Assembly (NCBI GenBank): GCA_949879855.1 | Contig: CATLBX010000003.1 | Location: 1-41,067, forward strand | From: an uncultured Coriobacteriia bacterium | GTDB taxonomy: Bacteria; Actinomycetota; Coriobacteriia; Coriobacteriales; QAMH01 | Direction: 5' to 3' | DNA: 41,067 bases | In this document: positions 1 to 41,067 of the stretch, in pieces | Layout of the letters: each line of letters starts with the position of its first letter | How positions within the stretch are numbered: the first letter of the stretch is position 1 | The notes under the pieces: generated by a model | The model's input: the letters and a program-made list of their open reading frames with translations, nothing else | Database searches by the model: none | Told to the model about the DNA's origin: nothing | Made by a program: the position numbers and the translations under genes

Positions 1-3000
1 CCCGGCCGCGGCTGGTACCTCGTGGGCTGGGACGTCACCTACGTCACCGGTGACGGCTCGGTCAACACCCAGACCGGTCTCGACGTCAACGCGCCGGCCA
101 CCTTCCAAATCCTCGGTCCCACCACCTTCCTCGCGCGCTGGAAGGAAGCCATCATCGTCAACTACCTGCCGGGCGACCACGCTGCCGACGGCGCCTTCCC
201 CGATCCGGCTGTCGAGAACGAGACGATCTTCACTCACGTGGCTCCGCTGGGTAAGTTCCCCGCCTACGCCAACAGCATCGGCGCGCTGCCCGAGGGTGCT
301 GTGGATGCCGACGGCGCGAGCTGGTACTTCGCCGGTTGGGAGATCCATTGGAAGCTGCGTGGCCAGGAAGGCTACGTGGGCGATGCCGTGAGCATCTTCC
401 AGGTCGACCTCTCCCAGGTCGCCGACCTCACCGTCGTGTTCCCCGGCAAGGCCGAGGGTGACGAGCGCGTCTACGACATCGACGTCATCGCCCTGTGGGC
501 ACCGGCTGACTACTACGTCATCTTCGACGCCAACGAGCCCGAGGGTGCCGATGCCCATACGGGCATCATGCCTCCCAAGCAGGGCTTCCTCTTCGACTCG
601 AAGATCGCGCTCACCAACAACGCCTACGTGGTCAGCGGCTACACCTTTGCCGGTTGGAACACCAAGGCCGACGGCACGGGCACGTCCTATGCCGACGGCG
701 CGGTGACCGGCATCCTCGAGAGCTTCTCCGACTGGTTCAGCACCGATCCCGAGAAGACCCTCAAGCTCTTTGCCCAGTGGACGGCCAAGACCTATGACGT
801 CACCGTCGACCTGCGCGACGGCGCTCCCGGCACCCTTTCCGCCGGCACGAGCGGCGTCAAGGACTTCATCGCCCAGACCATCACCCTGGGCACGGCGAGC
901 CACGTGGTCTACGTCGCCACCGAGACCTACGGCGTGGGCGTGGAATCGGCCATCAACCTGGTCGTCAACAAGGGCTATCGCCTGGCTGGCTGGGAGTGGA
1001 GCGCCGTCAAGGACGATGGCACCACGGTCACCGGCACCGTCACCGTGGACGACGGCGATGCCAACTTCGGCCTCGGCAAGCTCACGGTGCTCGGCACCGT
1101 CACCGCCTACGCGGTCTTCGAGCAGCTCTCCAGCGTGAGCTATCTGCCCGGCGACCATGGCAATTGGACCGGCACGGCCACCACGGGCGGCACCGGTACC
1201 TTCTTCGACGACATTCGCATCGGCTCGGCCGTCCCGACCTTCGGCACCGGCAACGACGCCCTGCTCGTCGACGTTCCCGGTCTGGGCAAGCTGCCCGGCG
1301 CCGATGACGACTCCAACTGGCTGTTCAATGGCTGGCGCGGAAGCGACGGCAAGGTCTATGCCAATTACGTCATTCCCACCGACGTGCTGGTCACCGCCGG
1401 CGGCATGACCTTCACGGCCCTGTGGGTGGCCAAGGACCAGACCCTCACGCTCAACGCCAACGGCGGCGCGTTCGCCAACGGCACCGCCGACACCATCACG
1501 GCCATCGCCAAGACCGACGTCACCCTGCCCGGCACTACCGACGTCGTGCTCACCGGTTGGATTCTCGACGGCTGGTCGCTCGCGGCCGGTGGCGCGATCC
1601 TCTACGCGCCGGGCGAGACCATCAAGATGCCCACGGCTCCCACTACGCTGTTCGCGCATTGGAAGCAGGACTACGTCGAGGTCTCCTACGAGGTCAAGGC
1701 CGACGGCTCCAACTACTACGGCCACATCACCGGCCCGGCTGGCGCCGGCAACGGCATCGTGTGGGTCGAGCAGACGGTCTCCGACCCCCGCGGCACCTAC
1801 GTGCCGGCCTACGCCGATCCCTCCTACGACAAGCTCGTCAACATCAAGGGCACCCAGTCGCTGTCCGCCGTCTCCGGCGACGCGCTCGACCCGGCCAACC
1901 TCTCCAACATGCTCTACGCCGGTCCGTTCACCCTCACCGCCAACGCCTTCGAGGGCTACCGCTTCGTGCGCTGGGTCGATGAGGACGGCAACGAGGTTTC
2001 GACCAATCCCTCGCTGCTCGTCACGCGCGACACCCTCACTGGTCGCTACAAGGCGCATACCTACTACGCGATCTTCGCCGAGCTCGAGAGCGTCACCATC
2101 GACTACACCGTCTCCGACAGCAACGTCGTGTGGGTCGACTTCGCGACCGAGGCCGTGCCCCCCGTCTCCGGTAACCCGCGCACCAACGTCGCCCATGTCT
2201 CGGCCGGCTACGTGATCGAGGGCTGGTACGACGCCGCGGGCAACAAGGTCGGCAGCGGCGACAGCTTCACGCCGAGCCGCGGCGCCGACGGCATGTACGT
2301 CGCCGGCTCCTACGTCGTGCGCGTCATCCCCAAGACCGACACGCCGTTCGTCATCGAGTACTGGCTGCAGGACACCACCGGCGCCTTCGTCAAGGATGCC
2401 GCCTCCACCGTCAACGGCACCGGCTCCACCGACCTCGTGCTCACCATCAACGCCGACGGCACCATCTCTGGCGTGCCCGCCGACGGCGTCATCACGCTGC
2501 CTGCCGGCAACCTCATCCTGAGCTTCGCCGGCCACAGCTTCAGCGCCTCGGCCTCCACGCTCACCGGTGCCATCGCCGCCGACGGCAGCCTGGCGCTCAA
2601 GCTCTACTACACCAACAACACGCTCACCAACCCGACCATCATCTACAACGCCGGTACGGGCGGCTCGGTCACGCTCGGCAGCGAGCAGATCGACATCACC
2701 GTGACGCCCATCCCGTCGCCCATCGGCTCCACGCCCGTCGCGGCTCCCGGCTACCAGTTCAGCCACTGGCAGGTGGGTGACGACCCCGACATGCAGCTGA
2801 ACATCGGCATCTCCTCGCTCTTCACCCCGCCCACGCCCGATGGCGGCTGGCTCGAGAAGACCGTGTACGCCTACACGGCCATCTTTATCGAGCTTCCGTC
2901 CATCACCATCAACTACGTCGCGGGCACCGGTGGTAGCGTCTCGCTCGGAAGCGAGAGCGTGAGGCCCGCCACGGGCACGCCCGCCGGCTCCCTTGCCACG

Positions 3001-6000
3001 GCCAACTCCGGTTACGCGTTCGACCACTGGGAAGACGAGTTCGGCAACGTCGTCATGTACGACGCCACCAACAAGGCCCCGGCGCACCTCGTGCCGCCGC
3101 GCAACGCCGACGGCGTCTTCGTCGCGACCACCTACACGGCCATCTTCGTCGCCCTGCCCGTCGACTACACGGTGCAGCATTACAAGGTCGACCGCTACGG
3201 CAACGTGACGCTCGTCAGGACCGATACCGACCAGGCCTACGCCGGCACCACCGTCACCGCCACGCCCATCGACACCACCGCCGACGGGCTGTGGGCCGGC
3301 TACACCTACGCGCCCGGCCACTCTGGCGAGGTCTCCGTCGGCGTCGTCATGGTCAACCCCACGCTCGTCCTCAAGCTCTACTACACTGCCAACTCCGACA
3401 CGCCCTACGTCGTGTATCGCTACCAGCTCGACGGCAACGGCGTGTTCACGCAGCTGCCCAGCGAGAGCTACACCGGCTACACCGACGACACCGTCACCAC
3501 GACGCCCAACGTGCCGGTCGGCTACCAGCTCGTCGCCGACGGCACCTACGCCTCCGGCATCCTGGCCGGCATCCCGACGCAGCTCGCCACCCAGCTCGCC
3601 GGCATGTTCACCGGCGACGGCAAGCTCGTCCTCATCCACGTCTTCGAGGCCGTCAAGGTCCAGTACGTCGTCAACTACTGGAAGATTCCGGGCTCGGCCC
3701 TCACCCAGGGCGACCCGCTGTCCTTCAAGGCGCCGGCCGCGCCGAGCCAGACCTTCTACGACTACACGGGCGTGAGGGTCACGGCCGTGCCGCCTTCCAT
3801 CCCCGGCTACACCTACGTGCTGCCCAGCGCCCATCGCGAGATGTACCCCAGCGTCGACACCGGCGTGGTGCTCGGTGACGGCACGCTCGTCCTCAACCTC
3901 TACTTCGAGGCCGACTACCACACGCTCACCCTCGTTCCCAACACGGGTGCCGGCGCGGGCACCTGGGCACCCGGTTACTCGGCCTTCGGCTCGACGCTGC
4001 TGCGCAGCGAGACCGAGACTACGCTGCCCACCACCACGCACCTGCGCAATCCCGGCTACACCTTCAAGGGCTGGGCCACCGAGAACGGCGGGGCCGTCGT
4101 CCACGCCCCCGGCGCGACCATCGCCATCGGTACGGCCGACATCACGCTCTACGCCGTGTGGGAGGCCAACACCGATACGCCCTACACCATCGAGCGCTAC
4201 CAGCTCAACGCCGATGGCACCATCACCAAGCTGCCCAACCTGACGGGCACGGGCACCACGGGCGAGTCGGTCACCACCGTGCCGGTCGCTCCCGATGGCT
4301 ACCAGGTTCCCACCACCGACTACATCACCGGCCTGTGGGACGGCAACCCGGTCTACCGCATCGACGAGATTCTCACCGGCGTCATCACCGGCGACGGCAA
4401 GCTCAAGCTCGTGCACGTGTTCATCCCCGTGGCGGGCAACTACGTCGTGAAGATCTTCAAGGTCGATGGCATGGGCAACGCCATCCAGGTCGACGTGGAC
4501 GGCAACGAGCTGGCCGCGGGCGACGTGCTGCTCGAGGGCTACAAGCATGCCGGTGCCGTCGGTTCCAACGTCATCGTCGACTCCGCGAGTGCCACCGACA
4601 CCCCCGGTTTCATCTACCACGCCTACGCTTCCAACCCGCCCCGTGGCTACAGCTACCTGGGCGATGCCGTGAGCTTCGTTGTCAACGGCAAGACCTACCT
4701 CACCATCGCCTCGGGCGTGATCGGCGACCAGACCCTCGAGCTCGTCATCTACTTCGAACCCAACACCTACGAGCTCACCTACGTCACCGGCGATCCCACC
4801 GATCCGGATGCGGGCAAGTGGGTCGGCGCGGGCGACTCCTCGCCGGCCACGCAGTTCGGCTACGAGCTCAACGTGCCCGCCAACGGCACGCTGGCCGTGG
4901 TCACCCGCACGGGCTACGAGCTTCTGGGTTGGACCACCGTCGCCACCTACAGCGTGCGCGCCGATGGCACCATCGTCGCCGCCGGCACCGACGGCCTCGA
5001 CGTCAAGGAAATCGTGAACGCCCGCGGCCAGGAGGCCATCGACGTCGCCACCTGGCTCGCCACCCTGGCGGCCGGCACCTACTACGCCGCGGGCGACACC
5101 TTCAAGATGCCGGCCAACGACATGAGCCTCTACGCGGTGTGGACGCCCACGCTCACCAACTACTACGTGAACCGCTACAGCGTGGCCAAGGATGGCTCGG
5201 TCACCCTCATCGACTCGGTGACGCGCACCGCTCCCACCCACACCACGGCTGCGGCCACCGATGCCGACAAGGAGATCGTCGGACAGTTCTACCGCGTCCC
5301 GGGTGGCGCGGAGCCGTCCAGCATCGACTCGGTGCTCATCACGCCCGATGGCCTGGCCATGATCAAGCTGTACTTCGACGTCACCGCCGACACCGAGTAC
5401 ACGGTCGAGTTCCTGCGCTACACGGGCACCGGTCTCATCGAGCCCATCAACGCCTTCAAGGCCAACGCGACGAGCGCGGGCGGCGCGGCCGTCTACGACG
5501 AGACCGCCACGGCCAATCCGTCCGGTGCCGACACCAACATGCTGCTGTTCAGGGGCTACGCCAACACGCGTATCTACGTCGACCAGAACGGCACCGACAC
5601 GCAGCTCATCTACTACAACAACTGCCTGGCCAAGATCGCGGCGGCCGCCATCACCGGCTACGCCTACGATGCCACCTTCTCCACCGTCATCGACGGCAAG
5701 ACCTACACCACGATGGCCACGGGCATCATCGGCGCCGGCGGCGCCCTCAAGCTCACGCTCGTCTTCGCCGCGCAGCAAAACGACCTCATCTACGATGTGA
5801 ACGCCGCCGAGGATGCGGCCAAGGGCAACGCCGGCTGGGTCATCTCCGACCAGTCGCCCAAGCCCGCCCCGCGCACCGGCAGCACCGTCACCCTGCCCGA
5901 CGCCACGACGCTGTACCGCTTCGGCTATGTCTTCGGTGGCTGGAACACCATGGCCGACGGTTCGGGCGACACCTATGCGGCCGGCGCGAGCTTCGTCACC

Positions 6001-9000
6001 GGCAACACCGCCCAGACGCTCTACGCCGTGTGGACGCCGGGCAACGCCGACTACTTCATCGACTACTACAAGGTGCGCGGCGATGGTACCGTCGAGCTCT
6101 ATGATTCCGTGATCCTGACGGGAATCACGGAGCGGACCGTGACCGTCACCGACGAGCAGAAGAACTACCGCATTCCCGAGGGTTACGCCTATGCCGCCGG
6201 CCATAGCGGCGAGGTCCTTTCGGGCGTCGTTACCGGCTGGTCGGGCAACAGGGCGGGCGACACCTCGGGCGCGCTGCACCTCAAGCTCTACTACGAGCCC
6301 ACCAACAGCACCGAGTACCGCGTCGTGCGCTGGGCCGCCACCGGTGACGGCAAGCTCGTGGCCGTCGACGCCAACGGCAACCTCAACTTCGACATCGCCC
6401 TCGAGCCCACTGCCGACGGCAGGCTCGTGCAGCTCGACGCCAAGGGCAATCCCGTTGCCTGGCTCAACGCCGACGGCACGCAGTACGTCATCACGTCCAC
6501 CGAGCATCGCCAGGTGTTTGATGCCGACGGCAATCCCGTCCGACAGCCCGTGATCGGCGAGGACGGCAACCCCGTCAAGGACGAGAGCGGAAACGTCGTC
6601 TACGAGGACGTCTACGAGGACGTTACCGTCTACAACGTCCAGTACCGTTATTGGTCGCTTCTGCCCAACGGCTCCGTCGTCCCGCTGGACGTGGCCGGCA
6701 TCGTCGACGCGACCTTCGGTGCGAAATTCCTCGATGGCAATGGGTGCATCACCTCCACGCTCGACGGCGTCACCTACCACCTGCCGGCGTTTGCCACGCC
6801 GTTCCTCATCGTGCACGCCAACGGCAAGGCCGACGCCATGGCCAATGCCGCCGCGACGACCGATGAGGTCACGGCCAATCCCAACGTCAACGCCCACGAT
6901 AACGTCGCGATCCAGGGCTTCGAGTTTCTGGTGCACGGTTCCACGACGCGTCTGGGCGATGCCGCCGAGACCAAGGTCACGACCGTGGCCCAGGGCTCCA
7001 TCGCCGCCGACGGCAGCCTCGTGCTCACGCTCTACTACTACGCGGTGCGCTCCATGCTCACCTTCGACCCGGGCACCGGCGCCGATGGCAGCACCGTGGG
7101 TAGCTGGTTCAATGGCGAGGACCTTTCGGCCGAGTACATGCCCAACGAGGTCGTGACGCTGCCCACCGGCACCAACCTGCGCCGTCCCGGCTACACGCTC
7201 GCCGGTTGGACCACCATCAAGAACTTCGTCGAGAACATGGGGACAGACCCCCGCTTCTCGATCGGCTCCGACGGCGACAGCCTCGTGGGCGTCGCCATGG
7301 GCCAGACGGCCATCGACCTGCAGGCCTGGCTCGCGACGCTCGGTGGCCAGTACTTCACCACCACCTTCACGATGCCGCGCGGTGCGACCACGCTGTATCC
7401 GGTGTGGCTGCCGCGCAACGACACCGTCTACACCGTCGAGTACTACAAGCATCGCGGCGATGACACCGTCGTGCTCGATGCCACCGTCCAGTACACGGGC
7501 ATGACCGATACGCTCGCCAAGGCCGGCCTCGTCTCCACGGGCATGGTCGACGGCGTCGCGGTCGATGACGTGAACCGCTACGGCACGGCCTTCTACAAGC
7601 TCGTCGACAAGGACGGCAATCCCGTCCTCACGGTGACCGACAAGAACGGCAAGGTCTGGACGGCGCTTCTCAGCTTCAACATCGCCGCCGACGGCTCCAC
7701 CGTCCTCAAGGTCATCTACGAGGCCCAGGAAATCGACTACACCGTCATCTGGTACAAGTTCACCGGTAACGAGGCCTTCGTCGAGGCCAAGACCGAGACG
7801 CGTCGCGGCCTGGTCGACGGCCCCGTGTCGGTCACCGATGCCGACCTCAAGGTCGCCTTCGACGGCTACAAGTACTATCCCGGCTTCTCGCTCAGGGGCC
7901 AGCGCGAGCTCCTCTCCGCCGACATCGCCTCCGACGGGTCCACCATCCTCAAGATCTTCTACGAGGCCCAGGACGTCACGCTCTTCCTCGACCTCGGCAG
8001 CTTCGGTGCCTGGTCGGGCCAGGAGCACGACGCCGACAAGTACAAGGCCGACCGTACGGTCAAGCTCTCCACGCTCGTCGAGCGCCCCGGCTATGACTTC
8101 ATCGGCTGGGCTTCCATCGCCGACGGCAAGGATACGAAGGGCAGCGCTTCGATCACGTTGGCCGATGCGATGCTCAAGGCGCTCAACGACGCCATCGCCG
8201 CCGGCACGACGACGCTCGATGCCAACGGCAACATTGTGTTCGCCTATGATGGCTCCGGCATCACCCTCATCCTCGCCAGCGGCGACGGCAACTACACGCT
8301 CGGCGCCGTCAACGTCACGCTCTATGCGGTGTGGAAGGCGCGCAACGATAGCGTCTACACCGTGCAGCACTACCGCGTCACCGGCGACGGCACGCTCAAG
8401 CCGGTCATCACCGATACCTACACGGGCATCACCGACGATCCCATCAACGTCAGCGCCGAGCATTACGACTACGTGGCGGGCACGGGCAACACGGCGGGTA
8501 ACGTCGCCGCGTTCCAGGGCTACGCCTACGCCCCCGGCTTCAGTAAGGTAATCGGGGGACAGACCCTCGCCGAAATCGCCGCGGGCACGATCCTCGCCGA
8601 CGGTTCCCTCGTGCTCAAGCTCTATTACGAGGCCATCGACCAGTCCATCACGCTCAACACCGGCGCGGGCGCGTGGAACGGTAGCGAGAACTTCTACAAC
8701 GCCACCTGGAACGCGGACAAGACGCAGGGCGTCGATAACACCGTCAAGACCGAGACGACGCTCACCGTTCCGAGCCGCGATTCCGCATCGCGTCCGGGCT
8801 ACACGCTCGTCGGATGGACGACGATTACCACCTACGACATCGTGGGCGGCAAGATCACCGCCGGCTCGCGTTACAACATCGCCGACGCGACCGGCCAGAC
8901 CGCGCGCGACGTGGTTGCGTGGCTCGAGAGCCTCAACGCCGCGCTCGCCGCCAATCCCATCACGGGGGGGACAGACCCCAACGCCGGACGCCAGTACTTC

Positions 9001-12000
9001 GCCTGCGGCACTTCCTTCGTGCTGCCGGCCGGTGGTGCGACGCTCATCGCCGTGTGGCAGGCCAACACCAACACGACCTACACCGTCGAGCACCATAAGC
9101 TCGTGATGGATGCCGCCGGCAACGTCGTCGACACGATCGTGCTCACCGAGAACCTCACCGGCATCACCGACGAGCAGGTCACGGGCATCGCCCAGACCTA
9201 CGCCGGCTACACCTTCGTGGCCAACGGGCAGACGGCCTACCCCGGCCAGGCCTACGTGACCTTCGCCCAGGGCACCATCGCCGGTAACGGCAGCCTCGTG
9301 CTCAAGCTCTACTACCGTGCCAACACCAACACGAAGTACACGGTCGAGCGCTGGATCGCGAGCGCCGACGGCAAGCAGCTCACCAAGGTCGACGAGAAGG
9401 TCCTGACGGGCACCACTGACACCTCCGTCACGCCCGGCTCCACCAATCCGCTGGGCTACACCCTCGATAACAGCTTCGTGCCCTCCACGATCTCGGGTAC
9501 GGGCGCGTGGCCCAACGCGGCCATTCCGACCGCCATCATCGCCGGTGACGGCACCACGAGGATCATCCAGTTCTACGTGCCCATCGACGTGCTCTACACC
9601 GTCGAGTTCTATCGCTACACCGGTGACGGCAAGGTCCTGCCCTTCAATGGCTTCGAGGCCAGCGCCGGCAAGAACTACGCCGAGTTCATCGCCGGAGGGT
9701 CTGTCCCCGTCTTCATCGCTGGCACCTCCACCGGTGCGGCCACCAACGTGATCAAGGGCTGGGGCAAGACCTCCTCGACGCTGTCGGTCGACCGCCCCGC
9801 CGGCATCAGCGCCTCGGCCGGATTCACCTACGCGCACCTCAACCTCTCGGCCGCCGAGAACGCCAACTTCATCGGCTACACCTATGACGAGGCCTTCGAG
9901 CAGGTCATCGGTGGCGTCACGTACAAGACGATCGCCCAGGGCGTCATCCTCGCCGACGGCAGCCTGGTGCTGAAGCTGTTCTACGTGCCCGAGACGCTCT
10001 CGGTCACCTACAACACCGGCAGCGCCTCCACGACGGTCACCTTCCAGAAGAACCACACGTCGGAGTCGACCTTCAAGCTGCCGCTCGAGACCACCGAAGG
10101 TCCGGTCGTCGACCGCGCCGGGTACACGCTGGTGGGCTGGACCGTCGCGAGTCACTACACCGGGTCGGGCACGGCCGAGAGCCCGTTTGCGCTGGCCGCC
10201 GCCAACGCCGCCGGCGCCAAGTCCATCAGCGCCGCCACCGGCTACGAGGCCCAGCGCCTCGCCGCCTGGCTCGCAACGTTGGGGACAGACCCCGACTTCG
10301 CGACGCATTGGGGACAGACCCTCACGCCCGATCTGGCCGCCCAGATGGGCAAGACCTACTACGCTCAGGGCTCGTCCTTCAAGATCGGCGTGCTGTCGAT
10401 GAACCTGTACGCGGTCTGGACGCCCACGGGCACCACCGAATACACGGCCGACATCTACAAGATCAAGGGCGACGGCACGATGGAACTCGTCGGCACCAAG
10501 ACCTACACCAACGGCGTTGCCGACGAGGACACCAACACGCTGGCCAAGCTGCCTGCCCAGAGCAGCGCGGACGTCTACGACAAGTCGCTCGACACCGAGT
10601 TCGGCCTGGCCGGCTATCGCTGGGTCGCCTCCACCGAGGATGGCCAGACCATCGACGCCGGCATGCCGGCCAACACCATCGCCCACGCCATCGTCAGCGC
10701 CAACGGCACCACCAAGCTCATCTTCATCTTCAGGGCCATCGAGGTCGAGTTCCAGGTCAAGCGCTACCGCGTCGACGGCGACGGCAACATCATCGAGGTC
10801 GATGTCGACGGCAATGACATCACCGACGATGCCACCGCCAAGCGCTTCACGCACAAGGGTCTCACCGACGCCAACGTCAACGTGACCGCCACGGCCGATG
10901 ACATGGCCGGCACCGATGCCAGTGGCTTCAAGGGCGGCTGGTACTACTTCATCGACAACCTCGACAACGTCGGCATGGTCACCGCTCTCGACGGCAGCCT
11001 CATCGCGGCCTTCACCTATGACGCGACCTACGCCGGCAACCTGTCCACGGGCGTCATCGCCGGTGACGGCAGCCTCGTCCTCAAGCTCTTCTACCTGCCC
11101 GGCAACTTCACCTTCGCGCTGGATCCCGGTGCCGGCACGTGGGGGACGGACCTCTTCGACGCGGCCCAGACCCAGGAGGGCACGCTCGAGACCACGACGA
11201 GCATCTGGTATCGCCACTACGGTGCCAGCACCACCATCACGCTTCCCACGGCCAGCGAGCTCACGCGCGAGGGCTACGTGCTCGCGGGCTGGATGGTCGG
11301 CAACGACGTCGAGAACGCGATGCGCTTCGACGTGCTCGGTCCGGTCATCACCTACACCATGCCGGTGGGCGAGGTCATGCTCAGGCCGATTTGGACCGGC
11401 CTCGAGACGGCCTACATGGTCTATCACGTCAAGGTGCGCGGCGACGGCACGCTCGAGTACTACATCGGCTCCAACAAGGTGGCCGCCGGCACCGGCGAGA
11501 TCGTCCGCGGCACCACCGGCCTGACCGCGCAGGTGACCGCCAACAGCTACGCCGGCTACGAGGCCATCGCCGACCTCGTGAGCTACACCTACGTTGGCGC
11601 CGACGGCATCAGCCACACGGTCACGACGGCCGCCAACGTGCTCATTGAGTGGGGCGGCGCCTTCGACGGTGTCAACAAGGGCAAGACCGCGGTCTACATC
11701 TACTACAAGCCGCTCGTCGTGAAGTACACGGTCGAGCACTGGGCCATCTCCGGCGACGGCACGCTCTACGCCATCGACGCGGACGGCAACCTCCTGCGCG
11801 ATGCCAACGGCAACCTCGTGGCGAGCCCCAACGCCGTGCGCGGCGAGCACGAGGGCTACTCTGACGCCCACATCTACGTCCTAGGGTCTGTCCCCGCTGA
11901 TGCGGTCGCGGGCACCTACACGACCTATAGCCCCTGGAGCATCGCCGGTTACGAGTACGTGCTCGGCACCATCGCGAGCATCAACGGCAAGGGTCCGTGG

Positions 12001-15000
12001 ACCGATGGCATGCTGACGAGCGGCATCTACGTCGCGCCCGACGGCACGCTCGTCCTCAAGCTCTACTACGTCGCCAAGAACCTGACGCTCACCTACGACC
12101 CGGGCGCCAACGGTTCCATCACCGCCGGTGGCAATCAGGGGACAGACCCCGTCGATGTCACGCATCGCGCCGACCACACCTTCAAGCTGCCCGCAGCCAC
12201 CGATGAGAAGCTCACCGTGAGCCGTCCGGGCTACGTGCTCAAGGGCTGGACGACGCTCATGAGCTACGGCGTCGCCGCCGATGGCAGCATCGTCTCGGCC
12301 GATACCGCCGGCGCCATCGTCAAGCTCATCGCCGACGCCAAGGGCGCCGAGGCCGAGGCCGTCATCGCCTGGCTCGAAAAGCTGGGGACAGACCCCCAGG
12401 GCCGTCCGTACTACTACCTCAACGGCGCGACCTTCCTCATGCCCACCGCCAACGAGACCCTGTACGCGGTCTGGACGCCGCGCTCCGACATCGTCTACAC
12501 CGTCGAGCACTGGCTCATCACCGGCGATGGCACCTTCTCGCCGCTGGACAAGAACGGCAACGTCATCCGCGACGCCAACGGCGCGCTCGTCACCGGCACG
12601 CCCAACACGAGCGCCGACGCCTCCGACACCACCAACGCGGCCTACCGCGTCACCTACAACAACGGCAAGTCCGACGTCGTCTTCGACCTCGACGCCATCG
12701 GCGGCTACACCCGCACGGTCGCCGGCTACACCTACCTGCTCAACAACGCGAGCTTCACCATCGCGGGCGCGACGGGCACCACCTACGCCGTGAAGACGAT
12801 CAGCGCCGACGGCAAGACGGTCTTCTACCTGTTCTACCGTGCCAACGAGAACACGATCCGCTTCGAGGTCGGTTCGCTCGGCACCATCGACGGCGGCACG
12901 CTCGACGCGACCGAGAACGTCAACTTCATCACGCAGAAGCACTACACCGACGACAGCTTCGACCTGGCAGATGTTCCCACCCCGACGCGTCCCGGCTACG
13001 ACTTCCTCGGCTGGACCATCGCCGACAAGAAGGGGACAGACCCCATCAACGACGCGATGGGCTACACCGCCCAGCAGATCGTCACCTGGCTCGAGGCCCA
13101 GAACGCGGGCAAGGGGACGTACCTCAAGCTTTTCTTCAAGTCGGGCACGAACTTCACCTACCTCACGCCGACCGGCGACATCATCCTGCGCGCCGTGTGG
13201 ACGCCGCAGCTCGTCGACTACACGATCAATCGCTGGAAGGTCACCGGTAACGGCGACAAGGTTGAGCTCGACTCCGTCACCTACAAGGGCTACGCCGACA
13301 CCGAGGTCCGCTTCGATGCCGCCAAGACCGAGTACAAGGACGGCATCACTTACCTCAAGGTCGACGTGCCCACGGGCTATCGCTTCCTGGCCGCGGGTAC
13401 GAGCGAGATCTACACCGGCACCAACAAGCTGACCCAGTCGTTCAGGACCGACGCCTACGGCAACGTCCTTCCCAACGGCACGGCGAAGTTCACGCTCTGG
13501 TACCTGCCGAAGACCTTCAAGCTCGAGCTCGAGCTCGGCACCTTGGGTACCTGGAACGACACCACGACGGGCACCAACACCGGCACGCTGAAGACCGTCG
13601 AGTATGACGCGGAGTCCGTCCACGAGATGCTCGGCTACCTCTCCGCGAGCCGTCCGGGCTATACCCTCGTTGGTTGGTCGTCCAGCGACTTCAGCGCGCT
13701 CAAGGGCGAGGCGTCGCAGGCCAAGTGGCTCGAACTCGCCGCCTCGGTTGTCGGCGCGGACTGGGTGCGCGTCACCACGGTCCTGAAGTCCGATGCCACG
13801 GGCACGTCGCTGACCGGCTACACCTACGCCTACATCGCCAACAGCTACGAGAACATCAAGTACATGTACACGATGGGTCTCGCGGGCGTGAAGTTCTACG
13901 CCGTGTGGCGCGCCAACGACGACACGGTCTACTACGTCGACCACGTCCGCTGGGAGGGCAACAGCACCGCCAAGACCACCATCACCGAAGAGTTCCGCGG
14001 CATGACCGACAAGAACTACACGGCCACCCCGTTCAACACCATGCTCGCCGATCCGCGCTTCAACACCAGCTTCACCGGCTACGGCTACAACGGCACGGAT
14101 CCCAAGCCCAGCACGGCCACGAAGGCGGTCACCGGCGACGGCACCATGCGCATCACGCTCAACTACTTCGCCCAGAAGCTCAACCTCACGCTCGAGTCCA
14201 CCGGCGGCACCTGGTCGACGACCTGGAATCCCGAGCACCTGACCGAGTCGAGCTTCAACCTGCCGACCAACGCCGACATCAAGCGCCCGGGCTACACGCT
14301 CGTGGGCTGGTCGACCACCAATCCCGACGATGGCCTGACTGGCAACATCAAGGGCCTCGCCTCGCAGGTCAAGGCCGGCCAGCTCGCGGCGATCACCGGC
14401 AACGACACCGCCAACGGCGGCGCCAACTGGATCACGGTCGCCACGACTTCCGACGGCAAGACCTACGTCTTCGTCACGCCGGGCTACAAGATGCCAACGA
14501 GGGGACAGACCCTGTACGCCGTCTGGTACGCCAACAACGACACGAAGTACGCGGTCGAGCGCTGGGTCGTCTCCGGTGACGGCGTCCGCTACGCCCTCAA
14601 GGCCGACGGCACGCTCGAGCGCGACGCCAACGGCCTGCTCGTGACCAGTGACAAGGCCGACAGCGCTCATTCGCTGAGCTACGTGGGCACCACCGACGAG
14701 GAGGCGTGGGCCGACGCCATCGACGGCTCCATCGTCTACCGCACGAACGACACCCTGCTCACCATCACCGGCTACGCCTATGCCGCCGATGGCGAGACGA
14801 TCGTCGCCAAGGACGGCGTCGTGACGATTGGGGGACAGACCCTCAAGACCGACGCCCGCGCGACCATCACCGGCGACGGCAAGATGACCCTCGTGCTCTA
14901 CTTCAAGCCGCTGCAGTTCACGCTCGACTTCTACATCGGCGCGACGAGCACGCCCAACCTGAGCGCCACGCCGGCGCGGGCCACGCTCTATGCCGACCAG

Positions 15001-18000
15001 ACCTACACGCTGCCCACCTCGACGGTGACGCGTAGCGGCTACACGCTCAAGGGCTGGACGAACAGCCAGTACGCGAGCGGTGTCGATGCGGCCACGATCA
15101 TCTCCGACCTCAAGGGCATCAAGTCCCAGAACGCCTACACGGCCGTGAGCGCCAGCACGGGCCGCGACGCCGTGACCGGCAAGGTCTTCACCGCCGTGAC
15201 AAGCGGGGGACAGACCCTCTACATCATGCCGACGGGCAACGTGACGCTCTACGCCACCTGGCGCGCCAACGACGACACGCAGTACCTCGTCGAGCGCTGG
15301 GTCGTCTCCGGCGATGGCACCCGCTATGCGGTCACCTCCGACGGCAAGCTCATCCGCGATACCAACGGCAAGCTCGTGACCAGCTCGACTGCCGATGCGA
15401 GCCACGTCGTCAAGCACGTGGGCATCACCGACGAGGAGGCCTGGGCCGACGCGAACGTGGCCGGAACGAGCTACCGCAACGACGATTCCGCGCTCACCTT
15501 CGCCGGCTACGCCTTCGCGGCCAACGGCGAGACGGTCATCGCCAAGGACGGCGCGACCGCCTTCACCACCATCGCCCGCAAGGTCATCACCGGCGACGGC
15601 AAGATGGTCCTCGTGCTGTACTACAAGCCCAAGCTCAACACCATCACCTTCAACTTCGGCAGCGGCACGAGCACCGGCGCGCCCGCGACGATGCAGGTCT
15701 ACACCGACCAGACCGTCGAGCTGTCCGCCGATGCCGAGCGCACGGGCTACGACCTGGTCGGCTGGTCCAACGTCTCGACCTACAGCGTGAAGGTCGACGG
15801 CGCCACCACGGCCACGACCGTCAACGTCGGCACCTCCAAGGGCCTGGCCTCCCAGGCCGCCGCCGACGCGGCCAAGGCCAATACCAAGCGCACCTCCGAC
15901 AAGGGCGCCGCCTTCACCGCCGTGACAATCGGGGGACAGACCCTCTACATCATGCCGACCGACGCGAGCATCACGCTCTACGCCACCTGGCGCGCCAAGT
16001 CCGACACCGTCTTCTACGTCGACCGCTACAAGGTCACCGGTGACGGCGTGGTCGTGCCCATCGACGCGAACGGCAAGGACCTCGCGGCCCTCGTCTCGCT
16101 GCGCTTCACCGGCGTCACCGACGAGACCGCCACCGCCGGCGCCAAGAGCGGCCCGAAGCCCTGGAACACCGCCGCCTACGGCACCCTGGCCGGCTACTAC
16201 ACGATCGCCAACGGCACGAGCGACCGCGTCATGCTCAAGGACGGCAGCGGCTACGTCGTCATGACCACCATCAGCGCCGGCGTCATCGCCGGTGACGGCA
16301 GTCTGCACCTCGTCGTCTACTACTTCCCGCTGGCAGACCGCGTCCTCGACCTCGACGTCGGCGACGGCACCTGGGAGCCCGGCAAGGAATCCCAGTACAG
16401 CGGCAACAAGCACGCCACCGAGTCGAGCTTCACGCTGCCCACCAACGCCGACGTCAAGCGCCCGGGCTACACGCTCGTGGGCTGGGCCATCGACAAGAAC
16501 GGCCTCATGGCCGCCGGAAAGGACACCGCCAAGGGCGCGGCGTCGCAGAAGTCCTACCTCACGCTCGCCGCCGGCAAGACCGGTTACATCGCCGATGGCG
16601 GCGCCGAGTGGATCGCCGTGATTTCCGGCTACGATGCGTCGACCTTCACCTACACCTTCATCGGCGCCGATGACGTCATCTACGTCATGCCCACGAACGC
16701 CAAGGTCATGCTGCGTGCCGTGTGGCGCGCCAACGACAACACGCCGTATTACGTGTCGCGTTGGGGCATCAACGGCGATGGCATCGCCTTCCCGTTCAAG
16801 CAGGACGGCACGGTCGACATGAACGGCGACCAGATCGTGATTCATGACGATCCTGCGTGGATCAAGGCCAACTACGTCGTCCACTACGGCATCACCGACG
16901 AGATTGCCTGGGCCGATGCGAACGTCGACGGCGTCTCCTATCGCAACGCCGACAACATCGAGGTGAACGGCTACAGGTACCTCCCGACCGACGATCCCGC
17001 GTTCGACTCGATCGGCGGCAGCCTCAACACGATGGCCCGCGCGGTCATCAAGGCCGATGGCAGCATGGTGCTCATGCTCTACTACAACGCCAAGGACAAC
17101 ATCACCTACTCCGTCTACCACGTGCGCGTCACCGGTGACGGCACGGTCAAGAACCTCGTCAAGCAGGAGTTCATGAAGAAGAACAACTCCTACGTCACCG
17201 TCGACAACCTCGATTACAACGGCCTCGACGACAGCCGCTTCCTCGGCTACGAGTACGTCGACTCCATCGTCATCAACGGCGTCACCTACTACTCGCATAT
17301 TGCCGGTAACGTCTACGACGGCCTCATCCTGTATCGCTACTACAAGGCCATCTACGACGAGGGTGACAAGGGCATCCACCTCGAGCTCAATCCCGGAATG
17401 GGCATCTGGGTGAACACCGGCGAGTCCACGCCGTCGATGATTCCCGGCACCTCGAACAGCTCGCACGACACCTTCGCCGCCGAGACCACGATCACGCTTC
17501 CGGGCGCCGACCAGCTCTATCGTCCCGGCTACGAGTTTGTCGGATGGTCCGACATGCCCGACGGTGCGGATGCGAAGGGCAACTACTCCGTGATCACGTC
17601 CGACCACCTGATGAGCGTCGATCCCGAGACGGGCCAGTACACCGATGTGCTGCGCGCCCTCATCATGAGCCTGCTCTCGCAGCGCATGGAGGATGCCGAG
17701 AACAGGGCGATCGAGGTCGATGGCGACAACCCGACCTACAAGTTCCTCGACCATCTCTACATCGCGCCCGACGGCAAGTTCCTCGTCCCGACCAAGACCA
17801 TCAGGCTCCACGCGATCTGGCGCGCCCGCACCGACACGAAGTACACGGTCAGCCATTGGTGGGTCGACCAGTACGGCGTGGCGCACGAGATCGAGGACAG
17901 CAGGCTCAACCTCGAGGGCATGACCGACGAGAACGTGTACGGCTCCAAGCTCGACGACAACCATGAGGCCGTCGCCGGTTACACGTACGTGAAGGAATAC

Positions 18001-19776
18001 CAGGGCGCGATCGTGCTCGTGCGCGACAAGAACGGAAACGCCGTCCAGGAGACCGACGAGTACGGCAACCCGCTGTTCAATGCCGATGGCCTGCCCATCT
18101 TCAAGTACGCCTACCAGCCGGCCATCGACGCGTTCGGCACGCTGCTCGCCCGCGGCATCGAGTTCGACAACCTCAACGGCGACGGCAGCACGCACCTGCG
18201 CTTCTACTACATCGCCAACAACAACACGAGATACTACGTCGAGCGCTGGGTCATCACCGGTGACGGCACGCTCGTGCCGCTCAAGGCCGACGGCACCGTT
18301 CCCCATGACGCGAACGGCAACCTGCTCGTCCACGACGCGAAGTGGGCCGAGGGCCAGCGCCTCGTCTACGTCGGCTTCACCGGCGAGATGGCGTGGGCGG
18401 ACGGCGTCGACGCGAGCGTGACCTACCGTCATCTCGATAACATCCCGGTCCTGGGCTACACCTACCTCCCGCACGGCCAGAGCGTGACAATCGGGGGACG
18501 TACCTTCACGACCCAGGCGCGCGCGATGATCGCGGGCGACGGCTCGACGGTCCTGGTCCTCTACTACGTCTTCGACGAGTCGACCCTCGTCCTCGACCCC
18601 GCCAACGGCCTCTGGACCAACACCGATGGCAAGGAGGGGACAGACCCCGCATGGTCGACTGGCAACCTGGGGACAGACCCCGACGCGCCGCGCAAGACGC
18701 TCGAGCAGCTCATCGCCGAGCAGATCGCCGCCGCTACCAAGGTGCTCTATGCCGCCGGCGGCAACATCGCCCTCGACGATCCGCGTCGCCTGCCCATCAC
18801 GCTCAAGTACGGCACCGATGCCCAGATCATGCTCCCGACCGCCGACCAGCTCCTGCGCAACGGCTACGTTCTCATCGGCTTCGTCGACGGCAACGGCAGG
18901 CAGTACGCGCCCGGCTACATCTTCACGATGCCCAGCTCCAGCATCAGGCTCATGGCCCTGTGGGCTCCCATCATCTACACCATCACCTTCGACAAGAACG
19001 ATGACGTGGCGACCGGCGCCGCGCCCGAGCAGCGCTACGAGTACGGCTCGGCGGGGACGCGCCTTGACGACGTCGATTTCGAGCGCCGCAACGGAACGCT
19101 CCTCGGATGGGCGTTCTCGCCCGACGCGGCCAGGCCCGACTTCACCGTCGGCCAGCTGATGTCGGCCCTGCTCGAGAGCGGCGTGCTCGGCCTCGTGAGG
19201 GGCGATGGCATCGACGATCCCGCGACGGCCATGTACCTGCTCGCGGCCATGGCCGGCAATGGCGGCAACGCCATCAAGCTGTATGCGATCTGGGACGTCG
19301 AGCGCCACGTCGCGGGCCTCGAGGGCTTCGAGCCCGATGTCGATGACTTCGGCCACTTCGTCACCGAAGGCGAGTATCCGGGAGGCAAGATCACGATTGA
19401 TTCGGATGGCGTCGAGCCGGGCTTCACGCTCTCGCCCGATGACGTCCTGATCGAGCTCAACCCGGACTACTACATCAAGGGCTGGAACGTGATTCGCGAT
19501 GGCGTGACCACTTACATCGAGGGCGCCGACGCGATCTTCTCGGTGACGATGGACAGTGACGTGATTTTCGCCCCGGTCTTTGGCAACTATGCCGAGGAGG
19601 AGGCCGAGGAAAGGGCACGTTACCTCGCGCAGCTCGCTGCGTACGGGACGCCCAGGACCGGTGATGACGTCATGGGCACGATGGGTCACGAGGCCGCGGT
19701 CGGGCTGCTGGCACTCCTCATTCTGGTTCTGCTCATCCGCCGTCGCAGGCAAGAGACGCCAAGCCGGGGACGATAG
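1..19776 (+). CDS. Giant cell-wall-anchored surface protein/adhesin, 5'-truncated by the window edge; Listeria-Bacteroides (InlB B-type) repeats alternating with MucBP-like modules
   Basis: Frame 1 is open from nt 1. Codons 1-7 (PGRGWYL) already continue the repeat signature, so the GTG at 22 is not the true start. The stop is TAG 19774-19776. By eye there are roughly 25-30 copies of the signature (R)PGY.(L/F).GW...DG....Y..G......LYA(V/T)W. Between them are paired ~90-130 aa modules that begin ..Y.V..(Y/W)...GDG and end DGS.VL.LYY. The C-terminus has a TPRTG motif, a hydrophobic helix and an RRRR tail. Confidence 0.9.
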   Translation, partial: PGRGWYLVGWDVTYVTGDGSVNTQTGLDVNAPATFQILGPTTFLARWKEAIIVNYLPGDHAADGAFPDPAVENETIFTHVAPLGKFPAYANSIGALPEGAVDADGASWYFAGWEIHWKLRGQEGYVGDAVSIFQVDLSQVADLTVVFPGKAEGDERVYDIDVIALWAPADYYVIFDANEPEGADAHTGIMPPKQGFLFDSKIALTNNAYVVSGYTFAGWNTKADGTGTSYADGAVTGILESFSDWFSTDPEKTLKLFAQWTAKTYDVTVDLRDGAPGTLSAGTSGVKDFIAQTITLGTASHVVYVATETYGVGVESAINLVVNKGYRLAGWEWSAVKDDGTTVTGTVTVDDGDANFGLGKLTVLGTVTAYAVFEQLSSVSYLPGDHGNWTGTATTGGTGTFFDDIRIGSAVPTFGTGNDALLVDVPGLGKLPGADDDSNWLFNGWRGSDGKVYANYVIPTDVLVTAGGMTFTALWVAKDQTLTLNANGGAFANGTADTITAIAKTDVTLPGTTDVVLTGWILDGWSLAAGGAILYAPGETIKMPTAPTTLFAHWKQDYVEVSYEVKADGSNYYGHITGPAGAGNGIVWVEQTVSDPRGTYVPAYADPSYDKLVNIKGTQSLSAVSGDALDPANLSNMLYAGPFTLTANAFEGYRFVRWVDEDGNEVSTNPSLLVTRDTLTGRYKAHTYYAIFAELESVTIDYTVSDSNVVWVDFATEAVPPVSGNPRTNVAHVSAGYVIEGWYDAAGNKVGSGDSFTPSRGADGMYVAGSYVVRVIPKTDTPFVIEYWLQDTTGAFVKDAASTVNGTGSTDLVLTINADGTISGVPADGVITLPAGNLILSFAGHSFSASASTLTGAIAADGSLALKLYYTNNTLTNPTIIYNAGTGGSVTLGSEQIDITVTPIPSPIGSTPVAAPGYQFSHWQVGDDPDMQLNIGISSLFTPPTPDGGWLEKTVYAYTAIFIELPSITINYVAGTGGSVSLGSESVRPATGTPAGSLATANSGYAFDHWEDEFGNVVMYDATNKAPAHLVPPRNADGVFVATTYTAIFVALPVDYTVQHYKVDRYGNVTLVRTDTDQAYAGTTVTATPIDTTADGLWAGYTYAPGHSGEVSVGVVMVNPTLVLKLYYTANSDTPYVVYRYQLDGNGVFTQLPSESYTGYTDDTVTTTPNVPVGYQLVADGTYASGILAGIPTQLATQLAGMFTGDGKLVLIHVFEAVKVQYVVNYWKIPGSALTQGDPLSFKAPAAPSQTFYDYTGVRVTAVPPSIPGYTYVLPSAHREMYPSVDTGVVLGDGTLVLNLYFEADYHTLTLVPNTGAGAGTWAPGYSAFGSTLLRSETETTLPTTTHLRNPGYTFKGWATENGGAVVHAPGATIAIGTADITLYAVWEANTDTPYTIERYQLNADGTITKLPNLTGTGTTGESVTTVPVAPDGYQVPTTDYITGLWDGNPVYRIDEILTGVITGDGKLKLVHVFIPVAGNYVVKIFKVDGMGNAIQVDVDGNELAAGDVLLEGYKHAGAVGSNVIVDSASATDTPGFIYHAYASNPPRGYSYLGDAVSFVVNGKTYLTIASGVIGDQTLELVIYFEPNTYELTYVTGDPTDPDAGKWVGAGDSSPATQFGYELNVPANGTLAVVTRTGYELLGWTTVATYSVRADGTIVAAGTDGLDVKEIVNARGQEAIDVATWLATLAAGTYYAAGDTFKMPANDMSLYAVWTPTLTNYYVNRYSVAKDGSVTLIDSVTRTAPTHTTAAATDADKEIVGQFYRVPGGAEPSSIDSVLITPDGLAMIKLYFDVTADTEYTVEFLRYTGTGLIEPINAFKANATSAGGAAVYDETATANPSGADTNMLLFRGYANTRIYVDQNGTDTQLIYYNNCLAKIAAAAITGYAYDATFSTVIDGKTYTTMATGIIGAGGALKLTLVFAAQQNDLIYDVNAAEDAAKGNAGWVISDQSPKPAPRTGSTVTLPDATTLYRFGYVFGGWNTMADGSGDTYAAGASFVTGNTAQTLYAVWTPGNADYFIDYYKVRGDGTVELYDSVILTGITERTVTVTDEQKNYRIPEGYAYAAGHSGEVLSGVVTGWSGNRAGDTSGALHLKLYYEPTNSTEYRVVRWAATGDGKLVAVDANGNLNFDIALEPTADGRLVQLDAKGNPVAWLNADGTQYVITSTEHRQVFDADGNPVRQPVIGEDGNPVKDESGNVVYEDVYEDVTVYNVQYRYWSLLPNGSVVPLDVAGIVDATFGAKFLDGNGCITSTLDGVTYHLPAFATPFLIVHANGKADAMANAAATTDEVTANPNVNAHDNVAIQGFEFLVHGSTTRLGDAAETKVTTVAQGSIAADGSLVLTLYYYAVRSMLTFDPGTGADGSTVGSWFNGEDLSAEYMPNEVVTLPTGTNLRRPGYTLAGWTTIKNFVENMGTDPRFSIGSDGDSLVGVAMGQTAIDLQAWLATLGGQYFTTTFTMPRGATTLYPVWLPRNDTVYTVEYYKHRGDDTVVLDATVQYTGMTDTLAKAGLVSTGMVDGVAVDDVNRYGTAFYKLVDKDGNPVLTVTDKNGKVWTALLSFNIAADGSTVLKVIYEAQEIDYTVIWYKFTGNEAFVEAKTETRRGLVDGPVSVTDADLKVAFDGYKYYPGFSLRGQRELLSADIASDGSTILKIFYEAQDVTLFLDLGSFGAWSGQEHDADKYKADRTVKLSTLVERPGYDFIGWASIADGKDTKGSASITLADAMLKALNDAIAAGTTTLDANGNIVFAYDGSGITLILASGDGNYTLGAVNVTLYAVWKARNDSVYTVQHYRVTGDGTLKPVITDTYTGITDDPINVSAEHYDYVAGTGNTAGNVAAFQGYAYAPGFSKVIGGQTLAEIAAGTILADGSLVLKLYYEAIDQSITLNTGAGAWNGSENFYNATWNADKTQGVDNTVKTETTLTVPSRDSASRPGYTLVGWTTITTYDIVGGKITAGSRYNIADATGQTARDVVAWLESLNAALAANPITGGTDPNAGRQYFACGTSFVLPAGGATLIAVWQANTNTTYTVEHHKLVMDAAGNVVDTIVLTENLTGITDEQVTGIAQTYAGYTFVANGQTAYPGQAYVTFAQGTIAGNGSLVLKLYYRANTNTKYTVERWIASADGKQLTKVDEKVLTGTTDTSVTPGSTNPLGYTLDNSFVPSTISGTGAWPNAAIPTAIIAGDGTTRIIQFYVPIDVLYTVEFYRYTGDGKVLPFNGFEASAGKNYAEFIAGGSVPVFIAGTSTGAATNVIKGWGKTSSTLSVDRPAGISASAGFTYAHLNLSAAENANFIGYTYDEAFEQVIGGVTYKTIAQGVILADGSLVLKLFYVPETLSVTYNTGSASTTVTFQKNHTSESTFKLPLETTEGPVVDRAGYTLVGWTVASHYTGSGTAESPFALAAANAAGAKSISAATGYEAQRLAAWLATLGTDPDFATHWGQTLTPDLAAQMGKTYYAQGSSFKIGVLSMNLYAVWTPTGTTEYTADIYKIKGDGTMELVGTKTYTNGVADEDTNTLAKLPAQSSADVYDKSLDTEFGLAGYRWVASTEDGQTIDAGMPANTIAHAIVSANGTTKLIFIFRAIEVEFQVKRYRVDGDGNIIEVDVDGNDITDDATAKRFTHKGLTDANVNVTATADDMAGTDASGFKGGWYYFIDNLDNVGMVTALDGSLIAAFTYDATYAGNLSTGVIAGDGSLVLKLFYLPGNFTFALDPGAGTWGTDLFDAAQTQEGTLETTTSIWYRHYGASTTITLPTASELTREGYVLAGWMVGNDVENAMRFDVLGPVITYTMPVGEVMLRPIWTGLETAYMVYHVKVRGDGTLEYYIGSNKVAAGTGEIVRGTTGLTAQVTANSYAGYEAIADLVSYTYVGADGISHTVTTAANVLIEWGGAFDGVNKGKTAVYIYYKPLVVKYTVEHWAISGDGTLYAIDADGNLLRDANGNLVASPNAVRGEHEGYSDAHIYVLGSVPADAVAGTYTTYSPWSIAGYEYVLGTIASINGKGPWTDGMLTSGIYVAPDGTLVLKLYYVAKNLTLTYDPGANGSITAGGNQGTDPVDVTHRADHTFKLPAATDEKLTVSRPGYVLKGWTTLMSYGVAADGSIVSADTAGAIVKLIADAKGAEAEAVIAWLEKLGTDPQGRPYYYLNGATFLMPTANETLYAVWTPRSDIVYTVEHWLITGDGTFSPLDKNGNVIRDANGALVTGTPNTSADASDTTNAAYRVTYNNGKSDVVFDLDAIGGYTRTVAGYTYLLNNASFTIAGATGTTYAVKTISADGKTVFYLFYRANENTIRFEVGSLGTIDGGTLDATENVNFITQKHYTDDSFDLADVPTPTRPGYDFLGWTIADKKGTDPINDAMGYTAQQIVTWLEAQNAGKGTYLKLFFKSGTNFTYLTPTGDIILRAVWTPQLVDYTINRWKVTGNGDKVELDSVTYKGYADTEVRFDAAKTEYKDGITYLKVDVPTGYRFLAAGTSEIYTGTNKLTQSFRTDAYGNVLPNGTAKFTLWYLPKTFKLELELGTLGTWNDTTTGTNTGTLKTVEYDAESVHEMLGYLSASRPGYTLVGWSSSDFSALKGEASQAKWLELAASVVGADWVRVTTVLKSDATGTSLTGYTYAYIANSYENIKYMYTMGLAGVKFYAVWRANDDTVYYVDHVRWEGNSTAKTTITEEFRGMTDKNYTATPFNTMLADPRFNTSFTGYGYNGTDPKPSTATKAVTGDGTMRITLNYFAQKLNLTLESTGGTWSTTWNPEHLTESSFNLPTNADIKRPGYTLVGWSTTNPDDGLTGNIKGLASQVKAGQLAAITGNDTANGGANWITVATTSDGKTYVFVTPGYKMPTRGQTLYAVWYANNDTKYAVERWVVSGDGVRYALKADGTLERDANGLLVTSDKADSAHSLSYVGTTDEEAWADAIDGSIVYRTNDTLLTITGYAYAADGETIVAKDGVVTIGGQTLKTDARATITGDGKMTLVLYFKPLQFTLDFYIGATSTPNLSATPARATLYADQTYTLPTSTVTRSGYTLKGWTNSQYASGVDAATIISDLKGIKSQNAYTAVSASTGRDAVTGKVFTAVTSGGQTLYIMPTGNVTLYATWRANDDTQYLVERWVVSGDGTRYAVTSDGKLIRDTNGKLVTSSTADASHVVKHVGITDEEAWADANVAGTSYRNDDSALTFAGYAFAANGETVIAKDGATAFTTIARKVITGDGKMVLVLYYKPKLNTITFNFGSGTSTGAPATMQVYTDQTVELSADAERTGYDLVGWSNVSTYSVKVDGATTATTVNVGTSKGLASQAAADAAKANTKRTSDKGAAFTAVTIGGQTLYIMPTDASITLYATWRAKSDTVFYVDRYKVTGDGVVVPIDANGKDLAALVSLRFTGVTDETATAGAKSGPKPWNTAAYGTLAGYYTIANGTSDRVMLKDGSGYVVMTTISAGVIAGDGSLHLVVYYFPLADRVLDLDVGDGTWEPGKESQYSGNKHATESSFTLPTNADVKRPGYTLVGWAIDKNGLMAAGKDTAKGAASQKSYLTLAAGKTGYIADGGAEWIAVISGYDASTFTYTFIGADDVIYVMPTNAKVMLRAVWRANDNTPYYVSRWGINGDGIAFPFKQDGTVDMNGDQIVIHDDPAWIKANYVVHYGITDEIAWADANVDGVSYRNADNIEVNGYRYLPTDDPAFDSIGGSLNTMARAVIKADGSMVLMLYYNAKDNITYSVYHVRVTGDGTVKNLVKQEFMKKNNSYVTVDNLDYNGLDDSRFLGYEYVDSIVINGVTYYSHIAGNVYDGLILYRYYKAIYDEGDKGIHLELNPGMGIWVNTGESTPSMIPGTSNSSHDTFAAETTITLPGADQLYRPGYEFVGWSDMPDGADAKGNYSVITSDHLMSVDPETGQYTDVLRALIMSLLSQRMEDAENRAIEVDGDNPTYKFLDHLYIAPDGKFLVPTKTIRLHAIWRARTDTKYTVSHWWVDQYGVAHEIEDSRLNLEGMTDENVYGSKLDDNHEAVAGYTYVKEYQGAIVLVRDKNGNAVQETDEYGNPLFNADGLPIFKYAYQPAIDAFGTLLARGIEFDNLNGDGSTHLRFYYIANNNTRYYVERWVITGDGTLVPLKADGTVPHDANGNLLVHDAKWAEGQRLVYVGFTGEMAWADGVDASVTYRHLDNIPVLGYTYLPHGQSVTIGGRTFTTQARAMIAGDGSTVLVLYYVFDESTLVLDPANGLWTNTDGKEGTDPAWSTGNLGTDPDAPRKTLEQLIAEQIAAATKVLYAAGGNIALDDPRRLPITLKYGTDAQIMLPTADQLLRNGYVLIGFVDGNGRQYAPGYIFTMPSSSIRLMALWAPIIYTITFDKNDDVATGAAPEQRYEYGSAGTRLDDVDFERRNGTLLGWAFSPDAARPDFTVGQLMSALLESGVLGLVRGDGIDDPATAMYLLAAMAGNGGNAIKLYAIWDVERHVAGLEGFEPDVDDFGHFVTEGEYPGGKITIDSDGVEPGFTLSPDDVLIELNPDYYIKGWNVIRDGVTTYIEGADAIFSVTMDSDVIFAPVFGNYAEEEAEERARYLAQLAAYGTPRTGDDVMGTMGHEAAVGLLALLILVLLIRRRRQETPSRGR
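3163..18960 (+). repeat. Intragenic protein-level super-repeat: one LB repeat followed by 1-2 MucBP-like modules, about 16-17 units of variable length
   Basis: The junction LYAVW(T/R/E)(A/P)N(T/D)DT.Y.V(E/D)(R/H)(Y/W) recurs, for example near 4150, 5140, 6030, 7400, 8330, 9050, 10410, 12470, 13195, 13900, 14520, 15255, 15985, 16725 and 17815. Units are diverged (neighbouring units about 50-60% aa identity by eye), so this is not a recent perfect DNA tandem repeat. Confidence 0.7.
7239..18681 (+). repeat. 16 in-frame copies of the GGGGACAGACCCC mini-hairpin element inside the giant CDS, plus 2 degenerate copies
   Basis: Core start positions are 7239, 8554, 8964, 9697(-), 10281, 10310, 11884(-), 12138, 12384, 13032, 14501, 14830, 15205, 15931, 18636 and 18669. 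Degenerate copies are at 11141 and 18493. They translate as GTDP or GGQTL in forward orientation and GSVP in reverse. I saw none in nt 1-7238. Confidence 0.85.
19645..19773 (+). other. Candidate sortase sorting signal (LPXTG-variant TPRTG, TM helix, positively charged tail)
   Basis: The C-terminal sequence is ..AAYG-TPRTG-DDVMGTMGHE-AAVGLLALLILVLLI-RRRRQETPSRGR. TPRTG is encoded at 19648-19662. Confidence 0.55.
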
Positions 19777-19778
19777 GC

Positions 19779-19938
19779 GGGGGACAGACCCTCGGCAGGC
19801 GGGGGACAGACCCCCGCTTCGTCCGCCGGTGAAAGAATGGGGACAGACCCCCGATTGCCAGCTCCCATATCCGCCGGTGAAAGAATGGGGACAGACCCCC
19901 GCTTCGTCCGCCGGTGAAAGAATGGGGACAGACCCCCC
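19779..19938 (+). repeat. Cluster of 5 mini-hairpin elements immediately after the giant gene stop codon
   Basis: Cores are at 19779, 19801, 19839, 19887 and 19924. The last three share the composite unit ccgccggtgaaagaatGGGGACAGACCCCCgcttcg, with 48- and 37-nt spacing. Confidence 0.9.
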
Positions 19939-20000
19939 GCTTCGAATCTCCGCATCTGCCCCCATGGTTCGCCCAAGCCCGTGTCGTCACGAAGCGATGC

Positions 20001-20006
20001 TATAAT
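20001..20006 (+). promoter_or_regulatory. Candidate -10 box (TATAAT) for the 20044 gene
   Basis: A perfect TATAAT lies 38 nt upstream of the ATG, in the context TATAATTGCC. The same context is seen at 23382. No convincing -35 box was found. Confidence 0.3.
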
Positions 20007-20043
20007 TGCCCGAGCAGACTGACCTTCGAAAGGCACCAAACGC

Positions 20044-20697
20044 ATGAATAACGAGCCAATGTACAACGCGTTCATCAAGAACCGCGAGCAGGTGGACAAT
20101 CAGTCGTCAAAACCCAGGAACAAACGCAAGGGCGATCGCGTCAAGGCGGACGATCTTCCCGACTTCGATTTCGACGTCGAAGAGCCGGGTGAAGATGTCG
20201 CGAGTGGTTTTGCCCAGGGCCCGGTAGTCGGTGTCGACAGGACGCTTGGAAGCTATCCGGAGTTTCTCAGGCACGACGTCGAAGACGACGCCTTCGATGC
20301 TTGTGACGAGCCGCTTACCAGCGAGCCGTTCGAATTCGAGGACGGGTGCGTCAGCCTGCCTCACCCCGACGTCTTCAACTCGTATCCTCCCGAGGTACAG
20401 CGTAAGATCATGGAATGGACCGATCGTGACATCCGTGCCCGTCGTGATGACGAATCGCGCCGCCAAGACGCGATATTGCGAGCCAACATCGCACGCGACA
20501 AAACGAAGATGGCCGTTCCCGTCGTCATCGTCATCCTGTGCATCGTCTGTGCGGCGATTACCGGCCTGTATACGAAAAACGCGCTCTTCGTGATCGCGTT
20601 TCTCGTCGTTGCGCTCGTCGTGATCATCGCGCTTTTCGTGAGCCGCTACGAGCAAAGCAGGCGCGGTCACTTCCACTCTCAATACCCAAAGCCATAG
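20044..20697 (+). CDS. Hypothetical membrane protein, DUF2335-like
   Basis: The 217-aa ORF has an acidic N-terminal half. It then carries YPPEVQRKIMEWTDRDIRARRDDESRRQ followed by two hydrophobic helices, which resembles DUF2335 from memory. A strong terminator follows. Confidence 0.55.
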   Translation: MNNEPMYNAFIKNREQVDNQSSKPRNKRKGDRVKADDLPDFDFDVEEPGEDVASGFAQGPVVGVDRTLGSYPEFLRHDVEDDAFDACDEPLTSEPFEFEDGCVSLPHPDVFNSYPPEVQRKIMEWTDRDIRARRDDESRRQDAILRANIARDKTKMAVPVVIVILCIVCAAITGLYTKNALFVIAFLVVALVVIIALFVSRYEQSRRGHFHSQYPKP

Positions 20698-20715
20698 GGC
20701 AGGCTTACGTCGCAC

Positions 20716-20743
20716 AAGAGCCCCTTCCCGGGGCTCTTTTTTT
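20716..20743 (+). terminator. Rho-independent terminator
   Basis: An 8-9 bp stem (AAGAGCCCC / GGGGCTCTT) with a 5-nt loop is followed by a T7 run. Confidence 0.7.
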
Positions 20744-20769
20744 CGTGCCATCAACCAGGAGTCTCAAAT

Positions 20770-20829
20770 GGGGGGGTCTGTCCCCCTATTGCCACCTGCA
20801 GCCGAGTTCTTGATCGGGGGTCTGTCCCC
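20770..20829 (-). repeat. Two reverse-orientation mini-hairpin elements upstream of the RAYT-like gene
   Basis: GGGGGGGTCTGTCCCCC lies at 20770-20786 and GGGGGTCTGTCCCC at 20816-20829. Their reverse complements read ggtggcaataGGGGGACAGACCCCC and ggtgctaatgaGGGGACAGACCCCC. Confidence 0.9.
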
Positions 20830-20998
20830 TCATTAGCACCGAGGCAGTGGAGGCATGGTCGTATCCGCATTTACTCGGAAATCGCTCCGTTTCGACTTCG
20901 ATCGATGTCCGAGATTGCTCAGATTCCCGGGGTGGTTTGCTCGGATGTTTCCGATGTAGCCTATTTCCGCAGAAGGCCTGACGGAAAGGAGGTGCAGT

Positions 20999-21796
20999 GT
21001 GCCGCGCCAGCCACGCAGACAATCGTCAACCGGGTATTACCACATCACGAACCGTGGCGTTGGCAAAGCGCGGGTCTTTAACGACGGCAACGATCACTCG
21101 TTCTTCATAGATTGCCTGCGGCTTGCACAGCGGGTCTGTCGCTTCAAGGTTCTCGCATATTGCATAATGACCACGCATTTCCATATCGTCATCAAGTGCG
21201 AGGGCGCCGTTCCAACATCCCTTTTCCAGAGCATAGGAGCACGGTTTTCGGCCTATTACCACAAGAGGCACAAATGCTCTGGGCAAATATTCCAGGGCCG
21301 CTTTCGCAGCGAGGCAATCGAGACGGACAGACACCTTCTCTCTGCGATTCGCTATGTATGGCGCAATCCCGTCAAGGCCCACCTCTGTTCCTGCTTGGCC
21401 GCCTATCCGTGGAGTAGCTACAATTTTCTGGGCAAGTCGGGTGGCTTAATCGACGACGAGCTTCTTTGCAGCTTCATGAGCGCCGATGAGTGGAGGGCCT
21501 TCGCGTTGCAGGAAGTGGACGACCGCCATCTCGAGCCTTTTTCCCTGCGACTGTCGGACAGTTCCGCTCGGAAGCTGGTTCGTGAAGGGTGCCGGCAGTT
21601 CGGCGGTGTGCCAAGGGATGCTCTCGAGAAACCAGAGTGCCCTCCTGCACTTGCCGTGTGCCTGGATGCGGGGATGACCGTGGCGCAAATTGCCAGAATC
21701 CTGAACATCACCGCAACCGGTATGTATCGCGCATTGCGGAAATGGGGCCGGCAGGTTCCGAGGGCATGCACCCTCGAGGCGTCGAGCAGTCCGTAA
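20999..21796 (+). mobile_element. Y1/HUH tyrosine transposase of the IS200-like superfamily, RAYT-like (REP-associated), with a C-terminal HTH region
   Basis: The start is GTG 20999, preceded by GGAAAGGAGG. The HUH motif is H60-F-H62 (TTHFHIVI). The block GQIFQGRFRS is present, and the catalytic-Tyr motif is IR-Y119-VWRNPVKA...YPWSSY. The C-terminal region MTVAQIARILNITATGMYRALRKW looks like an HTH. No TnpB/IS605 orfB partner is present. Confidence 0.8.
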
Positions 21797-21801
21797 TCAG
21801 G

Positions 21802-21825
21802 CAAACAATCGGGATTGACCGCCCC
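21802..21825 (+). repeat. Possible decayed forward copy of the element just after the RAYT stop codon
   Basis: The sequence caaacaatcgggattgaccgcccc compares with the consensus tgacaatcgggggacagacccc. The 5' extension matches, but the core has about 2 substitutions and 1 insertion. This call is weak. Confidence 0.25.
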
Positions 21826-21890
21826 GTCCCTCGAAAGATTTGGTACCCTGTCGAATAACAAACCAATTAACCTTCCGAGAGGATAATGAA

Positions 21891-23156
21891 ATGCCCCAGG
21901 ACATGATAAGCGTCGACGAAGCACGCCAAAGAACGATTGCCCTCGCGAGCGAAGCTCGTTTCAGGACGCCGGTCGAGAAGGTTGACCTGTTCGCTGCCGT
22001 CGGACGTGTTGCCGCAGCAGACCTTTCGAGCGATATCGACGTCGCGCCATTCGACAATACGGCAATGGACGGTTTTGCCGTGGTCGCGTCCACCCTCGCG
22101 GGTGCGAGTGAGGACAGCCCGGTCGAGTTGGACATCGTCGATTGGGTCGGCGCGGGGGTTGTCAGCCAGGTTGTCCTCAAACCCGGCGAGGCGATTCGCA
22201 TCATGACGGGCGGTATCATGCCTGAAGGGGCCGATGCCGTTGTCAAGATAGAGGATACGACCTTCACCGGAGACGGTGGCGTGGGCGAGCGTGTCCGCAT
22301 ATGCGCTCCCGTGACCAAGACGAACGTGCGCAAGGCGGGCGAAGAGGCCAAAGCGGGCGATGTCGTCGTCCGCAAGGGCGAGGTGATTCGCGCCGCGACC
22401 GTCGGTTTGCTCGCAAGTACCGGAAACACGACCATCCCCGTGCACGCCCGTCCCAAAGTCGGCGTTATCAGCATCGGTACCGAGCTCGTTGCGCCTCCGG
22501 CAAAGCCCGAACCGGGAAAGATTCGTGATGCGAATGCGTACGTGTTAGGCGCCTACGCGCTTGATCTCGGATGCGAGGTGAACCTATACCCGATTGTCGA
22601 AGATGATGAGACGGCCATTCGCGCCCTGTTCGAGCGGGCGATTGACGAGTGCGACTTCGTCGTTTCGAGCGGCGGGGCGAGCAACGGCGACTTCGATTAC
22701 GCCATCGAGACCATACGCGAGTTGGGCGAAGTCGTCTTCGACTGCGTGAGCCTGAGGCCGGGCAAGGCCCAGGCATTCGGTTGCGTGGGCGACACGCTCG
22801 TCGAAGTTCTTTCGGGTAATCCCGCTGCCGCGGCGGTGGGCTTCCAGCTTTTCGGTCGTCCTGCACTACGCGCCATGCAGGGATTCGCGGAGCTTGACCG
22901 TCCGGTCAGCGACGCCGTTCTTGCGCAGCCGACGCGCAAGAAGGAACCCCGCGCCTTCTATCAGAGGGGACATCTCGAGGTGGGGGAGGATGGCCAGCTG
23001 CTCGCATGCCAGGAGGAAAAGCAGTCGTCCGCCCTGCTGTCGGAGATGAATCGCAGCACCGTGCTCATCGAGCTTCCGCAAGGCACCGGCACGTTCGAAG
23101 CCGGGACGCCGGTCAAGTGCCTCCACTTGGATATTGACGAGGGCGTCGTTATCTAG
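21891..23156 (+). CDS. moeA: Molybdopterin molybdenumtransferase MoeA
   Basis: ATG 21891 follows GAGAGGA. The N-terminus is MPQDMISVDEARQ... Family-typical blocks are present: PFDNTAMDGFAV, IMTGGIMPEGADAVV, ISIGTELV and SSGGASNGDFDY. Confidence 0.85.
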   Translation: MPQDMISVDEARQRTIALASEARFRTPVEKVDLFAAVGRVAAADLSSDIDVAPFDNTAMDGFAVVASTLAGASEDSPVELDIVDWVGAGVVSQVVLKPGEAIRIMTGGIMPEGADAVVKIEDTTFTGDGGVGERVRICAPVTKTNVRKAGEEAKAGDVVVRKGEVIRAATVGLLASTGNTTIPVHARPKVGVISIGTELVAPPAKPEPGKIRDANAYVLGAYALDLGCEVNLYPIVEDDETAIRALFERAIDECDFVVSSGGASNGDFDYAIETIRELGEVVFDCVSLRPGKAQAFGCVGDTLVEVLSGNPAAAAVGFQLFGRPALRAMQGFAELDRPVSDAVLAQPTRKKEPRAFYQRGHLEVGEDGQLLACQEEKQSSALLSEMNRSTVLIELPQGTGTFEAGTPVKCLHLDIDEGVVI

Positions 23157-23180
23157 GCCCAGCGACACGTTGATAGTAGA

Positions 23181-23211
23181 AACCGCCTCCTTCGCGAGGC
23201 GGTTCTTTTTT
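23181..23211 (+). terminator. Rho-independent terminator after moeA
   Basis: A 9-bp stem (AACCGCCTC / GAGGCGGTT) with a 6-nt loop is followed by a T6 run. Confidence 0.7.
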
Positions 23212-23228
23212 GCCCCCGATGGCAGCAT

Positions 23229-23299
23229 GGGGACAGACCCTCTTATGTCATACGTAATAATCCGGGGACAGACCCCCGACAATAAGGGGACAGACCCCC
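23229..23299 (+). repeat. Cluster of 3 forward mini-hairpin elements
   Basis: Cores are at 23229, 23264 and 23286. They are followed by a 12-nt direct repeat, cccgaatccgac x2. Confidence 0.9.
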
Positions 23300-23381
23300 G
23301 AATCCGACCCCCGAATCCGACCACCCTCAAACCCTCTCGAAGCTCAGGGGATGTCCGCCTCTTCCGCATGGTCGCGCTGGG

Positions 23382-23387
23382 TATAAT
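23382..23387 (+). promoter_or_regulatory. Candidate -10 box (TATAAT) for the LarE-like gene
   Basis: TATAATTGCC lies 31 nt upstream of ATG 23418. The -35 box is weak. Confidence 0.3.
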
Positions 23388-23417
23388 TGCCTCGACAAAA
23401 CCATTTCGAGGAGACCG

Positions 23418-24248
23418 ATGTCCGTCCAAACTCCAAACGAGAAGTACGACGCCCTGGTCATCCGCCTTCGTTCCCTCAAGAGCGTGGCGGTTGCCTTTTC
23501 GGGCGGCGTTGACTCCGCGTTGCTGCTGCATGCCGCGCACGAGGCGCTTGGCGATAGGACGGTTGCGATTACGGCGCGATCGCGCCTTTTTCCGCAACGC
23601 GAACACGACGAAGCCGTTGCGTTTTGCAGTGACCGCGACATCCCGCACGTCATCGTCGACACGCACGAGCTCGAAGACGAGGCGTTCCGGCAAAATCCGC
23701 CCAATCGCTGCTATCTCTGCAAAACGGGGCTACTGCGCGTCATCGTCGATGTTGCGACCGGGCGCGGGGCCGAACATGTCGTCGAGGGGTCGAACACTGA
23801 CGACGAGAGCGACTACCGTCCAGGTGCCCAGGCGATACTCGAGCAGGGGGTGATGAGCCCGCTCAAAGACGCCGGTCTCTCAAAGCGCGAGATACGCGAT
23901 TTGTCGCGAGAGAAGGGCCTTCCCACCTGGAACAAGCAGTCGTTCGCGTGTCTTGCGTCGCGTTTTGCGTTCGGCGAGGTCATTAGCGAGGAGCGCCTCG
24001 ACATGATCGACGCAGCGGAGCAGGTTCTTCTCGAAAGGGGAATTCGGCAAGTTCGCGTGCGCTTCCATGGGCCAATTGCGCGCATCGAGGTGCAGCCGGA
24101 CGATTTCGCGCGTCTTGTCGATCCGGATGTTCGAGAGGATGTCACCCGAAACATCAGGGCGCTTGGATTCAAGTACGTGACGCTTGACCTTGAAGGCTAC
24201 CAGACAGGCAGCATGAACATGACAATTGGGGGACAGACCCCCAATTAA
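23418..24248 (+). CDS. PP-loop ATP-utilising enzyme, LarE-like (sulfur transferase family)
   Basis: The SGGVDS PP-loop is present (AVAFSGGVDSALLL), as are RCYLCK and the LarE-type cysteine motif SFACLASRF. The last 8 codons (NMTIGGQTPN) are encoded by a copy of the repeat element. Confidence 0.75.
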   Translation: MSVQTPNEKYDALVIRLRSLKSVAVAFSGGVDSALLLHAAHEALGDRTVAITARSRLFPQREHDEAVAFCSDRDIPHVIVDTHELEDEAFRQNPPNRCYLCKTGLLRVIVDVATGRGAEHVVEGSNTDDESDYRPGAQAILEQGVMSPLKDAGLSKREIRDLSREKGLPTWNKQSFACLASRFAFGEVISEERLDMIDAAEQVLLERGIRQVRVRFHGPIARIEVQPDDFARLVDPDVREDVTRNIRALGFKYVTLDLEGYQTGSMNMTIGGQTPN

Positions 24249-24450
24249 GACCCTCAACCGAGATCCCCAACTGAAATCCCCAGTTGCCTCCCATTAAACG
24301 GGTTCCAATCGCCCGGAAGCCCACCCTCCCGCCTCTGGCCGATGTGCCGTCTCGCTCCCCATCGTCCTCAATCGTGCCGACCGCGCAAGCTCGTGACCGA
24401 TGCCCTATACTTGCAATCAATCTATCTATCGTTTTGCACAAGGAGAGCTC

Positions 24451-24870
24451 ATGAGCGAATCACGCGCAGGTTGGTATCCGGACCCTTCGGGCAATCCGTC
24501 GAAGCTTCGATACTGGGACGGAAGCCAATGGACCGATGACTATGCGGATAGCCCCTCGAACGCGCAGGATACGCCGGCATCCGAAGAGGCCCTATGCCAG
24601 GTGCAGGCTGTCGACAGCGCGCAGGTTTCATATGGCATGACCTCGCAGGACTCGACGCTGCGCCTCATCGCCTTCGTTTTCTGCCTCATTTCTACCGTGA
24701 CGGCGGGATGGATGCTCATTCCTTTGGCGTGGATGATTCCGATGTCCGTGCATGCCTGGGGAATTTACAAGGGCAAGAAGCCGAACACCGTCGCGTTTGG
24801 CGTGTGCACGCTGATTTTCGTGAGCCTCATAGGTGGCATACTGCTCCTTGTCTCCAAAAAGGACGCCTAG
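24451..24870 (+). CDS. Membrane protein with an N-terminal DUF2510 (GWYPDP...WDG..WT) motif
   Basis: ATG 24451 follows AAGGAGAG. The motif reads GWYPDPSGNPSKLRYWDGSQWT. The C-terminal half contains 2-3 hydrophobic helices. Confidence 0.65.
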   Translation: MSESRAGWYPDPSGNPSKLRYWDGSQWTDDYADSPSNAQDTPASEEALCQVQAVDSAQVSYGMTSQDSTLRLIAFVFCLISTVTAGWMLIPLAWMIPMSVHAWGIYKGKKPNTVAFGVCTLIFVSLIGGILLLVSKKDA

Positions 24871-24903
24871 CTTCATTCCGCAAGATGATGGGTGGGTGAC
24901 AAA

Positions 24904-25028
24904 GGGGGGACAGACCCCCCTCTTCGTGCCGCCCCCCATCCCGCGCACCTCCAAGCGCCTGCTCGACTTGGAGGCCGAGTAATCGCGCACTGCGATTCTT
25001 CCTGCGTAACAATATGGGGACAGACCCC
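24904..25028 (+). repeat. Two forward mini-hairpin elements
   Basis: ggtgacaaaGGGGGGACAGACCCCCC lies at 24904-24920 and has 6-bp arms. cgtaacaatatGGGGACAGACCCC lies at 25016-25028. Confidence 0.9.
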
Positions 25029-25140
25029 GCATTCCCCGCACACTTTATTCAGTTCGTCATATAGTGTGCACGTACGCCACACAATGGCCACCAGCCCTGC
25101 GTCATGACAACGCGGGAGAGAGCGGAAGTGGGTTCACCTT

Positions 25141-26445
25141 ATGAAGACCAGCAAGATCAAGAAGGCCGACGGCAAGATCATCCTCGAGGTGACCGCCAAC
25201 GCTGATGACGTCAACAGGGCATTCACCCTCGCAGAATTCGACTTTGCCAACTCGATGGGCATCAATCCCGAGCCCGGGAAGACCATCGAGCAGGTCGCCG
25301 AGGAGAAGATGGGCATCAAGAACCTCGACTCCATCATCGAGGCCAACGCCGTCGAGGCGCTCGCGCCTTTCGCGGTCGACCAGAGCGGCATCGCCCCGGC
25401 GTTCCCTCCGCATCCCACGCCCAGCACGGCGCTCAAGCGCAATCAGGAATTCGCCTTCACCATGGAGGTGACCCCCAAGCCGGATTACGAGCTCACCTCG
25501 TACGATCCCGTCGAGATCACTCTTCCCGAATTCACCATCAACGAGGCCGAGGTCGACGCGCAGATCCAGCAGCTTGCCGAGCGCAACACCACTTACGTCG
25601 CCGCCGACCCCAAACCGCTTGCGAAGGGGGACGCGTGCCTCCTGTCCATCAAATGCTACGAGGACGGCAAGGAGCTCACTGGCCTCACCACCGAGGGACG
25701 CACCTACGTTGCGGGCGAGGGGTACATGCCCGCCGACTTCGACGCGCACATCTTCGGCATGGAGCCGGGCGAGACGCGCAAGTTCGTCTTCGAGGGCCCG
25801 AGCGTTGACGAGAATTACAACGAGTTCACGCAGAAGTTCGACTGCGAGGTCACGCTGAAGGAGATCCAGAAACCCGTCACTCCCACCATCGATGACGAGT
25901 GGCTTGCGACGAACCTTCCCATGTACAAGAATCTCGAGGACTTGCGCGGCGAGATTCGCAGGAGCATCGAGCATCGCGATTCCGAGCAATACGAGGCGTA
26001 CAAGCGCCAGATGGTCGCAAGCGCGCTTGGCGAGCGCTTCGAGGGCAAGATCGCCGACGAGGTGTACGAGAACGCGCGGGACAACCTCATGAAGAACATC
26101 CGTATGGGCCTTCAACAGCAGGGCATGAGCTGGGAAGACTACGTGCAGCAAAACGGCGGCGAACAGCAGATGAACATGATGCTCATGCTGCAGACGCGCG
26201 AGATGGTCGTGCAGGGGTACGCGCTCGATGCGATCTTCCGTCATGAGAACCTCGGCCTTTCCGAGGACGATATCGACGAGGCATGCCATATGATGGCGCC
26301 CCAGGTCAACCCCAAGCAGGTTCGCCAGCAGATTGAGAACGAGGGCAAGAACTTCGTGCTCCGCGAGTCCGCGGAGCGTCTCAAGGCGAACAAGTGGGCC
26401 GCTGACCAGGCGAAGGTCACCATCCAGAAGCAGCCGCAGGCCTAA
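25141..26445 (+). CDS. tig: Trigger factor
   Basis: The 434-aa protein has a three-domain layout. A central FKBP-like block reads KGDACLLSIKCYEDGKEL...FGMEPGETRKFVFEGP, and the C-terminal arm domain is helical. The assignment is by eye. Confidence 0.75.
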   Translation: MKTSKIKKADGKIILEVTANADDVNRAFTLAEFDFANSMGINPEPGKTIEQVAEEKMGIKNLDSIIEANAVEALAPFAVDQSGIAPAFPPHPTPSTALKRNQEFAFTMEVTPKPDYELTSYDPVEITLPEFTINEAEVDAQIQQLAERNTTYVAADPKPLAKGDACLLSIKCYEDGKELTGLTTEGRTYVAGEGYMPADFDAHIFGMEPGETRKFVFEGPSVDENYNEFTQKFDCEVTLKEIQKPVTPTIDDEWLATNLPMYKNLEDLRGEIRRSIEHRDSEQYEAYKRQMVASALGERFEGKIADEVYENARDNLMKNIRMGLQQQGMSWEDYVQQNGGEQQMNMMLMLQTREMVVQGYALDAIFRHENLGLSEDDIDEACHMMAPQVNPKQVRQQIENEGKNFVLRESAERLKANKWAADQAKVTIQKQPQA

Positions 26446-26472
26446 TTGACGCCAACATAGCGCGAGGAAATC

Positions 26473-26511
26473 CGCGCCGAAGGGGATCCGCCTCCTTCGG
26501 CGCCTTCTTTT
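26473..26511 (+). terminator. Rho-independent terminator after tig
   Basis: A 10-bp stem (GCGCCGAAGG / CCTTCGGCGC) is followed by cttcTTTTT. Confidence 0.65.
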
Positions 26512-26521
26512 TGATGGCAGC

Positions 26522-26672
26522 CGGGGGACAGACCCTTCCACATCACCGCAGGCGAAAACCGGGGGACAGACCCCTAATTCCGGTTCCGGTGCTCCATTCG
26601 TGACAGCCGGGGGACAGACCCCTCCATGAACCGATTCCATGAACCGACCCCGCAAACCGGGGGACAGACCCC
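26522..26672 (+). repeat. Cluster of 4 forward mini-hairpin elements between convergent genes
   Basis: Cores are at 26522, 26560, 26609 and 26659. Two copies share the 3' flank CTCCATG(A/G)A. Confidence 0.9.
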
Positions 26673-26711
26673 TCCATGGAGACCCCCGCGAACCCCATAT
26701 GTCGCCGCATG

Positions 26712-26759
26712 CAAAAAGACACCGAAGAGACCGTTGGGCAGGAGAGGTCTTCTTCGGTG
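26712..26759 (-). terminator. Rho-independent terminator for the minus-strand FKBP operon
   Basis: About 13 bp of stem (26720-26732 pairing with 26746-26759, one bulge). The A5 run at 26713-26717 gives a U-run on the minus-strand transcript. Confidence 0.6.
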
Positions 26760-26795
26760 CCTTTCTCGGCAGAGGACTTAAAGGGGGATGGTGGG

Positions 26796-27221
26796 TCAGT
26801 CCTTCACTTCGAGGAGCTTGACCCAGTACACGATGTCCTTGCCTGCGAGAGGGTGGTTGAAATCGATGGTGGCCACCTGGTTCTCAACGCTCACCACCTT
26901 TGCCGGAATCGGCTCGATATTGCGCGGGGAGGTCCATCCGATGTACTCGCCAACAGGCAGGTTTTCACCGTTGGGAACCTTGTAGGTGGGGAAATGCTGC
27001 ACGGCGCTCTCGTCGTATTCGCCGTAGGCGTCGGCTGCGGCGAGCTCGACGGTGCGCTCCTCGCCCGGCTCCATGTCGAGCAAGGCGTCCTCGAGGGCCT
27101 TCATGACCTGGCGTCTGCCGAGGACGATCTCGTGGGGCGCGCCTTCGCAGTCGTCGAAAACCTCGCCGTCGGGAAAGCTGCCGCGATACAGAAAGCGTGC
27201 GGTCTGTCCTTTGTCTGCCAT
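26796..27221 (-). CDS. FKBP-type peptidyl-prolyl isomerase, SlyD-like
   Basis: The start MADKGQTARF is preceded by GAAAGGA. An insert-in-flap-like segment is present, together with the C-terminal block IDFNHPLAGKDIVYWVKLLEV typical of SlyD/FkpA-type FKBPs. The longer 184-aa ORF start has no RBS. Confidence 0.8.
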   Translation of the reverse strand: MADKGQTARFLYRGSFPDGEVFDDCEGAPHEIVLGRRQVMKALEDALLDMEPGEERTVELAAADAYGEYDESAVQHFPTYKVPNGENLPVGEYIGWTSPRNIEPIPAKVVSVENQVATIDFNHPLAGKDIVYWVKLLEVKD

Positions 27222-27285
27222 GCCGGTCCTTTCGTTGCGCAGGCAACGTCGCGAAAGACGCCTCTGCTCGTTCGAGGATGGTTGT

Positions 27286-27450
27286 CTAGTGCCAGCGCTG
27301 CGAGGTGAGGAAGAATCCCTCGACGGGCTTGATCTCGCTGTCATCGTCAACGAGATCGGCGGCGAGCTCCTCGGCGTTGTTGCAGATTGCGCTCACGGGA
27401 GCTTCGATCTCTTCGACCTCTGTCTCTTGGGTAATCTTCTCGTCAGCCAT
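27286..27450 (-). CDS. Small acidic hypothetical protein (54 aa)
   Basis: My own translation is MADEKITQETEVEEIEAPVSAICNNAEELAADLVDDDSEIKPVEGFFLTSQRWH. A very strong SD (GAGGAGAGGAAACC) precedes the ATG. It lies 64 nt upstream of the FKBP gene on the same strand. At 54 aa it is shorter than any ORF listed in the supplied track. Confidence 0.4.
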   Translation of the reverse strand: MADEKITQETEVEEIEAPVSAICNNAEELAADLVDDDSEIKPVEGFFLTSQRWH

Positions 27451-27684
27451 GGTTTCCTCTCCTCTTCATCGGATGCAGGGCCGCCAGACTCTGGCGAGTG
27501 CGCCCTCATCACCTATGCGAGAGCGACCCGTATGAAATTCCGGCGTCCATCAGATGGTAGTTCCCAGCTCAGCGCCTGCATATCGTATGAAAGGTATGAG
27601 ATTGGTCGCGAACTATCAAACTCCCCGCTCGATGACTTGCTGCTCACCGAGACGATAGGGTGTGCATCGATGATGGGTAACGGA

Positions 27685-27747
27685 GGGTCTGTCCCCGGAT
27701 TACCAACATCATCCCATGGCGAAGGTCGTGACGAAGGGTCTGTCCCC
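27685..27747 (-). repeat. Two reverse-orientation mini-hairpin elements in the divergent intergenic region
   Basis: GGGTCTGTCCCC occurs at 27685-27696 and at 27736-27747. Confidence 0.9.
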
Positions 27748-27778
27748 TTTTTCCCAGAGAGACATTCAGGAGGAAATC

Positions 27779-29050
27779 GTGATTCGAAACGTCGATGGTG
27801 ATTCCGGCGCAAGCGAAGGTGCGCGGAGGTACCAGAATCCGGTGCTCGTGGGCATCGTCTTGCTCGTATCCGGAATATCGGTGGCGATGATCCAGTACAA
27901 GGTCCCCACCATCATGACGAATCTCATGGGCATCTTCTCGATGGATGCGGCGACGGCCTCGTGGCTCATGTCGATTTTCACGCTCGTGAGCATCTTCGTC
28001 GCGTTGCCCGCGGGTGCCCTTGCACAGCGTTTCGGAGCCAGGCGGATGCTCGTCGTCGCATGCGGCATCGCCATCCTCGGTTCGCTCGTCGGCCTTGTCT
28101 CCGAAACGAGCCCGATGCTCATCGTTTCGCGGGCGATCGAAGGCGCCGCGCTTACCATCCTCACGACATGCGGACCGATTATCGTCCAGCAGAACGTGAG
28201 TCCCGAGAAGGTCGGCACCTCGATGGGCATCTGGGGCATCTGGGGATGTCTCGGGTCCACCGTCGCGGCCGTTCTCACGCCGACCGTTTTCGGCATGTGG
28301 GGATTTGACGGTCTCTGGATCGCGTTTGCCGTGGTCAGCGGCGTTGCGGCTGTCCTCGTCCTGGTCTTTATCCGCAAACCCCCGTCCGCCCCTGCAGCGC
28401 CCGAGGGTCTGTCCCCCAATCGCCATGCGCCCCAGGGGTCTGTCCCCGCAATGTCAGATGGGGCAACGATTGTCGAGAAGCCGCGCTATCGCGACATGTT
28501 CTCCAGGGACATGTTCCTGTTCTTCGGGGCCTTCGTCGTCTACAACATCTGCATGCTCGCGATTCTGGCGTTCGTCCCCACGATTCTGCAGATGCAGGGC
28601 TTCGATCCGACGCTCTCGGGCATCATCAGCACGGCGCCCATGCTGCTCTCGATCATATCATCACCGCTCTTCGGAGTTGTCTCCGACAAGATCGGCCGCA
28701 ACAAGCCACTGCTGATCATCGCCATGCTCGTCATGGGCCCCTGCACGTTTTTGCTCTACACGCAGACTGGGCCGTTGCTCTGGGTGGGCGTCTTTGCGAT
28801 GGGGCTGCTCGGCATGGGCGGCATCGGTCAGTATCTCTCGGGATTCACGAAGCTGCTGCCGAGCCCCGACCTCGCGTCGGTGGGCATGGGAGTGCTTGTC
28901 ACGTTCCAAGGCGTCGGTCAGTTCCTCGGCACGTTTTTCGTGCAGATGCTCCTGGGGCCGCAGCTGACCGAATGGTGGTTTGCCGGCATGGTGCTCATGT
29001 TCCTCGGCTTCGTCGGCACGGCGCTCATCGCCCTGTGCAGGCTACGGTGA
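27779..29050 (+). CDS. MFS transporter
   Basis: I prefer the GTG at 27779, which lies 5 nt after AGGAGGA. The ATG at 27716 has no RBS and would translate through a repeat copy. The protein has 12 predicted hydrophobic segments and a central loop. The stop TGA 29048-29050 lies inside the GGTGACAA extension of the next repeat copy. Confidence 0.8.
   Translation: MIRNVDGDSGASEGARRYQNPVLVGIVLLVSGISVAMIQYKVPTIMTNLMGIFSMDAATASWLMSIFTLVSIFVALPAGALAQRFGARRMLVVACGIAILGSLVGLVSETSPMLIVSRAIEGAALTILTTCGPIIVQQNVSPEKVGTSMGIWGIWGCLGSTVAAVLTPTVFGMWGFDGLWIAFAVVSGVAAVLVLVFIRKPPSAPAAPEGLSPNRHAPQGSVPAMSDGATIVEKPRYRDMFSRDMFLFFGAFVVYNICMLAILAFVPTILQMQGFDPTLSGIISTAPMLLSIISSPLFGVVSDKIGRNKPLLIIAMLVMGPCTFLLYTQTGPLLWVGVFAMGLLGMGGIGQYLSGFTKLLPSPDLASVGMGVLVTFQGVGQFLGTFFVQMLLGPQLTEWWFAGMVLMFLGFVGTALIALCRLR
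28405..28447 (-). repeat. Two reverse-orientation mini-hairpin elements in frame within the MFS central loop
   Basis: GGGTCTGTCCCCC lies at 28405-28417 and GGGGTCTGTCCCC at 28435-28447. They encode ..PEGLSPNRHAPQGSVPAMS.. between the two six-helix halves. Confidence 0.85.
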
Positions 29051-29056
29051 CAACGA

Positions 29057-29190
29057 GGGGACAGACCCCTGGCTGGCCGGACTGACAATGAGGGGACAGA
29101 CCCTCAGTTGGTTAGGCTCCTAGTTAACGGCGCGTGATAAGAAGGGGACAGACCCCCGACTAAACGGACTGGCAATGAGGGGACAGACCC
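29057..29190 (+). repeat. Cluster of 4 forward mini-hairpin elements
   Basis: Cores are at 29057, 29092, 29144 and 29179, with the extensions ggtgacaacga-, actgacaatga-, cgtgataagaa- and actggcaatga-. Confidence 0.9.
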
Positions 29191-29436
29191 TCGGATCGCC
29201 CCCCGATTGCCTCGTTCGCATTTAGACGCTTCTCACCATCCTCTCACCTGCGCGTTTGTCGCACATATCACATGCGTCATACTTTTTATACGATGGTTTC
29301 GCCTTCCCTCAGACGATATATTGAAACCGCAAGTAGGGGGTTGTGTCGATGCATCATGCGCACTGTGCCTCCCGCGGTCGCGGGGAGTCGCAATGCCGTC
29401 GCGCTGGCCATGCCCTTTATCAAAACGCCACTCTCC

Positions 29437-29448
29437 GGGGGGGGGGGG
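29437..29448. repeat. G12 homopolymer tract upstream of the LuxR-type regulator
   Basis: There are 12 consecutive G, 48 nt before ATG 29497. The tract is immediately followed by the inverted repeat TGCACT-cgc-AGTGCA (29449-29463). Confidence 0.95.
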
Positions 29449-29496
29449 TGCACTCGCAGTGCATGCAGTGCGCTGTGCGAGTCAAGGGGGCGTGTC

Positions 29497-31017
29497 ATGG
29501 GGGAAGTAGTACCAGAGCGGGAAGCCGAACAAACCGCGGAGCGCAAGCCAATCGGCGGCAACGAGGCGGATTTCGAGGCCGTCCTCATCGACGGCATACT
29601 CGGCTTCAGCCTTTCTTTCGGCAACGCCATTCTATTGCTGGTCGGGGCGGTGACGCATGCCGGCTCCTTCTTCGACTCCGCGCTCATCACCGTTATCGCC
29701 GCTCTCGTATCCGCGGCCTTCTTCAAGATCGTCCAGCTCAAGACCGATGCAATCTCCCGGCGCCTTCCGCGCGTCGCCTTCGTATGCTGTCACGCGGCGT
29801 GCTTCCTCGTCGCCATCGTCGGCATGTGCCTGGGGCTCCAGTACCTCATCGCCGTAGCCGCGGCGCTTGGCCTGGCCGACACCCTCATCCTCTACGGGCG
29901 ATTTCTCGCGGCACTCGCCCGCAAGGCCCTCATGCTCGTCGTGGATGCGGCCTTTCTGTATCCCGGCATCATGCTGATGGTCATAGTCAACGTGCCGTGG
30001 CCCTATGACACCGTCATCCTCTCGGCCATGGTGCTCGTCACGATCGTCGTCGCCCTCCTCTTCATCCGGCGGAACTATGACTTCGGCGAACTCATCAGCG
30101 CCGCCGATTCGAAGGCGCGCAGCATCAAGGTCAAGGGCAATGTCCATACGCTCTTCCTCGTCGGCTTCATGATCAGCGCGTTCCTGCTCTTCAACTCGCT
30201 GCCGTTTACCATGGAAATATCGAACACCGCGCTTGGCCTGGCCTTCGCGCTTGCGGGCATCGGATCGCTGCTCATGCGCCAAATCAACGAACGCGGCACG
30301 AAGGACGCGCTGCGCAAGACCATGGGACTCGTCTCCCTCGTCCTGCTCCTGCCGCTCATGCTCGTTCCCGGCGAGATACAGCTCGTGTTGCTCGCGTGCT
30401 ATAGCTGTTACGTCGTCCTCGAGACGCTGACCATACTCGACGCGATTGTCGAAACCGTCCGCTTCAACCTCATCGCGGCCATGTGGCTCATCGGCAAGGA
30501 ATGCTCGGTATTCTTTGGCGGTATAGCTGCTGGCGGGGCGATATTCGCGCTGTTTCCCTGGATCACCCGCGTGCTTGGCCCCGAATACGCCATGCTCATC
30601 CTGTGCATCGTGGTGGCCGCATTTTGCGCGTGGCTGCAGATTAAGGTCAACTACCAGGTCTACCCCTACGAACCCATCATCGAGGAGGAGGTTGACGAGG
30701 AGGTGACCGCTCGCATCGAGCGCAACGGTCGCCGCAAGGACCTCTGGCACCAGAAGATCGATGCCGCCTGCGAGCAATACCGCCTGTCACCTCGCGAACG
30801 CGAGATATTGCCCATCCTGTTGAGGGGCCGCGACGCCAAGTACATCATGGACACCTTCTACATCTCGCAATCCACGGCCAAGACGCATATATACAACATC
30901 TACCGCAAGTTCGGCATCCATTCGCGCCAGGAGCTTCTCGACTTCGTCGAGGATATCGAGTTCATGGAGTTCGAGATGCCCGACGAAGCGGAGCACTCAG
31001 ACGATTCCGCGCAATAA
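29497..31017 (+). CDS. Membrane-spanning LuxR-family transcriptional regulator
   Basis: ATG 29497 follows AAGGGGG. About 10 hydrophobic helices are followed by the C-terminal LuxR/GerE HTH: LSPREREILPILLRGRDAKYIMDTFYISQSTAKTHIYNIYRKFGIHSRQELLDFV. Confidence 0.8.
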   Translation: MGEVVPEREAEQTAERKPIGGNEADFEAVLIDGILGFSLSFGNAILLLVGAVTHAGSFFDSALITVIAALVSAAFFKIVQLKTDAISRRLPRVAFVCCHAACFLVAIVGMCLGLQYLIAVAAALGLADTLILYGRFLAALARKALMLVVDAAFLYPGIMLMVIVNVPWPYDTVILSAMVLVTIVVALLFIRRNYDFGELISAADSKARSIKVKGNVHTLFLVGFMISAFLLFNSLPFTMEISNTALGLAFALAGIGSLLMRQINERGTKDALRKTMGLVSLVLLLPLMLVPGEIQLVLLACYSCYVVLETLTILDAIVETVRFNLIAAMWLIGKECSVFFGGIAAGGAIFALFPWITRVLGPEYAMLILCIVVAAFCAWLQIKVNYQVYPYEPIIEEEVDEEVTARIERNGRRKDLWHQKIDAACEQYRLSPREREILPILLRGRDAKYIMDTFYISQSTAKTHIYNIYRKFGIHSRQELLDFVEDIEFMEFEMPDEAEHSDDSAQ

Positions 31018-31035
31018 GGGGTCTGTCCCCTTATT
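31013..31035 (-). repeat. Reverse-orientation element extended to a perfect 9-bp hairpin overlapping the luxR stop codon
   Basis: The hairpin is AATAAGGGG-TCTGT-CCCCTTATT, and the TAA stop is at 31015-31017. It may act as a terminator or RNA-stabilising hairpin, although no clear U-run follows. Confidence 0.6.
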
Positions 31036-31058
31036 CCCTCCTTCGCATTTCCCCCGGT

Positions 31059-31267
31059 TGACAATCGGGGGACAGACCCTCACGCGTCATCTCTTCGCAT
31101 CATGCTGACAGCCGAGGGACAGACCCCGTCATGCCGTCCCTCGCATCCCGGTTGACAATCGGGGGACAGACCCCCACGCGTCATCTCTTCGCATCATGCT
31201 GACAATCGGGGGACAGACCCCGTCGTGTCGTCCCTCGCATCCCGGTTGACAATCGGGGGACAGACCC
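31059..31267 (+). repeat. Higher-order tandem repeat (about 94-nt unit, about 2.3 copies), each unit containing two mini-hairpin elements
   Basis: Cores are at 31067, 31116, 31161, 31208 and 31255. The unit is ccggTTGACAATCGGGGGACAGACCCyCACGCGTCATCTCTTCGCATCATGCTGACAryCGrGGGACAGACCCCGTCrTGyCGTCCCTCGCATC. Confidence 0.9.
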
Positions 31268-31618
31268 TCGCCCGTCATCGATCCTCCCATCGTCCCCCTC
31301 GCCGCCAGCCTTCGCGTTTCGGGATGAGCGCGACGACCAGAGGGGCTGAACGCGCCCCGACGCTTCCAAAACGGCTGCCCGCGAGCCCTCATACCTGAAG
31401 TTCCATGCTCTGAGCAGGGCATTCGAAACCCACTCACAAAATTTCCACATTTGCGGCCAATTCTCGACTCCGAATAATCCCCGGACAATGAAACCCAAGG
31501 ACACGTGCGCTCGCGCGCATGCGCCCCATCCCCGGGTTGTGCGGTCCGGGGCCGCCGGCGCTCTGGAGAGGACGCCGGTTGGGGAGGGAATGTGATATTC
31601 GATGAAAGAGGAGGAGTT

Positions 31619-32857
31619 ATGTCTGATAAAGCACTGGACAAGTCCAAGTGTATAGACGGAAGCTACGGCTGGGTAGTCGTGCTGTTCACCATGTTGGTCG
31701 GCTTCGTGCCCGGCTCCAACATGGCGAAGGCGATTTCGCTCGCGCCAATCGTCTGCATGAACTTCCAGATCAACGAGGCCACGTTCGGCCTGATCGTCGC
31801 GTCTTTCTACATTATGGGCTTCATCATGGCGTTCCCCACCACGGGCCTCGTCAACAAGCTCGGCATGAAGGGTTCCGTCGCTATTGCCGTCGGCTGCGGC
31901 ATCATTGGCTCCATCATGGGTGCCATGGCCGGCACGAACCTCACGGTCTTCGTCATCAGCCGCGTCGTCGAGGGTGCATCCTTCGGCATCATGGGCGTCG
32001 TGGGCGCATCGTCCATCGGCCCCTGGTTCTCGCCCAAGAAGCGCTCGCTCCCGCTGTCCATCTGGTCCATGTGGGTCGCCGTCTGCATGTGCGTCTGCCC
32101 GATTCTCTTTGGCTGGCTCAACGAGTCCATGGGCGTTGACATGGCGGGCATCTGGTGGGGCACCGCCGTGTACGACCTCGTCGTCGGCATCCTGTTCATC
32201 CTGTTCTACCGTCGTCCGGCCGACCTCGACGCCGTCGAGAACGCCGAGGATCCCACCGGCACCAAGAAGGCGAGCATCTCGCGCGCCCTCAAGAGCCCGA
32301 TGCTCTGGGCACTCGCCCTCATCTTCCTGTTCGACGAGGCCGCCTTCATGGCCATCAACGGCTTCATCGTCCAGTACCTCACCACGCAGCTTGATGCGTC
32401 GCTCGTCCTGGCAAACGCCATCTTCTCGCTGTTCGGCCTCATGGGCGCTCTGACGCCGCCCATCTCCGGTTGGATCACGCAGAAGTGGAACAACCACCGC
32501 TGGGTGCTGCTCGTCGGCCTCTTCATAGCGGTCATCTACACGGCCCTGGTCTTCCAGCTGCAAGACCCGATGCTGTACTACCCGCTGTCCATCCTCGCCG
32601 GCATCGTCGGCGGCGCGGTCCCGTCCATCATCTGGCAGTTCACGCCCAACACCGTCGAGGACGCCGACATTCCGGCGGCCAACGCCTTCATGGCGTTCAC
32701 CCAGAACATCGGCATGACGATCGGTGCCCTCATCATCGGCAACGCCATCGTCATGTGGGGTTGGGGCATGGGTTCGCTCATCGGCATGGTGCCGTTGTAC
32801 ATCATCTGCCTCATCATCTACTTCGCCTTCGGCGTTCAGAAGAAGCTCAAGCTCTAG
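31619..32857 (+). CDS. MFS transporter
   Basis: ATG 31619 follows GAGGAGGAG. The 412-aa protein has about 12 hydrophobic helices. The longer ORF start at 31505 lacks an RBS and is Arg/Gly-rich. Confidence 0.8.
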   Translation: MSDKALDKSKCIDGSYGWVVVLFTMLVGFVPGSNMAKAISLAPIVCMNFQINEATFGLIVASFYIMGFIMAFPTTGLVNKLGMKGSVAIAVGCGIIGSIMGAMAGTNLTVFVISRVVEGASFGIMGVVGASSIGPWFSPKKRSLPLSIWSMWVAVCMCVCPILFGWLNESMGVDMAGIWWGTAVYDLVVGILFILFYRRPADLDAVENAEDPTGTKKASISRALKSPMLWALALIFLFDEAAFMAINGFIVQYLTTQLDASLVLANAIFSLFGLMGALTPPISGWITQKWNNHRWVLLVGLFIAVIYTALVFQLQDPMLYYPLSILAGIVGGAVPSIIWQFTPNTVEDADIPAANAFMAFTQNIGMTIGALIIGNAIVMWGWGMGSLIGMVPLYIICLIIYFAFGVQKKLKL

Positions 32858-32872
32858 CCGCTTCGCGCACGA

Positions 32873-32920
32873 AGGATGCGTCGTCTTTCATGGCGGCGCA
32901 TCCTCGCGCGCGTTCTTTTG
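32873..32920 (+). terminator. Candidate rho-independent terminator after the MFS gene
   Basis: The stem AGGATGCG (32873-32880) pairs with CGCATCCT (32897-32904) and can be extended inward with G-U pairs. It is followed by gcgcgcgTTCTTTT. Confidence 0.5.
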
Positions 32921-33237
32921 CCCTTTGCGCGACGTGAACGGGGACTTGAAAACCGTCGTGTAAATCCCAAGGTCACAGGCACTTTTTCCTGTGCCGTCAG
33001 ACGCGAGGTACGAGGGTATTTTGCGAGGGGTCCACGATTTCCGCACCTGTGTACGATTCTCAACTCGCGCACCTGAGCCCTAGTTTGTACGTGCCGCAAT
33101 CCCTCGGCGGCACCGAAATGTCTCGAGTTCGTATTCCTCGAGTTGACATGAGCATTCGGCTCAAAGGGACGTCTTCCTCGCACAACGGCATGTCGCCGTG
33201 GAAGAACGCCCCGGCTCTTTTGAAAGGAGAGGCGCGT

Positions 33238-33450
33238 ATGTGTTTCAGACCCGCAAGTTTCGAGTCCGAAGGTGACAACCCCTATTTCGTTCCCGGCGAA
33301 GAAGATGCTGGCGTACCTGGCGCTCCCGGAGCACCGGGCGCACCTGGAGCCCCTGGCGCTCCCGGCGCACCTGTAGCCCCCGGCGCACCTGCCGCACCGG
33401 GCGCACCTGCTGCTCCCGGCGCCCCGTCCGCACCGGGCCAGCCGTCCTAA
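33238..33450 (+). CDS. Candidate 70-aa micro-protein with a collagen-like (G/x)AP triplet repeat
   Basis: ATG 33238 lies 5-6 nt after AAAGGAGAGG. The sequence is MCFRPASFESEGDNPYFVPGEEDAGVP(GAP)6 VAP GAP AAP GAP AAP GAP SAP GQPS. The identical aa triplets use varied synonymous codons. The gene lies 108 nt upstream of the molybdoenzyme gene. Confidence 0.45.
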   Translation: MCFRPASFESEGDNPYFVPGEEDAGVPGAPGAPGAPGAPGAPGAPVAPGAPAAPGAPAAPGAPSAPGQPS

Positions 33451-33558
33451 AGCCAGGGCAAGGTGCCGGTTCGCGCCGGCGGGAGTGTCCTTGCCAGACG
33501 ACTGGATCACGAACGCAAAGTGCAATGCAGGTTGAGAGAGAAGAGGAAAGGAAAGAGC

Positions 33559-35898
33559 ATGAAGATTTTCAAAGGTCAGGGCACTGCCGATCTTGGCAAG
33601 CCATGGCGCTTCGAAGAAGACGGCCTCACCGTCACCCGTGGCTGCGCATGGTCTCCCCCGGGATGCCACCCCACCGGATGCGGCATCAAGACCTATGTGA
33701 ATTCCAACGGCGAGCTCGTGCGCGTCGAAGGTGACGAGAACCATCCCATCACCAACGGCCGCCTCTGCGTCCGCTGCCTGACCATCCGCGATTACGTCTA
33801 TAACCCCGACCGTGTGCTCTACCCCATGAAGCGCGCCCGCGAGGACCGTGGCAAGAACAAGTGGGAGCGCATCACCTGGGACGAGGCCTACGACACCATC
33901 GCCGAGAAGGTCAAGTACTTCAAGGACAAGTACGGTGCCGAGTCCATCCTGGTCATGGGTGGCACCGGCCGCGAGGGTGGCCCCATGCTTCCGGCCTACG
34001 CCCATGCATGCCTGGGTACTCCCAACGCCTGCTACACGCAGTCCGGCTACTCCTGCTACATCCCGCGCGTCGCGGGTACCACCTACGTCATGGGCGCCAC
34101 CTATCCCGAGATGGACTACGCGGGCGGCCTACCCGGACGCTATGACGACCCGATGTTCAAGCTTCCCGAGCTCATCGTCTTCTGGGGCAAGGAGCCCCTG
34201 CCGTCCAATGGCGACGGTCTGTTCGGCCACGCTGCCATCGACATGATGCGCCGCGGCTCCAAGCTCATGTCCATCGACCCGCGCGTCAACTGGGTATCGA
34301 CCCGCGCCGACTGGCATCTGCGCCTGCGTCCCGGCACCGACGCCGCCCTCGGCATGGCCATGCTCAACGTGATCATCGAGGAGGACCTCTACGACCACGA
34401 CTTCGTGGACAAGTGGTGCTACGGCTTCGACCAGCTCGCCGAGCGCGTCAAGACCATGCCCGCCGAGAAGGCCGCCGAGATCTGCGGTCTCGACGCCGGT
34501 GAGATCCGCGAGGCCGCCCGCGTCTACGCCGCGGCCAAGCCCGCCCAGATCGCCTGGGGTCTGGCCATCGACCAGAAGTCCAACGGCGTCCAGGCCGGTC
34601 ACTGCATCATGGCCCTCGAGGCCATCACGGGCAACATCGACGTGCCTGGCGGCCAGCTCATCGGTGACGTCAACGACGGTCTCGAGCTCGGCTTCGGCTG
34701 GAACAACCTCGGCCCGGAGCTCCAGAGCAAGATCCTCGGCATCAAGGAGTACCCGGCCTACGTCGGCCTCGTCCTCAACGCGCAGTGCGACATGGTGCTC
34801 GACGCGCTCGAGGCGGGCGACGACGCCAAGTACTACCCGTTCAAGATGGGCGTCTTCGAGGACACGAACTTCCTGGCCGGCACCTGCGCCGCCCAGCCCA
34901 AGCGCTGGCATGACGCCATGGTCAAGAACCTCGAGTGGTGCTTCGGTATCGACGTGTGGATGACCCCGACGATTCAGGCCACCTGCGAGATCTTCCTCCC
35001 GCTGTCCTCGACCGTCGAGCATGACACCGTCGTGTACACGCACTATGGTGCCTCGCCGATCATGGCCGGTGCCGTCAACAAGTCCATCACCGTGGGCGAT
35101 TGCAAGGGCGACTGCGAGATCTTCTACGAGCTCGGCCTGCGCTGCATGCCCATCAACTTCGAGAAGTACAAGGACTACTACGACTTCCTGGCCGACTATC
35201 GCCTCGCCTACAAGAGGACCTTCGAGGAGCTACGCGAGGAGGTCGTGCACCAGAAGACCGAGATGTGCGGTTACTACAAGTACGAGTCCGGCCGCCTGCG
35301 TCCCGACGGCATGCCCGGCTTCAACACGCCCACCGGCCGCGTCGAGCTCTACTCGACGATGTTCCGCCAGTTCGGCGAGGATCCGCTGCCGTACTACGAG
35401 GAGCCGCAGTTCTCGCCGGTCTCCACACCCGACAAGATGGAGGAGTATCCCTTCGTCCTCACCACGGGTGCCCGCACCTACTGCTACTTCCATTCCGAGG
35501 GCAAGCAGATTCCGTACCTGCGCGAGATGAACCCCGATCCGCTGATCGAGATCAATCCCGAGGACGCCCTCAAGCACGGCATCGCCGACGGCCAGTGGGT
35601 CGAGGTCGCGAGCCCGTTTGGCAAGTGTGTCCTCAAGGCCAAGGTCTCCCAGATCGTGAAGCCGGGCGTCGTGCACGCGCAGCACGGCTTCTGGTTCCCC
35701 GAGAAGGATCCCGAGGAGCCCAGCCTGTACGAGGTGTGGCGTTCCAACATCAACGAGCGTATCCCGCACTTCATGGTGGGCAAGCTCGGATTCGGCGCGC
35801 CGTTCAAGTGCCTCATCTGCAGCGTGAAGCCGGTGTCGGAGAACTACGACACCGACATGATGGAGGTTTGGGACCACTTCGGAAAGTTGGTGATCTAG
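33559..35898 (+). CDS. Molybdopterin (bis-MGD) oxidoreductase catalytic subunit, acetylene-hydratase-like clade, no signal peptide
   Basis: ATG 33559 follows GAGGAAAGGAAAGAG. The N-terminal 4-Cys FS0 motif is C-x6-C-x4-C-x28-C (GCAWSPPGCHPTGCG...GRLCVRC). MGD-binding blocks are present: GGTGREGG, IDPRVNW and LRPGTDAAL. A C-terminal molydop-binding block reads PFVLTTGAR..YFHSE. There is no RR twin-arginine motif. Confidence 0.85.
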   Translation: MKIFKGQGTADLGKPWRFEEDGLTVTRGCAWSPPGCHPTGCGIKTYVNSNGELVRVEGDENHPITNGRLCVRCLTIRDYVYNPDRVLYPMKRAREDRGKNKWERITWDEAYDTIAEKVKYFKDKYGAESILVMGGTGREGGPMLPAYAHACLGTPNACYTQSGYSCYIPRVAGTTYVMGATYPEMDYAGGLPGRYDDPMFKLPELIVFWGKEPLPSNGDGLFGHAAIDMMRRGSKLMSIDPRVNWVSTRADWHLRLRPGTDAALGMAMLNVIIEEDLYDHDFVDKWCYGFDQLAERVKTMPAEKAAEICGLDAGEIREAARVYAAAKPAQIAWGLAIDQKSNGVQAGHCIMALEAITGNIDVPGGQLIGDVNDGLELGFGWNNLGPELQSKILGIKEYPAYVGLVLNAQCDMVLDALEAGDDAKYYPFKMGVFEDTNFLAGTCAAQPKRWHDAMVKNLEWCFGIDVWMTPTIQATCEIFLPLSSTVEHDTVVYTHYGASPIMAGAVNKSITVGDCKGDCEIFYELGLRCMPINFEKYKDYYDFLADYRLAYKRTFEELREEVVHQKTEMCGYYKYESGRLRPDGMPGFNTPTGRVELYSTMFRQFGEDPLPYYEEPQFSPVSTPDKMEEYPFVLTTGARTYCYFHSEGKQIPYLREMNPDPLIEINPEDALKHGIADGQWVEVASPFGKCVLKAKVSQIVKPGVVHAQHGFWFPEKDPEEPSLYEVWRSNINERIPHFMVGKLGFGAPFKCLICSVKPVSENYDTDMMEVWDHFGKLVI

Positions 35899-36246
35899 AT
35901 GACGGCCTACGGTCTGCTTATCGATTACGAGTTCTGCACGGGCTGCCAGTCTTGCGAGGTCGCGTGCAAGGAGATTCACAACATCCCCGTGGGGCAGTGG
36001 GGCATCCGCGTGCTTGACGATGGTCCCTGGGAGTGCTCGGACGGCAAGTTCAACTGGAACAAGATTCCGACCCCGACGCGCCTGTGCGACCTGTGCGTCG
36101 AGCGCACGGACAAGGGCCAGCAGCCCTTCTGCGTGCATCACTGCCTGGCCGGCGTCATGCAGTGGGGCACGGTCGAGGACCTTGCCAAGGAGCTCGAGGA
36201 GAAGCCCAACCAGGTGCTTTTCGTGCCCAAGCCCTACCAGTACTAG
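35899..36246 (+). CDS. 4Fe-4S ferredoxin-type small subunit
   Basis: The ATG abuts the upstream stop (TAGATG). The protein carries CTGCQSCEVAC plus CDLC...CVHHC cysteine clusters. It is 115 aa long. Confidence 0.8.
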   Translation: MTAYGLLIDYEFCTGCQSCEVACKEIHNIPVGQWGIRVLDDGPWECSDGKFNWNKIPTPTRLCDLCVERTDKGQQPFCVHHCLAGVMQWGTVEDLAKELEEKPNQVLFVPKPYQY

Positions 36247-36287
36247 CGGGAAGACGGCGTCTCGACCGAGGCGCGCGGGTGACAGGC

Positions 36288-36412
36288 GGGGGACAGACCC
36301 TCACGCATCACGAACGACGCGGTTGGCAAGAAGGGGACAGACCCTTTCACGAGAAAGCGGGGGACAGACCCCTTCGCGCCAACCGCAGGTGAGAAAGAGG
36401 GGACAGACCCCC
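36288..36412 (+). repeat. Cluster of 4 forward mini-hairpin elements
   Basis: Cores are at 36288, 36333, 36359 and 36399. Confidence 0.9.
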
Positions 36413-36449
36413 GCGCGTCATCCGCGAAGCGAGCGAGGATGGAATTTCG

Positions 36450-37157
36450 ATGGACCAGCAGGCTCTGATGCAGCAAACCGAAGACAGGTGCGATAACTAC
36501 GCGATGCTCTCGCGCCTGTTCAGAAGCGAGCTCGACCGCGAGCTCATCGCCGATCTCGTCGAAAGCCCGGCCGCCGAGCCGACGGGCAACACGCACTTCG
36601 ACTCGGGCTACGCACGCCTCCGCTCGTACCTTGACGCCGTCGACGACCTTGATCGTGCCAAGTCGGCGCTAGCGATCGACTACTGCCTCGCGTTCCTCGG
36701 CTACGGGGTCGACCCCGAGAAGGCGGACGAGGCCGGCAGGAATGCCGCCTATCCGTACGAGTCGATCTACCGTACGGGCGCCAAGTCGCTCGGCGGCGAC
36801 CACTGCGCCGAGGTGTCCGACGTGTTCCGCTCCTGCATGTTCATGCCCACCCGCGACCGACTCATCGCCGAGGACCACATCGCGTGCGAGCTCGAGTTCA
36901 TGCAGTTCATGGCCAACGGCGAGCTCGTCGCCCTGCACGATGGCGAACTTGCGGTCGTGCGCGGGACGCAGAAGAAGGAGCTCGAGTTTCTCGAGGGCCA
37001 TCTGCTCGCGTGGGCGGAGAGCTTCAGGCAGGCGGTGGAGCAGTTCGCCGAGACGGACTTCTACGTCGGCTTGCTCGAGATGACGCAGGGCTGGCTTGAA
37101 CTGGACGCGGAGTACCTGCGCGAGGCATGCGCGGAAGAAGGGGAGGATGCATCATGA
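36450..37157 (+). CDS. TorD/DmsD/NarJ-family molybdoenzyme maturation chaperone
   Basis: Family hallmarks are present: YAMLSRLFRSELD near the N-terminus, and the AEDHIACELEFMQFM block (E.DH...ELEFM). Confidence 0.75.
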   Translation: MDQQALMQQTEDRCDNYAMLSRLFRSELDRELIADLVESPAAEPTGNTHFDSGYARLRSYLDAVDDLDRAKSALAIDYCLAFLGYGVDPEKADEAGRNAAYPYESIYRTGAKSLGGDHCAEVSDVFRSCMFMPTRDRLIAEDHIACELEFMQFMANGELVALHDGELAVVRGTQKKELEFLEGHLLAWAESFRQAVEQFAETDFYVGLLEMTQGWLELDAEYLREACAEEGEDAS

Positions 37158-37474
37158 CGACCGATCACGGCCCGGACGGGCGTAACTGGAACAAGAACGA
37201 GGTCGAGTATGACCTTGGCGTCGCCGGTCCCGGCCAGAGCATCGTCATCACCATCACCCGTTCCGTCGCGGTCAAGATCATGGACCACGACAGCTACGAG
37301 CTCTACAAGGCGGGCGAGGACTGCAAGGCCTTTTCAGGCCAGCTCACCTCGTCACCGTACCGGTTCAAGCTGCCGCGCGAGGCACGATGGCACGTGATCA
37401 TCAACCCCCACACCTATTCGGGCACCGCCGAATTCAACGTCCGTCTCATTGACGACGAGGTGCTCGACGGCTAG
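37154..37474 (+). CDS. DUF1883-like small protein
   Basis: The start overlaps the chaperone stop (ATGA at 37154-37157) and is preceded by GGGAGGA. The pattern YDLG..G.G..V.I......V.IMD...Y..YK.G....F.G....SPY.F.LP....WHVII matches my memory of DUF1883. Confidence 0.65.
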   Translation: MTTDHGPDGRNWNKNEVEYDLGVAGPGQSIVITITRSVAVKIMDHDSYELYKAGEDCKAFSGQLTSSPYRFKLPREARWHVIINPHTYSGTAEFNVRLIDDEVLDG

Positions 37475-37484
37475 GGGACGAAGC

Positions 37485-37570
37485 GGGGGACGGACCCTCG
37501 ATCACCGTCGGTGACAAAGAGGGGACAGACCCCCATCGATCGCCGCCGGTGACAAGCAGGGGACAGACCC
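37485..37570 (+). repeat. One degenerate and two intact forward mini-hairpin elements
   Basis: GGGGGACGGACCC at 37485 is degenerate. ggtgacaaagaGGGGACAGACCCCC is at 37521 and ccgccggtgacaagcaGGGGACAGACCC is at 37559. Confidence 0.85.
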
Positions 37571-37660
37571 TCGGCTTGGACCCTTGATTTGCAATTTGGT
37601 TCGTACGGCGCGGCCACGAGGAAAGGCCGGGCCGTTAAGAAGGAGAAGGAGAGTGAAGCA

Positions 37661-40027
37661 ATGGAGTTAAGTGATTACAAGCCAGCTCCAGTAGTGAAGC
37701 TGGACAGCCTTTCCGACGTCAACGACATCGGAAAGCCCTGGCGCTACGAGGACGGCGACTACACCGTCACCCGCACCTGCCCGTGGTCACCCCCGGGATG
37801 CCATCCGGTAGGTTGCGGTCTCAAGCTCTACGTCAACGAGGACGGTAGGCTCGAGCACGTCGAGGGCGACGAGAACCATCCCGTCACCCAGGGTCGCCTG
37901 TGCCCGAGGTGCATCACGCTGAAGGACTACGTCTACAGCCCCGCCCGCATCCTCACCCCGATGAAGCGCGACCGTGCCGAGCGCGGCAACGCCGACGCCT
38001 GGGAGGAGTGCTCCTGGGACGAGGCGTTCGCCATCATCAAGGAGAACTACGAGCGCATCGTCGACCAGTACGGCCCCGAGTCCATCATCGGCATGTCCGG
38101 CACCGGCCGCGAGGGCGGTACCATGTCGCTGTATCCCACCATGGTCTTCGGCACGCCCAACTACTGCTACATGCAGTCCGGTTACGCCTGCTACACCCCG
38201 CGCCTGGCGGCAGCCGCCTACATCACCGGCTCCACCTACTCCGAGTGGGACTACGCCGGCGCCCTGCCCGATCGCTGGGATGACGAGCGCTACACCCTGA
38301 CCGAGGTTCTGGTCATGTGGGGCAAGGCTCCGCTCGAGTCCAACCCCGACGGCTTCTTCGGCCATGCGGTCGTCGACGCCATGCGCCGCGGCACGCGCCT
38401 CATCCAGATCGACCCGCGCGTCAACTGGCTGTCCGCCCGCGCCGACATCTTCATCCAGCTGCGCGCCGGCACGGACACCGCCCTGGCCATGGCCATGCTC
38501 GACATCATCATCAAGGAAGACCTCTACGACCACGAGTTCGTCGAGTACTGGTGCTACGGCTTCGAGCAGCTCGCCGAGCGCGTCGCCACGATGCCCGCCG
38601 AGAAGGCCGCCGAGATCTGCCAGGTTCCCGTCGAGAAGATCTACGCCGCGGCCCGCATGTACGCGAAGGCCAAGCCGGCTGCCATCATGTGGGGTCTGGC
38701 CGTCGACCAGAAGACCGACGGTATGCAGAACAGCCAGTGCATCATCGCGCTGCAGGCCATCACCGGCAACTTCGACCGCCCGGGCGGCCAGCTCGTCCCC
38801 GGTGCCGACGCCGGCCACAACGAGCTCGGCTTCGGCTACAAAGAGTGCATCCCCGACGAGCTCTTCCAGAAGATGATCGGCATGGACCAGTACCCCGCGT
38901 ACTGCAACATGATCCTCAACTCGCAGGTCGACCTCATGCTCGAGTGCCTCGAGACCGACAAGCCCTATCCCATCCGCATGGGCTTCTACATGGCCTCCAA
39001 CCCGCTGTCGAACACCTCGATGGAGCCCAAGCGCTGGCACGACGCCCTGTGCAAGTCGCTGGAGTTCTGCATTGGCATCGACCTGTTCATGAACGCCTCC
39101 ATCCAGGCCACCTGCGACATCTTCCTGCCGATCGCGACCACCGCCGAGCGCGAGGGCACCGTGTTCACGCACTACGCGCCCTGCACGGTCACGGCCGGCT
39201 TCATGCACAAGGCCATCGACTGTGGCGGTCTGCCCTCCGACATGGAGCTCGCCTATCGCCTGGGCAAGTACCTGCATCCGGAGCGCTTCTCCAAGTGGGC
39301 TAACGAGCACGAGCTCGTCGAGGCCTTCCGTCTCGGTGTCGAGAACCACGGCGAGACCTTCGACGAGGTCTCCAAGTGCGTCGTCGCCCAGGTGCCCATC
39401 GAGTACTACAAGTACGAGAAGGGCCTGCTGCGCCAGGACGGCCAGGTTGGCTTCGCCACCCCGACGGGCCGCGTCGAGCTGTGGTCGACCGCCTACAACC
39501 AGTTTGGCGAGGACCCGCTGCCGTTCTACCTCGAGCCCGAGTTCAGCCCGGTCTCCAAGCCGGAGCTCGCCGACGAGTATCCGCTCATCCTCACGACCGG
39601 CGCGCGCACCACGGCGTTCTTCCATTCCGAGAACCGCCAGATTCCCTACACGCGCGAGCTCAATCCCGATCCGCTGCTCGAGATCAACCCCAAGACCGCG
39701 CAGGAGAAGGGCATTGCCGACGGCCAGTGGGTGCGTGTCTGGAACATGTTCGGCGAAGCGCTCATGAAGGCCAAGGTCACCGATGCCGTGGACGAGAAGA
39801 CCGTCCATGGTCAGCACGGCTGGTGGTTCCCCGAGGAGGACGGCAGCGAGCCGAACCTCTACGGCACCTTCCGTTCGCAGATCAACAACCTGTGTCCCAA
39901 CGGCCACATGGGCAAGCTCGGATTCGGCGCTCCCAACAAGTGCCTGATCTGCAACGTCGAGCCTGTGAGCGAGTCGTATGACACCGACATGAATCTCATC
40001 TGGGACAAATTCGGAAAGCTGGTGTAG
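37661..40027 (+). CDS. Second molybdopterin (bis-MGD) oxidoreductase catalytic subunit, paralog of 33559-35898, no signal peptide
   Basis: ATG 37661 follows AAGGAGAAGGAGAG. It has the same FS0 motif (TCPWSPPGCHPVGCG...GRLCPRC) and is collinear with the first enzyme throughout. Identity is roughly 55-65% by eye. Confidence 0.85.
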   Translation: MELSDYKPAPVVKLDSLSDVNDIGKPWRYEDGDYTVTRTCPWSPPGCHPVGCGLKLYVNEDGRLEHVEGDENHPVTQGRLCPRCITLKDYVYSPARILTPMKRDRAERGNADAWEECSWDEAFAIIKENYERIVDQYGPESIIGMSGTGREGGTMSLYPTMVFGTPNYCYMQSGYACYTPRLAAAAYITGSTYSEWDYAGALPDRWDDERYTLTEVLVMWGKAPLESNPDGFFGHAVVDAMRRGTRLIQIDPRVNWLSARADIFIQLRAGTDTALAMAMLDIIIKEDLYDHEFVEYWCYGFEQLAERVATMPAEKAAEICQVPVEKIYAAARMYAKAKPAAIMWGLAVDQKTDGMQNSQCIIALQAITGNFDRPGGQLVPGADAGHNELGFGYKECIPDELFQKMIGMDQYPAYCNMILNSQVDLMLECLETDKPYPIRMGFYMASNPLSNTSMEPKRWHDALCKSLEFCIGIDLFMNASIQATCDIFLPIATTAEREGTVFTHYAPCTVTAGFMHKAIDCGGLPSDMELAYRLGKYLHPERFSKWANEHELVEAFRLGVENHGETFDEVSKCVVAQVPIEYYKYEKGLLRQDGQVGFATPTGRVELWSTAYNQFGEDPLPFYLEPEFSPVSKPELADEYPLILTTGARTTAFFHSENRQIPYTRELNPDPLLEINPKTAQEKGIADGQWVRVWNMFGEALMKAKVTDAVDEKTVHGQHGWWFPEEDGSEPNLYGTFRSQINNLCPNGHMGKLGFGAPNKCLICNVEPVSESYDTDMNLIWDKFGKLV

Positions 40028-40029
40028 AT

Positions 40030-40521
40030 ATGGCAACCTACGGACTTCTTATCGATTACGAGTACTGCACGAACTGCGGTTCCTGCCAGGTCTCCTGCAA
40101 GGAGGAGCATGGCTACCCGGTAGGCAAGACGGGCATCGCCGTCCATGCCGACGGCCCGTGGTACATCGACGATGACAACATCAACTTCAACTACTTCCCC
40201 CTGCCGACAGACCTGTGCGACCTGTGCAAGGACCGCACCGAGCGTGGCCGCGAGCCCATTTGCGTGCATCACTGCCTCGCCAACATCCTGTACTACGGCA
40301 CGGTCGAGGAGCTCTCCAAGAAGCTCGAGGAGAAGCCGAAGCAGATGCTCATCGTCCCGCAGTACATGCCGCGCGTGGCCAGGGGCGAGTTCGTCCACCA
40401 GGAGAACGCGACGGACCTGCACAAGGCCGCTGCCATGGACGTCAAGGGCACGGGCGCCTCGACCTTCGGTGCGCACCGCGCTGACGCCAAGGTCGGCGAG
40501 TACGAGGAGGATGCCGTCTAG
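40030..40521 (+). CDS. 4Fe-4S ferredoxin-type small subunit, paralog of 35899-36246 with a C-terminal extension
   Basis: It carries CTNCGSCQVSC plus CDLC...CVHHC. At 163 aa it is longer than the 115-aa paralog. Confidence 0.8.
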   Translation: MATYGLLIDYEYCTNCGSCQVSCKEEHGYPVGKTGIAVHADGPWYIDDDNINFNYFPLPTDLCDLCKDRTERGREPICVHHCLANILYYGTVEELSKKLEEKPKQMLIVPQYMPRVARGEFVHQENATDLHKAAAMDVKGTGASTFGAHRADAKVGEYEEDAV

Positions 40522-40597
40522 GCGGTATCTGACGAGACATGCTCAGAGCCTTTCGAGGGGGCGCCCGAATCGCCGGGTCGCCCCCTTGGGGGTACTT

Positions 40598-40620
40598 GTG
40601 ACAAGCGGGGGACAGACCCT
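40598..40620 (+). repeat. Forward mini-hairpin element (extended form)
   Basis: GTGACAAGCGGGGGACAGACCCT is identical over 23 nt to the in-CDS copy at 15196-15218. Confidence 0.9.
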
Positions 40621-40630
40621 TGGCCACAGT

Positions 40631-40736
40631 CATTTCGAGCGAAGCGAACGCAGTGAGCGAAGTCGAGAAATCTCGACCGAAACGGTGGGGAGAGGATTCC
40701 TCGCCGCGCGGCCTAGCGGTCGCTCCGCTCGAAGTG
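40631..40736. repeat. 106-nt palindromic element: ~20-nt inverted arms enclosing a 66-nt core with an internal hairpin
   Basis: The left arm catttcgagcgaagcgaacg (40631-40650) pairs with cggtcgctccgctcgaagtg (40717-40736) at 18 of 20 positions, including 1 G-U. The inner hairpin is GTCGAG-AAAT-CTCGAC (40662-40677). Confidence 0.6.
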
Positions 40737-40758
40737 GCAAAAGCCAAGGTGAAAAAGA

Positions 40759-40809
40759 GGGGACAGACCCTTGCGTGTCATTGCTGGTGAGAAGAAGGGG
40801 ACAGACCCC
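40759..40809 (+). repeat. Two forward mini-hairpin elements
   Basis: ggtgaaaaagaGGGGACAGACCC is at 40759 and ggtgagaagaaGGGGACAGACCCC is at 40797. Confidence 0.9.
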
Positions 40810-40830
40810 TGACAGTCAGGAGGGGAAGCC

Positions 40831-41067
40831 ATGGAAGACAATCGAGTCGGCAGGGTAGCCTACATCCGCTACGAGGGCGGCATCCTGGGCGAGCGTCACG
40901 TCGACAAGCACCTGGACGAGCCGCTTGCCGTGCGCATCGGCGCGGGTCGCGTGGTCAAGGGCATCGATGATGCCTTGCGCACCATGGAGGTCGGCGAGAG
41001 CGCGACCCTCATCATCCCTCCCGAGGAAGGTTACGGCGATGCCGATCCCAAGCAGGTCAAGTGGTAT
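40831..41067 (+). CDS. FKBP-type peptidyl-prolyl isomerase (SlyD-like), 3'-truncated by the window edge
   Basis: ATG 40831 follows AGGAGGGGAAGCC. My translation is MEDNRVGRVAYIRYEGGILGERHVDKHLDEPLAVRIGAGRVVKGIDDALRTMEVGESATLIIPPEEGYGDADPKQVKWY, which contains the FKBP signature G.G.V.KG.D.AL..M..GE......P.E.GYG. Confidence 0.75.
   Translation, partial: MEDNRVGRVAYIRYEGGILGERHVDKHLDEPLAVRIGAGRVVKGIDDALRTMEVGESATLIIPPEEGYGDADPKQVKWY

Follow-up and report, generated by a model that had tools for sequence, protein, structure and literature searches.

A densely dispersed short repeat in an uncultured Coriobacteriia bacterium and its probable relation to a RAYT-like Y1/HUH transposase

An abundant short repeat in the 41,067 nt of DNA from a gut bacterium analysed here (the window) is probably a dispersed element that originates from the RAYT-like Y1/HUH transposase encoded at 20999-21796 and is maintained by it. 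The repeat would consist of a lineage-specific 5' tag, here (G)TGACAA-N3, followed by an invariant core, GGGGACAGACCC(Y). At 95-97% identity the window matches an uncultured Coriobacteriia MAG (CAOKAE01), which bears out the actinobacterial host guessed in the initial annotation, made from the sequence alone.

The count of 56 copies of GGGACAGACC given in that annotation is exact. They lie between 7240 and 40807, 47 on the plus strand and 9 on the minus strand, against 0.14 expected from dinucleotide-preserving shuffles. The 12-mer GGGGACAGACCC has 55 perfect copies in the window and only 2 with one mismatch; the copies are kept perfect far above neutral expectation. Its density is about 1.3 per kb in the window, and where the sister genome was sampled elsewhere the word reaches about 0.8 per kb. 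The extended 5' consensus was borne out by a position matrix, in which the core is preceded by TGACAA-N3 (T 70%, G 90%, A/G, C 60%, A 90%, A 70%, N3 before GGGG), and the base 3' of CCC is C (60%) or T (40%). As to the hairpin potential claimed for the element, stems of 9 bp are seen in few copies only (24230 and 31020). In a typical copy the GGGG/CCCC stem with its ACAGA loop reaches -3.6 kcal/mol as DNA, which is no gain over shuffles. At least 8 of 9 flank positions are paired in 2% of the window copies; the hairpin is weak and marginal, and the majority of copies are not palindromic.

The core is not confined to this lineage. GGGGWSAS is the published signature of the inverted repeats flanking TIRYT genes, which encode TnpA_REP subclass 2.1, and in some species these repeats occur as dispersed families of moderate abundance (PMC3733652; PMC6006769). 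The initial annotation knew of no description of the family; the motif class is published, as just cited, while a description of the Coriobacteriia family itself was not found in the literature. GGGGACAG matches the GGGGWSAS consensus. Among 54 loci of distant homologues, spread over many phyla, 37 have GGG(G)[AT]C in the longest inverted repeat that brackets the gene (examples are GTGACAAGGGGACGGGG, TGTCAAGGGGACGG and GGGGTCAGACCCC). Inward-facing CACTCATTGGGGACAGAC pairs lie within about 180 nt on either side of Collinsella homologues (31% identity), and in low-copy Collinsella cases the motif is found at the ends of the transposase gene only. The core is thus a terminal signature of a Y1 (HUH) transposase family across phyla. 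Closer to the window, five lineages that carry an orthologue have GGGGACAGACCC at densities of 0.4-1.6 per kb, and the sister lineage L163 contains 17 copies of GGGGTCAGACCC and none of the A-variant. At one orthologous site within the giant gene described below the window reads GGGACAGAC and L163 reads GGGTCAGAC. The 5' tag is TGACAA, TGGCAA, GGCAAT, ACGAT, ACAAA or CACG according to lineage; core variant and tag are uniform per genome and change with lineage.

The transposase gene itself, which lies within the window, was overlooked in the initial annotation. Two features were recorded at this locus:

20920-20947, plus strand: conserved box CAGATTCCCGGGGTGGTTTGCTCGGATG, its GGGG starting 70 nt upstream of the transposase start
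20999-21796, plus strand: gene for a 265-aa RAYT-like Y1/HUH tyrosine transposase with an HTH at the C terminus, from Pfam, NCBIfam and PDB profile matches

The 265-aa protein matches Pfam Y1_Tnp with 25.5 bits (cut-off 23) and PDB 4er8 (TnpArep) with an E value of 2.2e-6, and residues 222-249 give a weak HTH_7 match. Against the NCBIfam model for REP-associated tyrosine transposases (NF047646) it scores 74.3 bits over profile positions 3-146 of 146, just below the cut-off of 80. The HUH histidine H62 and the presumed catalytic Y119 are invariant, and the other histidine, H60, is nearly so. The product is of the TIRYT/TnpA_REP subclass 2.1 type, and it looks catalytically intact. The order giant protein, 217-aa (~200-aa) protein, RAYT, moeA is found with orthologues at 94, 78, 71, 60, 52 and 47% identity (a 51% orthologue at a contig end leaves only RAYT-moeA visible); the gene is inherited at a fixed chromosomal position.

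The transposase gene lacks the canonical inward-facing pair of flanking repeats in the window; the nearest copies, 170 nt upstream and beyond moeA, both face outward. Adjacency of gene and repeat weighs little in any case, because nearly every intergenic gap has a copy. The box is kept in the five closer orthologues (window, L161, L057, L034 and L163) and recognisable in L165. It sits at the 63-70 nt typical of the family, as do the flanking inverted repeats of distant homologues, whose GGGGACGGTTCT type it resembles. At this canonical -70 position it reads GGGGTGGTTTGC, not GGGGACAGACCC, and it probably represents what is left of the left-end repeat of this gene, or else a regulatory site. 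The initial suggestion of a REP/RAYT system stands as to the dispersed family, the link to a RAYT-type Y1 transposase and the conserved 5' tag beside an invariant core; the palindromic hairpin is its marginal part.

The elements are not strictly extragenic: 20 of the 56 copies are within intact ORFs and 36 are outside called ORFs. An intact giant ORF (22-19776, 6584 aa) holds all 16 copies before 19776, a placement not given in the earlier account, and they occupy two sense frames and the antisense strand:

7239-7250, plus strand: reads GTDP; an 82% relative has GGCACCGATG, length unchanged
8555-8566, plus strand: reads GQTL; core identical in 81-83% relatives, flanks differing
8967-8978, plus strand: reads GTDP; one relative encodes GTDP by other codons (GGC ACC GAT CCC)
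9697-9708, minus strand: antisense, reads GSVP; relatives lack the copy, by substitutions only
10281-10321, plus strand: pair 29 nt apart, LGTDPDFATHWGQTL; both kept in 81% relatives
11884-11895, minus strand: antisense, reads GSVP; kept in relatives
12138-12149, plus strand: 5' tag GGTGGCAAT; kept in relatives
12384-12395, plus strand: kept in relatives
13032-13043, plus strand: 5' tag GACAAGAAG; kept in relatives
14501-14512, plus strand: kept in relatives
14831-14842, plus strand: 5' tag GTGACGATT; 81% relatives lack the tag and GGGGA through a net in-frame indel of 15 nt
15206-15217, plus strand: FTAVTSGGQTLYIMPT; kept in relatives
15932-15943, plus strand: FTAVTIGGQTLYIMPT, at the equivalent position of a paralogous protein repeat; kept in relatives
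18636-18680, plus strand: two copies, EGTDPAWSTGNLGTDP; the first aligns with the GGGTCAGAC copy (read GSDP) in L163

Twelve of these 16 copies are unchanged in an 81-83%-identical relative. Three differ from relatives by substitutions alone, one of them with synonymous codons, a pattern suggestive of point mutation, not insertion, as the source of gain or loss. Synonymous sites of the word are also preserved, against a third-position identity of 0.69-0.74 otherwise. Since most giant-ORF copies are at the same positions in the 81-83% relative, many copies are old and actively preserved, not freshly dispersing.

The other four in-ORF copies are 24230 (end of the PP-loop gene) and 27737, 28406 and 28437 (MFS transporter gene); tig, moeA and the molybdoenzyme genes contain none, in agreement with the earlier account. 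The clusters of 2-5 copies reported in intergenic gaps after 19776 are present, with spacings of 22-52 nt:

19780-19935, plus strand: array of 5, beginning just 3' of the giant-ORF stop; copy number differs in a 97% relative
20774-20829, minus strand: two copies 3' of an intrinsic terminator (20716-20738), the nearer ending 170 nt upstream of the transposase start; arrangement also in L161 and L057
23229-23297, plus strand: array of 3, 3' of the moeA terminator; 17-nt indel against a 95% relative
24229-24240, plus strand: single copy with a 9-bp palindromic stem (-9.5 kcal/mol, z -4.4), overlapping the PP-loop ATPase gene in its last codons
24906-25027, plus strand: two single copies between the DUF2510 gene and tig, both in ~80% relatives
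26524-26671, plus strand: array of 4, 3' of the tig terminator
27685-27747, minus strand: two copies between the FKBP gene (minus) and the MFS gene (plus); copy 27737 overlaps the MFS ORF at its called 5' end and may lie upstream of the true start
28405-28447, minus strand: two antisense copies in the central loop of the MFS transporter ORF, EGLSPNRHAPQGSVP; the corresponding L161 gene also contains two antisense copies
29057-29190, plus strand: array of 4, beginning just 3' of the MFS stop; mostly without syntenic alignment in the relative
31019-31030, minus strand: single palindromic copy with a 9-bp stem, 2 nt 3' of the stop of a LuxR-family gene
31068-31267, plus strand: array of 5 with a 47/94-nt period, one copy AGGG; unit number differs in the relative
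36289-36410, plus strand: array of 4, 3' of the first Fe-S subunit gene
37486-37570, plus strand: array of 3, the first copy degenerate (GGGGACGGACCC)
40608-40619, plus strand: single copy 3' of the second Fe-S subunit gene
40759-40808, plus strand: two copies, of which a 95% relative lacks one and has the other disrupted by deletions

Between near-identical genomes, arrays differ by the gain and loss of whole units. All 11 indels of at least 5 nt against the 95-97% relative fall within 40 nt of a copy, a zone that makes up only 10% of the aligned positions. Strict syntenic conservation, which the initial annotation would have taken as pointing to an ancient regulatory site, was found in part: most giant-ORF copies are at the same position at 81-83% identity, but array copy number varies at 95-97%.

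The tandem arrays are same-orientation, mostly in the direction of the genes. Between co-directional genes 55 copies run with the flanking genes and 10 against, and within ORFs 30 copies are sense and 7 antisense. Orientation flips mid-gap in convergent gaps (L040, L059), and it switches along with gene direction in a block of minus-strand genes (L036). Arrays begin at stop codons or directly 3' of intrinsic terminators, three of them 3' of strong terminators and hence mostly outside the transcript. The antisense reading, GGGGGTCTGTCCCC-TYTTTGTCAC, gets a terminator-like score. A tally of the counts at each locus gave a strand split of 71:17; the eleven 8-kb blocks sampled include ten tiles of a 318-kb contig of the sister genome. 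GC skew is negative throughout the window. REP/TIR families are likewise located downstream of genes, clustered in tandem and sometimes inside ORFs (PMC3733652).

Several of these features would suit a host regulatory or structural site selected copy by copy, with a purely historical link to the transposase, be it a transcript 3'-end or insulator element or a site for a nucleoid or RNA-binding protein. The starting points of the arrays, the preference for gene direction between and within ORFs, the flips in convergent gaps, the antisense score and the strong constraint on the core all favour it. Arrays lying behind strong terminators speak against it, in-ORF copies and array-length variation in near-identical strains are unlike a tuned regulatory site, and the repeat has no Rfam family match. 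We regard such a site as unlikely, and it is compatible with the transposase explanation rather than exclusive of it, because co-option of REPs is known. That the strand bias, 47:9 in the window, marks the direction of replication, as for a Chi- or KOPS-like polar word, has a very slim chance. The tally over the sampled blocks and the GC skew would fit, yet orientation follows gene direction locally, even within single gaps, neither Chi nor KOPS resembles a tandemly arrayed 12-mer bearing a 7-nt tag, and the link to a Y1 transposase family is left unexplained.

A DNA uptake sequence, accumulating by biased uptake and recombination independently of any transposase, is quite improbable, even though the density in the window falls within the range of Neisseria DUS and Haemophilus USS. 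In-gene copies in several frames and on both strands, perfect copies far outnumbering near-misses, giant-ORF differences by substitution only and a less conserved, USS-like flanking consensus would also be expected of one. But the core is the terminal motif of Y1 transposases in dozens of unrelated taxa, including low-copy Collinsella; arrays of 2-5 same-orientation units with duplicated spacers are not a USS or DUS trait; orientation tracks gene direction and is not even; and competence genes are lacking among those annotated in the window. Next to no chance is left that the word merely encodes a peptide, GTDP or GQTL, that recurs in the giant protein. Its sixteen copies there are in a repetitive ORF, and 15207 and 15933 occupy equal places in paralogous protein repeats, but the intergenic copies and the use of two sense frames and the antisense strand refute this reading. 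The word's preservation at synonymous sites also opposes it, as do its GGG and ACA codons, which are expected to be rare in a GC-rich host.

For a repeat derived from and maintained by the RAYT-like transposase, we infer a mechanism of spread by analogy with IS200/IS605 TnpA and E. coli TnpA_REP. Where replication or transcription exposes single-stranded DNA, the enzyme would recognise the GGGGWSAS-type core, probably together with the tag next to it, and would cut and rejoin beside the core, seeding new copies. Existing arrays may expand and contract through local duplication or slippage between adjacent units, and in-gene copies may persist only in tolerant loops and stop-free frames. A role of the arrays as structural or transcript-end elements downstream of genes is plausible. 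The ratio of 55 perfect to 2 mismatched cores, together with the unchanged giant-ORF copies, exceeds the conservation expected of a purely selfish, decaying repeat, and host, enzyme or both would therefore now depend on the sites. The family would then be an unusually dense and unusually well-preserved case of the known REP/RAYT kind of bacterial repeat.

The window contains 56 occurrences of the 10-mer GGGACAGACC (47 copies on the forward strand and 9 on the reverse, spanning 7240 to 40807) against an expectation of 0.14 from shuffled sequence, so the count of 56 given in the initial annotation holds. The longer 12-mer GGGGACAGACCC is found as 55 perfect copies and 2 copies with one mismatch. 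A position matrix of all window copies also bears out the proposed 5' extension, namely T-G-(A/G)-C-A-A and then three positions that vary; C or T comes directly after CCC, and further 3' there is no consensus. All 16 copies before 19776 lie within a single uninterrupted ORF of 6584 codons (22-19776), a point absent from the initial annotation; the sense-strand copies there encode GTDP or GQTL and the antisense ones GSVP. After 19776 the copies lie, as had been described, in clusters of 2–5 in intergenic gaps; these are mostly same-orientation tandems, with spacings of 22–52 nt and spacers that recur within arrays. The genes tig and moeA and the molybdoenzyme genes are indeed free of copies, and four further ORF copies were located at the end of a PP-loop gene (24230) and in an MFS transporter gene (27737, 28406, 28437). 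With 20 of the 56 copies (36%) intragenic, the repeat does not share the extragenic location typical of REPs; intragenic REPs have already been documented (PMC3733652).

Features of the window
22-19776 (+), giant repetitive ORF of 6584 aa or more, truncated where the window begins
20044-20697 (+), gene for a protein of 217 aa that has a membrane segment at its C-terminus and matches DUF4337 only weakly
20999-21796 (+), RAYT-like gene, 265 aa
21855-21879, conserved element TTTGGTACCCTGTCGAATAA upstream of moeA
33308-33438, 9-nt tandem repeat CTGGCGCAC, about 11 units, with periods of 18 and 36 as well
33463-36246 and 37589-40521, paralogous operons, each encoding a molybdopterin oxidoreductase of ~810 aa together with a small Fe-S subunit

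At its C-terminus the giant ORF product has a hydrophobic stretch and then RRRRQ, resembling a cell-surface anchor; for the orthologue on ERZ15609935 NODE_1 the gene call gives 15,059 aa. The two molybdopterin oxidoreductase operons are ~72–78% identical at the DNA level and have a TorD-like chaperone gene in between; both ~810-aa catalytic subunits fall below every NCBIfam equivalog cut-off. The CTGGCGCAC array is located directly upstream of the first oxidoreductase gene and could be an Ala/Pro/Gly-rich coding stretch or non-coding.

Copy density is ~1.3 per kb in the window, and tiles outside it hold ~0.8 extra copies per kb, the latter figure resting on motif-selected 8-kb tiles and gene-anchored loci. 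Extrapolating from the sampled density gives a few thousand copies per genome. We know of no denser REP-like population. Rfam returned no family at the gathering threshold across the whole window, a literature search with the 10-mer retrieved unrelated primers only, and no report linking Eggerthellaceae with REPs was found in the literature. A collection scan with GACAANNNGGGGACAGACCC gave many matches, in a few uncultured gut Coriobacteriia MAGs. Among these relatives CAOKAE010000001.1 is 95–97% identical to the window and serves as the close comparator, while CABRZR01, CAAEKX01 and CABURF01 (~82% identical) serve as intermediate ones.

The hairpin suggested in the initial annotation proved marginal, a typical unit reaching −3.6 kcal/mol as DNA (z +0.17), no better than shuffles. 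Stems of 9 bp are confined to a few copies (24230, 31020), and at least 8 of the 9 flank positions are paired in 2% of window copies versus 19% at L161 and 14% at L172, two loci of relatives bearing the orthologous RAYT gene. In certain copies at L161 the 3' arm ATTGCC matches and allows 12-bp stems. An extended hairpin maintained by covariation was rejected, as swapping the 3' flanks among copies gave equally good flank pairing. Most window copies do not form the 20–40 nt imperfect palindrome with stable stem-loop expected of REPs, nor does the repeat end in the GTAG (or CGTC) tag; its tag is (G)TGACAA-N3 and is lineage-dependent. The inverted doublet that replicates as a unit in REPINs is not the prevailing form either, same-orientation arrays being dominant and convergent + + − − arrangements limited to a minority of gaps.

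Two other readings of the arrays were set aside. A CRISPR array does not fit the irregular 22–52 nt spacing, the recurring spacers and the lack of any cas gene among the annotated genes. A promoter reading fails in that the TTGACA of the tag has no −10 partner, and a promoter scan gave fewer sites than shuffles. No sense copy in the giant ORF lies in the frame that would read the TGA of the tag as a stop; this frame argument is not decisive, because many ORF copies have GGCAA in place of TGACAA and the same frame also needs an AGA codon.

The ORF at 20999-21796, overlooked in the initial annotation, encodes a protein with the segments MPRQPRRQSSTGYYHITNRG...HFHIV...RYVWRNP and a Pfam Y1_Tnp match above the cut-off. 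The NCBIfam model NF047646, ‘REP-associated tyrosine transposase’, covers it over the full profile at 74.3 bits, below the 80-bit cut-off. Among 16 aligned homologues, H62 and Y119 never vary and H60 hardly does. A PDB search with the single RAYT sequence gave no matches; only a profile of the 16 sequences reached E. coli TnpA_REP (4er8), at E 2.2e-6. Judged by these sequence comparisons, the protein has the predicted HUH motif, catalytic tyrosine and RAYT-type core of the TnpA_REP group. The C-terminus carries a sub-threshold HTH_7 match at residues 222–249 (20.8 vs 23.8 bits) within a block that is alignable across RAYT homologues, some of which match PF08299, PF13384 or PF12802. Profile positions 212–248, in the same HTH region, also match PDB 8vd6_A, a chain named ‘CAP REPEAT’, at E 2e-7.

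RAYT orthologues at 94, 78, 71, 69, 60, 52, 51 and 47% identity all adjoin moeA, and upstream, where contigs reach, follow a ~200-aa protein gene and the giant surface protein gene. With one RAYT locus per sampled genome, the gene appears single-copy, and it is vertically inherited and fixed in context. It diverges faster than its neighbours (78% identity vs 91–93% for moeA and tig; at L163, 52% vs 82% for moeA). The same behaviour has been described for domesticated RAYTs (PMC5581495). The gene of ~200–217 aa between the giant gene and RAYT is present in six relatives, with similarity detectable down to 45% identity. On the other side of RAYT, the element TTTGGTACCCTGTCGAATAA hardly varies across the six orthologous loci, even where MoeA identity falls to 74%, and is probably a moeA promoter or operator; no Rfam match to it was found.

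Window copies near the RAYT gene prove little, because nearly every intergenic gap has a copy; it is relatives that tie the enzyme family to the motif. Those nearest to the gene face outward, two (−) copies ending 170 nt upstream and three (+) copies lying beyond moeA, and at L163 + copies are found on both sides of it. Canonical inward-facing pairs of the repeat were found in Collinsella homologues only (31% identity), where CACTCATTGGGGACAGAC pairs lie within ~180 nt of the gene and are absent elsewhere in those 8.7-kb loci. Across 54 distant homologue loci (27–40% identity; Clostridia, Actinomycetota, Proteobacteria, Planctomycetota and others), 37 contain GGG(G)[AT]C in the longest gene-flanking inverted repeat, examples being GGGGACGGTTCT, GTGACAAGGGGACGGGG, TGTCAAGGGGACGG, TTGGGGACAGTCCCCAA and GGGGTCAGACCCC. 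These repeats are typically placed 63–70 nt upstream and 10–45 nt downstream of the gene. The exact 10-mer was not found in the flanks of the distant homologues, and the link surfaced only through an inverted-repeat search around each gene.

The motif of these inverted repeats is a published signature: such genes were named TIRYTs by Di Nocera et al., who found GGGGWSAS to be common to their flanking inverted repeats and dispersed families to be ‘moderately abundant’ in some species (PMC3733652). For Quentin et al., TIRYTs are the same as TnpA_REP subclass 2.1, marked by an additional C-terminal HTH (Bac_DnaA_C, HTH_23 or HTH_28 type), and they report no REP-like sequences near subclass 2.1 genes (PMC6006769). 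Both GGGGACAG and GGGGTCAG fit the GGGGWSAS consensus of these two papers (PMC3733652 and PMC6006769). The box CAGATTCYCGGGGTGGTTTGCTCGGATG, of GGGGTGGTTTGC type, lies 70 nt upstream of RAYT, is conserved in closer orthologues and weaker in L165, and looks like the left-end site of the gene itself. The downstream partner of the GGGGTGGTTTGC box is degenerate and conserved in close relatives only.

The core and tag were followed through the orthologue-bearing loci, distinguishing the A-variant core of the window from the T-variant of L163.

Repeat units at loci carrying the RAYT orthologue (locus; RAYT identity to window; perfect cores; extent; tag)
Window; 100%; 55 GGGGACAGACCC; 41.1 kb; TGACAA-N3
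L161; 78%; 32 GGGGACAGACCC; 20.8 kb; GGCAAT
L167; 71%; 33 GGGGACAGACCC; 20.8 kb; TGGCAA
L172; 60%; 23 GGGGACAGACCC; 14.5 kb; ACGAT
L163; 52%; 17 GGGGTCAGACCC, 0 A-variant; 17.8 kb; CACG
L173; 47%; 9 GGGGACAGACCC; 12.3 kb; ACAAA

The gaps after moeA and after tig are occupied in all lineages, each by units with their own tag. One orthologous site in the giant gene reads GGGACAGAC (GTDP) in the window and GGGTCAGAC (GSDP) in L163, a Thr to Ser change. Outside the Coriobacteriia, GACAA-N3-GGGGACAGACCC also occurs in Proteobacteria MAGs as long perfect palindromes or REPIN-like inverted pairs, often at contig ends (L055, L071, L072 and L016 of Pseudomonadota MAG JAZJYP01; L053, Burkholderiales; L013 and L044, Betaproteobacteria), and no TIRYT gene was found in the 8-kb pieces of those MAGs. 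A Treponema sp. MAG of 43% GC contains nine tandem 42-bp units, each with a terminal CCTGATCAATGGGGACAGACCTC (L050:131-469), and two further copies 4 kb away, which looks like a low-GC spirochaete relative of the same motif class.

In the 28 kb compared with the 95–97% identical relative, all 11 indels of at least 5 nt fall within 40 nt of a copy, a zone holding only 10% of aligned positions, and whole units have been gained or lost. In the giant ORF, 12 of 16 cores are identical in the 81–83% relatives, where ~15% would be expected for an unchanged 10-mer by chance. Third-position identity in this ORF is 0.69–0.74, and the bases just outside the cores are 0.44–0.62 conserved, below average. 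Copies 7240, 8968 and 9698 differ by substitution only, as gains or losses in the two clades compared, one of them through synonymous codons with GTDP retained; another copy in the ORF differs from the relatives by a net 15-nt indel. The ratio of perfect to one-mismatch cores in four genomes is 55:2, 32:0, 33:1 and 23:1. Indels at the copies together with unchanged cores indicate that copies are unstable at the array level yet strongly preserved at the core.

Between co-directional genes 55 intergenic copies run with gene direction versus 10 opposed, and within ORFs there are 30 sense versus 7 antisense copies. In convergent gaps, seen at the sampled loci L040 and L059, orientation flips mid-gap, and some co-directional gaps read + + − −. 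Gene direction, and not replication direction alone, best explains the orientation. Three arrays start 20–35 nt past strong intrinsic terminators and others a few bases from a stop codon. Read on the opposite strand, copies (for example 37534-37521, 36412-36399, 19900-19887) form a 5-bp GC stem with TYTTTGTCAC after it, which is scored as terminator-like. This antisense reading may be a cause of the rarity of antisense copies in transcription units.

With TIRYT/TIRtron systems (PMC3733652; PMC6006769) the window shares the Y1/HUH core with a candidate C-terminal HTH, GGGGWSAS in the repeats and an arrangement as singles, dimers or clusters, as in the species where the flanking repeats have spread. 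It differs in density, the published families being ‘moderately abundant’ and TIRYTs ‘less productive’ than RAYTs, in the apparent loss of canonical inward-facing copies from the immediate flanks of the gene, and in the preponderance of half-sites, arrayed in one orientation. The term Actinobacteria is absent from the text of both papers, and the phylum list of Di Nocera et al. for GTAG repeats does not include the lineage of the Coriobacteriia host. Like REP/BIME and REPIN systems with their RAYTs (PDB 4ER8; PMC3116915, PMC5581495), the window has an apparently single-copy, vertically inherited gene in a fixed place and a short repeat that is particular to the genome and has a conserved tag on its 5' side, located mostly downstream of genes in clusters that differ between strains. 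Unlike those of E. coli and Pseudomonas, its repeat has no GTAG tag and mostly no 20–40 nt palindrome, and unlike in REPINs, inverted doublets are a minority and over a third of copies are intragenic. The core (55:2) is also far more uniform than the sequence clouds of REPIN populations. Rickettsia palindromic elements and intragenic REPs (PMC3733652) resemble it in that short in-frame repeats are tolerated and add loop residues; the window unit is much shorter (~22 nt) than Rickettsia elements, and most orthologous intragenic copies here have a perfect core in the 81–83% relative.

The repeat is best explained as a REP-like family that the syntenic RAYT-like (TIRYT / subclass 2.1) enzyme produces and maintains. 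This reading takes in how abundant the word is, the conserved gene, the motif link across the enzyme family, the tracking of lineage, the turnover of arrays and the constraint on the core. A DNA uptake sequence, for which no orientation preference is expected, would resemble the repeat in part, as the DUS of Neisseria and the USS of Pasteurellaceae match the window in density, multi-frame intragenic copies, dominance of perfect copies and weaker flank consensus. However, the gene-relative orientation bias and the tandem same-orientation arrays argue against it, the transposase-family link has no counterpart there, and evidence of competence is lacking here. HIP1 of cyanobacteria is likewise a hyper-abundant short word, coding and non-coding, kept at orthologous sites, but is an 8-bp perfect palindrome with neither an associated Y1 transposase nor tandem arrays. 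A purely regulatory site, a polar word of the Chi/KOPS kind and an artefact of protein repeats are, like the uptake sequence, less consistent with the data, each agreeing less well with one or another of three observations: the transposase link seen across the family, the arrays in tandem and the local flips of orientation.

Under the preferred reading of an enzyme-maintained family, and reasoning from what IS200/IS605 TnpA and the TnpA_REP of E. coli do, the enzyme would recognise the core and tag on single-stranded DNA and cut and join there. Arrays would then change through local duplication, and intragenic copies would persist in tolerant loops only. Given the core constraint, co-option for a host function remains likely. 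We would entertain, as a doubtful extension, that the repeat is a genome-wide word and not a selfish passenger, kept identical at a few thousand sites by a domesticated Y1/HUH enzyme. Pointers to site maintenance are the near-absence of imperfect cores and the survival of intact cores in the giant ORF of the 81–83% relatives. The clean family-wide A-to-T switch in the sister lineage, including one orthologous intragenic site, points the same way, as do tags that are uniform per genome and lineage-specific at matching intergenic positions. If true, this would be a homogenising or site-maintaining activity undescribed for RAYTs, and the first subclass 2.1 (TIRYT) enzyme driving so dense a REP-like population.

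RAYT- and TIRYT-associated repeats, GGGGWSAS, intragenic REPs, clusters and downstream-of-gene placement are already known. What is new is the phylum of the host, how dense the repeat is, the prevalence of half-sites that are not palindromes and are arrayed in one orientation, the large number of conserved copies within genes and the clean change of variant from one lineage to another. RAYT-type repeat systems are hereby extended to Actinomycetota (gut Coriobacteriia), and the TIRYT / subclass 2.1 branch, to which low productivity and no REP association had been ascribed, proves able to build a repeat population of very high density. The sister lineages, with A- or T-variant cores and differing tags, form a natural specificity-swap series for the reading of sites. 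Most indels that separate near-identical strains arise in the arrays, which could therefore be used for strain typing and are a probable contributor to breaks in MAG assemblies of these gut bacteria. The conservation of intragenic copies raises a question that is general to REPs, namely what the host gains.

Follow-up and report, generated by a model that had tools for sequence, protein, structure and literature searches.

How does a short repeat from an otherwise intergenic family come to lie in frame, many times over, in the gene of a giant surface protein, and what keeps it there? The question is raised by a stretch of 41,067 nt from an uncultured Coriobacteriia bacterium (GCA_949879855.1, contig CATLBX010000003.1, positions 1-41,067, forward strand), here called the window. 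A first-pass annotation had read the copies in this gene as a mobile repeat that is tolerated there and may serve loop variation.

The repeat core and its copies in the window

The repeat is built around a 12-base core, GGGGACAGACCC, of which the window contains 55 exact copies and just 2 with one mismatch. In dinucleotide shuffles of the window, 0.36 copies with at most one mismatch are expected and the maximum is 2. The scarcity of decayed copies is atypical for neutral selfish repeats. Overall density is ~1.3 copies per kb, with 8.5 per kb in non-coding DNA, 0.81 in the adhesin gene, and 0.18 in other coding DNA. Forward copies outnumber reverse copies 46 to 9, and the arrays are direct. 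The usual unit is TGACAA-N3-core-Y, in which only GGGGACAGACCC is invariant; in a position profile of 39 intergenic copies the core is preceded by TGACAA-N3 and followed by Y-Y, and neither a GTAG nor a CGTC tag is seen. Searching the full text of the literature for the 12-mer and its complement returned only unrelated primer sequences. The 12-mer is also a likely cause of assembly breaks.

We folded eight units as single-stranded DNA. For seven the z-score fell in the range -0.9 to +0.8, whereas the eighth, through a stem specific to its flank, reached -1.96; the sole structure common to the units is a 3-4-bp GGGG/CCCC stem. As the units fold no better than shuffled sequence, the idea of a palindrome or hairpin was rejected, and with z-scores near 0, hairpin recognition of the IS200/IS605 and RAYT type is not evident here. 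A promoter, suggested by the TTGACA-like box, was likewise rejected, since a -10 partner is absent and promoter-like sites are not enriched. An element that acts in RNA, with a GGGG-ACAGA-CCCC hairpin affecting mRNA stability, antisense termination, or ribosome pausing and retained in the long mRNA for that effect, is very improbable. Most copies do lie on the coding strand (nearly all window genes are forward), read on the opposite strand the unit looks like a weak stem with a T-rich tail, and longer perfect hairpins are capped by the core in Firmicutes loci. However, the stem has only 3-4 bp and the units fold as shuffled sequence does, good intrinsic terminators already precede the intergenic arrays, reverse copies are conserved too, and Rfam at gathering thresholds matched no family anywhere in the window.

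The adhesin carries Flg_new / InlB B-repeat domains (Pfam Flg_new, 3.5e-31) and ends in TPRTG, a hydrophobic stretch, and an RRRR tail, which resembles a cell-wall sorting signal. Sixteen exact core copies lie within its ORF at 7239-18680, 14 forward and 2 reverse (9697 and 11884), as first annotated. In the 14 forward copies the upstream box TGACAA (-9 to -4) is matched at a mean of 4.3 of 6 positions against an ORF background of 1.4, a mean reached in 0 of 100,000 resamplings; both reverse copies consist of the core only. We could reproduce the reported identities to intergenic copies over 23 nt (15196-15218 with 40598-40620, and 15923-15945 with 31059-31081). A third pairing, given as 12124-12150 with 37544-37570, holds as 26 of 29 matching bases between 12122-12150 and 37543-37571, the second range having been shifted by one base. 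As claimed, the core can be read through in all six frames without meeting a stop codon. The adhesin uses the GTDP frame in eight copies, GQT(L) in six, and GSVP in two; GDRP, listed among the peptides in the first-pass annotation, is never used in this gene. All features are collected in Table 1.

Table 1. Positions of repeat copies and associated genes in the window
Feature	Position	Strand	Remarks
Giant surface-protein (adhesin) gene	1-19776	+	at least 6591 codons, 5' end outside window; stop 19774-19776
In-ORF copy	7239-7250	+	ENM-GTDP-R; carried by lineage C (L242) and by A (window, L241); GGC ACC GAT GCC (GTDA) in lineage B, with 9 nt fewer at the upstream box
In-ORF copy	8555-8566	+	VIG-GQT-LA; same 12-mer in 6/6 orthologous sequences
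In-ORF copy, lineage-specific gain	8967-8978	+	TG-GTDP-N; length unchanged between lineages
In-ORF copy	9697-9708	-	G-GSVP-V; lineage B has AGC AGC GTC CCC, indel-free
Two in-ORF copies, 29 nt apart	10281-10321	+	code LGTDPDFATHWGQTL; common to lineages A and B; region deleted in C
In-ORF copy	11884-11895	-	L-GSVP-A; common to lineages A, B, and C; 1 mismatch in L243
In-ORF copy	12138-12149	+	Q-GTDP-V; common to lineages A, B, and C; lost in L241
In-ORF copy	12384-12395	+	L-GTDP-Q; 6/6 sequences identical
In-ORF copy	13032-13043	+	K-GTDP-I; loop following GW strand; common to lineages A and B
In-ORF copy	14501-14512	+	R-GQT-LYAVW; 6/6 sequences identical
In-ORF copy	14831-14842	+	IG-GQT-LK; in lineages A, C, and L243
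In-ORF copy	15206-15217	+	SG-GQT-LYIMPT; one of two paralogous modules; lineages A, B, and C
In-ORF copy	15932-15943	+	IG-GQT-LYIMPT; the paralogous module; common to lineages A and B
Two in-ORF copies, 33 nt apart	18636-18680	+	code EGTDPAWSTGNLGTDPD; common to lineages A, B, and C
Five-copy array right after adhesin stop codon	19780-19935	+	three units in the related strain L233
Two reverse copies	20774-20829	-	169 and 213 nt upstream of TIRYT gene
RAYT-like Y1 (HUH) transposase gene	20999-21796	+	TIRYT / RAYT group 1 / TnpA-Y1 subclass 2.1 type
Three forward copies	23229-23297	+	past moeA terminator (23181-23204)
Copy over last codons of gene 23418-24248	24229-24240	+	...MTIGGQTPN, then stop; position also occupied in L233
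Two intergenic copies upstream of trigger-factor gene	24906-25027	+	
Four-copy intergenic array after trigger-factor terminator	26524-26671	+	
MFS transporter gene	about 27779-29050		
Two in-frame copies, MFS transporter central loop	28405-28447	-	code EGLSPN, QGSVPA
Four-copy intergenic array	29057-29190	+	
One reverse copy, then five-unit array (one with mismatch)	31019-31267		period 47/94 nt
Four-copy intergenic array	36289-36410	+	4Fe-4S gene ends at 36246
Three-copy intergenic array, one with mismatch	37486-37570	+	
Three intergenic copies after 4Fe-4S gene 40030-40521	40608-40808	+	

Where the structure model is usable, the adhesin copies are predicted to fall in turns or loops, in line with the loop placement that the first-pass annotation proposed to check. 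The 12138 copy is modeled as a beta-hairpin turn between two strands (model residues 114-117), and the 12384 copy as a loop right after a helix (residues 196-199, pLDDT ~85). The 14501 copy is assigned to the turn preceding the last strand of a Flg_new-type repeat.

Conservation of the in-frame copies

The codons of the core are rare in the adhesin gene, where glycine is written GGG in 4% of cases, threonine ACA in 1.4%, and serine TCT in 1.5%; 8 of the 11 ACA codons in the gene lie inside core copies. Motif codons are used by eight of nine GTDP peptides and by all six GQTL peptides, whereas the chance that the gene's own codon usage writes GTDP as GGG ACA GAC CCC is ~2.5e-4.

We compared six orthologous sequences from lineages A (window and L241), B (including L240 and L243), and C (L242). 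Twelve of the 16 copies are base-identical in L240 at ~80% protein identity, compared with 16.8% of random 12-mers in the same alignment of the window with the L240 orthologue (P = 5e-7). At least 11 of the 17 adhesin sites seen in any lineage are common to all three. The closest relative, L241 (99% protein and 98% DNA identity), departs from the window at one base within the copies: GAC has become GGC in the 12138 copy, which L241 has thereby lost. Some decay is seen at 13032, with one mismatch in L243 and two in L242. The gene is not a pseudogene: no stop interrupts its frame in the window or in two independent assemblies, L240 and L241. We attribute the fragmentation of the ORF in L242 to long-read homopolymer errors, not to gene decay.

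Because the in-ORF copies combine rare codons, a common upstream box, and conservation at the nucleotide level, they are true members of an otherwise intergenic family and not chance codon strings, and the first-pass annotation was right in this respect. The adhesin copies are DNA-driven: kept as DNA, against codon preference, and not as a protein feature.

The opposite reading, in which GTDP, GQTL, and GSVP are conserved repeat-domain peptides that came first and the DNA identity is a by-product or chance, is contradicted by the codon-usage and orthologue tests, and we give it almost no credence. A similar peptide did pre-exist at one or two adhesin sites. At 8967, the peptide GGTDP is written GGG GGG ACA GAC CCC in the window and GGT GGC ACC GAT CCC in L240; L240 and L243 of lineage B encode it by ordinary codons (GGY GGM ACC GAY CCC), and the site is GGSDP in L239 and TGTDV in lineage C, both without the motif. 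The GTDA of lineage B at 7239 is a comparable case, and GQTLY adjoins the conserved LYAxW end of Flg_new-type repeats. Yet the motif is found at only one of ~13 repeat ends of the (L/F)(Y/F)AxW type, the 14501 copy, and synonymous positions within copies do not drift. Distant homologues (27-33% identity) have gaps or non-conserved sequence at the copy sites, including a 5-residue gap at 13032, and do not conserve the peptides, and the non-coding DNA is filled with the same 12-mer.

Could the adhesin copies be recent insertions of a mobile repeat, with gain and loss diversifying surface loops? In forward copies the unit is complete, upstream box included; some copy sites are shorter in distant homologues; and two sites (7239 and 14831) differ along with length changes of 9 and 15 nt, respectively. 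L240 and L239 are 15 nt shorter around 14831 and lack that copy. The remaining differences between lineages are mostly substitutions that leave the length unchanged (8967, 9697, 12138, and alignment column 4673). The clearest lineage-specific gains, 8967 and 9697 (GGG TCT in the window opposite AGC AGC), occurred without length change. Together with the 12 identical sites at ~80% protein identity, the sites common to three lineages, and the single point mutation that separates the window from L241, this makes the recent-insertion model improbable for the adhesin. The adhesin sites are old and fixed and are therefore no source of loop variation in this gene, contrary to the possibility first raised.

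Insertion of the kind first envisaged is found in the MFS transporter. Its central loop contains zero in-frame copies in L253 and L254, two in the window, and four in L252, and loop length shifts accordingly, which is true insertion-type variation. Presence or absence of a copy as an insertion of a multiple of 3, as in Rickettsia palindromic elements (RPEs), holds in this loop and fails at most adhesin sites. The two genes represent two routes into coding sequence: in a free linker, units are gained and lost as in-frame insertions, and in the structured domains of the adhesin, copies mostly arise by taking the place of a similar-sized stretch where the site was already compatible. From then on the adhesin core persists as a DNA sequence, in spite of codon bias and ~20% protein divergence. 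In-gene copies in stop-to-stop ORFs of other phyla were too noisy to evaluate in high-GC DNA, and a few low-GC cases were checked.

The Y1 transposase gene and its association with the repeat

The window encodes a Y1 protein of 265 aa. Pfam Y1_Tnp matches it at 25.5 bits (cutoff 23), and its best model is NCBIfam REP_Tyr_transpos at 74.3 bits (cutoff 80). The translation contains an H-F-H motif (THFHIVI) and a Y-VWR-NP motif (YVWRNP), both invariant in the homologue alignment. About 110 residues extend past the core, with a weak HTH_7 match of 20.8 bits, below the cutoff of 23.8; homologues match Bac_DnaA_C, HTH_23, or MarR_2 and carry the source name RayT. A PDB sequence search with the protein gave no matches.

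Upstream reverse copies and downstream forward copies bracket this gene together with moeA, an arrangement kept in six lineages. All five Coriobacteriia relatives with upstream sequence have reverse copies 169-185 nt before the gene, and at five loci of other phyla a reverse copy is likewise the first one met upstream, 64-201 nt away. From the TIRYT stop to the forward copies the distance is 1431-1436 nt across the six lineages (1432 nt in the window). The sequence GGGGACAG fits GGGGWSAS, the consensus of repeats that flank TIRYT genes (PMC3733652; PMC6006769). In 80 metagenome loci fetched by protein alone, GGGGWSAS has 64 matches within 300 nt of Y1 gene ends, or 1.56 per kb against 0.24 farther out, a 6.5-fold enrichment. 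Conversely, in 137 loci rich in the motif and drawn from many phyla, no specific neighbour recurs more often than the Y1 family (11 loci), whose gene usually lies within 50-200 nt of a copy. In a relative whose MoeA is 90% identical (L254), the Y1 gene is missing at the syntenic site and 15.6 kb contain one copy, that at 25016 being the only one retained. L254 is a single natural contrast, and a Y1 gene could sit elsewhere in its genome.

The exact 12-mer is not a universal neighbour of Y1 genes, and only the 8-nt GGGGWSAS is general. Around 85 more distant Y1 homologues (80 from metagenome loci and 5 others), not a single exact 12-mer lies within 3-4 kb, and motif-associated and non-associated Y1 proteins interleave in a crude identity tree. 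For these two reasons, the exact 12-mer marks only part of the Y1 family, or the association is indirect. A phage origin was rejected, with only two matches among 2.9 million viral contigs.

An indirect association would be expected if the 12-mer were a signal selected independently of Y1, such as an uptake-type sequence, a polar recombination or segregation signal, or a nucleoid-protein site, with the Y1 gene just a frequent neighbour. Such a signal would fit the density, the strand bias, the all-or-none pattern of mismatches, and the many Y1 homologues lacking an exact copy nearby. It would also fit the origin of in-ORF copies by substitution at compatible peptides with conserved synonymous sites, as is the case for uptake sequences in the coding regions of Neisseria and Haemophilus. 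We nevertheless consider it unlikely. Uptake and Chi sequences are lineage-specific, whereas the core occurs in many phyla with unrelated flanks; a paired-motif genome scan, used in place of a single 14-mer scan that was uninformative owing to chance single matches, recovered paired copies in more than 118 loci, and the lineage specificity expected of a DNA uptake sequence is not seen. The copies also cluster in tandem intergenic arrays, which reach 17 units. Head-to-head core dimers were seen only in some other taxa (e.g., L142 and L223). The enrichment of Y1 genes beside arrays and of GGGGWSAS at Y1 gene ends, along with the near loss of the motif in L254, further argues against independence.

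We regard it as probable that the adhesin copies belong to a genome-wide short-repeat family of the window's RAYT-like Y1 (TIRYT) gene, one that is recognised by its core and filtered by reading frame within genes. The Y1 enzyme would recognise a core of the GGGG(A/T)(C/G)A(C/G) type and seed or copy short units, which may have given rise to the arrays in nearly every intergenic gap. In coding DNA, an event would survive only where the frame is preserved and the encoded peptide is a harmless turn or loop (GTDP, GQTL, GSVP, and GLSP). Retention might reflect either selection on a DNA signal or repeated re-copying.

A bolder extension, which we raise tentatively and think rather less probable than not, is that GGGGACAGACCC(C) is the long-missing cognate word of one widespread branch within the group-1 RAYTs (TIRYTs). 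A single 12-13-nt sequence would then recur from Treponema to Actinobacteria at more than one copy per kb, with selection or re-copying overriding codon preference in essential and surface-protein genes. If true, a domesticated transposase would have laid a second, DNA-level code over coding sequence. Non-coding-type repeats can constrain synonymous sites and codon choice in genes over the long term, a point to bear in mind in synthetic gene design and in any analysis of codon usage, dN/dS, or recoding. The lineage makes group-1 RAYTs/TIRYTs testable: the 12-mer is defined, the gene keeps a fixed locus, and one relative lacks the gene at the syntenic site and nearly lacks the motif. The 12-mer is also a simple metagenome marker for finding such systems.

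Comparison with known systems

The repeat shares features with several classes of short genomic words. Neisseria DUS, Pasteurellaceae USS, and cyanobacterial HIP1 are also short exact words at about one per kb; they too lie within genes in frames that give acceptable peptides, are made by substitution, and are conserved as DNA. To our knowledge, these words differ in being lineage-specific, in not being tied to a Y1 transposase gene, and in lacking tandem intergenic arrays, and we know of no link to competence for the present repeat.

The closest resemblance is to TIRtrons (Di Nocera 2013; PMC3733652), in which a TIRYT gene (for TIR-associated tyrosine transposase) is accompanied by a family of flanking repeats. 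TIRYTs correspond to RAYT group 1 of Bertels 2017, the largest RAYT group, and to TnpA-Y1 subclass 2.1 of Quentin 2018, and are found in ~15% of strains (Quentin et al.). As in TIRtrons, we find a Y1/HUH protein with Y-x3-NP, here with a C-terminal extension containing a sub-cutoff helix-turn-helix, inverted copies on either side of the gene, belonging to a repeat that forms no hairpin and has a core matching GGGGWSAS, and dispersal of the repeat through the genome as singles, pairs, and clusters. Unlike the published families, which are "moderately abundant," the present repeat reaches 8.5 copies per kb of non-coding DNA, its conserved part is a 12-13-nt core common to many phyla, the bracket encloses moeA in addition to the transposase gene, and copies lie in frame in genes with nucleotide-level conservation. 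For TnpA-Y1 subclass 2.1, Quentin et al. found no repeats. The REP and REPIN-RAYT systems of E. coli, Pseudomonas, and Stenotrophomonas likewise have a Y1 gene, single-copy and passed on vertically at a constant position, alongside hundreds of short, clustered intergenic repeats. Their 20-40-bp palindrome and GTAG tag are absent here, however, as is a cloud of mutated copies, and the arrays are mostly direct instead of inverted doublets.

To call in-frame copies of such a repeat unusual, as the first-pass annotation did, is an overstatement, as intragenic REPs and in-frame Rickettsia palindromic elements have already been described (PMC3733652). The repeat is a variant of known intragenic REP/TIR-type repeats, and the variant itself is new. 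Like intragenic REPs and RPEs, it is a non-coding-type repeat in frame in functional genes at residue-tolerant positions, and the copies in the MFS loop behave in this way. RPEs are palindromic insertions of 100-150 bp that add 20-50 residues (Ogata 2000; Di Nocera 2013), whereas the core described here encodes four residues, most adhesin copies involve no change in length relative to orthologues, and the copies use rare codons and are maintained over time.

The repeat family and its setting

The 12-mer GGGGACAGACCC, hereafter the core, has 57 matches at ≤1 mismatch in the 41,067 bases of the window, compared with 0.36 (maximum 2) in dinucleotide shuffles. The mismatch spectrum is all-or-none, with 55 exact matches, two with one mismatch, and two with two, chance giving ~4. 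Profiled position by position, the 39 copies beyond the adhesin stop reveal a longer unit consisting of T-G-A/G-C-A-A at −9 to −4 (the upstream box), three free bases, the invariant 12-mer, and two pyrimidines. On the revised gene map, copies per kb amount to 8.5 in non-coding DNA, 0.81 in the adhesin gene, and 0.18 in other genes. Forward copies outnumber reverse ones 46:9.

Folding eight units as single-stranded DNA gave z-scores of −0.9 to +0.8 in seven of them; the eighth (z = −1.96) owes its value to a flank-specific stem, and the sole element common to the folded units is a 3-4-bp GGGG/CCCC stem. This folding rules out a palindrome reading of the units. We regard an element acting at the RNA level as very improbable: good intrinsic terminators precede the intergenic arrays, and an Rfam search with the repeat-bearing window returned zero matches.

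Motif arrays also separate the parts of the two DMSO-reductase-family operons, which are themselves set apart by genes for a TorD-like chaperone and a DUF1883 protein. The copy upstream of the trigger-factor gene has an identical position in all lineages and is the only one kept (at 7506) in L254, a motif-poor close relative lacking the Y1 transposase gene (TIRYT). For these reasons, it may have a function in the tig leader or promoter, or it may have seeded the repeat family.

Coordinates of window features discussed in the text
Feature	Position	Strand	Remarks
Repeat copies in the adhesin ORF	7239-18680		
Inverted copies enclosing TIRYT plus moeA, not TIRYT alone	20774-23297		
TIRYT gene	20999-21796	+	
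Copy upstream of trigger-factor gene	25016-25027		
ORF rejected as a real gene	26676-27308	+	displaced by FKBP-type isomerase gene
FKBP-type isomerase gene	26796-27350	−	Pfam 1.5e-13
Tandem 9-nt repeat CTGGCGCAC	33308-33438		~11 times, also scored with periods 18 and 36; directly upstream of molybdopterin oxidoreductase gene starting at 33463
Two tandem DMSO-reductase-family operons	33463-40521		each with molybdopterin subunit and 4Fe-4S subunit
Probably spurious ORF	40145-40858	+	

Copies in the adhesin and transporter genes

The adhesin frame has no stop from base 1 until 19774-19776, and the gene therefore starts upstream of the window. Its product, of more than 6,500 residues, contains Flg_new / InlB B-repeat domains (E = 3.5e-31), and its C-terminal sequence (TPRTG, then a hydrophobic stretch, then RRRR) resembles a Gram-positive sorting signal. 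The first-pass annotation had reported 16 exact copies within this ORF, 14 forward and 2 reverse, and a recount recovered all of them in a single reading frame. The two 23-nt identities that it had drawn to intergenic copies are exact, and its third match has a similarity of 26/29 after a one-base shift in one coordinate. These copies are members of the family: against an ORF background of 1.4, the 14 forward copies match the upstream box at 4.3/6 positions on average, a mean reached by 0 of 100,000 resamplings. The two reverse copies consist of the core only, without the upstream box.

Frame use is selective, with GTDP 8 times, GQT(L) 6 times, and GSVP in the remaining two copies. The GDRP frame, which would require an AGA codon and a charged pair, is never used. 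The copies are written in codons that the adhesin gene otherwise avoids (GGG and GGA are 4% and 3.6% of Gly codons, ACA 1.4% of Thr, and TCT 1.5% of Ser); 8 of the 11 ACA codons lie inside copies, and motif codons are used in 8/9 GTDP and 6/6 GQTL peptides.

Adhesin orthologues were obtained from five other assemblies. Together with the window, these form lineages A (window and L241, 99% protein identity), B (L240, L239, and L243), and C (L242), with ~80% identity between lineages. Both L240 and L241 have an uninterrupted adhesin frame. The L242 adhesin (ENA contig_12766) is split into eight called genes, and its frame breaks fall where G or A homopolymers contain additional bases, e.g. GGGGGACAAGACCC; these look like long-read homopolymer errors rather than signs of a pseudogene. 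The motif is present in at least one lineage at 17 sites, at least 11 of which are common to all lineages retaining the region. Twelve of the 16 window copies are base-identical in L240, compared with 16.8% of random 12-mers in the same alignment (binomial P = 5e-7). This identity, the avoided codons, and the motif codons of the GTDP and GQTL peptides indicate that the DNA word rather than the peptide is preserved. An origin as a peptide, which the first-pass annotation would have accepted had distant homologues kept the same residues, is hardly credible, and the same applies to chance. Homologues with 27-33% identity from Parafannyhessea, Olsenella, and others do not conserve these peptides and are often gapped there.

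A structure model of the 500-residue segment coded by 11800-13299 has moderate confidence only (mean pLDDT 56, good for residues 90-230). It predicts a loop or turn location at two sites: the copy at 12138 falls in the turn of a beta-hairpin, and that at 12384 in a loop directly after a helix (pLDDT ~85). The 13032 copy falls in a low-confidence loop. GQTLY copies occupy the variable turn ahead of the LYAxW strand that is conserved in Flg_new-type repeats, and the motif occurs in 1 of ~13 (L/F)(Y/F)AxW-type repeat ends.

Copies are gained in two modes. The annotation had proposed continuing insertion and loop diversification for the adhesin, a model that we consider quite unlikely. Indels accompany only sites 7239 (9 nt) and 14831 (15 nt), and the differences between orthologues are mostly substitutions without length change. 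At site 8967, the window reads GGG GGG ACA GAC CCC and L240 reads GGT GGC ACC GAT CCC, both coding for GGTDP, while lineage C has ACC GGC ACC GAC GTC (TGTDV); the copy is a gain in lineage A. Site 9697 has GGG TCT in the window versus AGC AGC, and the 12138 copy was lost in L241 by a single GAC to GGC change. Lineages B and C carry the motif at alignment column 4673, where lineage A differs at 12/23 unit positions within identical flanks.

In-frame insertion with changing copy number does hold for the central cytoplasmic loop of the MFS transporter. This loop carries two reverse copies, coding EGLSPN and QGSVPA, and its length among orthologues lies between about 20 and 64 residues. Four exact reverse copies are present in frame in the L252 orthologue (79% identity), compared with none in that of L253/L254 (83% identity), whose loop is ~30 residues shorter. 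The MFS gene probably starts near 27779, where its orthologues begin.

Association with a Y1 transposase gene

The 265-aa TIRYT product scores 25.5 bits against Pfam Y1_Tnp (cutoff 23) and 74.3 bits against the NCBIfam "REP-associated tyrosine transposase" model, slightly below the cutoff of 80. It has H-F-H and Y-VWR-NP motifs and a weak C-terminal helix-turn-helix; homologues go under the name "REP element-mobilizing transposase RayT" in their sources, and DnaA_C-type or HTH_23 domains occur in some. A protein of this architecture belongs to TnpA-Y1 subclass 2.1, or RAYT group 1 (PMC6006769), and Di Nocera et al. call the same gene type "TIRYT", its flanks being inverted repeats that share GGGGWSAS in place of REP hairpins (PMC3733652). 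The start of the window core, GGGGACAG, matches this consensus.

Reverse copies lie 169 and 213 nt upstream of the TIRYT gene and forward copies 1432 nt downstream, beyond moeA. Six Coriobacteriia lineages keep this downstream distance at 1431-1436 nt, one of them with a TIRYT of only 52% identity. In L254, where MoeA is 90% identical and the neighbouring genes keep their order, the Y1 gene is missing between the orf217 homologue and moeA, and the exact 12-mer has one copy in 15.6 kb versus about two dozen in the window. We conclude that the GGGGACAGACCC copies make up the cognate "TIR-type" family of the window TIRYT, for which we infer the enzymology. In 80 metagenome loci, the 300 nt next to the Y1 gene ends contain GGGGWSAS at 6.5 times the density seen farther off (64 hits, 1.56 vs 0.24 per kb), which independently reproduces the published TIRYT signature. 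The exact 12-mer was found near 0 of 5 distant Y1 homologues and in 0 of these 80 loci, ruling it out as a general companion of such genes, and no obvious clade of motif-associated Y1 proteins was found.

Paired exact copies of the core occur in >118 genome loci of very many phyla (GC 0.32 to 0.76), among them Stieleria, Treponema, Kiritimatiellia, Gaiellaceae, Streptomyces, Bacillus, Lachnospiraceae, and Muribaculaceae, and their flanks are unrelated. Phage contigs almost lack the 12-mer (2 hits). Across 112 motif-fetched loci (L121-L232), one-mismatch variants cluster at core positions 1, 9, and 12, and positions 2-4 and 10-11 are almost invariant; with C as the next base in 72% of copies, the word that is conserved amounts to GGGGACAGACCCC. 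That this word is a genomic signal in its own right, of the uptake-sequence or polar-motif type, seems unlikely to us. Unbiased clustering of all ORFs from 137 motif-rich loci gave the Y1 family, in 11 loci, as the top specific family, outranked only by ABC ATPases and by translated array sequence; where a locus has both, gene and nearest copy are usually 50-200 nt apart.

Family architecture varies with taxon. Tandem arrays that repeat every 20, 21, or 24 nt and reach 17 units are seen in L209, L198, L212, L140 (labelled Muribaculaceae, yet GC 0.71), L219, and L168 (Phycisphaera sp. RhM), head-to-head palindromic dimers in a Burkholderiales MAG (L142), and cores capping a longer perfect hairpin in Bacillus infantis and a Lachnospiraceae genome (L192, L145). 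In a Planctomycetota MAG (L238, 3983-3994), the motif and the Y1 transposase frame overlap at the 5' end of the latter (MARVRRGDRPG...). An Anaerotignum sp. ORF with S-layer-homology domains (L184, 6689-6796; GC 0.37) contains four in-frame copies in a 24-nt tandem array, a possible second surface-protein case, in a Firmicute.

Proposed mechanism and known systems

Taken as a whole, the data probably reflect recognition of the core and copying of units by TIRYT, filtering of coding events, and subsequent retention of the core. Of these steps, we infer the recognition, how units are copied, and why the core is retained. A TIRYT-type enzyme would recognize a GGGGWSAS-type core and copy short units, with which intergenic DNA would fill. 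Selection would limit coding events to frames and positions yielding harmless loop peptides; free linkers could take whole units, and structured domains may gain the word by swapping it in for sequence of similar length. The core would then be kept through selection on a DNA signal or through re-copying.

In the literature that was searched, where just two papers mention TIRYT, the cross-phylum 12-13-nt core, the extreme family density, the scarcity of decayed copies, the in-gene conservation against codon bias through ~20% protein divergence, the substitution-type origin of new copies, and the contrast with a relative lacking both gene and repeats have not been described. Published work already covers in-frame repeats within genes and the GGGGWSAS sequences that flank TIRYT genes, which keeps the finding from being categorically new. 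Its nearest known counterparts are TIRtrons/TIRYT, REP/REPIN-RAYT, intragenic REPs together with Rickettsia RPEs, and, in function, uptake sequences and HIP1 in coding DNA.

Follow-up and report, generated by a model that had tools for sequence, protein, structure and literature searches.

The highly iterated palindrome HIP1 of cyanobacteria, GCGATCGC, is a perfect 8-bp repeat linked to methyltransferases, and Ogata and colleagues are said to have found, in 2000, Rickettsia palindromic elements (RPE) inserted in frame in protein-coding genes. RPE are reviewed in PMC10969869. In Gammaproteobacteria, REP sequences and REPINs are accompanied by RAYT transposases (Bertels & Rainey 2011, PMC3116915; Bertels et al. 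2017, PMC5581495); RAYT-linked REPs have been tied to Groups 2 and 3 in a study whose analysed genera were Escherichia and Pseudomonas and whose main text does not contain the word 'Actinobacteria'. DNA uptake sequences (DUS/USS) are known from coding regions of Neisseria and Pasteurellaceae (Findlay & Redfield 2009, PMC2817400). When we looked for a description of REP-like systems in gut-type Actinobacteria, we found none. Here we describe a repeat of Coriobacteriia that has traits of each of these systems and that occurs twice in an extra loop of a giant surface protein.

The window, a stretch of 41,067 nt from an uncultured Coriobacteriia bacterium, begins with a giant ORF (Table 1; related sequences carry labels such as L003) that scores 107.8 and 99.7 bits against PF09479 (gathering cut-off 27). 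Its relatives are annotated as InlB B-repeat-containing proteins and its C-terminus consists of a TM segment followed by RRRR. The gene is a recombination mosaic and holds 16 copies of the repeat, all within 7240-18680. The preliminary description had placed two forward elements 29 nt apart at 10281 and 10310, and this is exact: the 14-mer TTGGGGACAGACCC stands at 10279-10292 and again at 10308-10321, with no further exact copy in the window. The reading frames of the two cores differ, GGG ACA GAC CCC giving GTDP and TGG GGA CAG ACC CTC giving WGQTL. Both follow an insert helix whose W and L are invariant across six paralogous units in the paralog alignment. AlphaFold2 likewise models a helix here, GYEAQRLAAWL, with pLDDT about 93, and places two short helices with pLDDT 62-69 in the segment behind it. 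According to the model, the extra loop would occupy a lower-confidence stretch directly after a confidently predicted helix, in keeping with the permissive loop that had been proposed. The unit reads AAWLATL-GTDPDFATHWGQTLTPDLAAQMGK-TYYAQG, as compared with ATWLATLAAG-TYYAAG at about 5047-5094 and AWLATLGG-QYFTT at about 7324-7362. The paralogous units U1631 and U2390 have the short form, and GTDP is found at the homologous post-helix position of three paralogous units.

Table 1. Features of the window discussed in the text (AF2, AlphaFold2; LB, Listeria-Bacteroides).
Feature	Position	Strand	Remarks
Giant ORF	22..19776	+	6584 aa, cell-surface protein of Listeria-Bacteroides (Flg_new / InlB B-repeat) units
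Core in unit U2926 (GGTDPNAGR)	8967..8978	+	In-situ point substitutions, no indel
LB-repeat unit holding the doublet	9997..10431	+	aa 3326-3470; paralog alignment, AF2 model pLDDT 77.9
Conserved insert helix GYEAQRLAAWLATL	10240..10281	+	AF2 helix at residues 82-92, pLDDT about 93
Core 1, GGGGACAGACCC	10281..10292	+	Encodes (L)GTDP
Derived segment GTDPDFATHWGQTLTPDLAAQM	10282..10347	+	66 nt, 22 codons; orthologs L003 and L009 without it
Core 2, GGGGACAGACCC	10310..10321	+	Encodes (W)GQTL; 29 nt after core 1
Core in unit U4070 (WLEKLGTDPQGR)	12384..12395	+	Also in L003, L005; no length gain relative to L009
Second in-ORF doublet	18636..18680	+	33 nt apart, both cores read GTDP
Intergenic array, five cores	19780..19944	+	Directly 3′ of giant ORF; spacings 22, 37, 48, 37 nt
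RayT-like Y1 (HUH) transposase gene	20999..21796	+	C-terminal HTH; syntenic with giant gene in all relatives examined
Two cores in MFS transporter gene, central loop	28405..28447	-	Antisense, read GLSP and GSVP

Orthologs of this unit come in two lengths. Seven sequences of two lineages (the window, L001 and L004-L008) have the long form, in which the two cores stand 29 nt from each other; the short form is found in a closer ortholog, L003, and in a distant one, L009, which is colinear with the giant protein over aa 2325-4586 at 31.6% identity and whose genome segment contains no core. The helix and loop of L009 (ALKDALSAAG-LLY) and of L003 (ALVDALKAAGK-FW) agree at 8/10 helix positions and share the pattern ALxDALxAAG, as against AAWLATL in the long form. 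That the extra segment might be ancestral was a reservation of the preliminary description itself; its absence from L003 and L009 marks it as derived. The extra loop at 10282-10347 is a derived, in-frame, lineage-specific insertion and goes back to an ancestor shared by the window allele and that of L004-L008. The parsimony argument is not strong, because the giant gene is a recombination mosaic, and the comparison comprises three lineages and one distant outgroup. The surrounding block (9294-10488) is divergent and L003 is shorter at two more of its loops, by 42 nt at 9699 and by 33 nt at 10161; one of the two is coreless in every lineage and the other has a core in the window only.

The roughly 23 extra codons that had been counted after the WLATL helix resolve into the 22-codon segment and one more codon of difference (TYY vs FW). 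The segment is bounded by TTG^GGG and ATG^GGC, so that its junctions show a TGGG microhomology and a duplicated Gly codon. Whether indel and element boundaries coincide had been posed as a test. On the left they do, since the junction is the first base of core 1 within the TGGG/Gly-codon ambiguity, whereas the right junction lies 26 nt downstream of core 2. A 69-nt interval at the segment stands between the two copies of an imperfect direct repeat, CTCGCCGCC ... CTGGCCGCC. Tandem duplication as the source of these 69 nt was rejected, the halves showing no similarity apart from the 14-mers and a CTSGCCGCC repeat of 9-12 nt. An imperfect palindrome around core 1 (14-nt arms, z = -2.5) is not kept in L004-L008 and is therefore probably coincidental. 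One more sequence, L002, equals L004 as far as the CAT that precedes core 2 and then runs through 20 unrelated bases to its contig end; we regard its lack of core 2 as an artefact of a contig ending at a repeated k-mer and leave it out of the evidence.

Both cores belong to a repeat that is found throughout the window and with which the genome of this lineage is saturated. Its 11-mer core, GGGACAGACCC, occurs 56 times against about 1.3 expected, and its abundance is therefore not due to chance; 47 copies lie on the + strand and 9 on the - strand, and the density is about 1-1.4 copies per kb. The invariant part extends to 12 nt (GGGGACAGACCC) with a GGGG/CCCC mini-hairpin tip, and the 55 exact copies in 41 kb are accompanied by 4 near-matches, which is below chance expectation. 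A weaker upstream box, TG(A/G)CA (TGACA), is usual at -10 to -6 of the core. Copies are mostly intergenic and clustered in the same orientation, 22-52 nt apart, with true tandem arrays at 31053-31279 (periods 47 and 94 nt), and about a third of them are in coding DNA, including the LarE tail. The universal stem is only GGGG-ACAGA-CCCC, of 4-5 bp; stems of 9-12 bp are found in some copies (24230, 31019, L014 8383, L017 2386), and many copies fold no better than shuffles. The array downstream of the giant ORF has two fewer cores in L001, a conspecific strain (strains 97.6% identical). A clade of Coriobacteriia has the repeat in common, and one species, L015, uses a dialect that differs by one base, its core GGGTCAGACCC encoding GSDP. 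A literature search with the 11-mer on either strand matched only unrelated primers, Rfam gave no match at gathering thresholds, and IMG/VR viral contigs gave one isolated match and no sign of phage association.

Did the two cores arrive together with the extra loop? We assign a probability of about 0.5 to the reading that the 10281/10310 doublet came as an element-doublet insertion, which is plausible but unproven. The inserted DNA itself would have been two repeat units, 29 + 37 = 66 nt long. Because each unit alone would presumably have shifted the frame, only a frame-restoring pair would have survived, which may explain both the doublet and the differing frames of its cores. The pressure that keeps cores intact elsewhere would then have preserved both of them while the rest of the insert diverged. 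Unit lengths of 29 and 37 nt are within the range of the intergenic periods (22-52 nt); a period of 37 nt, for instance, is found at 19802-19944. Between the window and L004, both cores and the TT preceding them are identical and other insert positions differ; the ±30-nt flanks of cores diverge 2-4 times as fast as the cores themselves (P = 6e-5 in the comparison with L003). On the other side, none of the alleles seen is long without cores or long with one core, so that a loop born with its cores is an inference.

The number of core-bearing units also varies in two other coding loops. At the second in-ORF doublet, L015 has a single GSDP and a 12-aa gap at the second core site. The MFS loop, with two cores in the window and L012, has four in L014, at spacings of 30/32/34 nt and in frames 0,0,2,0, with 20 more residues; this loop is variable in all distant orthologs, which makes them uninformative about its polarity. 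The same L014 array is the best non-orthologous match of our doublet with its flanks, scoring 68-70 vs <=59 for every other non-orthologous doublet, with 57 doublets scored altogether. Cores are, in addition, enriched in segments gapped in L009 (5/10 vs a 10.5% background, P = 0.002). Roughly 200 kb of clade DNA was compared and yielded no donor of the insert, which resembles other copies only in the 12-14-nt cores and in a weak flank likeness, the matches to the copies at 7240 and 31069 amounting to 8-9/12 and being not individually significant.

Point substitution offers another route to the same arrangement. The loop may have expanded first, by 66-69 nt and through a process that has nothing to do with the repeat, such as slippage or gene conversion with paralogous units or further alleles as donors, and the cores may have appeared later under a genome-wide pressure that perfects near-matches, a course of events that we consider possible but less likely. 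Such a two-step path is documented at 8968 and 9697. At 8968, the longer loop exists without a core in L003 (GGCACCGACGT) and in L004 (GGAACCGACCC, still GTDP), where GGA ACC GAC CCC is a synonymous precursor of the GGG ACA GAC CCC of the window; at 9697, the window has a core and L004 has AGCAGTGTCCC. Cores were likewise gained by substitution without indel at 13033, at 15933 and in an L003-only copy at L003 coordinate 14708, and one was lost by substitution at 12139 in L001. Point mutation, and not insertion, was the origin of most motif copies within genes. Neither of the two 'smaller versions' of the cassette cited in the preliminary description holds as an insertion: in the one at 8964 the core, at 8968, came by synonymous point changes and the longer loop precedes it, and the one at 12384 shows no gain in length over L009. 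The two doublet cores are core-only and lack the box that this species has upstream (PWM p = 0.13 and 0.09), and their downstream flanks are only marginally element-like (p = 0.09 and 0.05). The post-helix GTDP of three paralogous units suggests a possible pre-adaptation of the site in its peptide, the below-chance number of near-matches implies that near-matches get perfected, and neighbouring loops did expand without cores. What tells against later substitutions is that two independent gains within 66 nt would be needed before the window/L004 split, when about two per 6.9 kb are seen at comparable divergence. They would also have to produce the shared extra TT in an exact 14-mer unique to the doublet in the window, frames that differ, array-like spacing and a left junction at the very start of core 1. 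Of the original proposal that element doublets were inserted, the insertion itself therefore stands, but that the cores were already on the inserted DNA is not demonstrable, because of the substitution gains (with the loss, five or more indel-free changes), the absent box, the right junction and the core-free expansion of a neighbouring loop.

A rather unlikely alternative does without a mobile REP-type element. The repeat would be a signal recognised throughout the genome, either similar to a DNA uptake sequence or some other polar motif bound by a protein, built up via mutation together with biased uptake, conversion or selection, and the doublet would show that pressure in a tolerant loop. 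An exact 12-mer at about 1 per kb with almost no variants and a species dialect fits this well. So do coding copies made by synonymous or permissive changes at poorly conserved positions and in two of three frames, as in Haemophilus and Neisseria (PMC2817400). The change of WLATL to WLGTL in L004-L008, which completes an upstream box TGGCA, points the same way. Same-orientation clusters and tandem arrays (47/94 nt, 31053-31279), however, are foreign to known uptake sequences, and the 47:9 strand bias, the variable unit number within coding loops and the presence of the RayT-like gene are hard to accommodate. No competence genes were seen in the window, and we know of no uptake sequences in Actinobacteria.

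An ancestral long form, shortened in L003 and in L009 by deletions that could have run between the flanking TGGG microhomologies or CTSGCCGCC repeats, is improbable. TGGG does stand at both junctions, an imperfect direct repeat surrounds the 69-nt interval, L003 is shorter at three loops of the block 9294-10488, and a mosaic gene makes the lineage tree uncertain. Yet the same product would have been needed twice, in L003 and in the 31.6% identical L009, whose coreless segment makes a two-core ancestral loop unlikely; the two share the helix ALxDALxAAG, unlike the long form, and the paralogous units U1631 and U2390 are short.

The pressure is on the DNA and not on the peptide. In 8/9 GTDP peptides the codons are GGG ACA GAC CCC, where GGG makes up 4% of Gly codons (as does GGA) and ACA 1% of Thr codons, and this exact encoding has a probability of about 2.5e-4 by codon usage. 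These rare codons and the GTDP-to-GSDP change in the dialect species show that the peptide is dictated by the DNA motif. As DNA, the core is kept intact; within genes it is tolerated, or created, where its sense reading is GTDP or GQT(L/P) or its antisense reading GSVP or GLSP, and coding copies occupy poorly conserved positions in 2/3 frames only. Selection for GTDP/GQTL peptides, for instance as a turn or metal-binding motif of an adhesin with DNA identity as a by-product, would suit the GTDP after the helix of three paralogous units but is effectively refuted by the use of the rarest codons and by a 12-mer that is mostly intergenic, as well as by the different peptides of the two doublet cores and the GSDP of the dialect species.

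The agent of the repeat's spread or maintenance is most likely the syntenic RayT-family transposase of a REP-like system; a motif-level selection or conversion force would have to act as well, because of the many in-situ point-mutation gains. The candidate gene, whose product has 265 aa, scores 25.5 bits with Pfam Y1_Tnp (cut-off 23) and 74.3 bits (E = 9e-21) with NCBIfam NF047646, REP-associated tyrosine transposase, whose equivalog cut-off is 80. Its HUH/Tyr motifs, HFHIV and RYVWRNPV, align weakly (E = 0.21) to E. coli TnpA-REP (4ER8). It remains syntenic with the giant gene and MoeA in five lineages, at identities as low as 52%. Every lineage has 2-3 cores 5′ of the gene, but nearly every intergenic region in the window carries cores, so that adjacency is not discriminating, and no core lies between the gene and MoeA. 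The lack of discrimination, together with the direct clusters, the 4-5 bp minimal stem and the absence of decayed copies, tells against the link.

On a broader view, which we put forward as a speculation with less than even chances, the repeat may be a clade-wide, undescribed 12-nt signal with dialects, neither a classical REPIN nor an uptake sequence. A directional DNA-level force would then rewrite protein loops, recruiting rare codons, turning GTDP into GSDP, completing the box by an Ala-to-Gly change and building frame-compensating multi-unit arrays in coding loops of genes as unrelated as those of the adhesin, the MFS transporter and the LarE tail, and would partly dictate how coding loops evolve. 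Should the insertion of repeat units hold, the locus would be a natural example of a non-coding repeat shaping a protein by in-frame unit insertion and motif-driven point substitution. The analysis exposes a hyper-abundant, dialect-bearing repeat together with a RayT-like gene in gut-type Actinobacteria, and the motif would account for the odd rare-codon peptides GTDP, GQTL, GSVP and GLSP in these proteomes. It flags permissive loops, may serve as a sequence marker for the clade, and can break short-read assemblies, as in the contig L002 that ends at core 2.

How does the repeat compare with known systems? With REP/RAYT it shares short, hyper-abundant, mostly extragenic and clustered copies, a possibly hairpin-forming core with a conserved 5′ box, species-specific variants, and a single-copy-like, vertically inherited and syntenic RayT-family Y1 HUH gene with repeats in its flank, as in nearly every intergenic region of the window. 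It differs in that clusters, and the 10281/10310 doublet itself, are direct, whereas the mobile unit of a REPIN is an inverted doublet. The obligatory stem is only 4-5 bp, the part that does not vary measures 12 nt, and decayed copies are virtually absent, unlike in typical REP populations. Copies are not restricted to extragenic DNA (16 are in the giant ORF and others in the MFS loop and LarE tail), about a third being coding and several of these made by point substitution. The host is actinobacterial, and the NCBIfam score falls just under the equivalog cut-off (74.3 vs 80). As in RPE, repeat DNA stands in frame in ORFs at structurally permissive sites, adds a peptide segment, and is polymorphic in presence among orthologs (seven with it, L003 and L009 without). 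RPE, however, are palindromic, MITE-like elements of about 100-150 bp with a family-specific peptide, and no full copy of such a defined element is seen here; instead there are 22-50 nt units with a 12-nt invariant core, read in two frames and on both strands, and many copies came without insertion. Like DUS/USS, the repeat is an exact 9-12-mer at about 1 per kb that accumulates by point change and has lineage dialects; it inflates the peptides it encodes and prefers permissive, poorly conserved coding positions and particular frames. Uptake sequences are dispersed singly or as inverted terminator pairs, in contrast to the tandem same-orientation arrays and strong strand bias found here, and codons here are rare rather than preferred, unit number varies in coding loops and a RayT-like gene is present. 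HIP1, finally, lacks arrays and a flanking box, but resembles the repeat in being very short, hyper-abundant inside and outside genes, and kept up at the level of the DNA.

The core of this repeat, a 12-nt DNA motif, is far more frequent than chance allows: its 11-mer GGGACAGACCC has 56 copies in 41 kb (47 on the forward strand, nine on the reverse) against about 1.3 expected. For the 12-mer GGGGACAGACCC the window holds 55 exact sites, two with one mismatch and two with two. Since about six sites within two mismatches would be expected by chance alone, there are essentially no decayed copies. Intergenic copies extend to gg-TGAcAA-N3-GGGGACAGACCC-YY, with the upstream box weaker than the core, and lie in clusters of one orientation, 22–52 nt apart. 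Some clusters are true tandem arrays, with a 37-nt period at 19802-19944 and a 47/94-nt period at 31053-31279, where five cores form a 94-nt super-period at 93% identity. Every copy can fold into a stem of 4-5 bp (GGGG/CCCC) around the loop ACAGA, and in some only the stem extends to 9–12 bp; a lone inverted core sits in a 9-bp hairpin at 31019, right behind the stop codon of a LuxR-type gene. An Rfam search with the repeat gave no match, and the searchable literature held only chance primer matches to the motif. Unrelated to it is a 9-nt tandem repeat, CTGGCGCAC (33308-33438, about 11 copies, also with 18- and 36-nt periods), closely 5′ of a molybdopterin oxidoreductase ORF.

The giant ORF is composed of Listeria-Bacteroides/InlB B-repeat units (Pfam Flg_new, 108 and 100 bits; cut-off 27). 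It has 16 cores in 11.4 kb and none in the preceding 7.2 kb (22-7239); its ortholog in L012 (1-8894), a 1.19-Mb contig, is called as 15,059 aa, more than twice its length. One unit reads AAWLATL-GTDPDFATHWGQTLTPDLAAQMGK-TYYAQG, compared with ATWLATLAAG-TYYAAG and AWLATLGG-QYFTT in two shorter units, whose sequences are as the preliminary description gave them. Its claim of two elements 29 nt apart in the extra segment is likewise confirmed by the 14-mer TTGGGGACAGACCC at 10279-10292 and 10308-10321, the only exact copies in the window. The two cores are read in different frames, the first as GGG ACA GAC CCC (GTDP) and the second as TGG GGA CAG ACC CTC (WGQTL). In an AlphaFold2 model built on a six-paralog alignment (mean pLDDT 77.9), the helix GYEAQRLAAWL is confident (about 93) and the extra residues that follow, ahead of the next strand at YYA, score 62–69.

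Is it the peptide or the DNA that is maintained? The DNA motif drives the peptide. It uses codons that are rare in the giant ORF (GGG and GGA each make up 4% of Gly codons and ACA 1% of Thr codons, with eight of the 11 ACA codons in cores), yet the core encodes 8/9 GTDP and 6/6 GQT(L/P) peptides. Across the window and its relatives, with orthologous copies counted more than once, coding cores use two of the three frames per strand (GTDP 23, GQT[LP] 20, GSVP 9, GLSP 3), and none is read in the frames yielding GDRP or VCP. In comparisons of species, divergence at core positions is 2–4 times slower than in their ±30-nt flanks (6.4% against 18.7% for L003, P = 6e-5; 3.3% against 12% for L012). Selection on the peptide as the cause is effectively excluded. 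The last six codons of a LarE-like gene (..GGQTPN*) form a full box-plus-core element (24218-24248, forward strand), from which a 9-bp hairpin, AATTGGGGG/CCCCCAATT, spans the stop codon.

The loci compared range from a conspecific MAG of the uncultured Coriobacteriia (L001; 97.6% nucleotide identity, no indels in the ORF, the array after it two units shorter) through a second lineage (L004-L008, about 81%) and a third (L003, 76–83%) to a distant colinear ortholog (L009/L010; 31.6% amino acid identity over giant-protein residues 2325-4586), in which two overlapping loci of about 9.9 kb contain no core. L012/L013, L014, L015/L016 and L017 conserve the order giant gene, 217-aa gene, RayT-like gene, MoeA; their RayT proteins are, respectively, 78%, 60%, 52% and 52% identical to that of the window. 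The core ranks first among 11-mers in every one of these but L015/L016 (NCBI GCA_964435565.1 and Logan SRR29243426). There, the one-base variant GGGTCAGACCC takes its place (17 copies in 17.8 kb, none of the A-version), and the giant protein has GSDP where others have GTDP; L017, with an equally divergent RayT, retains the A-version. The place of the upstream box is constant (TG[A/G]CA at -10 to -6) and its sequence differs among species. The giant gene is also a recombination mosaic (6900-13700, compared with L003 and L005): the window is nearest L005, with L003 the outlier, in 9294-10488 and nearest L003 in 10488-12800, and L003 and L005 are 96–98% identical in 13100-13700.

The window, L001 and L004-L008 have the long form, in which 29 nt separate the two cores, whereas L003 (ATGYTAEALVDALKAAGK-FWAQGSS) and L009 (AKGYRANALKDALSAAGL-LYTTTF) are 22–23 codons shorter. 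These two share the helix ALxDALxAAG (8/10 identical), unlike the AAWLATL of the long form; because both are short and share it, the short form is ancestral and the long form derived, barring two identical deletions. Written as codons, the extra DNA reads GGG ACA ... CAG ATG (10282-10347, 66 nt), between TTG and GGC AAG, which in effect duplicates the ancestral Gly codon; both junctions have TGGG. The left indel boundary is where the 11-mer core starts, and the right one lies 26 nt past core 2. The two putative units of the insert, 29 and 37 nt long, are inside the intergenic period range; either one singly would shift the frame and together they keep it. In L004-L008 the helix ends in WLGTL (CTT GGC ACG TTG); an Ala has been exchanged for Gly, and the upstream box TGGCA is thereby complete. 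In the Logan contig L002, positions 2020-2053 match L004 to just before core 2 and end in unrelated bases, with a 1-nt frameshift 5′ of the break; the repeated 14-mer is a probable cause of breaks in short-read assemblies there.

Elsewhere, presence or absence of coding cores differs mostly by substitution without indel.

Features and sites of core gain or loss (window coordinates unless stated)
Feature	Position	Strand	Description
Giant ORF	22-19776	+	6584 aa; single ORF over the window's first 19.8 kb
RayT-like Y1 HUH transposase gene	20999-21796	+	265 aa, C-terminal HTH; Pfam Y1_Tnp 25.5 bits (cut-off 23)
MFS transporter gene	27716-29050	+	>90% identity between species in membrane parts
MFS-loop cores	28405, 28436	-	two, 31 nt apart; GLSP then GSVP
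Site	8968		L004 GGAACCGACCC, still GTDP; L003 GGCACCGACGT; longer loop without core in both
Site	9697		L004 AGCAGTGTCCC
Site	12139		L001 GGGACAGGCCC; core lost by point change
Site	13033		L003 GGGACGGACCT
Site	15933		L003 GGGACCAGCCC
L003-only core	14708 (L003)		GGQTLYAIW in L003, AGVKFYAVW in window; inside conserved final strand

The smaller insertions proposed at 8968 and 12385 do not survive this comparison: at the former the longer loop predates the core, which arose by substitution with no indel, and the latter is no longer than in L009.

Unit number also varies in other loops. The central cytoplasmic loop of the MFS transporter is mostly encoded by antisense cores (GLSP, GSVP); L012 has two, 37 nt apart, and L014 four (at spacings of 30, 32 and 34 nt; frames 0,0,2,0), adding 20 residues, the likeness of its first two units extending past the core. 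This L014 array is the best non-orthologous match to our doublet and its flanks (score 68–70; other non-orthologous doublets, among 57 doublets in all, reach at most 59). At the giant-gene doublet 18637/18670, L015 has one GSDP and a 12-aa gap in place of the second core, and 5/10 cores (background 10.5%, P = 0.002) fall opposite L009 gaps.

Two processes shape the motif in coding DNA: directional point substitution that perfects near-matches, and the addition or removal of entire units where a loop is permissive. The doublet insertion proposed earlier stands as far as the segment is concerned, whose insertion is well supported; a two-unit array piece is a plausible source, and we give about even odds (roughly 0.5) that the inserted DNA already carried both cores. 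This is favoured by the density of the cores and their use of different frames, by the lengths of the units and the position of the left junction, and by similar cases in the MFS loop and the C-terminal unit. Against it count the in-situ gain of cores, proven at other coding sites, and the sequences compared, which include no intermediate alleles. A loop that expanded first and gained its cores in situ afterwards is a possible though rather unlikely alternative: 11/16 coding copies have a significant upstream box, and our two cores lack one, as do 8968 and 9697, both young copies made in situ; moreover, L003 is shorter at two further loops of 9294-10488, one of them core-free throughout. Deletion of the segment in L003 and L009 is improbable, as the same event would be needed twice in loci that share their helix.

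To which family might the repeat belong? A REP-type system is the best family-level lead, because the RayT-like ORF matches Pfam Y1_Tnp and the NCBIfam 'REP-associated tyrosine transposase' (74.3 bits, E = 9e-21, slightly below the cut-off of 80), and its HUH (HFHIV) and Tyr (RYVWRNPV) motifs can be aligned, weakly (E = 0.21), to E. coli TnpA-REP (PDB 4ER8); JGI and NCBI give the RayT name to more distant homologs. All relatives keep the gene in synteny with the giant gene and MoeA. Its 5′ flank holds two or three inverted cores (20774, 20818), but cores occur in nearly every intergenic region and this adjacency is therefore uninformative. In contrast to described REPIN-RAYT systems (PMC5581495, PMC3116915), clusters here are direct rather than inverted, the copies have a minimal palindrome, coding DNA holds many of them and relic copies are missing. 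We assign the repeat to neither family, because the defining features were tested and it shows neither the inverted doublets and extragenic restriction of REPINs nor the unbiased dispersal of uptake sequences; at the family level the best description may be that of a REP-like, RayT-associated system whose copies in coding DNA behave much as uptake sequences do. In-frame insertion, seen at this locus, has its precedent in Rickettsia RPEs (PMC10969869, review), and motif-driven peptide enrichment is shared with uptake sequences, where it affects poorly conserved positions (PMC2817400). At this locus one very short motif unites RPE-type insertion and uptake-sequence-type peptide enrichment, in an actinobacterial clade from which we found no earlier description.

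Follow-up and report, generated by a model that had tools for sequence, protein, structure and literature searches.

To our knowledge, RAYT-REP systems have been studied almost exclusively in Proteobacteria. The closest known systems to the locus described here are E. coli TnpA_REP (YafM) with its RAYT-REP/BIME family, and the RAYTs of Groups 2 and 3 (PMC5581495). RAYT genes are recognized by their single-copy state, vertical inheritance, and absence from plasmids (Bertels et al. 2017; PMC5581495), and both RAYT genes with long terminal inverted repeats and REPs within coding regions have been described (Di Nocera et al. 2013; PMC3733652). Of these two RAYT surveys (PMC5581495; PMC3733652), one names Clostridia once and Firmicutes and Actinobacteria never, and the other names none of the three; the terms Firmicutes and Actinobacteria are missing from the main text of Di Nocera et al. 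(2013; PMC3733652). A full-text literature search, with subscription journals mostly outside its reach, returned no description of the core sequences reported here or of a RAYT in connection with Actinobacteria or Clostridia. Here, we analyze a 41,067-nt stretch of DNA from an uncultured Coriobacteriia bacterium (hereafter, the window), and consider it probable that one of its ORFs encodes a domesticated RAYT, an HUH/Y1 nuclease-ligase with a helix-turn-helix (HTH), whose cognate element, the 24-nt sequence GGTGACAA-N3-GGGGACAGACCC, has multiplied here.

The gene for this RAYT-type Y1/HUH enzyme (20999..21796, + strand) starts with GTG, 7 nt after an AGGAGG ribosome-binding site, and encodes a 265-aa protein with its catalytic domain at approximately residues 1-150. 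An initial annotation had noted an HUH (H-F-H) motif and a catalytic-Tyr motif in this ORF, and both readings are borne out: H60-F61-H62 (codons 21176..21184, +) aligns to the HMH of the E. coli TnpA_REP structure 4ER8, and Tyr119 (codon 21353..21355, +), in the RYVWRNP motif R118-Y119-V-W-R-N123-P124, aligns to the Tyr of DYIYINP in the same structure, with H60, H62, Y119, N123, and P124 invariant among 31 homologues. A C-terminal HTH (21644..21745, +; residues ~216-249) is suggested by Pfam matches to HTH_7, HTH_17, and HTH_8 at residues 222-249, all of them sub-threshold, by three helices in the C-terminal region of the predicted model (overall pLDDT 83), and by profile matches of this region to HTH regulators and to the HTH of the IS21 transposase. 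As first annotated, the gene lacks both an orfB partner and obvious IS ends: no TnpB/orfB gene lies beside it, its neighbors being a 217-aa membrane protein and MoeA, and no subterminal left-end/right-end hairpins were found.

The element forms a dispersed family of 57 copies in the window (7239..40809; 48 on + and 9 on -), as counted with its 12-mer. Its core, GGGGACAGACCCC, occurs 56 times with at most one mismatch against 0.06 expected in the 41 kb window, a count reached by 0 of 100 shuffles, and in the window, as at every orthologous locus, no 11-mer is more frequent than this flanking core. Intergenic DNA, 4.9 kb in total, holds about 37 copies, and 20 of 57 (~35%) lie inside ORFs, giving densities of ~1.4 per kb overall and ~7.5 per kb between genes, a ~14-fold intergenic enrichment. 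Copies are clustered in same-orientation arrays, mostly oriented like the genes and mostly positioned past stop codons, while the intragenic copies are in-frame in the window's giant ORF and in an MFS gene. Comparison with the giant-ORF orthologue of a related, repeat-free locus (L099) places those of the giant ORF in variable loops and yielded no clean empty site. The + strand of the window has a GC skew of -0.08, which probably reflects mainly codon bias in the giant ORF (GC3 0.92). Neither a GTAG nor a CGTC tag is present in the element, and right-arm complementarity is 3.5 of 8 in this species, where most of the right hairpin arm has been lost; the majority of copies fold no better than shuffles. 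An Rfam scan of the entire window at gathering thresholds was empty, as was one of the locus with E values of up to 1 allowed. A DNA uptake sequence or Chi/KOPS-like oligomer was considered and rejected, since the density would fit such a motif but the intergenic enrichment, the arrays, and the tie to a Y1 gene across taxa do not.

Several copies lie close to the gene. Two reverse-orientation elements had been annotated upstream and are confirmed as GGTGGCAATAG-GGGGACAGACCCC (20773..20796, -; core 20773-20785) and GGTGCTAATGA-GGGGACAGACCCC (20817..20840, -; core 20817-20829), 224 and 180 nt before the start codon, respectively, with the former kept in position and orientation in 6 lineages. 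The leader that follows them (20841..20998, +), the presumed promoter region, is kept relative to L008 and across the clade, and carries direct repeats TCGGAAATCGCTCCG and TCCGAGATTGCTCAG and the G-rich motif GGGGTGGTTTGCTCGG; it has no Rfam match and no significant fold. Downstream, the forward copies expected from 23229 on are intact, with three elements at 23218..23298 (+; cores at 23229, 23264, and 23286), ~70 nt past the moeA stop. A decayed forward copy had also been proposed at 21802-21825, within the RAYT-moeA spacer (21797..21890, +), but this claim failed on matrix score, folding, and conservation alike. On a position-weight matrix made from the 57 copies, the segment has a score of -9.7 bits, against 13.7 bits for the weakest genuine copy and the 8.5-14.7 bits reached by shuffled sequence; the segment folds no better than shuffles; and it recurs in near-identical form in the orthologous spacer of a 78%-identity species, indicating moeA leader sequence rather than a recently decayed copy. 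With this copy rejected, the RAYT gene alone is not bracketed. The idea of an enzyme bracketed by repeats instead holds for the RAYT-moeA pair, which in 6 of 9 lineages is preceded by two (-) copies and followed, in inverted orientation, by two or three (+) copies. Two further sequences, GGGGTGGTTTGCTCGG at -68 and minus-strand GGGGCGGTCAATCCC past the stop, were tested as relics of the left-end and right-end hairpins found with Bacillota homologues; neither shows a significant fold (z = +0.2 and +0.9), and a model of Bacillota hairpins (R1) gave no score to either.

Comparison with related genomes ties the repeat to the gene. Among the related loci sampled, the two co-occur strictly: all 9 RAYT-bearing relatives carry the element, with the core as the top 11-mer in each, and the five loci with no RAYT beside moeA (L094, L095, L097, L098, and L099) have zero core copies in the stretches examined, leaving no case among them of a repeat without a homolog. 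L099 retains the order giant ORF, membrane protein, moeA, with neither RAYT nor repeat at this locus. In a MoeA tree, the nine lineages with the repeat make up a single clade or close to one, implying few independent events, and at 54 of 100 bootstraps a loss in L099 is not separable from original absence. In one lineage, L010, every copy has switched to the core GGGGTCAGACC (17 copies vs ~0-1 of the window type), and such a lineage-wide switch implies either that copies are renewed from a master copy or that a binding partner co-evolves with them. Copy number also differs at orthologous element sites, and together with the lineage-specific core replacement this suggests that the element population is still turning over.

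The association extends well beyond these relatives. The clade of this RAYT is large and mostly Gram-positive, and its genes typically lie within inverted short GGGAC-loop hairpins: distant homologues (27-41% identity) have inverted hairpins on either side, whose stems covary and whose loop is conserved and contains GGGAC. GGGGACRG is found ≤400 nt from the gene at 74 of 85 loci, and a hairpin with a 7-bp stem and a 13-nt loop is common to 40 loci, with 7/7 pairs covarying. Two paralogues of one metagenome-assembled genome (L063 and L065) differ in the loop variant that flanks them, and across the family each homologue is paired with a hairpin variant of its own. At the Hespellia locus L044 the top 11-mer is GGGACAGACCC (16 copies), and because the RAYT of this locus does not branch as the sister of the Coriobacteriia RAYTs in our tree, the identical core is either independent or transferred and did not arrive through descent of the gene. 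The Atopobiaceae RAYT of L079 lies directly between 54-nt inverted repeats, which start GGTGACA-NTT-GGGGACAGAG and include the window element's arm and core, an arrangement of direct bracketing that is also seen for many Bacillota homologues. The covariance model R1, built from the Bacillota hairpins, left the window's elements undetected (best E=0.74, at an unrelated terminator, 20715-20739), so the putative homology of the two element types rests on the GGGGAC..G..C core and on L044 and L079.

From these observations we infer that the element is mobilized by the RAYT. The enzyme would bind the element as single-stranded DNA, reading a GGGG-ACAGA-CCCC mini-hairpin and the conserved 5' GTGACAA arm; Tyr119 would cleave while the HUH histidines hold the metal, and the RAYT would rejoin the strands. 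Such cleavage and rejoining could seed copies and turn them over, after which tandem arrays may expand and contract as units are duplicated. Double-stranded DNA is the probable target of the HTH, which would act either in autoregulation at the conserved leader or in recognition of the element. Alternatively, the repeat may spread without the RAYT, which would then be a relic or a host gene: a motif selected by the host (for example, an RNA hairpin at 3' ends, a terminator, or a binding site for a protein) would multiply by slippage and recombination, and the co-occurrence would reflect shared ancestry. Consistent with this, comparison with L014, the closest relative (96.3% identical), revealed no new-site insertion of an element over 20 kb, but only whole-unit gains and losses within arrays, which slippage could yield; the mostly gene-co-oriented copies past stop codons and the near-monophyly of the repeat-bearing lineages fit as well. 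Spread by the host alone is nonetheless hard to square with related hairpins flanking homologues of other phyla, with a separate variant for each of two paralogues in one genome, with the window's core beside the own RAYTs of L079 and L044, or with the core switch in L010, and we therefore regard it as unlikely.

Beyond its repeats, the gene itself appears, from its copy number and substitution pattern, to behave as a host gene that is single-copy, vertically inherited, and under purifying selection. The order membrane protein, RAYT, moeA is common to nine lineages whose RAYTs share 47-94% identity, and dN/dS against orthologues is 0.08-0.09. The proposed paralog count gave one match in each of three representative Coriobacteriia genomes and one in the 41 kb window, and homologues on plasmids and phages are few and distant. 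These features leave room for a second alternative, in which the RAYT recognizes the elements but now serves a role other than transposition (genome structuring, recombination, RNA/DNA processing, or regulation through the HTH could all be imagined) and the repeats are old and immobile. Strong purifying selection, gene order fixed over deep divergence, an HTH domain together with a conserved leader bearing direct repeats, and the lack of recent insertions relative to L014 can all be read in this way. However, the HUH histidines and the catalytic Tyr do not vary among the homologues, and neither the core replacement nor the copy-number differences at orthologous sites would be expected of immobile repeats, making this alternative somewhat less likely again than host-driven spread.

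Family assignment favors a RAYT. The Pfam Y1_Tnp profile, a check proposed with the initial annotation, matches at 25.5 bits (cut-off 23), and the only NCBIfam match is the RAYT model NF047646 (E=9e-21), with a score of 74.3 bits that falls under the curated cut-off of 80 and marks the protein as a divergent branch rather than a strict equivalog. All 31 family members match NF047646, and only 1 of 31, weakly, the IS200 model. The family profile reaches 4ER8 TnpA_REP at E=1e-5 and IS200-type chains at 0.06 or worse, and a Foldseek search with the predicted model places 4er8_A at the top (E=4.3e-8, TM 0.72), with IS608 and ISDra2 TnpA ~1000-fold weaker at ~5e-5, suggesting that E. coli TnpA_REP, ahead of the IS200, IS608, and ISDra2 transposases, is the closest solved relative. 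Despite a Pfam family named "Transposase IS200 like", it is very improbable that this is an ordinary IS200/IS605-family insertion sequence lying by chance among unrelated repeats, given that the protein has no IS200 match in NCBIfam, is closest to 4ER8 in both sequence and fold, and is encoded by a single-copy gene at one locus throughout (47-94% identity) with a dN/dS resembling that of the adjoining moeA, and that near-identical copies, tnpB, and one-strand (subterminal left-end/right-end) hairpins are all absent. The protein groups apart from multi-copy IS200 elements and no repeat-bearing locus among those sampled lacks a homolog, and the proposal that the enzyme is the mechanistic link to the repeat saturating the window is supported by comparison on both counts.

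We tentatively suggest that this may be the first recognized RAYT-REP system of Coriobacteriia and part of a Gram-positive RAYT clade (Y1 plus C-terminal HTH) that spans phyla, has yet to be described, and would read a GGGAC hairpin loop and not a GTAG-tagged stem; here the element would have shrunk to a 24-nt half-hairpin, present about once per 700 bp and, within genes, tolerated whatever the reading frame, contributing GTDP, GGQTL, GLSP, or GSVP peptides to a giant surface protein and a transporter loop. The locus offers a Gram-positive, human-gut example of a RAYT-REP system and includes a natural contrast, in that related genomes without the gene at the locus are also without the repeat. 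The core switch in L010 could expose co-evolution of enzyme and DNA, the intragenic copies show repeats turning into protein parts, and the candidate 24-nt substrate and three catalytic residues provide a concrete handle for biochemistry. More than one repeat copy per kb also probably fragments short-read assemblies of gut Coriobacteriia. The contigs recovered were mostly 1-15 kb in length.

Set against the systems already described, the locus shares the HUH/Y1 fold and catalytic motifs of E. coli TnpA_REP as well as its single-copy, vertical, nonplasmid inheritance, and in both cases the gene-flanking sequence is the most abundant short repeat, with inverted copies on either side, here of the RAYT-moeA pair. 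The protein is 17% identical to 4ER8 in the fold alignment and has ~110 additional C-terminal residues with an HTH that TnpA_REP lacks. Its element departs from E. coli REPs in having no GTAG tag, a length of ~24 nt, and a 4-5 bp mini-hairpin with a 5' arm, and thereby falls outside the usual definition of a REP as an extragenic imperfect palindrome with a 5' GTAG/CGTC tag and inverted doublets. Same-orientation arrays predominate here in place of REPIN doublets, ~35% of copies are in-frame inside ORFs, and the inverted bracket includes moeA as well as the RAYT gene. The density of E. coli REPs, roughly 0.1-0.2 per kb, is also far lower than the ~1.4 per kb of the window. The arrangement at L079 resembles that of RAYTs flanked by terminal inverted repeats (PMC3733652), and intragenic REPs have their parallel in the window's giant ORF and MFS gene, whereas neither the CGTC nor the GTAG tag of the REP superfamilies occurs here, the conserved part being a GGGAC-containing loop. 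IS608 and ISDra2 TnpA belong to the same HUH/Y1 superfamily, and similar single-strand DNA hairpin chemistry is expected, but IS200/IS605 elements are multi-copy, have their left-end and right-end hairpins on the same strand, and often carry tnpB, and none of these features is seen at this locus. Finally, Rickettsia palindromic elements are short repeats of ~100-150 bp that also lie in-frame within protein-coding genes, and we know of no dedicated Y1 enzyme for them. The window's element is alike in lying in-frame, but differs in being 24 nt long and in having a candidate enzyme of its own.

The Y1/HUH open reading frame that the initial annotation proposed at 20999-21796 (+) is real: it encodes 265 aa from a GTG start, with an AGGAGG ribosome-binding site 7 nt before the start, and carries both the HFH and RYVWRNP motifs. 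Its product scores 25.5 bits against Pfam Y1_Tnp, over the cut-off of 23, and the sole NCBIfam model it matches is that for REP-associated tyrosine transposases (RAYTs), NF047646 (E=9e-21), at 74.3 bits slightly below the curated cut-off of 80; no IS200 model in NCBIfam was matched. Across an alignment of 31 homologues H60 and H62 of the HFH motif, Y119, N123 and P124 are invariant, as are Y136, W138 and S140 of a YPWSS motif, and a series of sub-threshold Pfam matches to helix-turn-helix (HTH) domains falls at residues 222-249. The gene is present once in the window, flanked upstream by a gene for a 217-aa membrane protein and downstream by moeA, and, as annotated, it has no IS605-type orfB partner, with no TnpB among its neighbors.

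Four independent comparisons, drawn from sequence and a predicted fold, favor RAYT over IS200 identity. The best sequence match in a single-protein PDB search was 4ER8, the E. coli TnpA_REP structure, a weak hit (E=0.21) whose alignment pairs HFH with HMH and RYVWRNPVK with DYIYINPVK. A family profile reached E=1e-5 with 4ER8 in an alignment spanning residues 38-142, whereas its matches to the IS200-type chains 2EC2, 2F4F, and 2XM3 (E=0.06-0.4) were confined to the HUH strand. Searching Foldseek with an AlphaFold2 model (pLDDT 83, pTM 0.65) placed 4er8_A at the top (E=4.3e-8, target TM 0.72, 144 columns), followed by IS608, ISDra2, and Sulfolobus TnpA at E ~5e-5 to 4e-4. Finally, all 31 of 31 family members matched the RAYT model and one of 31 matched the IS200 model, weakly. 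Weighed against membership in a multi-copy IS200 group, the protein sides with RAYTs by profile, fold, and NCBIfam, and it occupies a single locus.

The gene also behaves as a host gene rather than an insertion sequence. Directly downstream of it lies moeA in orthologues at 94, 78, 71, 69, 60, 52, 52, and 47% identity (loci L014, L008, L015, L016, L013, L010, L012, and L100), and a gene for a protein of ~200-217 aa lies on its upstream side in 8 of 9 lineages, wherever the contig extends that far; in the ninth, the L012 contig begins 165 nt before the RAYT gene. A search of 185,579 representative genomes, bearing on the paralogue count that the annotation suggested, found the close family only in three "uncultured Coriobacteriia" metagenome-assembled genomes, once each. 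RAYT dN/dS is 0.08-0.09 against L014 and L008, compared with 0.06 for the adjoining moeA against L008, and the relatives found in plasmid and phage collections are all distant (<35% identity). This fixed locus, single copy, low dN/dS, and rarity on plasmids agree with what Bertels et al. 2017 (PMC5581495) describe as characteristic of RAYTs.

The repeat is strongly overrepresented: GGGGACAGACCCC (at most one mismatch) occurs 56 times in the window against 0.06 expected, and the full 24-nt element reads GGTGACAA-N3-GGGGACAGACCC(C/T). Counted by its 12-mer core there are 57 copies (48 +, 9 -), of which ~37 fall in intergenic sequence totalling ~4.9 kb and 20 within ORFs. The right arm in the window species has little complementarity to the left (3.5 of 8), and typical copies, including the two beside the RAYT gene, fold only as a GGGG(G)-ACAGA-CCCC(C) mini-hairpin, no better than shuffles; a few window copies do form genuine hairpins, of 9 bp (z = -3.9), as does at least one copy, of 12 bp (z = -3.7), in the sister species L008. 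Arms are GGCAAT/ATTGCC in L008, L015, and L016, CACG/CGTG in L010, and CCAGAGGG/CCCTCTGG in L044 from Hespellia. Exact arrays lie at 31068-31268, 29057-29191, and 19780-19936, with, for example, five copies 47 nt apart giving a 94-nt super-unit. When the window is compared with L014 over 20 kb (96.3% identity), the differences of larger size (21, 26, 84, and 87 nt) are repeat-bearing sequence gained or lost inside arrays, and no copy at a new site was seen over that span.

Reverse elements annotated upstream of the gene are indeed present, at 20773-20796 and 20817-20840 (both -), 224 and 180 nt before it. The supposed decayed forward copy at 21802-21825 is not supported as an element: it scores -9.7 bits on the matrix, where the weakest real copy reaches at least 13.7, it has no fold, and L008 conserves the sequence in the leader of its orthologous moeA. 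Since the nearest downstream (+) copies lie at 23229-23298, ~70 nt past moeA, the inverted pairs bracket RAYT and moeA together rather than the RAYT gene alone, with no supported copy just after its stop. Six lineages show exactly this layout; L010 and L100 have upstream copies that are mostly or wholly (+). The RAYT leader (20860-20998), kept across the clade, contains direct repeats TCGGAAATCGCTCCG and TCCGAGATTGCTCAG and, ~70 nt ahead of the start codon, the motif GGGGTGGTTTGCTCGG; it has no Rfam match or significant fold, and might serve the HTH domain as an operator.

Gene and repeat occur together among the related loci sampled. Every relative that bears the RAYT has the core as its commonest 11-mer, at 5-34 copies in 7-21 kb. 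In L010 (GCA_964435565.1; RAYT 52% identical) GGGGTCAGACC, in 17 copies, replaces GGGGACAGACC in essentially all, leaving essentially no window-type core at that locus. Four loci retrieved via more distant MoeA homologues, L094 (61%), L095 (65%), L097 (51%), and L098 from Eggerthella lenta (50%), have neither a RAYT beside moeA nor core copies. L099 (MoeA 74%) has the same gene order of giant ORF, membrane protein, and moeA, with no RAYT by tblastn and no element copies in the 14.6 kb covered; L100 (MoeA 76%) has both. The MoeA tree is compatible with L099 either having lost the system or never having had it. Repeat-bearing loci lacking a RAYT, which would have counted against the annotated link, were absent from those sampled, and the RAYT-less loci at moeA are core-free.

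A similar association extends to 77 distant homologue loci (27-41% identity, mostly Bacillota) picked on protein alone. Together with eight close loci, 74 of 85 carry GGGGACRG no farther than 400 nt from the gene, 37 of 85 on both sides. The usual layout places a (+) hairpin ~60-70 nt ahead of the ATG and a (-) hairpin 5-50 nt past the stop. The best copy at 40 loci has a stem of 7 bp and the 13-nt loop GGGGACGGTTCNN. All seven stem pairs double-change across taxa (130 double-change cells vs 35 in shuffles); copies were selected at 6/7 pairs or more, which by itself accounts for part of the 96% pairing but not for the covariation. Some genomes hold inverted doublets at high density (L076, 25 in 21 kb; L092, 23 in 13 kb), and the metagenome-assembled genome RUG12259 has two divergent RAYT paralogues (L063, L065) with a loop variant each, GGGGACGGTTC hairpins surrounding one and GGGGACAGGTTCC hairpins the other. 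The right arm of the upstream hairpin in Bacillota loci (L017-L093) often overlaps or abuts TTGACA, resembling a -35 promoter element, which points to possible control of these homologues' expression by hairpin or protein binding. In L044 the commonest 11-mer is GGGACAGACCC (16 copies, some beside its RAYT). In Atopobiaceae L079 a RAYT (31% identity) is bracketed directly by 54-nt inverted repeats, 89% complementary, at 9885-9938 and 10805-10858, following the window's orientation rule of minus upstream and plus downstream; these contain GGTGACA-NTT-GGGGACAGAG-A-GGTGACAAT, and their gene-proximal ends, GGTGACA-NTT-GGGGACAGAG, equal the window's arm plus core. Because the window elements go undetected by a covariance model built on the Bacillota hairpin, and the RAYT of L044 does not group as sister to the Coriobacteriia clade, what these sequences point to is a shared recognition theme (GGGAC...) between element types, and we do not claim proven common descent of the elements.

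Element copies also sit in coding sequence; the core is free of stop codons in all six frames. The giant repetitive surface protein encoded just upstream (22-19776, 6584 aa, beginning at the window edge) has 16 in-frame copies at 7239-18681, read as GTDP or GGQTL; its L008 orthologue (1-8894) is called at 15,059 aa, and L100 has a shorter giant-type ORF with Flg_new repeats. A 2694-aa antisense "ORF" (11881-19965, -) and other long overlapping ORFs are not genes; all of these are probably by-products of the giant gene's high GC3 (0.92). The ORF at 23418-24248 terminates within a copy (24229-24248). An MFS transporter (27716-29050) has two in-frame copies (27735-28447) in its central loop, read as EGLSPN..QGSVP; L008 also has two and L013 four to five, the rest of the protein being visibly near-identical. 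The stretch 29272-40521 encodes a membrane-anchored LuxR/GerE regulator (29272-31017), MFS transporters, and two molybdopterin oxidoreductase plus 4Fe-4S operons (33463-36246, 37589-40521), content we take to be typical of Eggerthellaceae-like gut Coriobacteriia; the window MoeA shares 50% identity with its Eggerthella lenta counterpart.

The HUH/Y1 chemistry of TnpA_REP and IS608 TnpA is established. By analogy, the substrate of the RAYT protein would be the element in single-stranded form, Tyr119 would cleave with a metal held by H60 and H62, and strand rejoining would seed copies and turn them over, after which arrays would grow by unit duplication; the HTH would let the protein bind double-stranded DNA as well, possibly at the conserved leader. 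Full-text literature searches turned up no account of these sequences, nor any of RAYTs in Actinobacteria. On this analogy gene and repeat would work like RAYT-REP systems and are best filed beside them, although here the repeat is not a GTAG-tagged extragenic palindrome in doublets, and the RAYT falls under the NCBIfam equivalog cut-off and has an added HTH domain.

Follow-up and report, generated by a model that had tools for sequence, protein, structure and literature searches.

The locus described here raises the question of how two copies of a short repeat came to lie inside the coding sequence of a membrane transporter, and where the repeat itself comes from. Within the window (the whole stretch of 41,067 nucleotides that was analysed), the 12-mer GGGGACAGACCC occurs in reverse orientation, as GGGTCTGTCCCC, at 28405-28416 and 28436-28447. 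Both copies are in frame within a single ORF (27716-29050), which reads ...APAAPEGLSPNRHAPQGSVPAMSDG... at this point. The respective repeat units, both on the minus strand, occupy 28404-28425 (TGGCGA-ttg-GGGGACAGACCC-T, read in the transporter frame as (P)EGLSPNR(H)) and 28435-28456 (TGACAT-tgc-GGGGACAGACCC-C, read as (P)QGSVPAMS). The copies are in different codon phases, GLSP and GSVP, and the minus orientation, read on the strand of the transporter gene, has a stop codon in no frame. The doublet recurs in six or more assemblies that different studies produced independently, and a contig from a separate rat-gut metagenome (Logan, one sample) matched positions 27600-28968 with zero differences. 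The first-pass annotation had described such an in-frame doublet in the central cytoplasmic loop of a transporter of the major facilitator superfamily (MFS), and this description holds (28405 and 28436; EGLSPN and QGSVPA; residues 230-246). The closeness of the copies stands as well, while the given distance of 30 nt has to be replaced by 31 nt from start to start, with a gap of 19 nt between the cores.

The transporter gene (27779-29050, plus strand, 423 aa) likely starts at the GTG at 27779, 5 nt after AGGAGG (27768-27773); the longer ORF from the ATG at 27716 (444 aa) would take in an upstream repeat copy. The product matched Pfam MFS_1 (E 2.4e-45, residues 50-406). Its hydropathy profile showed two sets of six hydrophobic segments, separated by a hydrophilic stretch (residues 221-267), so the doublet does fall between the N- and C-terminal six-helix bundles, as had been proposed. 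From the hydropathy and from the loop lengths of orthologues we place the TM6-TM7 loop at 28376-28516 (plus strand; residues 221-267 of the 444-aa ORF); the PDB match to the N-domain stops at residue 223. MFS motif A could be read from the sequence twice, as GALAQRFGARR between TM2 and TM3 and as GVVSDKIGRNK between TM8 and TM9. Because these signatures sit in the TM2-3 and TM8-9 loops, the central loop should be cytoplasmic, in line with what is established for the MFS. By hydropathy and sequence, the protein therefore has the hallmarks of the superfamily: twelve TM helices, two six-helix halves and motif A in two places. The gene was one ORF in 12 of the 12 genomes compared, which speaks against a true gene split at the doublet, and dN/dS outside the loop was 0.03-0.05. 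Such values indicate that the gene is functional and under strong purifying selection. The second MFS gene of the window (31619-32857) has 0 copies of the repeat, as the first-pass annotation had stated.

We found 55 exact copies of the 12-mer in the window, where 0.36 would be expected and where none of 100 shuffles gave more than 2. Near-copies were rare: two had one mismatch, and two had two mismatches where 5.6 were expected by chance. The density was about 1.4 copies/kb in every region sampled, with a strong strand bias (47 plus versus 10 minus). A logo of 108 distinct copies had conserved positions T-9, G-8, R-7, C-6, A-5 and A-4 and an invariant core, and every copy (100%) had Y at +12. 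The repeat unit is thus bipartite, TGRCAA-N3-GGGGACAGACCC-Y, about 22 nt long. The upstream half-site differs by lineage (TGACAA, TGGCAAT, GRCACGAT), and orthologous sites keep perfect cores across dS values of 0.8-1.05. Within ORFs, the 12-mer is read in four phases, as GTDP, GQTL, GSVP and GLSP.

The core is a 13-nt imperfect palindrome. A stable hairpin did not emerge from the unit, since the stem is limited to the 4 bp of GGGG/CCCY and the DNA-fold z-scores of single units and of the doublet ranged from -1.8 to +0.4. Pairing of the flanks from -1/+13 outward did not exceed that of shuffles among the 108 distinct copies, with Y at +12 as the sole extension. Given no flank covariation beyond the core and no significant folds, we rejected the idea of a hairpin or RNA structure. 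The GTAG/GTRG tetranucleotide was not found in the logo, which has TGRCAA at -9 to -4 instead. The window had no Rfam match at gathering thresholds, and a full-text literature search with the 12-mer returned unrelated primer matches only. A scan of GTDB genomes with a 14-base pattern gave mostly single chance matches among the matches listed; also among these were inverted pairs of the core in some Betaproteobacteria and Clostridia MAGs.

The loop, measured as the segment from GLWIA to LFF, varied in length with the number of copies. Orthologues with 0 copies (L004/L019, L005/L020, L006 and L007) had segments of 58-60 residues, those with two (the window, L015, L021, L018 and L154) had 72-78 residues, and the one with four (L155) had 100 residues. 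Repeat-free orthologues thus do not share the loop of the window; in sister genomes without the family it was 14-18 residues shorter. Each copy adds about 7-10 residues, and the TM6-TM7 cytoplasmic loop is the only part of the transporter that is occupied. Two loop copies spaced by 31-46 nt were found in five related genomes and four copies in one; over all loops with two or four copies, spacings were 30-46 nt. We also observed partial duplications flanking the loop copies: in L001 CAGGGGTCGTCT stands beside CAGGGGTCTGTC, and in L003 GCAGCCGAGGGTC is duplicated. In a single-gene tree, the repeat-free genomes formed one clade nested among repeat-bearing genomes; therefore, these sister genomes could have come to their short loop by secondary loss. 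That a short loop is the older state is shown by L006 and L007, which are more distant.

Elsewhere in the window the repeats avoid ordinary genes. Density was 7.7 copies/kb in spacers versus 0.18 in the 17 ordinary genes, where we found just the MFS doublet and a single copy within the final six codons of larE. About a third of the exact copies (19 of 55) lie inside ORFs, 16 of these in a giant ORF. None of the 17 plus-orientation copies in ORFs is in the frame that reads the TGA of TGACAA (P about 0.001). In the giant ORF, copies were also gained without a change in length, or with +5 or -6 residues; one site there differs by only two synonymous changes, and GSVP is encoded by both versions. 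The first-pass annotation had proposed that the element enters ORFs and survives only where it is tolerated. Tolerance is borne out by the densities (7.7 versus 0.18 per kb); insertion is not the sole route, given that constrained ORFs also gain copies while their length stays the same.

The spacer arrays are direct, with periods of 22-50 nt. Neighbouring copies closer than 100 nt formed about 30 pairs, of which one was inverted (31019 minus, 31068 plus) and the rest were direct. The divergent FKBP/MFS spacer has two minus copies (27685 and 27736; 27685-27747) directly upstream of the MFS start, and copies at this position are kept at all repeat-bearing orthologous loci. Directly after the MFS stop lies a four-copy plus array (29057-29190), represented by two copies in the 97%-related L015; the two arrays differ by a clean indel of 87 nt, in register from core to core. 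Two minus copies at 20774-20829 follow the o217 terminator, and a single plus copy (25016-25027) stands 125 nt upstream of tig, within a block conserved in all seven aligned genomes. The numbers of copies per spacer in three related genomes were 5/3/2, 3/3/1, 4/4/2, 4/2/3 and 5/4/5, with conserved orientation. Whole-period tandem duplications were seen as well, namely five repeats of a 47-nt period at 31068-31267 and, at 19802-19935, units of 37 nt. A role of the arrays as terminators was rejected because the intrinsic terminators of tig (26474-26503) and of o217 precede the arrays. The GC skew, taken as a sign of the leading strand, stayed negative over the whole window, with the giant ORF as the dominating influence, and was hence uninformative.

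A gene for a RAYT-like Y1/HUH transposase that matches the TIRYT class (265 aa) lies at 20999-21796 on the plus strand, 6.7 kb upstream of the doublet. The first-pass annotation had missed this gene. The protein matched PF01797 (E 1.6e-5; 25.5 bits against a cut-off of 23) and NCBIfam NF047646 (E 9.2e-21; 74.3 bits, just below the cut-off of 80). A profile search aligned it to E. coli TnpArep (4ER8, E 7e-6) with both motifs in register; a single-sequence phmmer search against the PDB gave no match. The HUH motif is at H60/H62, and the catalytic Tyr is Y119 within the motif YVWRNPV. Among 18 homologues, H60/H62 and N123 were nearly invariant, and Y119 and P124 invariant. The C-terminal tail matched HTH_7 weakly, below the cut-off (E 4.4e-4; 20.8 bits against 23.8). 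Homologues carry PF12802, PF13384 or PF08299 in this part, and the aligned tail shows a conserved G.T..QIAR...G. The copies nearest to the gene are the two minus copies 170-225 nt upstream and, 1.4 kb downstream beyond moeA, the first plus copies; the 43 nt from the end of the transposase gene to moeA hold none.

In each of the eight repeat-bearing genomes examined (the window, L015, L154, L018, L024, L155, L026 and L156), the transposase gene was flanked by o217 and moeA; repeat density in these genomes was 0.4-1.8 copies/kb. In L019 and L020 a gap of 122-160 nt takes its place, and the gene is also missing there in L016 and L017; these four genomes had 0-0.07 copies/kb. Absence here refers to the o217-moeA locus of incomplete MAGs, which may carry a divergent transposase elsewhere. 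Besides, the transposase-less genomes form one clade, and the presence/absence correlation therefore counts as a single evolutionary event. The only copy kept in them is the one upstream of tig, with a single mismatch in one genome. In L026, a 52%-identical transposase homologue was accompanied by 16 copies of GGGGTCAGACCC and by none of the window's core. Thus, both the presence of the repeat family and its sequence variant track the presence and the sequence of the transposase. The repeat family appears to be tied to the REP-type transposase gene, as judged from this correlative support (presence/absence and co-variation).

A close counterpart has been described as TIRYT/TIRtron (Di Nocera et al. 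2013, PMC3733652), the equivalent of the subclass 2.1 TnpA-REP-like proteins, which bear a C-terminal HTH (PMC6006769, Quentin et al. 2018). TIRYT genes accompany repeats that share GGGGWSAS, some families being dispersed as singles, dimers and clusters (PMC3733652); the consensus is also given in PMC6006769. The protein of the window is likewise homologous to RAYTs yet longer, with a putative C-terminal HTH, and one transposase gene was found per genome, inherited at a fixed locus. The repeat fits GGGGWSAS, as GGGGACAG-ACCC in the window and six other genomes and as GGGGTCAG-ACCC in L026, and it too is dispersed as singles, dimers and clusters. The differences are that the host is a gut lineage of Coriobacteriia (Actinomycetota), outside the described hosts; that the density of about 1.4/kb is far above that of families called 'moderately abundant'; that adjacent copies are nearly all direct, not inverted; that about a third of the copies lie in ORFs; and that, unlike in TIRtrons, inverted copies do not stand close on both sides of the gene. 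In the only survey of this transposase class, Quentin et al. reported Actinobacteridae with subclass 1.1 only and no REP-like sequences near subclass 2.1 genes (PMC6006769).

The REP/REPIN-RAYT systems (Nunvar 2010; Bertels & Rainey 2011; Ton-Hoang 2012; Messing 2012) share with ours a single-copy, vertically inherited Y1 homologue and an abundant spacer repeat. Repeat and transposase vary together, and the lineage from which the transposase gene was lost lacks the repeats. On the other hand, the present family lacks the GTAG/GTRG tag, a stable hairpin and inverted doublets (REPINs/BIMEs); its unit is a bipartite one of about 22 nt with essentially no decayed cores, and its location is not purely extragenic as in classical REPs, with 19 of 55 exact copies in ORFs. 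Intragenic REPs and Rickettsia palindromic elements (RPEs) resemble the doublet as in-frame short repeats at tolerated positions of functional genes, often in dimers or groups encoding 20-30 residues. The RPEs were reportedly found in frame within functional genes by Ogata et al. in 2000. To our knowledge, they are palindromes of 100-150 nt with no known transposase; our units have 22 nt, form variable arrays (0, 2 or 4 per loop) and also arise by same-length patch replacement. For REPs, dimers within ORFs encode 20-30 residues (PMC3733652).

We consider it likely that the doublet represents two units, arrayed in frame, of a genome-wide GGGGWSAS 'TIR' repeat family which accompanies a TIRYT-type Y1/HUH transposase. 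The transposase would act on single-stranded DNA at the core palindrome, with its putative HTH reading the TGRCAA half-site. Nicking and rejoining would add units beside existing ones and might also trigger short-patch copying from other units, and recombination between direct copies would remove units. Selection would then retain only in-frame outcomes where the protein tolerates extra or altered residues. Such a mechanism would explain the conserved sites and orientations of the arrays, their variable copy numbers and spacings, and the perfect cores. Several observations count against this explanation. Known Y1 transposases recognise hairpins, and the unit has no convincing one. Inverted copies do not neatly frame the transposase gene. 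Length-neutral gains in ORFs are not produced by classical cut-and-paste, and perfect cores across dS 0.8-1.05 are not what simple selfish insertion followed by decay predicts.

Could the motif be upheld independently of the transposase? It might be a recognition sequence, driven as uptake sequences are (DUS in Neisseria, USS in Pasteurellaceae) or selected as a site of a host protein. In that case mutation and short-patch recombination would generate most copies where they stand, the two loop copies would represent such sites in a permissive part of a protein, and the transposase would have no part in it. DUS and USS have an invariant core of 9-12 nt, occur about once per kb in coding and non-coding DNA, and in genes take compatible frames in less constrained parts with no length change. 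The density of our repeat (~1.4/kb), its invariant 12-nt core (55 exact copies; 2 with two mismatches versus 5.6 expected), the perfection of orthologous cores across dS of about 1, the length-neutral ORF gains (including the GSVP site with its two synonymous changes) and the copy upstream of tig, conserved even in transposase-less genomes, all fit this reading. However, extra length scales with copy number in both loop and spacers, the copies form direct arrays with periods of 22-50 nt, and uptake sequences do not form direct arrays of such kind. The copies are also strongly strand-biased, bipartite and linked to a Y1 transposase, core and half-site vary together with transposase divergence, and we know of no sequence-specific DNA uptake described in Coriobacteriia, nor of uptake machinery in these organisms. 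With the core fitting the published TIRYT consensus as well (PMC3733652), we regard a transposase-independent motif as rather unlikely.

Less probable still is a purely local origin of the doublet, in which one copy or near-match in a variable loop was amplified by slippage or unequal recombination and the transposase was needed only for the first copy. The partial duplications in L001 and L003, the presence of two loop copies in some genomes and four in another, with variable spacing, and the whole-period duplications in spacer arrays (31068-31267 and 19802-19935) are in its favour; it leaves unexplained the lineage-specific upstream half-sites and perfect cores on both loop copies. Being compatible with the transposase-associated array, local amplification fits better as a sub-mechanism of that explanation than as its rival. 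The loop is also rich in Pro, Ser, Ala and Gly, so the match could in principle reflect protein-level selection for a Gly/Ser/Pro-rich linker (GLSP, GSVP), or the doublet could come from misassembly or lie in a pseudogene. Because spacers hold the 12-mer as well, and ORFs read it in four phases, it is a feature at the DNA level; the independent assemblies and the Logan contig argue against an artefact, and the intact ORF with its low dN/dS against a pseudogene. This last group of readings is very improbable and effectively already refuted.

For the transposase-associated family, invariance of the core across dS of about 1 together with patch replacement suggests rewriting in place. The repeats might be continually rewritten by a TIRYT-dependent nick and short-patch copying, with thousands of sites matched to the current master and shifting together with transposase specificity, and with near-matches in ORFs turned into full units at a net change of 0, +15 or -18 nt. 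We offer this idea tentatively, as a possibility that falls well short of even odds. Population-level indels could not be read from the Logan contigs because these break at repeats (at this locus, in one sample).

We regard the doublet as in-gene selfish DNA of a known kind, and as a fresh example in the loop of a functional transporter. It links a dense repeat family of uncultured rodent-gut Coriobacteriia to a poorly studied class of RAYT-like transposases. For MAG annotation it matters that such repeats break short-read assemblies and inflate called ORFs at either end of a gene. A natural experiment is provided by sister genomes that have or lack the transposase, which, compared gene by gene, show where proteins tolerate repeats, how in-frame arrays grow and shrink (0, 2, 4) and how a core persists over large divergence. 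If rewriting in place is true, it bears on how REP-like sequences spread and persist: it would be a genome-wide, enzyme-driven concerted evolution that also yields in-frame variation of length and sequence in loops and surface proteins.

Both copies of the doublet lie in a single open reading frame (27716-29050), which matches MFS_1 (E 2.4e-45) and has its probable start at the GTG codon at 27779, preceded by AGGAGG at 27768-27773. The core copies (28405-28416 and 28436-28447, minus orientation) both read GGGTCTGTCCCC, the reverse complement of GGGGACAGACCC. The full units span 28404-28425 and 28435-28456, also in minus orientation, and both keep the half-site, as TGGCGA and TGACAT, respectively. 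The copies differ in codon phase and thus encode GLSP and GSVP, within the translation ...RKPPSAPAAPEGLSPNRHAPQGSVPAMSDGATIVEKPRYRD.... The first-pass annotation had placed two reverse-orientation copies in frame in the central loop, 30 nt apart; coordinates and hydropathy agree with this placement, while the measured start-to-start distance is 31 nt.

The hydropathy profile showed six hydrophobic segments (residues 43-219), a hydrophilic stretch (221-267) that includes the doublet (230-246), and six further segments (269-440); the match to the N-domain of MFS structures in PDB stops at residue 223. Motif-A-like signatures are present in the TM2-3 loop (GALAQRFGARR) and the TM8-9 loop (GVVSDKIGRNK), which in the established MFS topology makes the central loop cytoplasmic. 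The closest public matches to 27600-29300 came from rat and mouse gut metagenomes (runs X1-X4), in which short-read contigs break at repeat copies.

Orthologous loci were retrieved by searches with three proteins (MFS, MoeA and the transposase) and showed perfect synteny. We measured the loop as the GLWIA-to-LFF segment. It has 58-60 residues and no copies in L004/L019, L005/L020, L006 and L007; 72-78 residues and two copies in the window, L015, L021, L018 and L154 (spacings of 31, 43, 46, 46 and 37 nt, respectively); and 100 residues with four copies in L155 (spacings of 30, 32 and 34 nt). The doublet is, therefore, missing from the orthologs in repeat-free genomes. Because every version is open in frame and dN/dS outside the loop is 0.03-0.05, the gene is functional. 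The doublet is thus real and in frame, and it lies in the cytoplasmic loop that joins TM6 and TM7 in a functional transporter. Repeat-free orthologs with the same loop or a gene split at this point would have spoken against the earlier proposal that the element enters ORFs and survives only where the protein tolerates it; we found neither, and the proposal stands. Outside the loop, dS is as high as 0.83 for L018 and 1.05 for L155, and the loop cores are still perfect at a divergence that would leave neutral 12-mers unrecognizable.

The doublet is part of a TIRYT-type repeat family. The window has 55 exact and two one-mismatch copies of the core (47 plus, 10 minus), compared to 0.36 on average and a maximum of 2 in dinucleotide-preserving shuffles. 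Only two copies have two mismatches, against 5.6 expected by chance, so that decayed copies are in effect absent. Alignment of all copies showed a bipartite unit: T-G-R-C-A-A at -9 to -4, three free bases, the invariant core, and a pyrimidine at +12 in every copy. The core with this pyrimidine makes a 13-nt imperfect palindrome, GGGG-ACAGA-CCCY; no base pairing outside it was found in the aligned copies, a DNA fold of the unit gave nothing significant, and an Rfam search of the window returned no match.

When the window is divided by a plausible gene map, 36 copies fall in the 4.7 kb of spacer sequence (7.7/kb) and 19 in the 36.4 kb of coding DNA (0.52/kb). The giant ORF at 22-19776 accounts for 16 of the 19. 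It has at least 6,584 aa in the window and 15,059 aa in the record of L154 (1-8894), with Listeria-Bacteroides repeat domains; its copies read in frame as GTDP, GQTL or GSVP, and several coincide with the ..TLYA.W strand that is conserved in the domain. The remaining 17 genes have three: the MFS doublet and the copy at 24229-24240, with which the larE coding sequence ends (…MTIGGQTPN*). In L015 and L154, too, larE ends in a repeat unit; the protein has a different end in L018 and in the repeat-free genomes. Of the 17 ORF copies in plus orientation, not one has the TGA of TGACAA in frame (P about 0.001); minus-orientation copies, read on the gene strand, are stop-free in all frames. In spacers, copies repeat directly at periods of 22-50 nt, and the arrays lie 3' of intrinsic terminators wherever these are visible. 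Whole-period tandem duplications are seen after the giant ORF (19780-19935, 37-nt units) and upstream of the second MFS gene (31068-31267, five 47-nt units, one with the one-base core variant AGGGACAGACCC). The second MFS gene itself (31619-32857) has no core copies, as the first-pass annotation had noted. Arrays also occupy every spacer in 33463-40521. This region has two operons for molybdopterin oxidoreductases (catalytic subunit, 4Fe-4S subunit, NarJ-like chaperone) beside MFS genes and a LuxR-type regulator with a membrane anchor, an arrangement typical of Eggerthellaceae.

Copy number per spacer varies among genomes with orientation conserved, and arrays of close relatives differ by whole periods with breakpoints within cores. 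For example, four copies follow the MFS stop in the window and two in L015, an in-register difference of 87 nt. In the giant ORF, a full 23-nt unit in L154 replaces unrelated sequence of the same length in three other genomes (IVINGVTYY to VVIGGQTLY, with orthologous flanks on both sides), and L018 has a comparable same-length replacement; further gains add 5 or remove 6 residues. At one site, the window and L154 both encode GSVP, with two synonymous differences. Copies in constrained sequence thus originate through patch replacement, with little net change in length, and those in loops and spacers as length-adding arrays. The upstream half-site differs by lineage, even where sites are orthologous: TGACAA (window), TGGCAAT (L154) and GRCACGAT (L155, where +12 is always C). 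Together with the perfect cores, these patterns favor concerted evolution, in which copies are rewritten in place, over insertion and subsequent decay; nick-stimulated short-patch copying could bring about such rewriting.

A RAYT-like Y1/HUH transposase (265 aa) is encoded at 20999-21796, between o217, an ORF for a small membrane protein, and moeA. This ORF matches Pfam Y1_Tnp and, below the cut-off of 80 bits, the NCBIfam model 'REP-associated tyrosine transposase' (74.3 bits, E 9.2e-21). Among 18 homologs, Y119 and P124 of the Y..NP motif and Y136, W138 and S140 of YPWSS are invariant, H60, H62 and N123 nearly so, and the tail has an HTH-like G.T..QIAR pattern. A profile built from these homologs matches E. 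coli TnpArep (4ER8), and the two catalytic motifs align. The homologs have 245-285 aa, some with MarR_2, HTH_23 or Bac_DnaA_C, and a few carry the name RayT in their source entries. The protein corresponds to subclass 2.1 (Quentin et al., PMC6006769) and to the TIRYT class (Di Nocera et al., PMC3733652), whose flanking repeats share GGGGWSAS (PMC3733652), a consensus that fits both GGGGACAG and GGGGTCAG. We also observed GGGGACAGACCC overlapping the 5' end of a Planctomycetota homolog (29% identity; L014, 4983-4994) and GGGACAGG at seven sites in the 10-kb locus of a Clostridiaceae homolog (L013).

Eight genomes (the window, L015, L154, L018, L024, L155, L026 and L156) carry the transposase gene between o217 and moeA, at repeat densities of 0.4-1.8/kb. 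L016, L017, L019 and L020 lack it there (a 122-160-nt gap in L019 and L020), have 0-0.07 copies/kb and spacers shorter by 30-330 nt, and also lack the giant ORF gene upstream of o217. The L026 transposase is 52% identical to that of the window; L026 has no copies of the window core and 16 of GGGGTCAGACCC, with upstream cACG. Comparison gives good support for a probable mechanistic link between transposase and repeats. In a MoeA neighbor-joining tree (a single gene, without support values), the four repeat-free genomes form one clade nested among the repeat-bearing ones; transposase and repeats therefore look ancestral and lost once. Recombination is evident: the second MFS protein is 97% identical between the window and the repeat-free L019 and L020 and only 83% to L018, the opposite of the neighboring genes, which suggests a recombination or transfer event. 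One copy, 125 nt upstream of tig (25016-25027, half-site TAACAA), lies inside a block conserved in all aligned genomes and is kept in the transposase-less L016 (6992), L017 (12717), L020 (12724) and L019 (12854), in one with a single mismatch; it may be co-opted or a founder.

Among the matches listed, AA-N3-GGGGACAGACCC forms inverted pairs, about 40 nt apart, in L035, L058, L069, L096, L055 and L103, assemblies of Betaproteobacteria, Rhodocyclaceae, Massilia, Clostridium and Enterobacteriaceae; other phyla may thus have related REPIN-like doublets that share this core. TIRYT-type repeat families have been described before, and so have intragenic dimers of REP-like repeats (PMC3733652). The present case is unusual in its Coriobacteriia host, its density and direct arrays, and in showing signs that copies are rewritten in place.

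Follow-up and report, generated by a model that had tools for sequence, protein, structure and literature searches.

The locus described here is, with a probability of about 0.8 on our analysis, the front half of a gene island for cytoplasmic, substrate-inducible catechol dehydroxylases of the Gordonibacter type, carried by an uncultured human-gut member of the Coriobacteriia. It lies at the end of a 41,067-nt stretch of DNA, below called the window. Open reading frames and Pfam matches placed all genes of 29497-40521 on the + strand, at the coordinates given by an earlier sequence-only reading, and the gene set named there, i.e. a membrane LuxR regulator, an MFS transporter, two pairs of catalytic (A) and small Fe-S (B) subunits and a chaperone, was recovered with each member in its place. 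The bounds of the unit were too narrow, as a further transporter gene (MFS0) precedes it and more genes follow downstream of the window end. In addition to MFS0, the gene list had missed a DUF1883 gene, a small ORF at 33238-33450, an FKBP gene and the continuation of the island, which past the window end holds two more paralogs (A3 and A4-B4), two ene-reductases and an SDR.

Gene order, regulator and accessory genes

The features of the locus are:

27716..29050, + strand: MFS0, a 444-aa ORF whose true start is possibly slightly downstream (Pfam MFS_1, E 2.4e-45)
29497..31017, + strand: membrane LuxR regulator, in an ORF open from 29272, with a hydrophobic N-terminal part and a GerE/LuxR HTH
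31619..32857, + strand: MFS1, 412 aa from Met39, in an ORF open from GTG 31505 (MFS_1, E 2.4e-43)
32995..33075, + strand: conserved non-coding block upstream of A1, GGTAYGAGGG ... TTTCCKCA..GTACGATTCYCA
33238..33450, + strand: small ORF of 70 aa, MCFRPA..NPYFVPG followed by Gly-Ala-Pro repeats, with a good ribosome-binding site
33559..35898, + strand: A1, bis-MGD catalytic subunit, 779 aa (Pfam Molybdop_Fe4S4, Molybdopterin and Molydop_binding)
35899..36246, + strand: B1, 115 aa, directly after A1 (Pfam Fer4_11 and Fer4_2)
36273..36413, + strand: REP-like repeat array, TGACAA-N4-GGGGACAGACCCY, one of five arrays
36450..37157, + strand: TorD/NarJ-family maturation chaperone, 235 aa (PF02613, E 1.9e-18)
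37154..37474, + strand: DUF1883 protein, 106 aa (PF08980, E 1.4e-14)
37661..40027, + strand: A2, bis-MGD catalytic subunit, 788 aa, with the three Pfam domains of A1
40030..40521, + strand: B2, 163 aa, following A2, a B1-like core with a 48-aa C-terminal tail (Fer4 family matches)
40831..41067, + strand: beginning of a gene for an FKBP-type peptidyl-prolyl isomerase, truncated where the window ends; its ATG has the ribosome-binding site GGAGGGG
29041-29191, 31018-31270, 37486-37573 and 40592-40811: the other REP-like arrays, in spacers of the locus

The order MFS-LuxR-MFS-A1B1-A2B2-FKBP-128-aa hypothetical protein is conserved in four genera as well as in ruminant and mouse MAGs, and the entire module contains only one regulator gene. 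MFS0 is found directly upstream of the LuxR gene in the Gordonibacter, Adlercreutzia, Ellagibacter and MAG loci, with 57-68% identity, and is part of the conserved module, beyond the coordinates first assigned to it. The second transporter, MFS1, is annotated at 412 aa on ENA contigs and corresponds to C1877_07295 of G. pamelaeae 3C.

The likely start of the LuxR regulator is Met76 at 29497; orthologs align from about residue 61-84 onward only. The GerE/LuxR HTH was matched at residues 505-558 (Pfam E 2.9e-12), and a simple hydropathy scan gave about 10-13 hydrophobic peaks, some of them overlapping, between residues 104 and 457, the helix number thus being approximate. The DadR/HcdR/CadR family shows the same transmembrane N-terminal domain and C-terminal GerE HTH. 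The sequence-only reading had mentioned membrane LuxR-type regulators beside dehydroxylase genes, and the architecture indeed fits the published 10-12-TM LuxR activators of dehydroxylases (Nat Commun 2022, PMC9734109).

Upstream of A1, the block at 32995-33075 aligns between the window, three further loci and two Gordonibacter loci, while the flanks diverge, and we regard it as a candidate regulated promoter/operator. The 700-nt spacer in which it lies is the only long spacer of the locus without the REP-like repeat. The window contains 58 copies of this repeat, where chance alone would give 1.9, and it is a genome-wide element not particular to the locus.

The small ORF encodes Gly-Ala-Pro repeats with a DNA period of 9 nt and a weak match to Pfam Collagen. 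Homologs of its product at the same position in five other loci carry a CPxCG...CPxCG zinc ribbon, which the window copy lacks. The chaperone scored 79 bits against NCBIfam TorD, which is under the cutoff; its gene occupies the same position in loci of the source species, Adlercreutzia and Ellagibacter and is missing from the Gordonibacter loci. The start of the DUF1883 gene overlaps the chaperone stop codon; the product is 106 aa also on ENA contigs, and the gene is conserved in three loci. Contig L076 carries a complete FKBP_C gene followed by the gene for the 128-aa hypothetical protein, and both genes also follow B2 in the loci of Gordonibacter, Adlercreutzia and MAGs; the FKBP gene is a conserved accessory of the module.

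Catalytic subunits and their Fe-S partners

All Pfam matches of A1 and A2 were above cutoffs, and the sizes of the two proteins fit the ~750-800 aa of Gordonibacter-type enzymes. They are 57% identical over 774 aa, and B1 and B2 are 59% identical over 111 aa, which agrees with the 55-65% previously estimated by eye for the paralogs. The N-termini, MKIFKGQGTADLGKPW... in A1 and MELSDYKPAPVV... in A2, contain neither an RR motif nor a hydrophobic stretch, and no hydrophobic segment was seen in the A or B proteins. The claim that both catalytic subunits lack a twin-arginine signal thereby stands, and they are predicted to be soluble and cytoplasmic. An alternative upstream start would not change this, as the stretches that GTG 33463 and TTG 37589 would add are charged, lack a Tat-like h-region and show no conservation in orthologs.

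Among solved structures, the best match by far was the acetylene hydratase of Pelobacter acetylenicus (2e7z; E 1.3e-83 for A1), with 285 bits compared to 164 for the next one, FdhF, which confirms the resemblance noticed before. The alignment covers residues 40-717, and the LYDH(D/E)FV..WCYGF(D/E)QLAERV block pointed out by the sequence-only reading aligns with LYDKEFVENWCVGFEELKERV of acetylene hydratase, the shared pattern being LYD.EFVE.WC.GFE.L.ERV. Cys166 of A1 is invariant (159/159 relatives) and falls, in the alignment, on the cysteine that ligates tungsten in acetylene hydratase. This metal-ligand cysteine is common to both, and Cys166 is a probable metal ligand. Acetylene hydratase is a tungsten-containing, monomeric and redox-neutral hydratase. 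The identity to the A proteins is only 31-33%, its cysteine motif is the canonical C-x2-C-x3-C-x29-C, and it is one chain in 2e7z, whereas A1 and A2 each have a dedicated Fe-S partner gene. Despite the similar fold and metal-ligand cysteine, we therefore rejected acetylene hydratase proper as the identity of these enzymes.

The unusual FS0 spacing described earlier, C-x6-C-x4-C-x28-C, occurs in exactly this form in A1 as well as in A2. It is specific to the clade, and the family-wide cysteine set is a different one: the first cysteine of the motif is conserved in 84/159 relatives, compared to 146/159 for a fifth cysteine (C-x2 after the fourth), which makes the true FS0 ligand set uncertain. 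B1 contains the cysteine groups CxxCxxCxxxC and CxxCx11CxxxC, sufficient for two [4Fe-4S] clusters. Of the cysteine groups in the four-cluster beta subunits of formate dehydrogenase, PsrB and DmsB, only the first and the last have a match in B1. The C-terminal tail of B2 is kept in its orthologs, which are 77-83% identical over about 161 aa.

Source annotations such as "anaerobic selenocysteine-containing dehydrogenase" and "molybdopterin-dependent oxidoreductase" could mean that the locus encodes an ordinary molybdoenzyme of the respiratory or formate type (a formate dehydrogenase, or a reductase of DMSO, TMAO or polysulfide) under a generic label, and the top NCBIfam matches are indeed Fdh-alpha and DmsA. 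These scores are, however, far under the curated cutoffs (255 vs 666 bits and 239 vs 778 bits), and no NCBIfam family of known function reached its cutoff for the A subunits. The formate dehydrogenases in the PDB scored ~120 bits under acetylene hydratase and aligned with the N-terminal half only. Furthermore, the catalytic genes contain no selenocysteine codon, no membrane-anchor gene was found in the window or on contig L076, no Tat signal is present, and the neighbours are a TM-LuxR regulator and MFS transporters rather than a respiratory operon. We consider this explanation very improbable.

Placement among the catechol dehydroxylases

Dehydroxylases of the Gordonibacter type, described in G. 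pamelaeae, are soluble, lack a Tat signal, have a small Fe-S partner and are flanked by MFS genes (PMC7028382). The locus presents the same features, i.e. an adjacent small 4Fe-4S protein, no anchor, and MFS and TM-LuxR genes nearby. A1-type sequences constitute cluster 8 of a published similarity network (PMC11585353, Table S1), and C1877_07290 and C1877_07280 are among the predicted dehydroxylases of JACS 2025. The link to the catechol dehydroxylases of Eggerthella and Gordonibacter, which the sequence-only reading had pointed to, is thus upheld by both the architecture and the network. The Eggerthella-type enzymes (Dadh, El Hcdh and Cadh) share the bis-MGD superfamily and clade, the regulation by TM-LuxR proteins and the need for accessory maturation genes. 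In contrast to A1 and A2, they have Tat signals, are larger and come with a membrane anchor as well as a complete ferredoxin subunit (PMC7028382). For the Hcdh enzymes of the two types, an identity of about 17% has been published.

In a neighbour-joining tree with acetylene hydratase as root, a primer-anchored Gp Hcdh and presumed Eadh3-, Cldh- and Eldh-like references, built without Fdh, Psr and Dms outgroups and without Dodh, Gs Vadh and Eadh1/2, A1-A4 and A2 formed one clade with 100% bootstrap, inside the Gordonibacter-type group beside Gp Hcdh. This tree, the PDB ranking and, for A1-type sequences, the published network support placing A1 and A2 closer to acetylene hydratase and the known dehydroxylases than to other bis-MGD enzymes. 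The nearest characterised relative recovered was Gp Hcdh of G. pamelaeae, 46% identical to A1, 44% to A2 and sister to the A clade; it is also a two-subunit soluble enzyme of the Gordonibacter type with a TM-LuxR neighbour (PMC11585353). Unlike A1 and A2, it lacks all five N-terminal cysteines and therefore probably has no FS0 cluster.

Compared to the recoverable characterised dehydroxylase references, A1 and A2 are only 39-47% identical, where published work sets the isofunctional threshold at 72%, and several candidates for direct orthology were rejected. A1 falls in cluster 8, whereas Gp Hcdh, Dodh and Cldh/(-)-Eddh are represented by clusters 9, 22 and 27 (the last for Cldh), and the Gp Hcdh primers are missing from the orthologous G. 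pamelaeae locus (L006). The qPCR primers for GPA_25810/25800, (+)-Eldh1/2, are likewise missing from L006. The 28C accessions of Eadh1/2 (WP_114602618 and WP_114601864) differ from those of the A1/A2 orthologs, Gs Vadh is accompanied by a LysR regulator and carries another locus tag, and the presumed Eadh3-like and Eldh/Cldh-like proxies are only 39-43% identical.

The chemistry of the clade could still differ from catechol para-dehydroxylation and concern non-catechol phenols of the resorcinol or pyrogallol type, hydration or transhydroxylation. The nearest solved enzyme is a hydratase, the A1-A4/A2 clade stands apart from every characterised dehydroxylase placed in the tree, and orphan gut dehydroxylations exist, e.g. 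dihydroresveratrol to lunularin (PMC13515148). On the other hand, the identity to the hydratase is low, and A1 and A2 are each paired with a two-cluster electron-transfer subunit of their own, which acetylene hydratase lacks and which points to net redox chemistry. All of the nine or more characterised Gordonibacter-type members remove catechol hydroxyls. Such a divergent chemistry is therefore unlikely in our view, and catechol dehydroxylation is the preferred reading.

Syntenic orthologs of A1 and A2 with 86-87% identity were found in Gordonibacter pamelaeae, Gordonibacter sp. 28C (WP_114600179 and WP_114600177), Ellagibacter and Adlercreutzia. In G. pamelaeae, A1 is 87% identical to WP_015540504/C1877_07290 (CBL05161 in strain 7-10-1-b) and A2 86% identical to CBL05163/C1877_07280. 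The G. pamelaeae 3C locus has the same order (MFS, TM-LuxR, MFS, A1, B1, A2, B2, FKBP, 128-aa protein). The Gordonibacter loci differ in lacking the TorD-type chaperone, DUF1883 and the small Gly-Ala-Pro ORF, as well as the A3, A4-B4 and ene-reductase/SDR genes of the source species, and their regulator is only 46-51% identical to the LuxR of the window. We found no substrate assignment for the Gordonibacter orthologs in the literature examined, in line with the earlier statement that the substrates cannot be read from the sequence.

In the published MLVS tables, cluster 8 was non-zero in 23/32 of the metagenomes examined and in only 3/65 of the metatranscriptomes examined. It was thus almost silent in these samples, whereas Gp Hcdh is very highly transcribed in stool metatranscriptomes. 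Common DNA with rare transcripts is consistent with tight induction, and for the samples covered it suggests that the substrate is rare in that diet. A G. pamelaeae DOPAC RNA-seq table includes only the orthologous MFS and regulator genes, with small values; the catalytic orthologs are absent from it, and DOPAC was therefore excluded as the inducer.

Targets of A1 and A2

By analogy with characterised relatives, the 10-12-TM LuxR activator would sense a specific polyphenol-derived catechol and then switch on a promoter in the 700-nt spacer before A1, while the MFS transporters may import the substrate and/or export the product. The soluble heterodimers A1B1 and A2B2 would each combine a bis-MGD molybdenum subunit, bearing an N-terminal Fe-S site and Cys166, with a two-cluster ferredoxin-like B subunit that feeds electrons to it, and each would reductively strip one hydroxyl off the catechol ring. 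No physiological electron donor is evident from the locus. The TorD-type chaperone is predicted to aid cofactor insertion and folding, probably assisted by the co-conserved DUF1883, FKBP and 128-aa proteins.

The divergence of the paralogs had been taken to suggest two substrate specificities. The divergence itself is real (57% identity), and it may reflect two sites or two steps instead of two unrelated substrates, for which there are precedents. Eadh1/2 of the ellagic acid eam cluster, under a single LuxR regulator, both act on one scaffold (PMC12771579), and (+)-Eldh1/2 of G. pamelaeae are a tandem single-regulator pair, also on one scaffold (PMC11887054). Like A1 and A2, these are adjacent AB-type dehydroxylases with MFS transporters, and in both pairs each enzyme takes a different hydroxyl off the scaffold. 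The Eah decarboxylase gene of the eam cluster has no counterpart in the window. Given these precedents and the single regulator, A1 and A2 most likely share one compound, their targets probably being two of its positions or enantiomers, or two intermediates that follow one another. This idea is weaker than the family assignment, because Eldh1 and Eldh2 are 74% identical compared to 57% for A1 and A2.

Alternatively, A1 and A2 could be mere neighbours that serve two unrelated substrates, each answering a different signal. Their identity is well under the isofunctional threshold of the published network (72%), and all catechol dehydroxylases with a known activity have so far proved highly specific for their substrates (PMC11887054). 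Against this, the independently regulated dehydroxylases of E. lenta each have their own divergent regulator, whereas this whole module has one, and in the known clusters with a single regulator (eam and Eldh1/2) the enzymes share one scaffold. Four genera moreover retain the A1B1-A2B2 order unbroken, an argument that the two pairs are selected jointly. Two unrelated substrates are thus a minority view that we hold to be rather unlikely, and a common compound for A1 and A2 is preferred.

Taken together, our results show a real and well-conserved member of an already known enzyme class and no new kind of system. Catechol dehydroxylases, with which gut bacteria take hydroxyls off dietary polyphenols, determine the polyphenol metabolites to which people are exposed, and 121/126 sequence clusters of the class have been published without a known substrate. 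[quoted passage not shown] Together with cultured, genetically tractable relatives (G. pamelaeae C1877_07290/07280, with G. urolithinfaciens as expression host), this makes substrate discovery directly testable. A bolder and doubtful extension is that the single-regulator island (A1-A4, the two Fe-S flavin ene-reductases and the SDR) might dismantle one complex dietary polyphenol stepwise, with A1 and A2 being site- or enantiomer-selective. If true, the island could explain one still-orphan human polyphenol conversion, and the host of the pathway would be a prevalent, uncultured, small-genome member of the gut Coriobacteriia.

Gene content of the locus

All genes that the sequence-only reading had placed at 29497-40521 were found, and the genes of the locus form one run on the plus strand in a region of ~62-64% GC. 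The reading had overlooked the DUF1883 gene, a 70-aa ORF and a second MFS transporter. The unit it had described is thus real but larger, as it extends both upstream, to the second MFS gene, and past the end of the window. The downstream content was taken from ENA contigs that belong to the source species (L076; island part 9177-20314).

Genes of the locus in the window and on contig L076
27716-29050, second MFS transporter
29272-31017, plus, LuxR-type regulator (ORF; the earlier start at 29497 is Met76; GerE HTH at residues 505-558)
31505/31619-32857, plus, MFS transporter
33238-33450, small conserved ORF, 70 aa
33559-35898, plus, A1, catalytic subunit, 779 aa, three Pfam domains of bis-MGD enzymes
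35899-36246, plus, B1, small Fe-S partner, 115 aa, Fer4 motifs
36450-37157, plus, TorD/NarJ-family chaperone
37154-37474, plus, DUF1883 protein
37661-40027, plus, A2, catalytic subunit, 788 aa, three Pfam domains of bis-MGD enzymes
40030-40521, plus, B2, small Fe-S partner, 163 aa, Fer4 motifs
40831-41067, first 237 nt of an FKBP-type isomerase gene, the first gene past B2; the rest on L076
L076, 128-aa protein, after the FKBP gene
L076, A3, 777 aa, 82% identity to A1, without an Fe-S partner of its own
L076, A4 (775 aa, 69% identity to A1) and B4
L076, ER1 and ER2, two 651-aa Fe-S flavoenzymes of 2,4-dienoyl-CoA reductase/BaiCD type, with an SDR gene between them

A1 and A2 are 57% identical, and B1 and B2 59%. 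A simple hydropathy scan gave ~10-13 hydrophobic segments in the 104-457 part of the regulator and none in A1, A2, B1 or B2. The N-termini of A1 and A2 contain no twin-arginine motif, as had been claimed, and the in-frame extensions that could precede them are charged and not kept in the orthologs. Assignment of ER1 and ER2 as Ber or resveratrol reductase was rejected on the basis of their enzyme type; Ber and resveratrol reductase are fumarate-reductase-like flavoproteins. Downstream of B2 in an Ellagibacter MAG there is likewise a homolog of ER1 (74%).

Upstream of the locus are an IS200-like Y1 transposase ORF (20999-21796) and, after it, a gene for the MoeA molybdopterin molybdenumtransferase (21840-23156); a cofactor-biosynthesis gene is thus present ~6 kb before the dehydroxylase module.

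Family placement and conservation

When A1 was searched against all PDB sequences the best match was acetylene hydratase (2e7z; E 1.3e-83, 285 bits, residues 40-717), followed by an FdhF with 164 bits, and pyrogallol hydroxytransferase came far below acetylene hydratase (E 7.5e-15). No NCBIfam model of known function matched at its cutoff. The sequence block that had been read as acetylene-hydratase-like does align with LYDKEFVENWCVGFEELKERV of acetylene hydratase, and Cys166 of A1 (context SGYSCYIPR), which is aligned to the metal-ligand cysteine of that enzyme, is invariant in all 159 collected relatives. Similarity of B1 to four-cluster beta subunits is limited to their first and last cysteine groups, which fits a two-cluster electron-transfer protein.

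A1-A4 and their orthologs have the unusual spacing reported for the FS0 motif (C-x6-C-x4-C-x28-C), but the first cysteine of the motif, Cys29, is kept in only 84 of the 159 relatives; the other three, Cys36, Cys41 and Cys70, and a fifth, Cys73, are each kept in 144-149. Other Gordonibacter-type sequences have C-x3-C-x28-C-x2-C. The five N-terminal cysteines are candidates for the four cluster ligands.

Many human-gut MAGs, labelled Coriobacteriia, Coriobacteriales or Coriobacteriaceae, encode A1 proteins that are 98-100% identical. Syntenic orthologs of A1 and A2 were found in G. pamelaeae (87% and 86%), Gordonibacter sp. 28C (87% and 86%), an Ellagibacter MAG (89% and 90%) and Adlercreutzia sp. 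Marseille-QA1605 (90% and 87%), and goat, buffalo, mouse and other MAGs contain further orthologs. The G. pamelaeae 3C orthologs are C1877_07290 (A1) and C1877_07280 (A2), with C1877_07295 (MFS) and C1877_07300 (regulator). The core order is kept across genera (MFS, LuxR, MFS, A1B1, A2B2, FKBP, 128-aa protein), and the chaperone, DUF1883, A3, A4 and the reductases vary between loci. About 3 kb downstream of A2B2-FKBP in Gordonibacter sp. 28C (18519-20759 of contig L013) is a third dehydroxylase paralog, paired with an Fe-S partner of its own; it has ~41% identity to A1, groups with lignan-type enzymes and, allowing 2 mismatches, matches the published reverse primer for cldh.

Intergenic repeats, the A1 leader and expression

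The window carries 58 sites (≤2 mismatches) of a REP-like element, TGACAA-N4-GGGGACAGACCC(C/T), vs. 1.9 expected, and the core of the element could form a small hairpin. The copies occur in tandem groups of 2-6 with 35-50-nt spacing, in nearly all of the intergenic spacers and mostly in one orientation (arrays at 19780-19936, 26524-26672, 29057-29191, 31018-31268, 36289-36411, 37486-37571 and 40608-40809). Strains differ in copy number, with 87 and 107 nt skipped at contig joints. A single 6584-aa ORF (22-19776, plus strand) that has Listeria-Bacteroides repeat (Flg_new) domains, and presumably encodes a giant surface protein, holds ~17 of the copies.

Among the long spacers of the locus, only the 700-nt one before A1 (32858-33558) is without this abundant repeat. 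It contains a block (32995-33075), conserved from the source species to Gordonibacter and including a TACGAT hexamer, that we take as a candidate promoter/operator. A sigma-70 promoter scan gave 2 matches vs. 2.4 expected. The small conserved ORF, in the same spacer, begins MCFRPA and continues with NPYF(V/I)PG and then Gly-Ala-Pro repeats. Homologs lie upstream of A1 genes at five compared loci (L002, L003, L004, L007 and L018) and carry a CPxCG...CPxCG zinc ribbon that is lost from the window copy; the Gordonibacter loci have no such ORF. The small leader protein could have a regulatory or chaperone role. No riboswitch or other known RNA was detected in the long leader or the rest of the window at Rfam gathering thresholds.

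A1-type sequences correspond to cluster 8 in the catechol dehydroxylase similarity network of Bae et al. 2024 (Table S1, PMC11585353). In the sampled part of the MLVS tables of that study (Table S2), cluster 8 had values above zero in 23 of 32 metagenomes, where it often ranked with the highest clusters, and in only 3 of 65 metatranscriptomes, counts that are samples from the published tables and not cohort statistics. Common DNA together with rare transcripts in these samples agrees with tight, substrate-dependent induction, without proving it. SRR6038199 is an example of the few metatranscriptomes in which cluster 8 is transcribed. Contigs from one possible metatranscriptome provided low and scattered coverage only.

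Comparison with characterised dehydroxylases

The ellagic acid (eam) cluster was an attractive identity for the locus, given its tandem pair of dehydroxylases, its MFS transporters and LuxR regulator, and the orthologs in urolithin producers. It was nevertheless rejected, since the 28C accessions of Eadh1, Eadh2 and Eah differ from those of the A1/A2 orthologs, no gene for an Eah-type amidohydrolase is found nearby (window and L076), and a presumed Eadh3-like gene, located via the gene-specific tail of a published cloning primer, is only ~40% identical. The (+)-Eldh1/2 pair was rejected because the qPCR primers for GPA_25810/25800 are missing from the orthologous G. pamelaeae locus and the published pair identity is 74%, vs. 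57% for A1/A2.

Gp Hcdh was located by published qPCR primers in G. pamelaeae CCUG 55131 (L087, 661-2970, minus strand), elsewhere on the same contig as the orthologous locus, which lacks the primer sites; with 46% identity to A1 and 44% to A2 it was rejected. In Gp Hcdh, unlike in A1 and A2, all cysteines of the N-terminal Fe-S motif are missing (…TRSNTWSPPGSHPVGYG…GRVNAMNL…) and the metal-ligand cysteine is retained; judging from this, the enzyme probably works without an FS0 cluster. Dodh falls in network cluster 22 and not 8, and was also rejected because the A1/A2 orthologs are missing from the DOPAC-induced gene list; from the orthologous locus the DOPAC RNA-seq table contains only the MFS and the regulator, weakly. 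The network also names clusters 2 (El Hcdh), 5 (Dadh), 9 (Gp Hcdh), 27 (Cldh) and 37 (Cadh) (PMC11585353). The Gs Vadh regulator is of LysR type. A literature search by locus tags and accessions of the orthologs returned no mention and no assigned substrate in the papers covered, and an assignment in other papers is possible; a review from August 2026 lists no Gordonibacter enzymes beyond these.

In a neighbour-joining tree (200 bootstraps, rooted on acetylene hydratase) A1, A3, A4, A2, their orthologs and two Adlercreutzia-type sequences formed one clade with 100% support, separate from Gp Hcdh and from the Eadh3-like and Cldh/Eldh-like references. The Cldh/Eldh-like references are proxies found via near-matching primers, and together with the Eadh3-like gene showed 39-43% identity.

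In published Gordonibacter-type dehydroxylases a small 4Fe-4S protein is co-localised, MFS transporters adjoin and the nearest characterised enzyme is acetylene hydratase (PMC7028382), and LuxR regulators whose N-terminal part has 10-12 transmembrane helices respond to the substrates of the enzymes by switching on the dehydroxylase genes (Nat Commun 2022, PMC9734109). The locus agrees with both descriptions on every point. The proposed link to acetylene hydratase and the catechol dehydroxylases is borne out by the 2e7z match and this architecture.

Taken together, the locus is, as judged from sequence, a genuine and conserved member of the Gordonibacter-type catechol dehydroxylases, with a cognate TM-LuxR regulator, transporters and maturation genes, and adds a member to an enzyme class that is already known. 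The whole unit has only one regulator gene, and because A1 and A2, perhaps also A3 and A4, share this regulator, they probably act on one scaffold.
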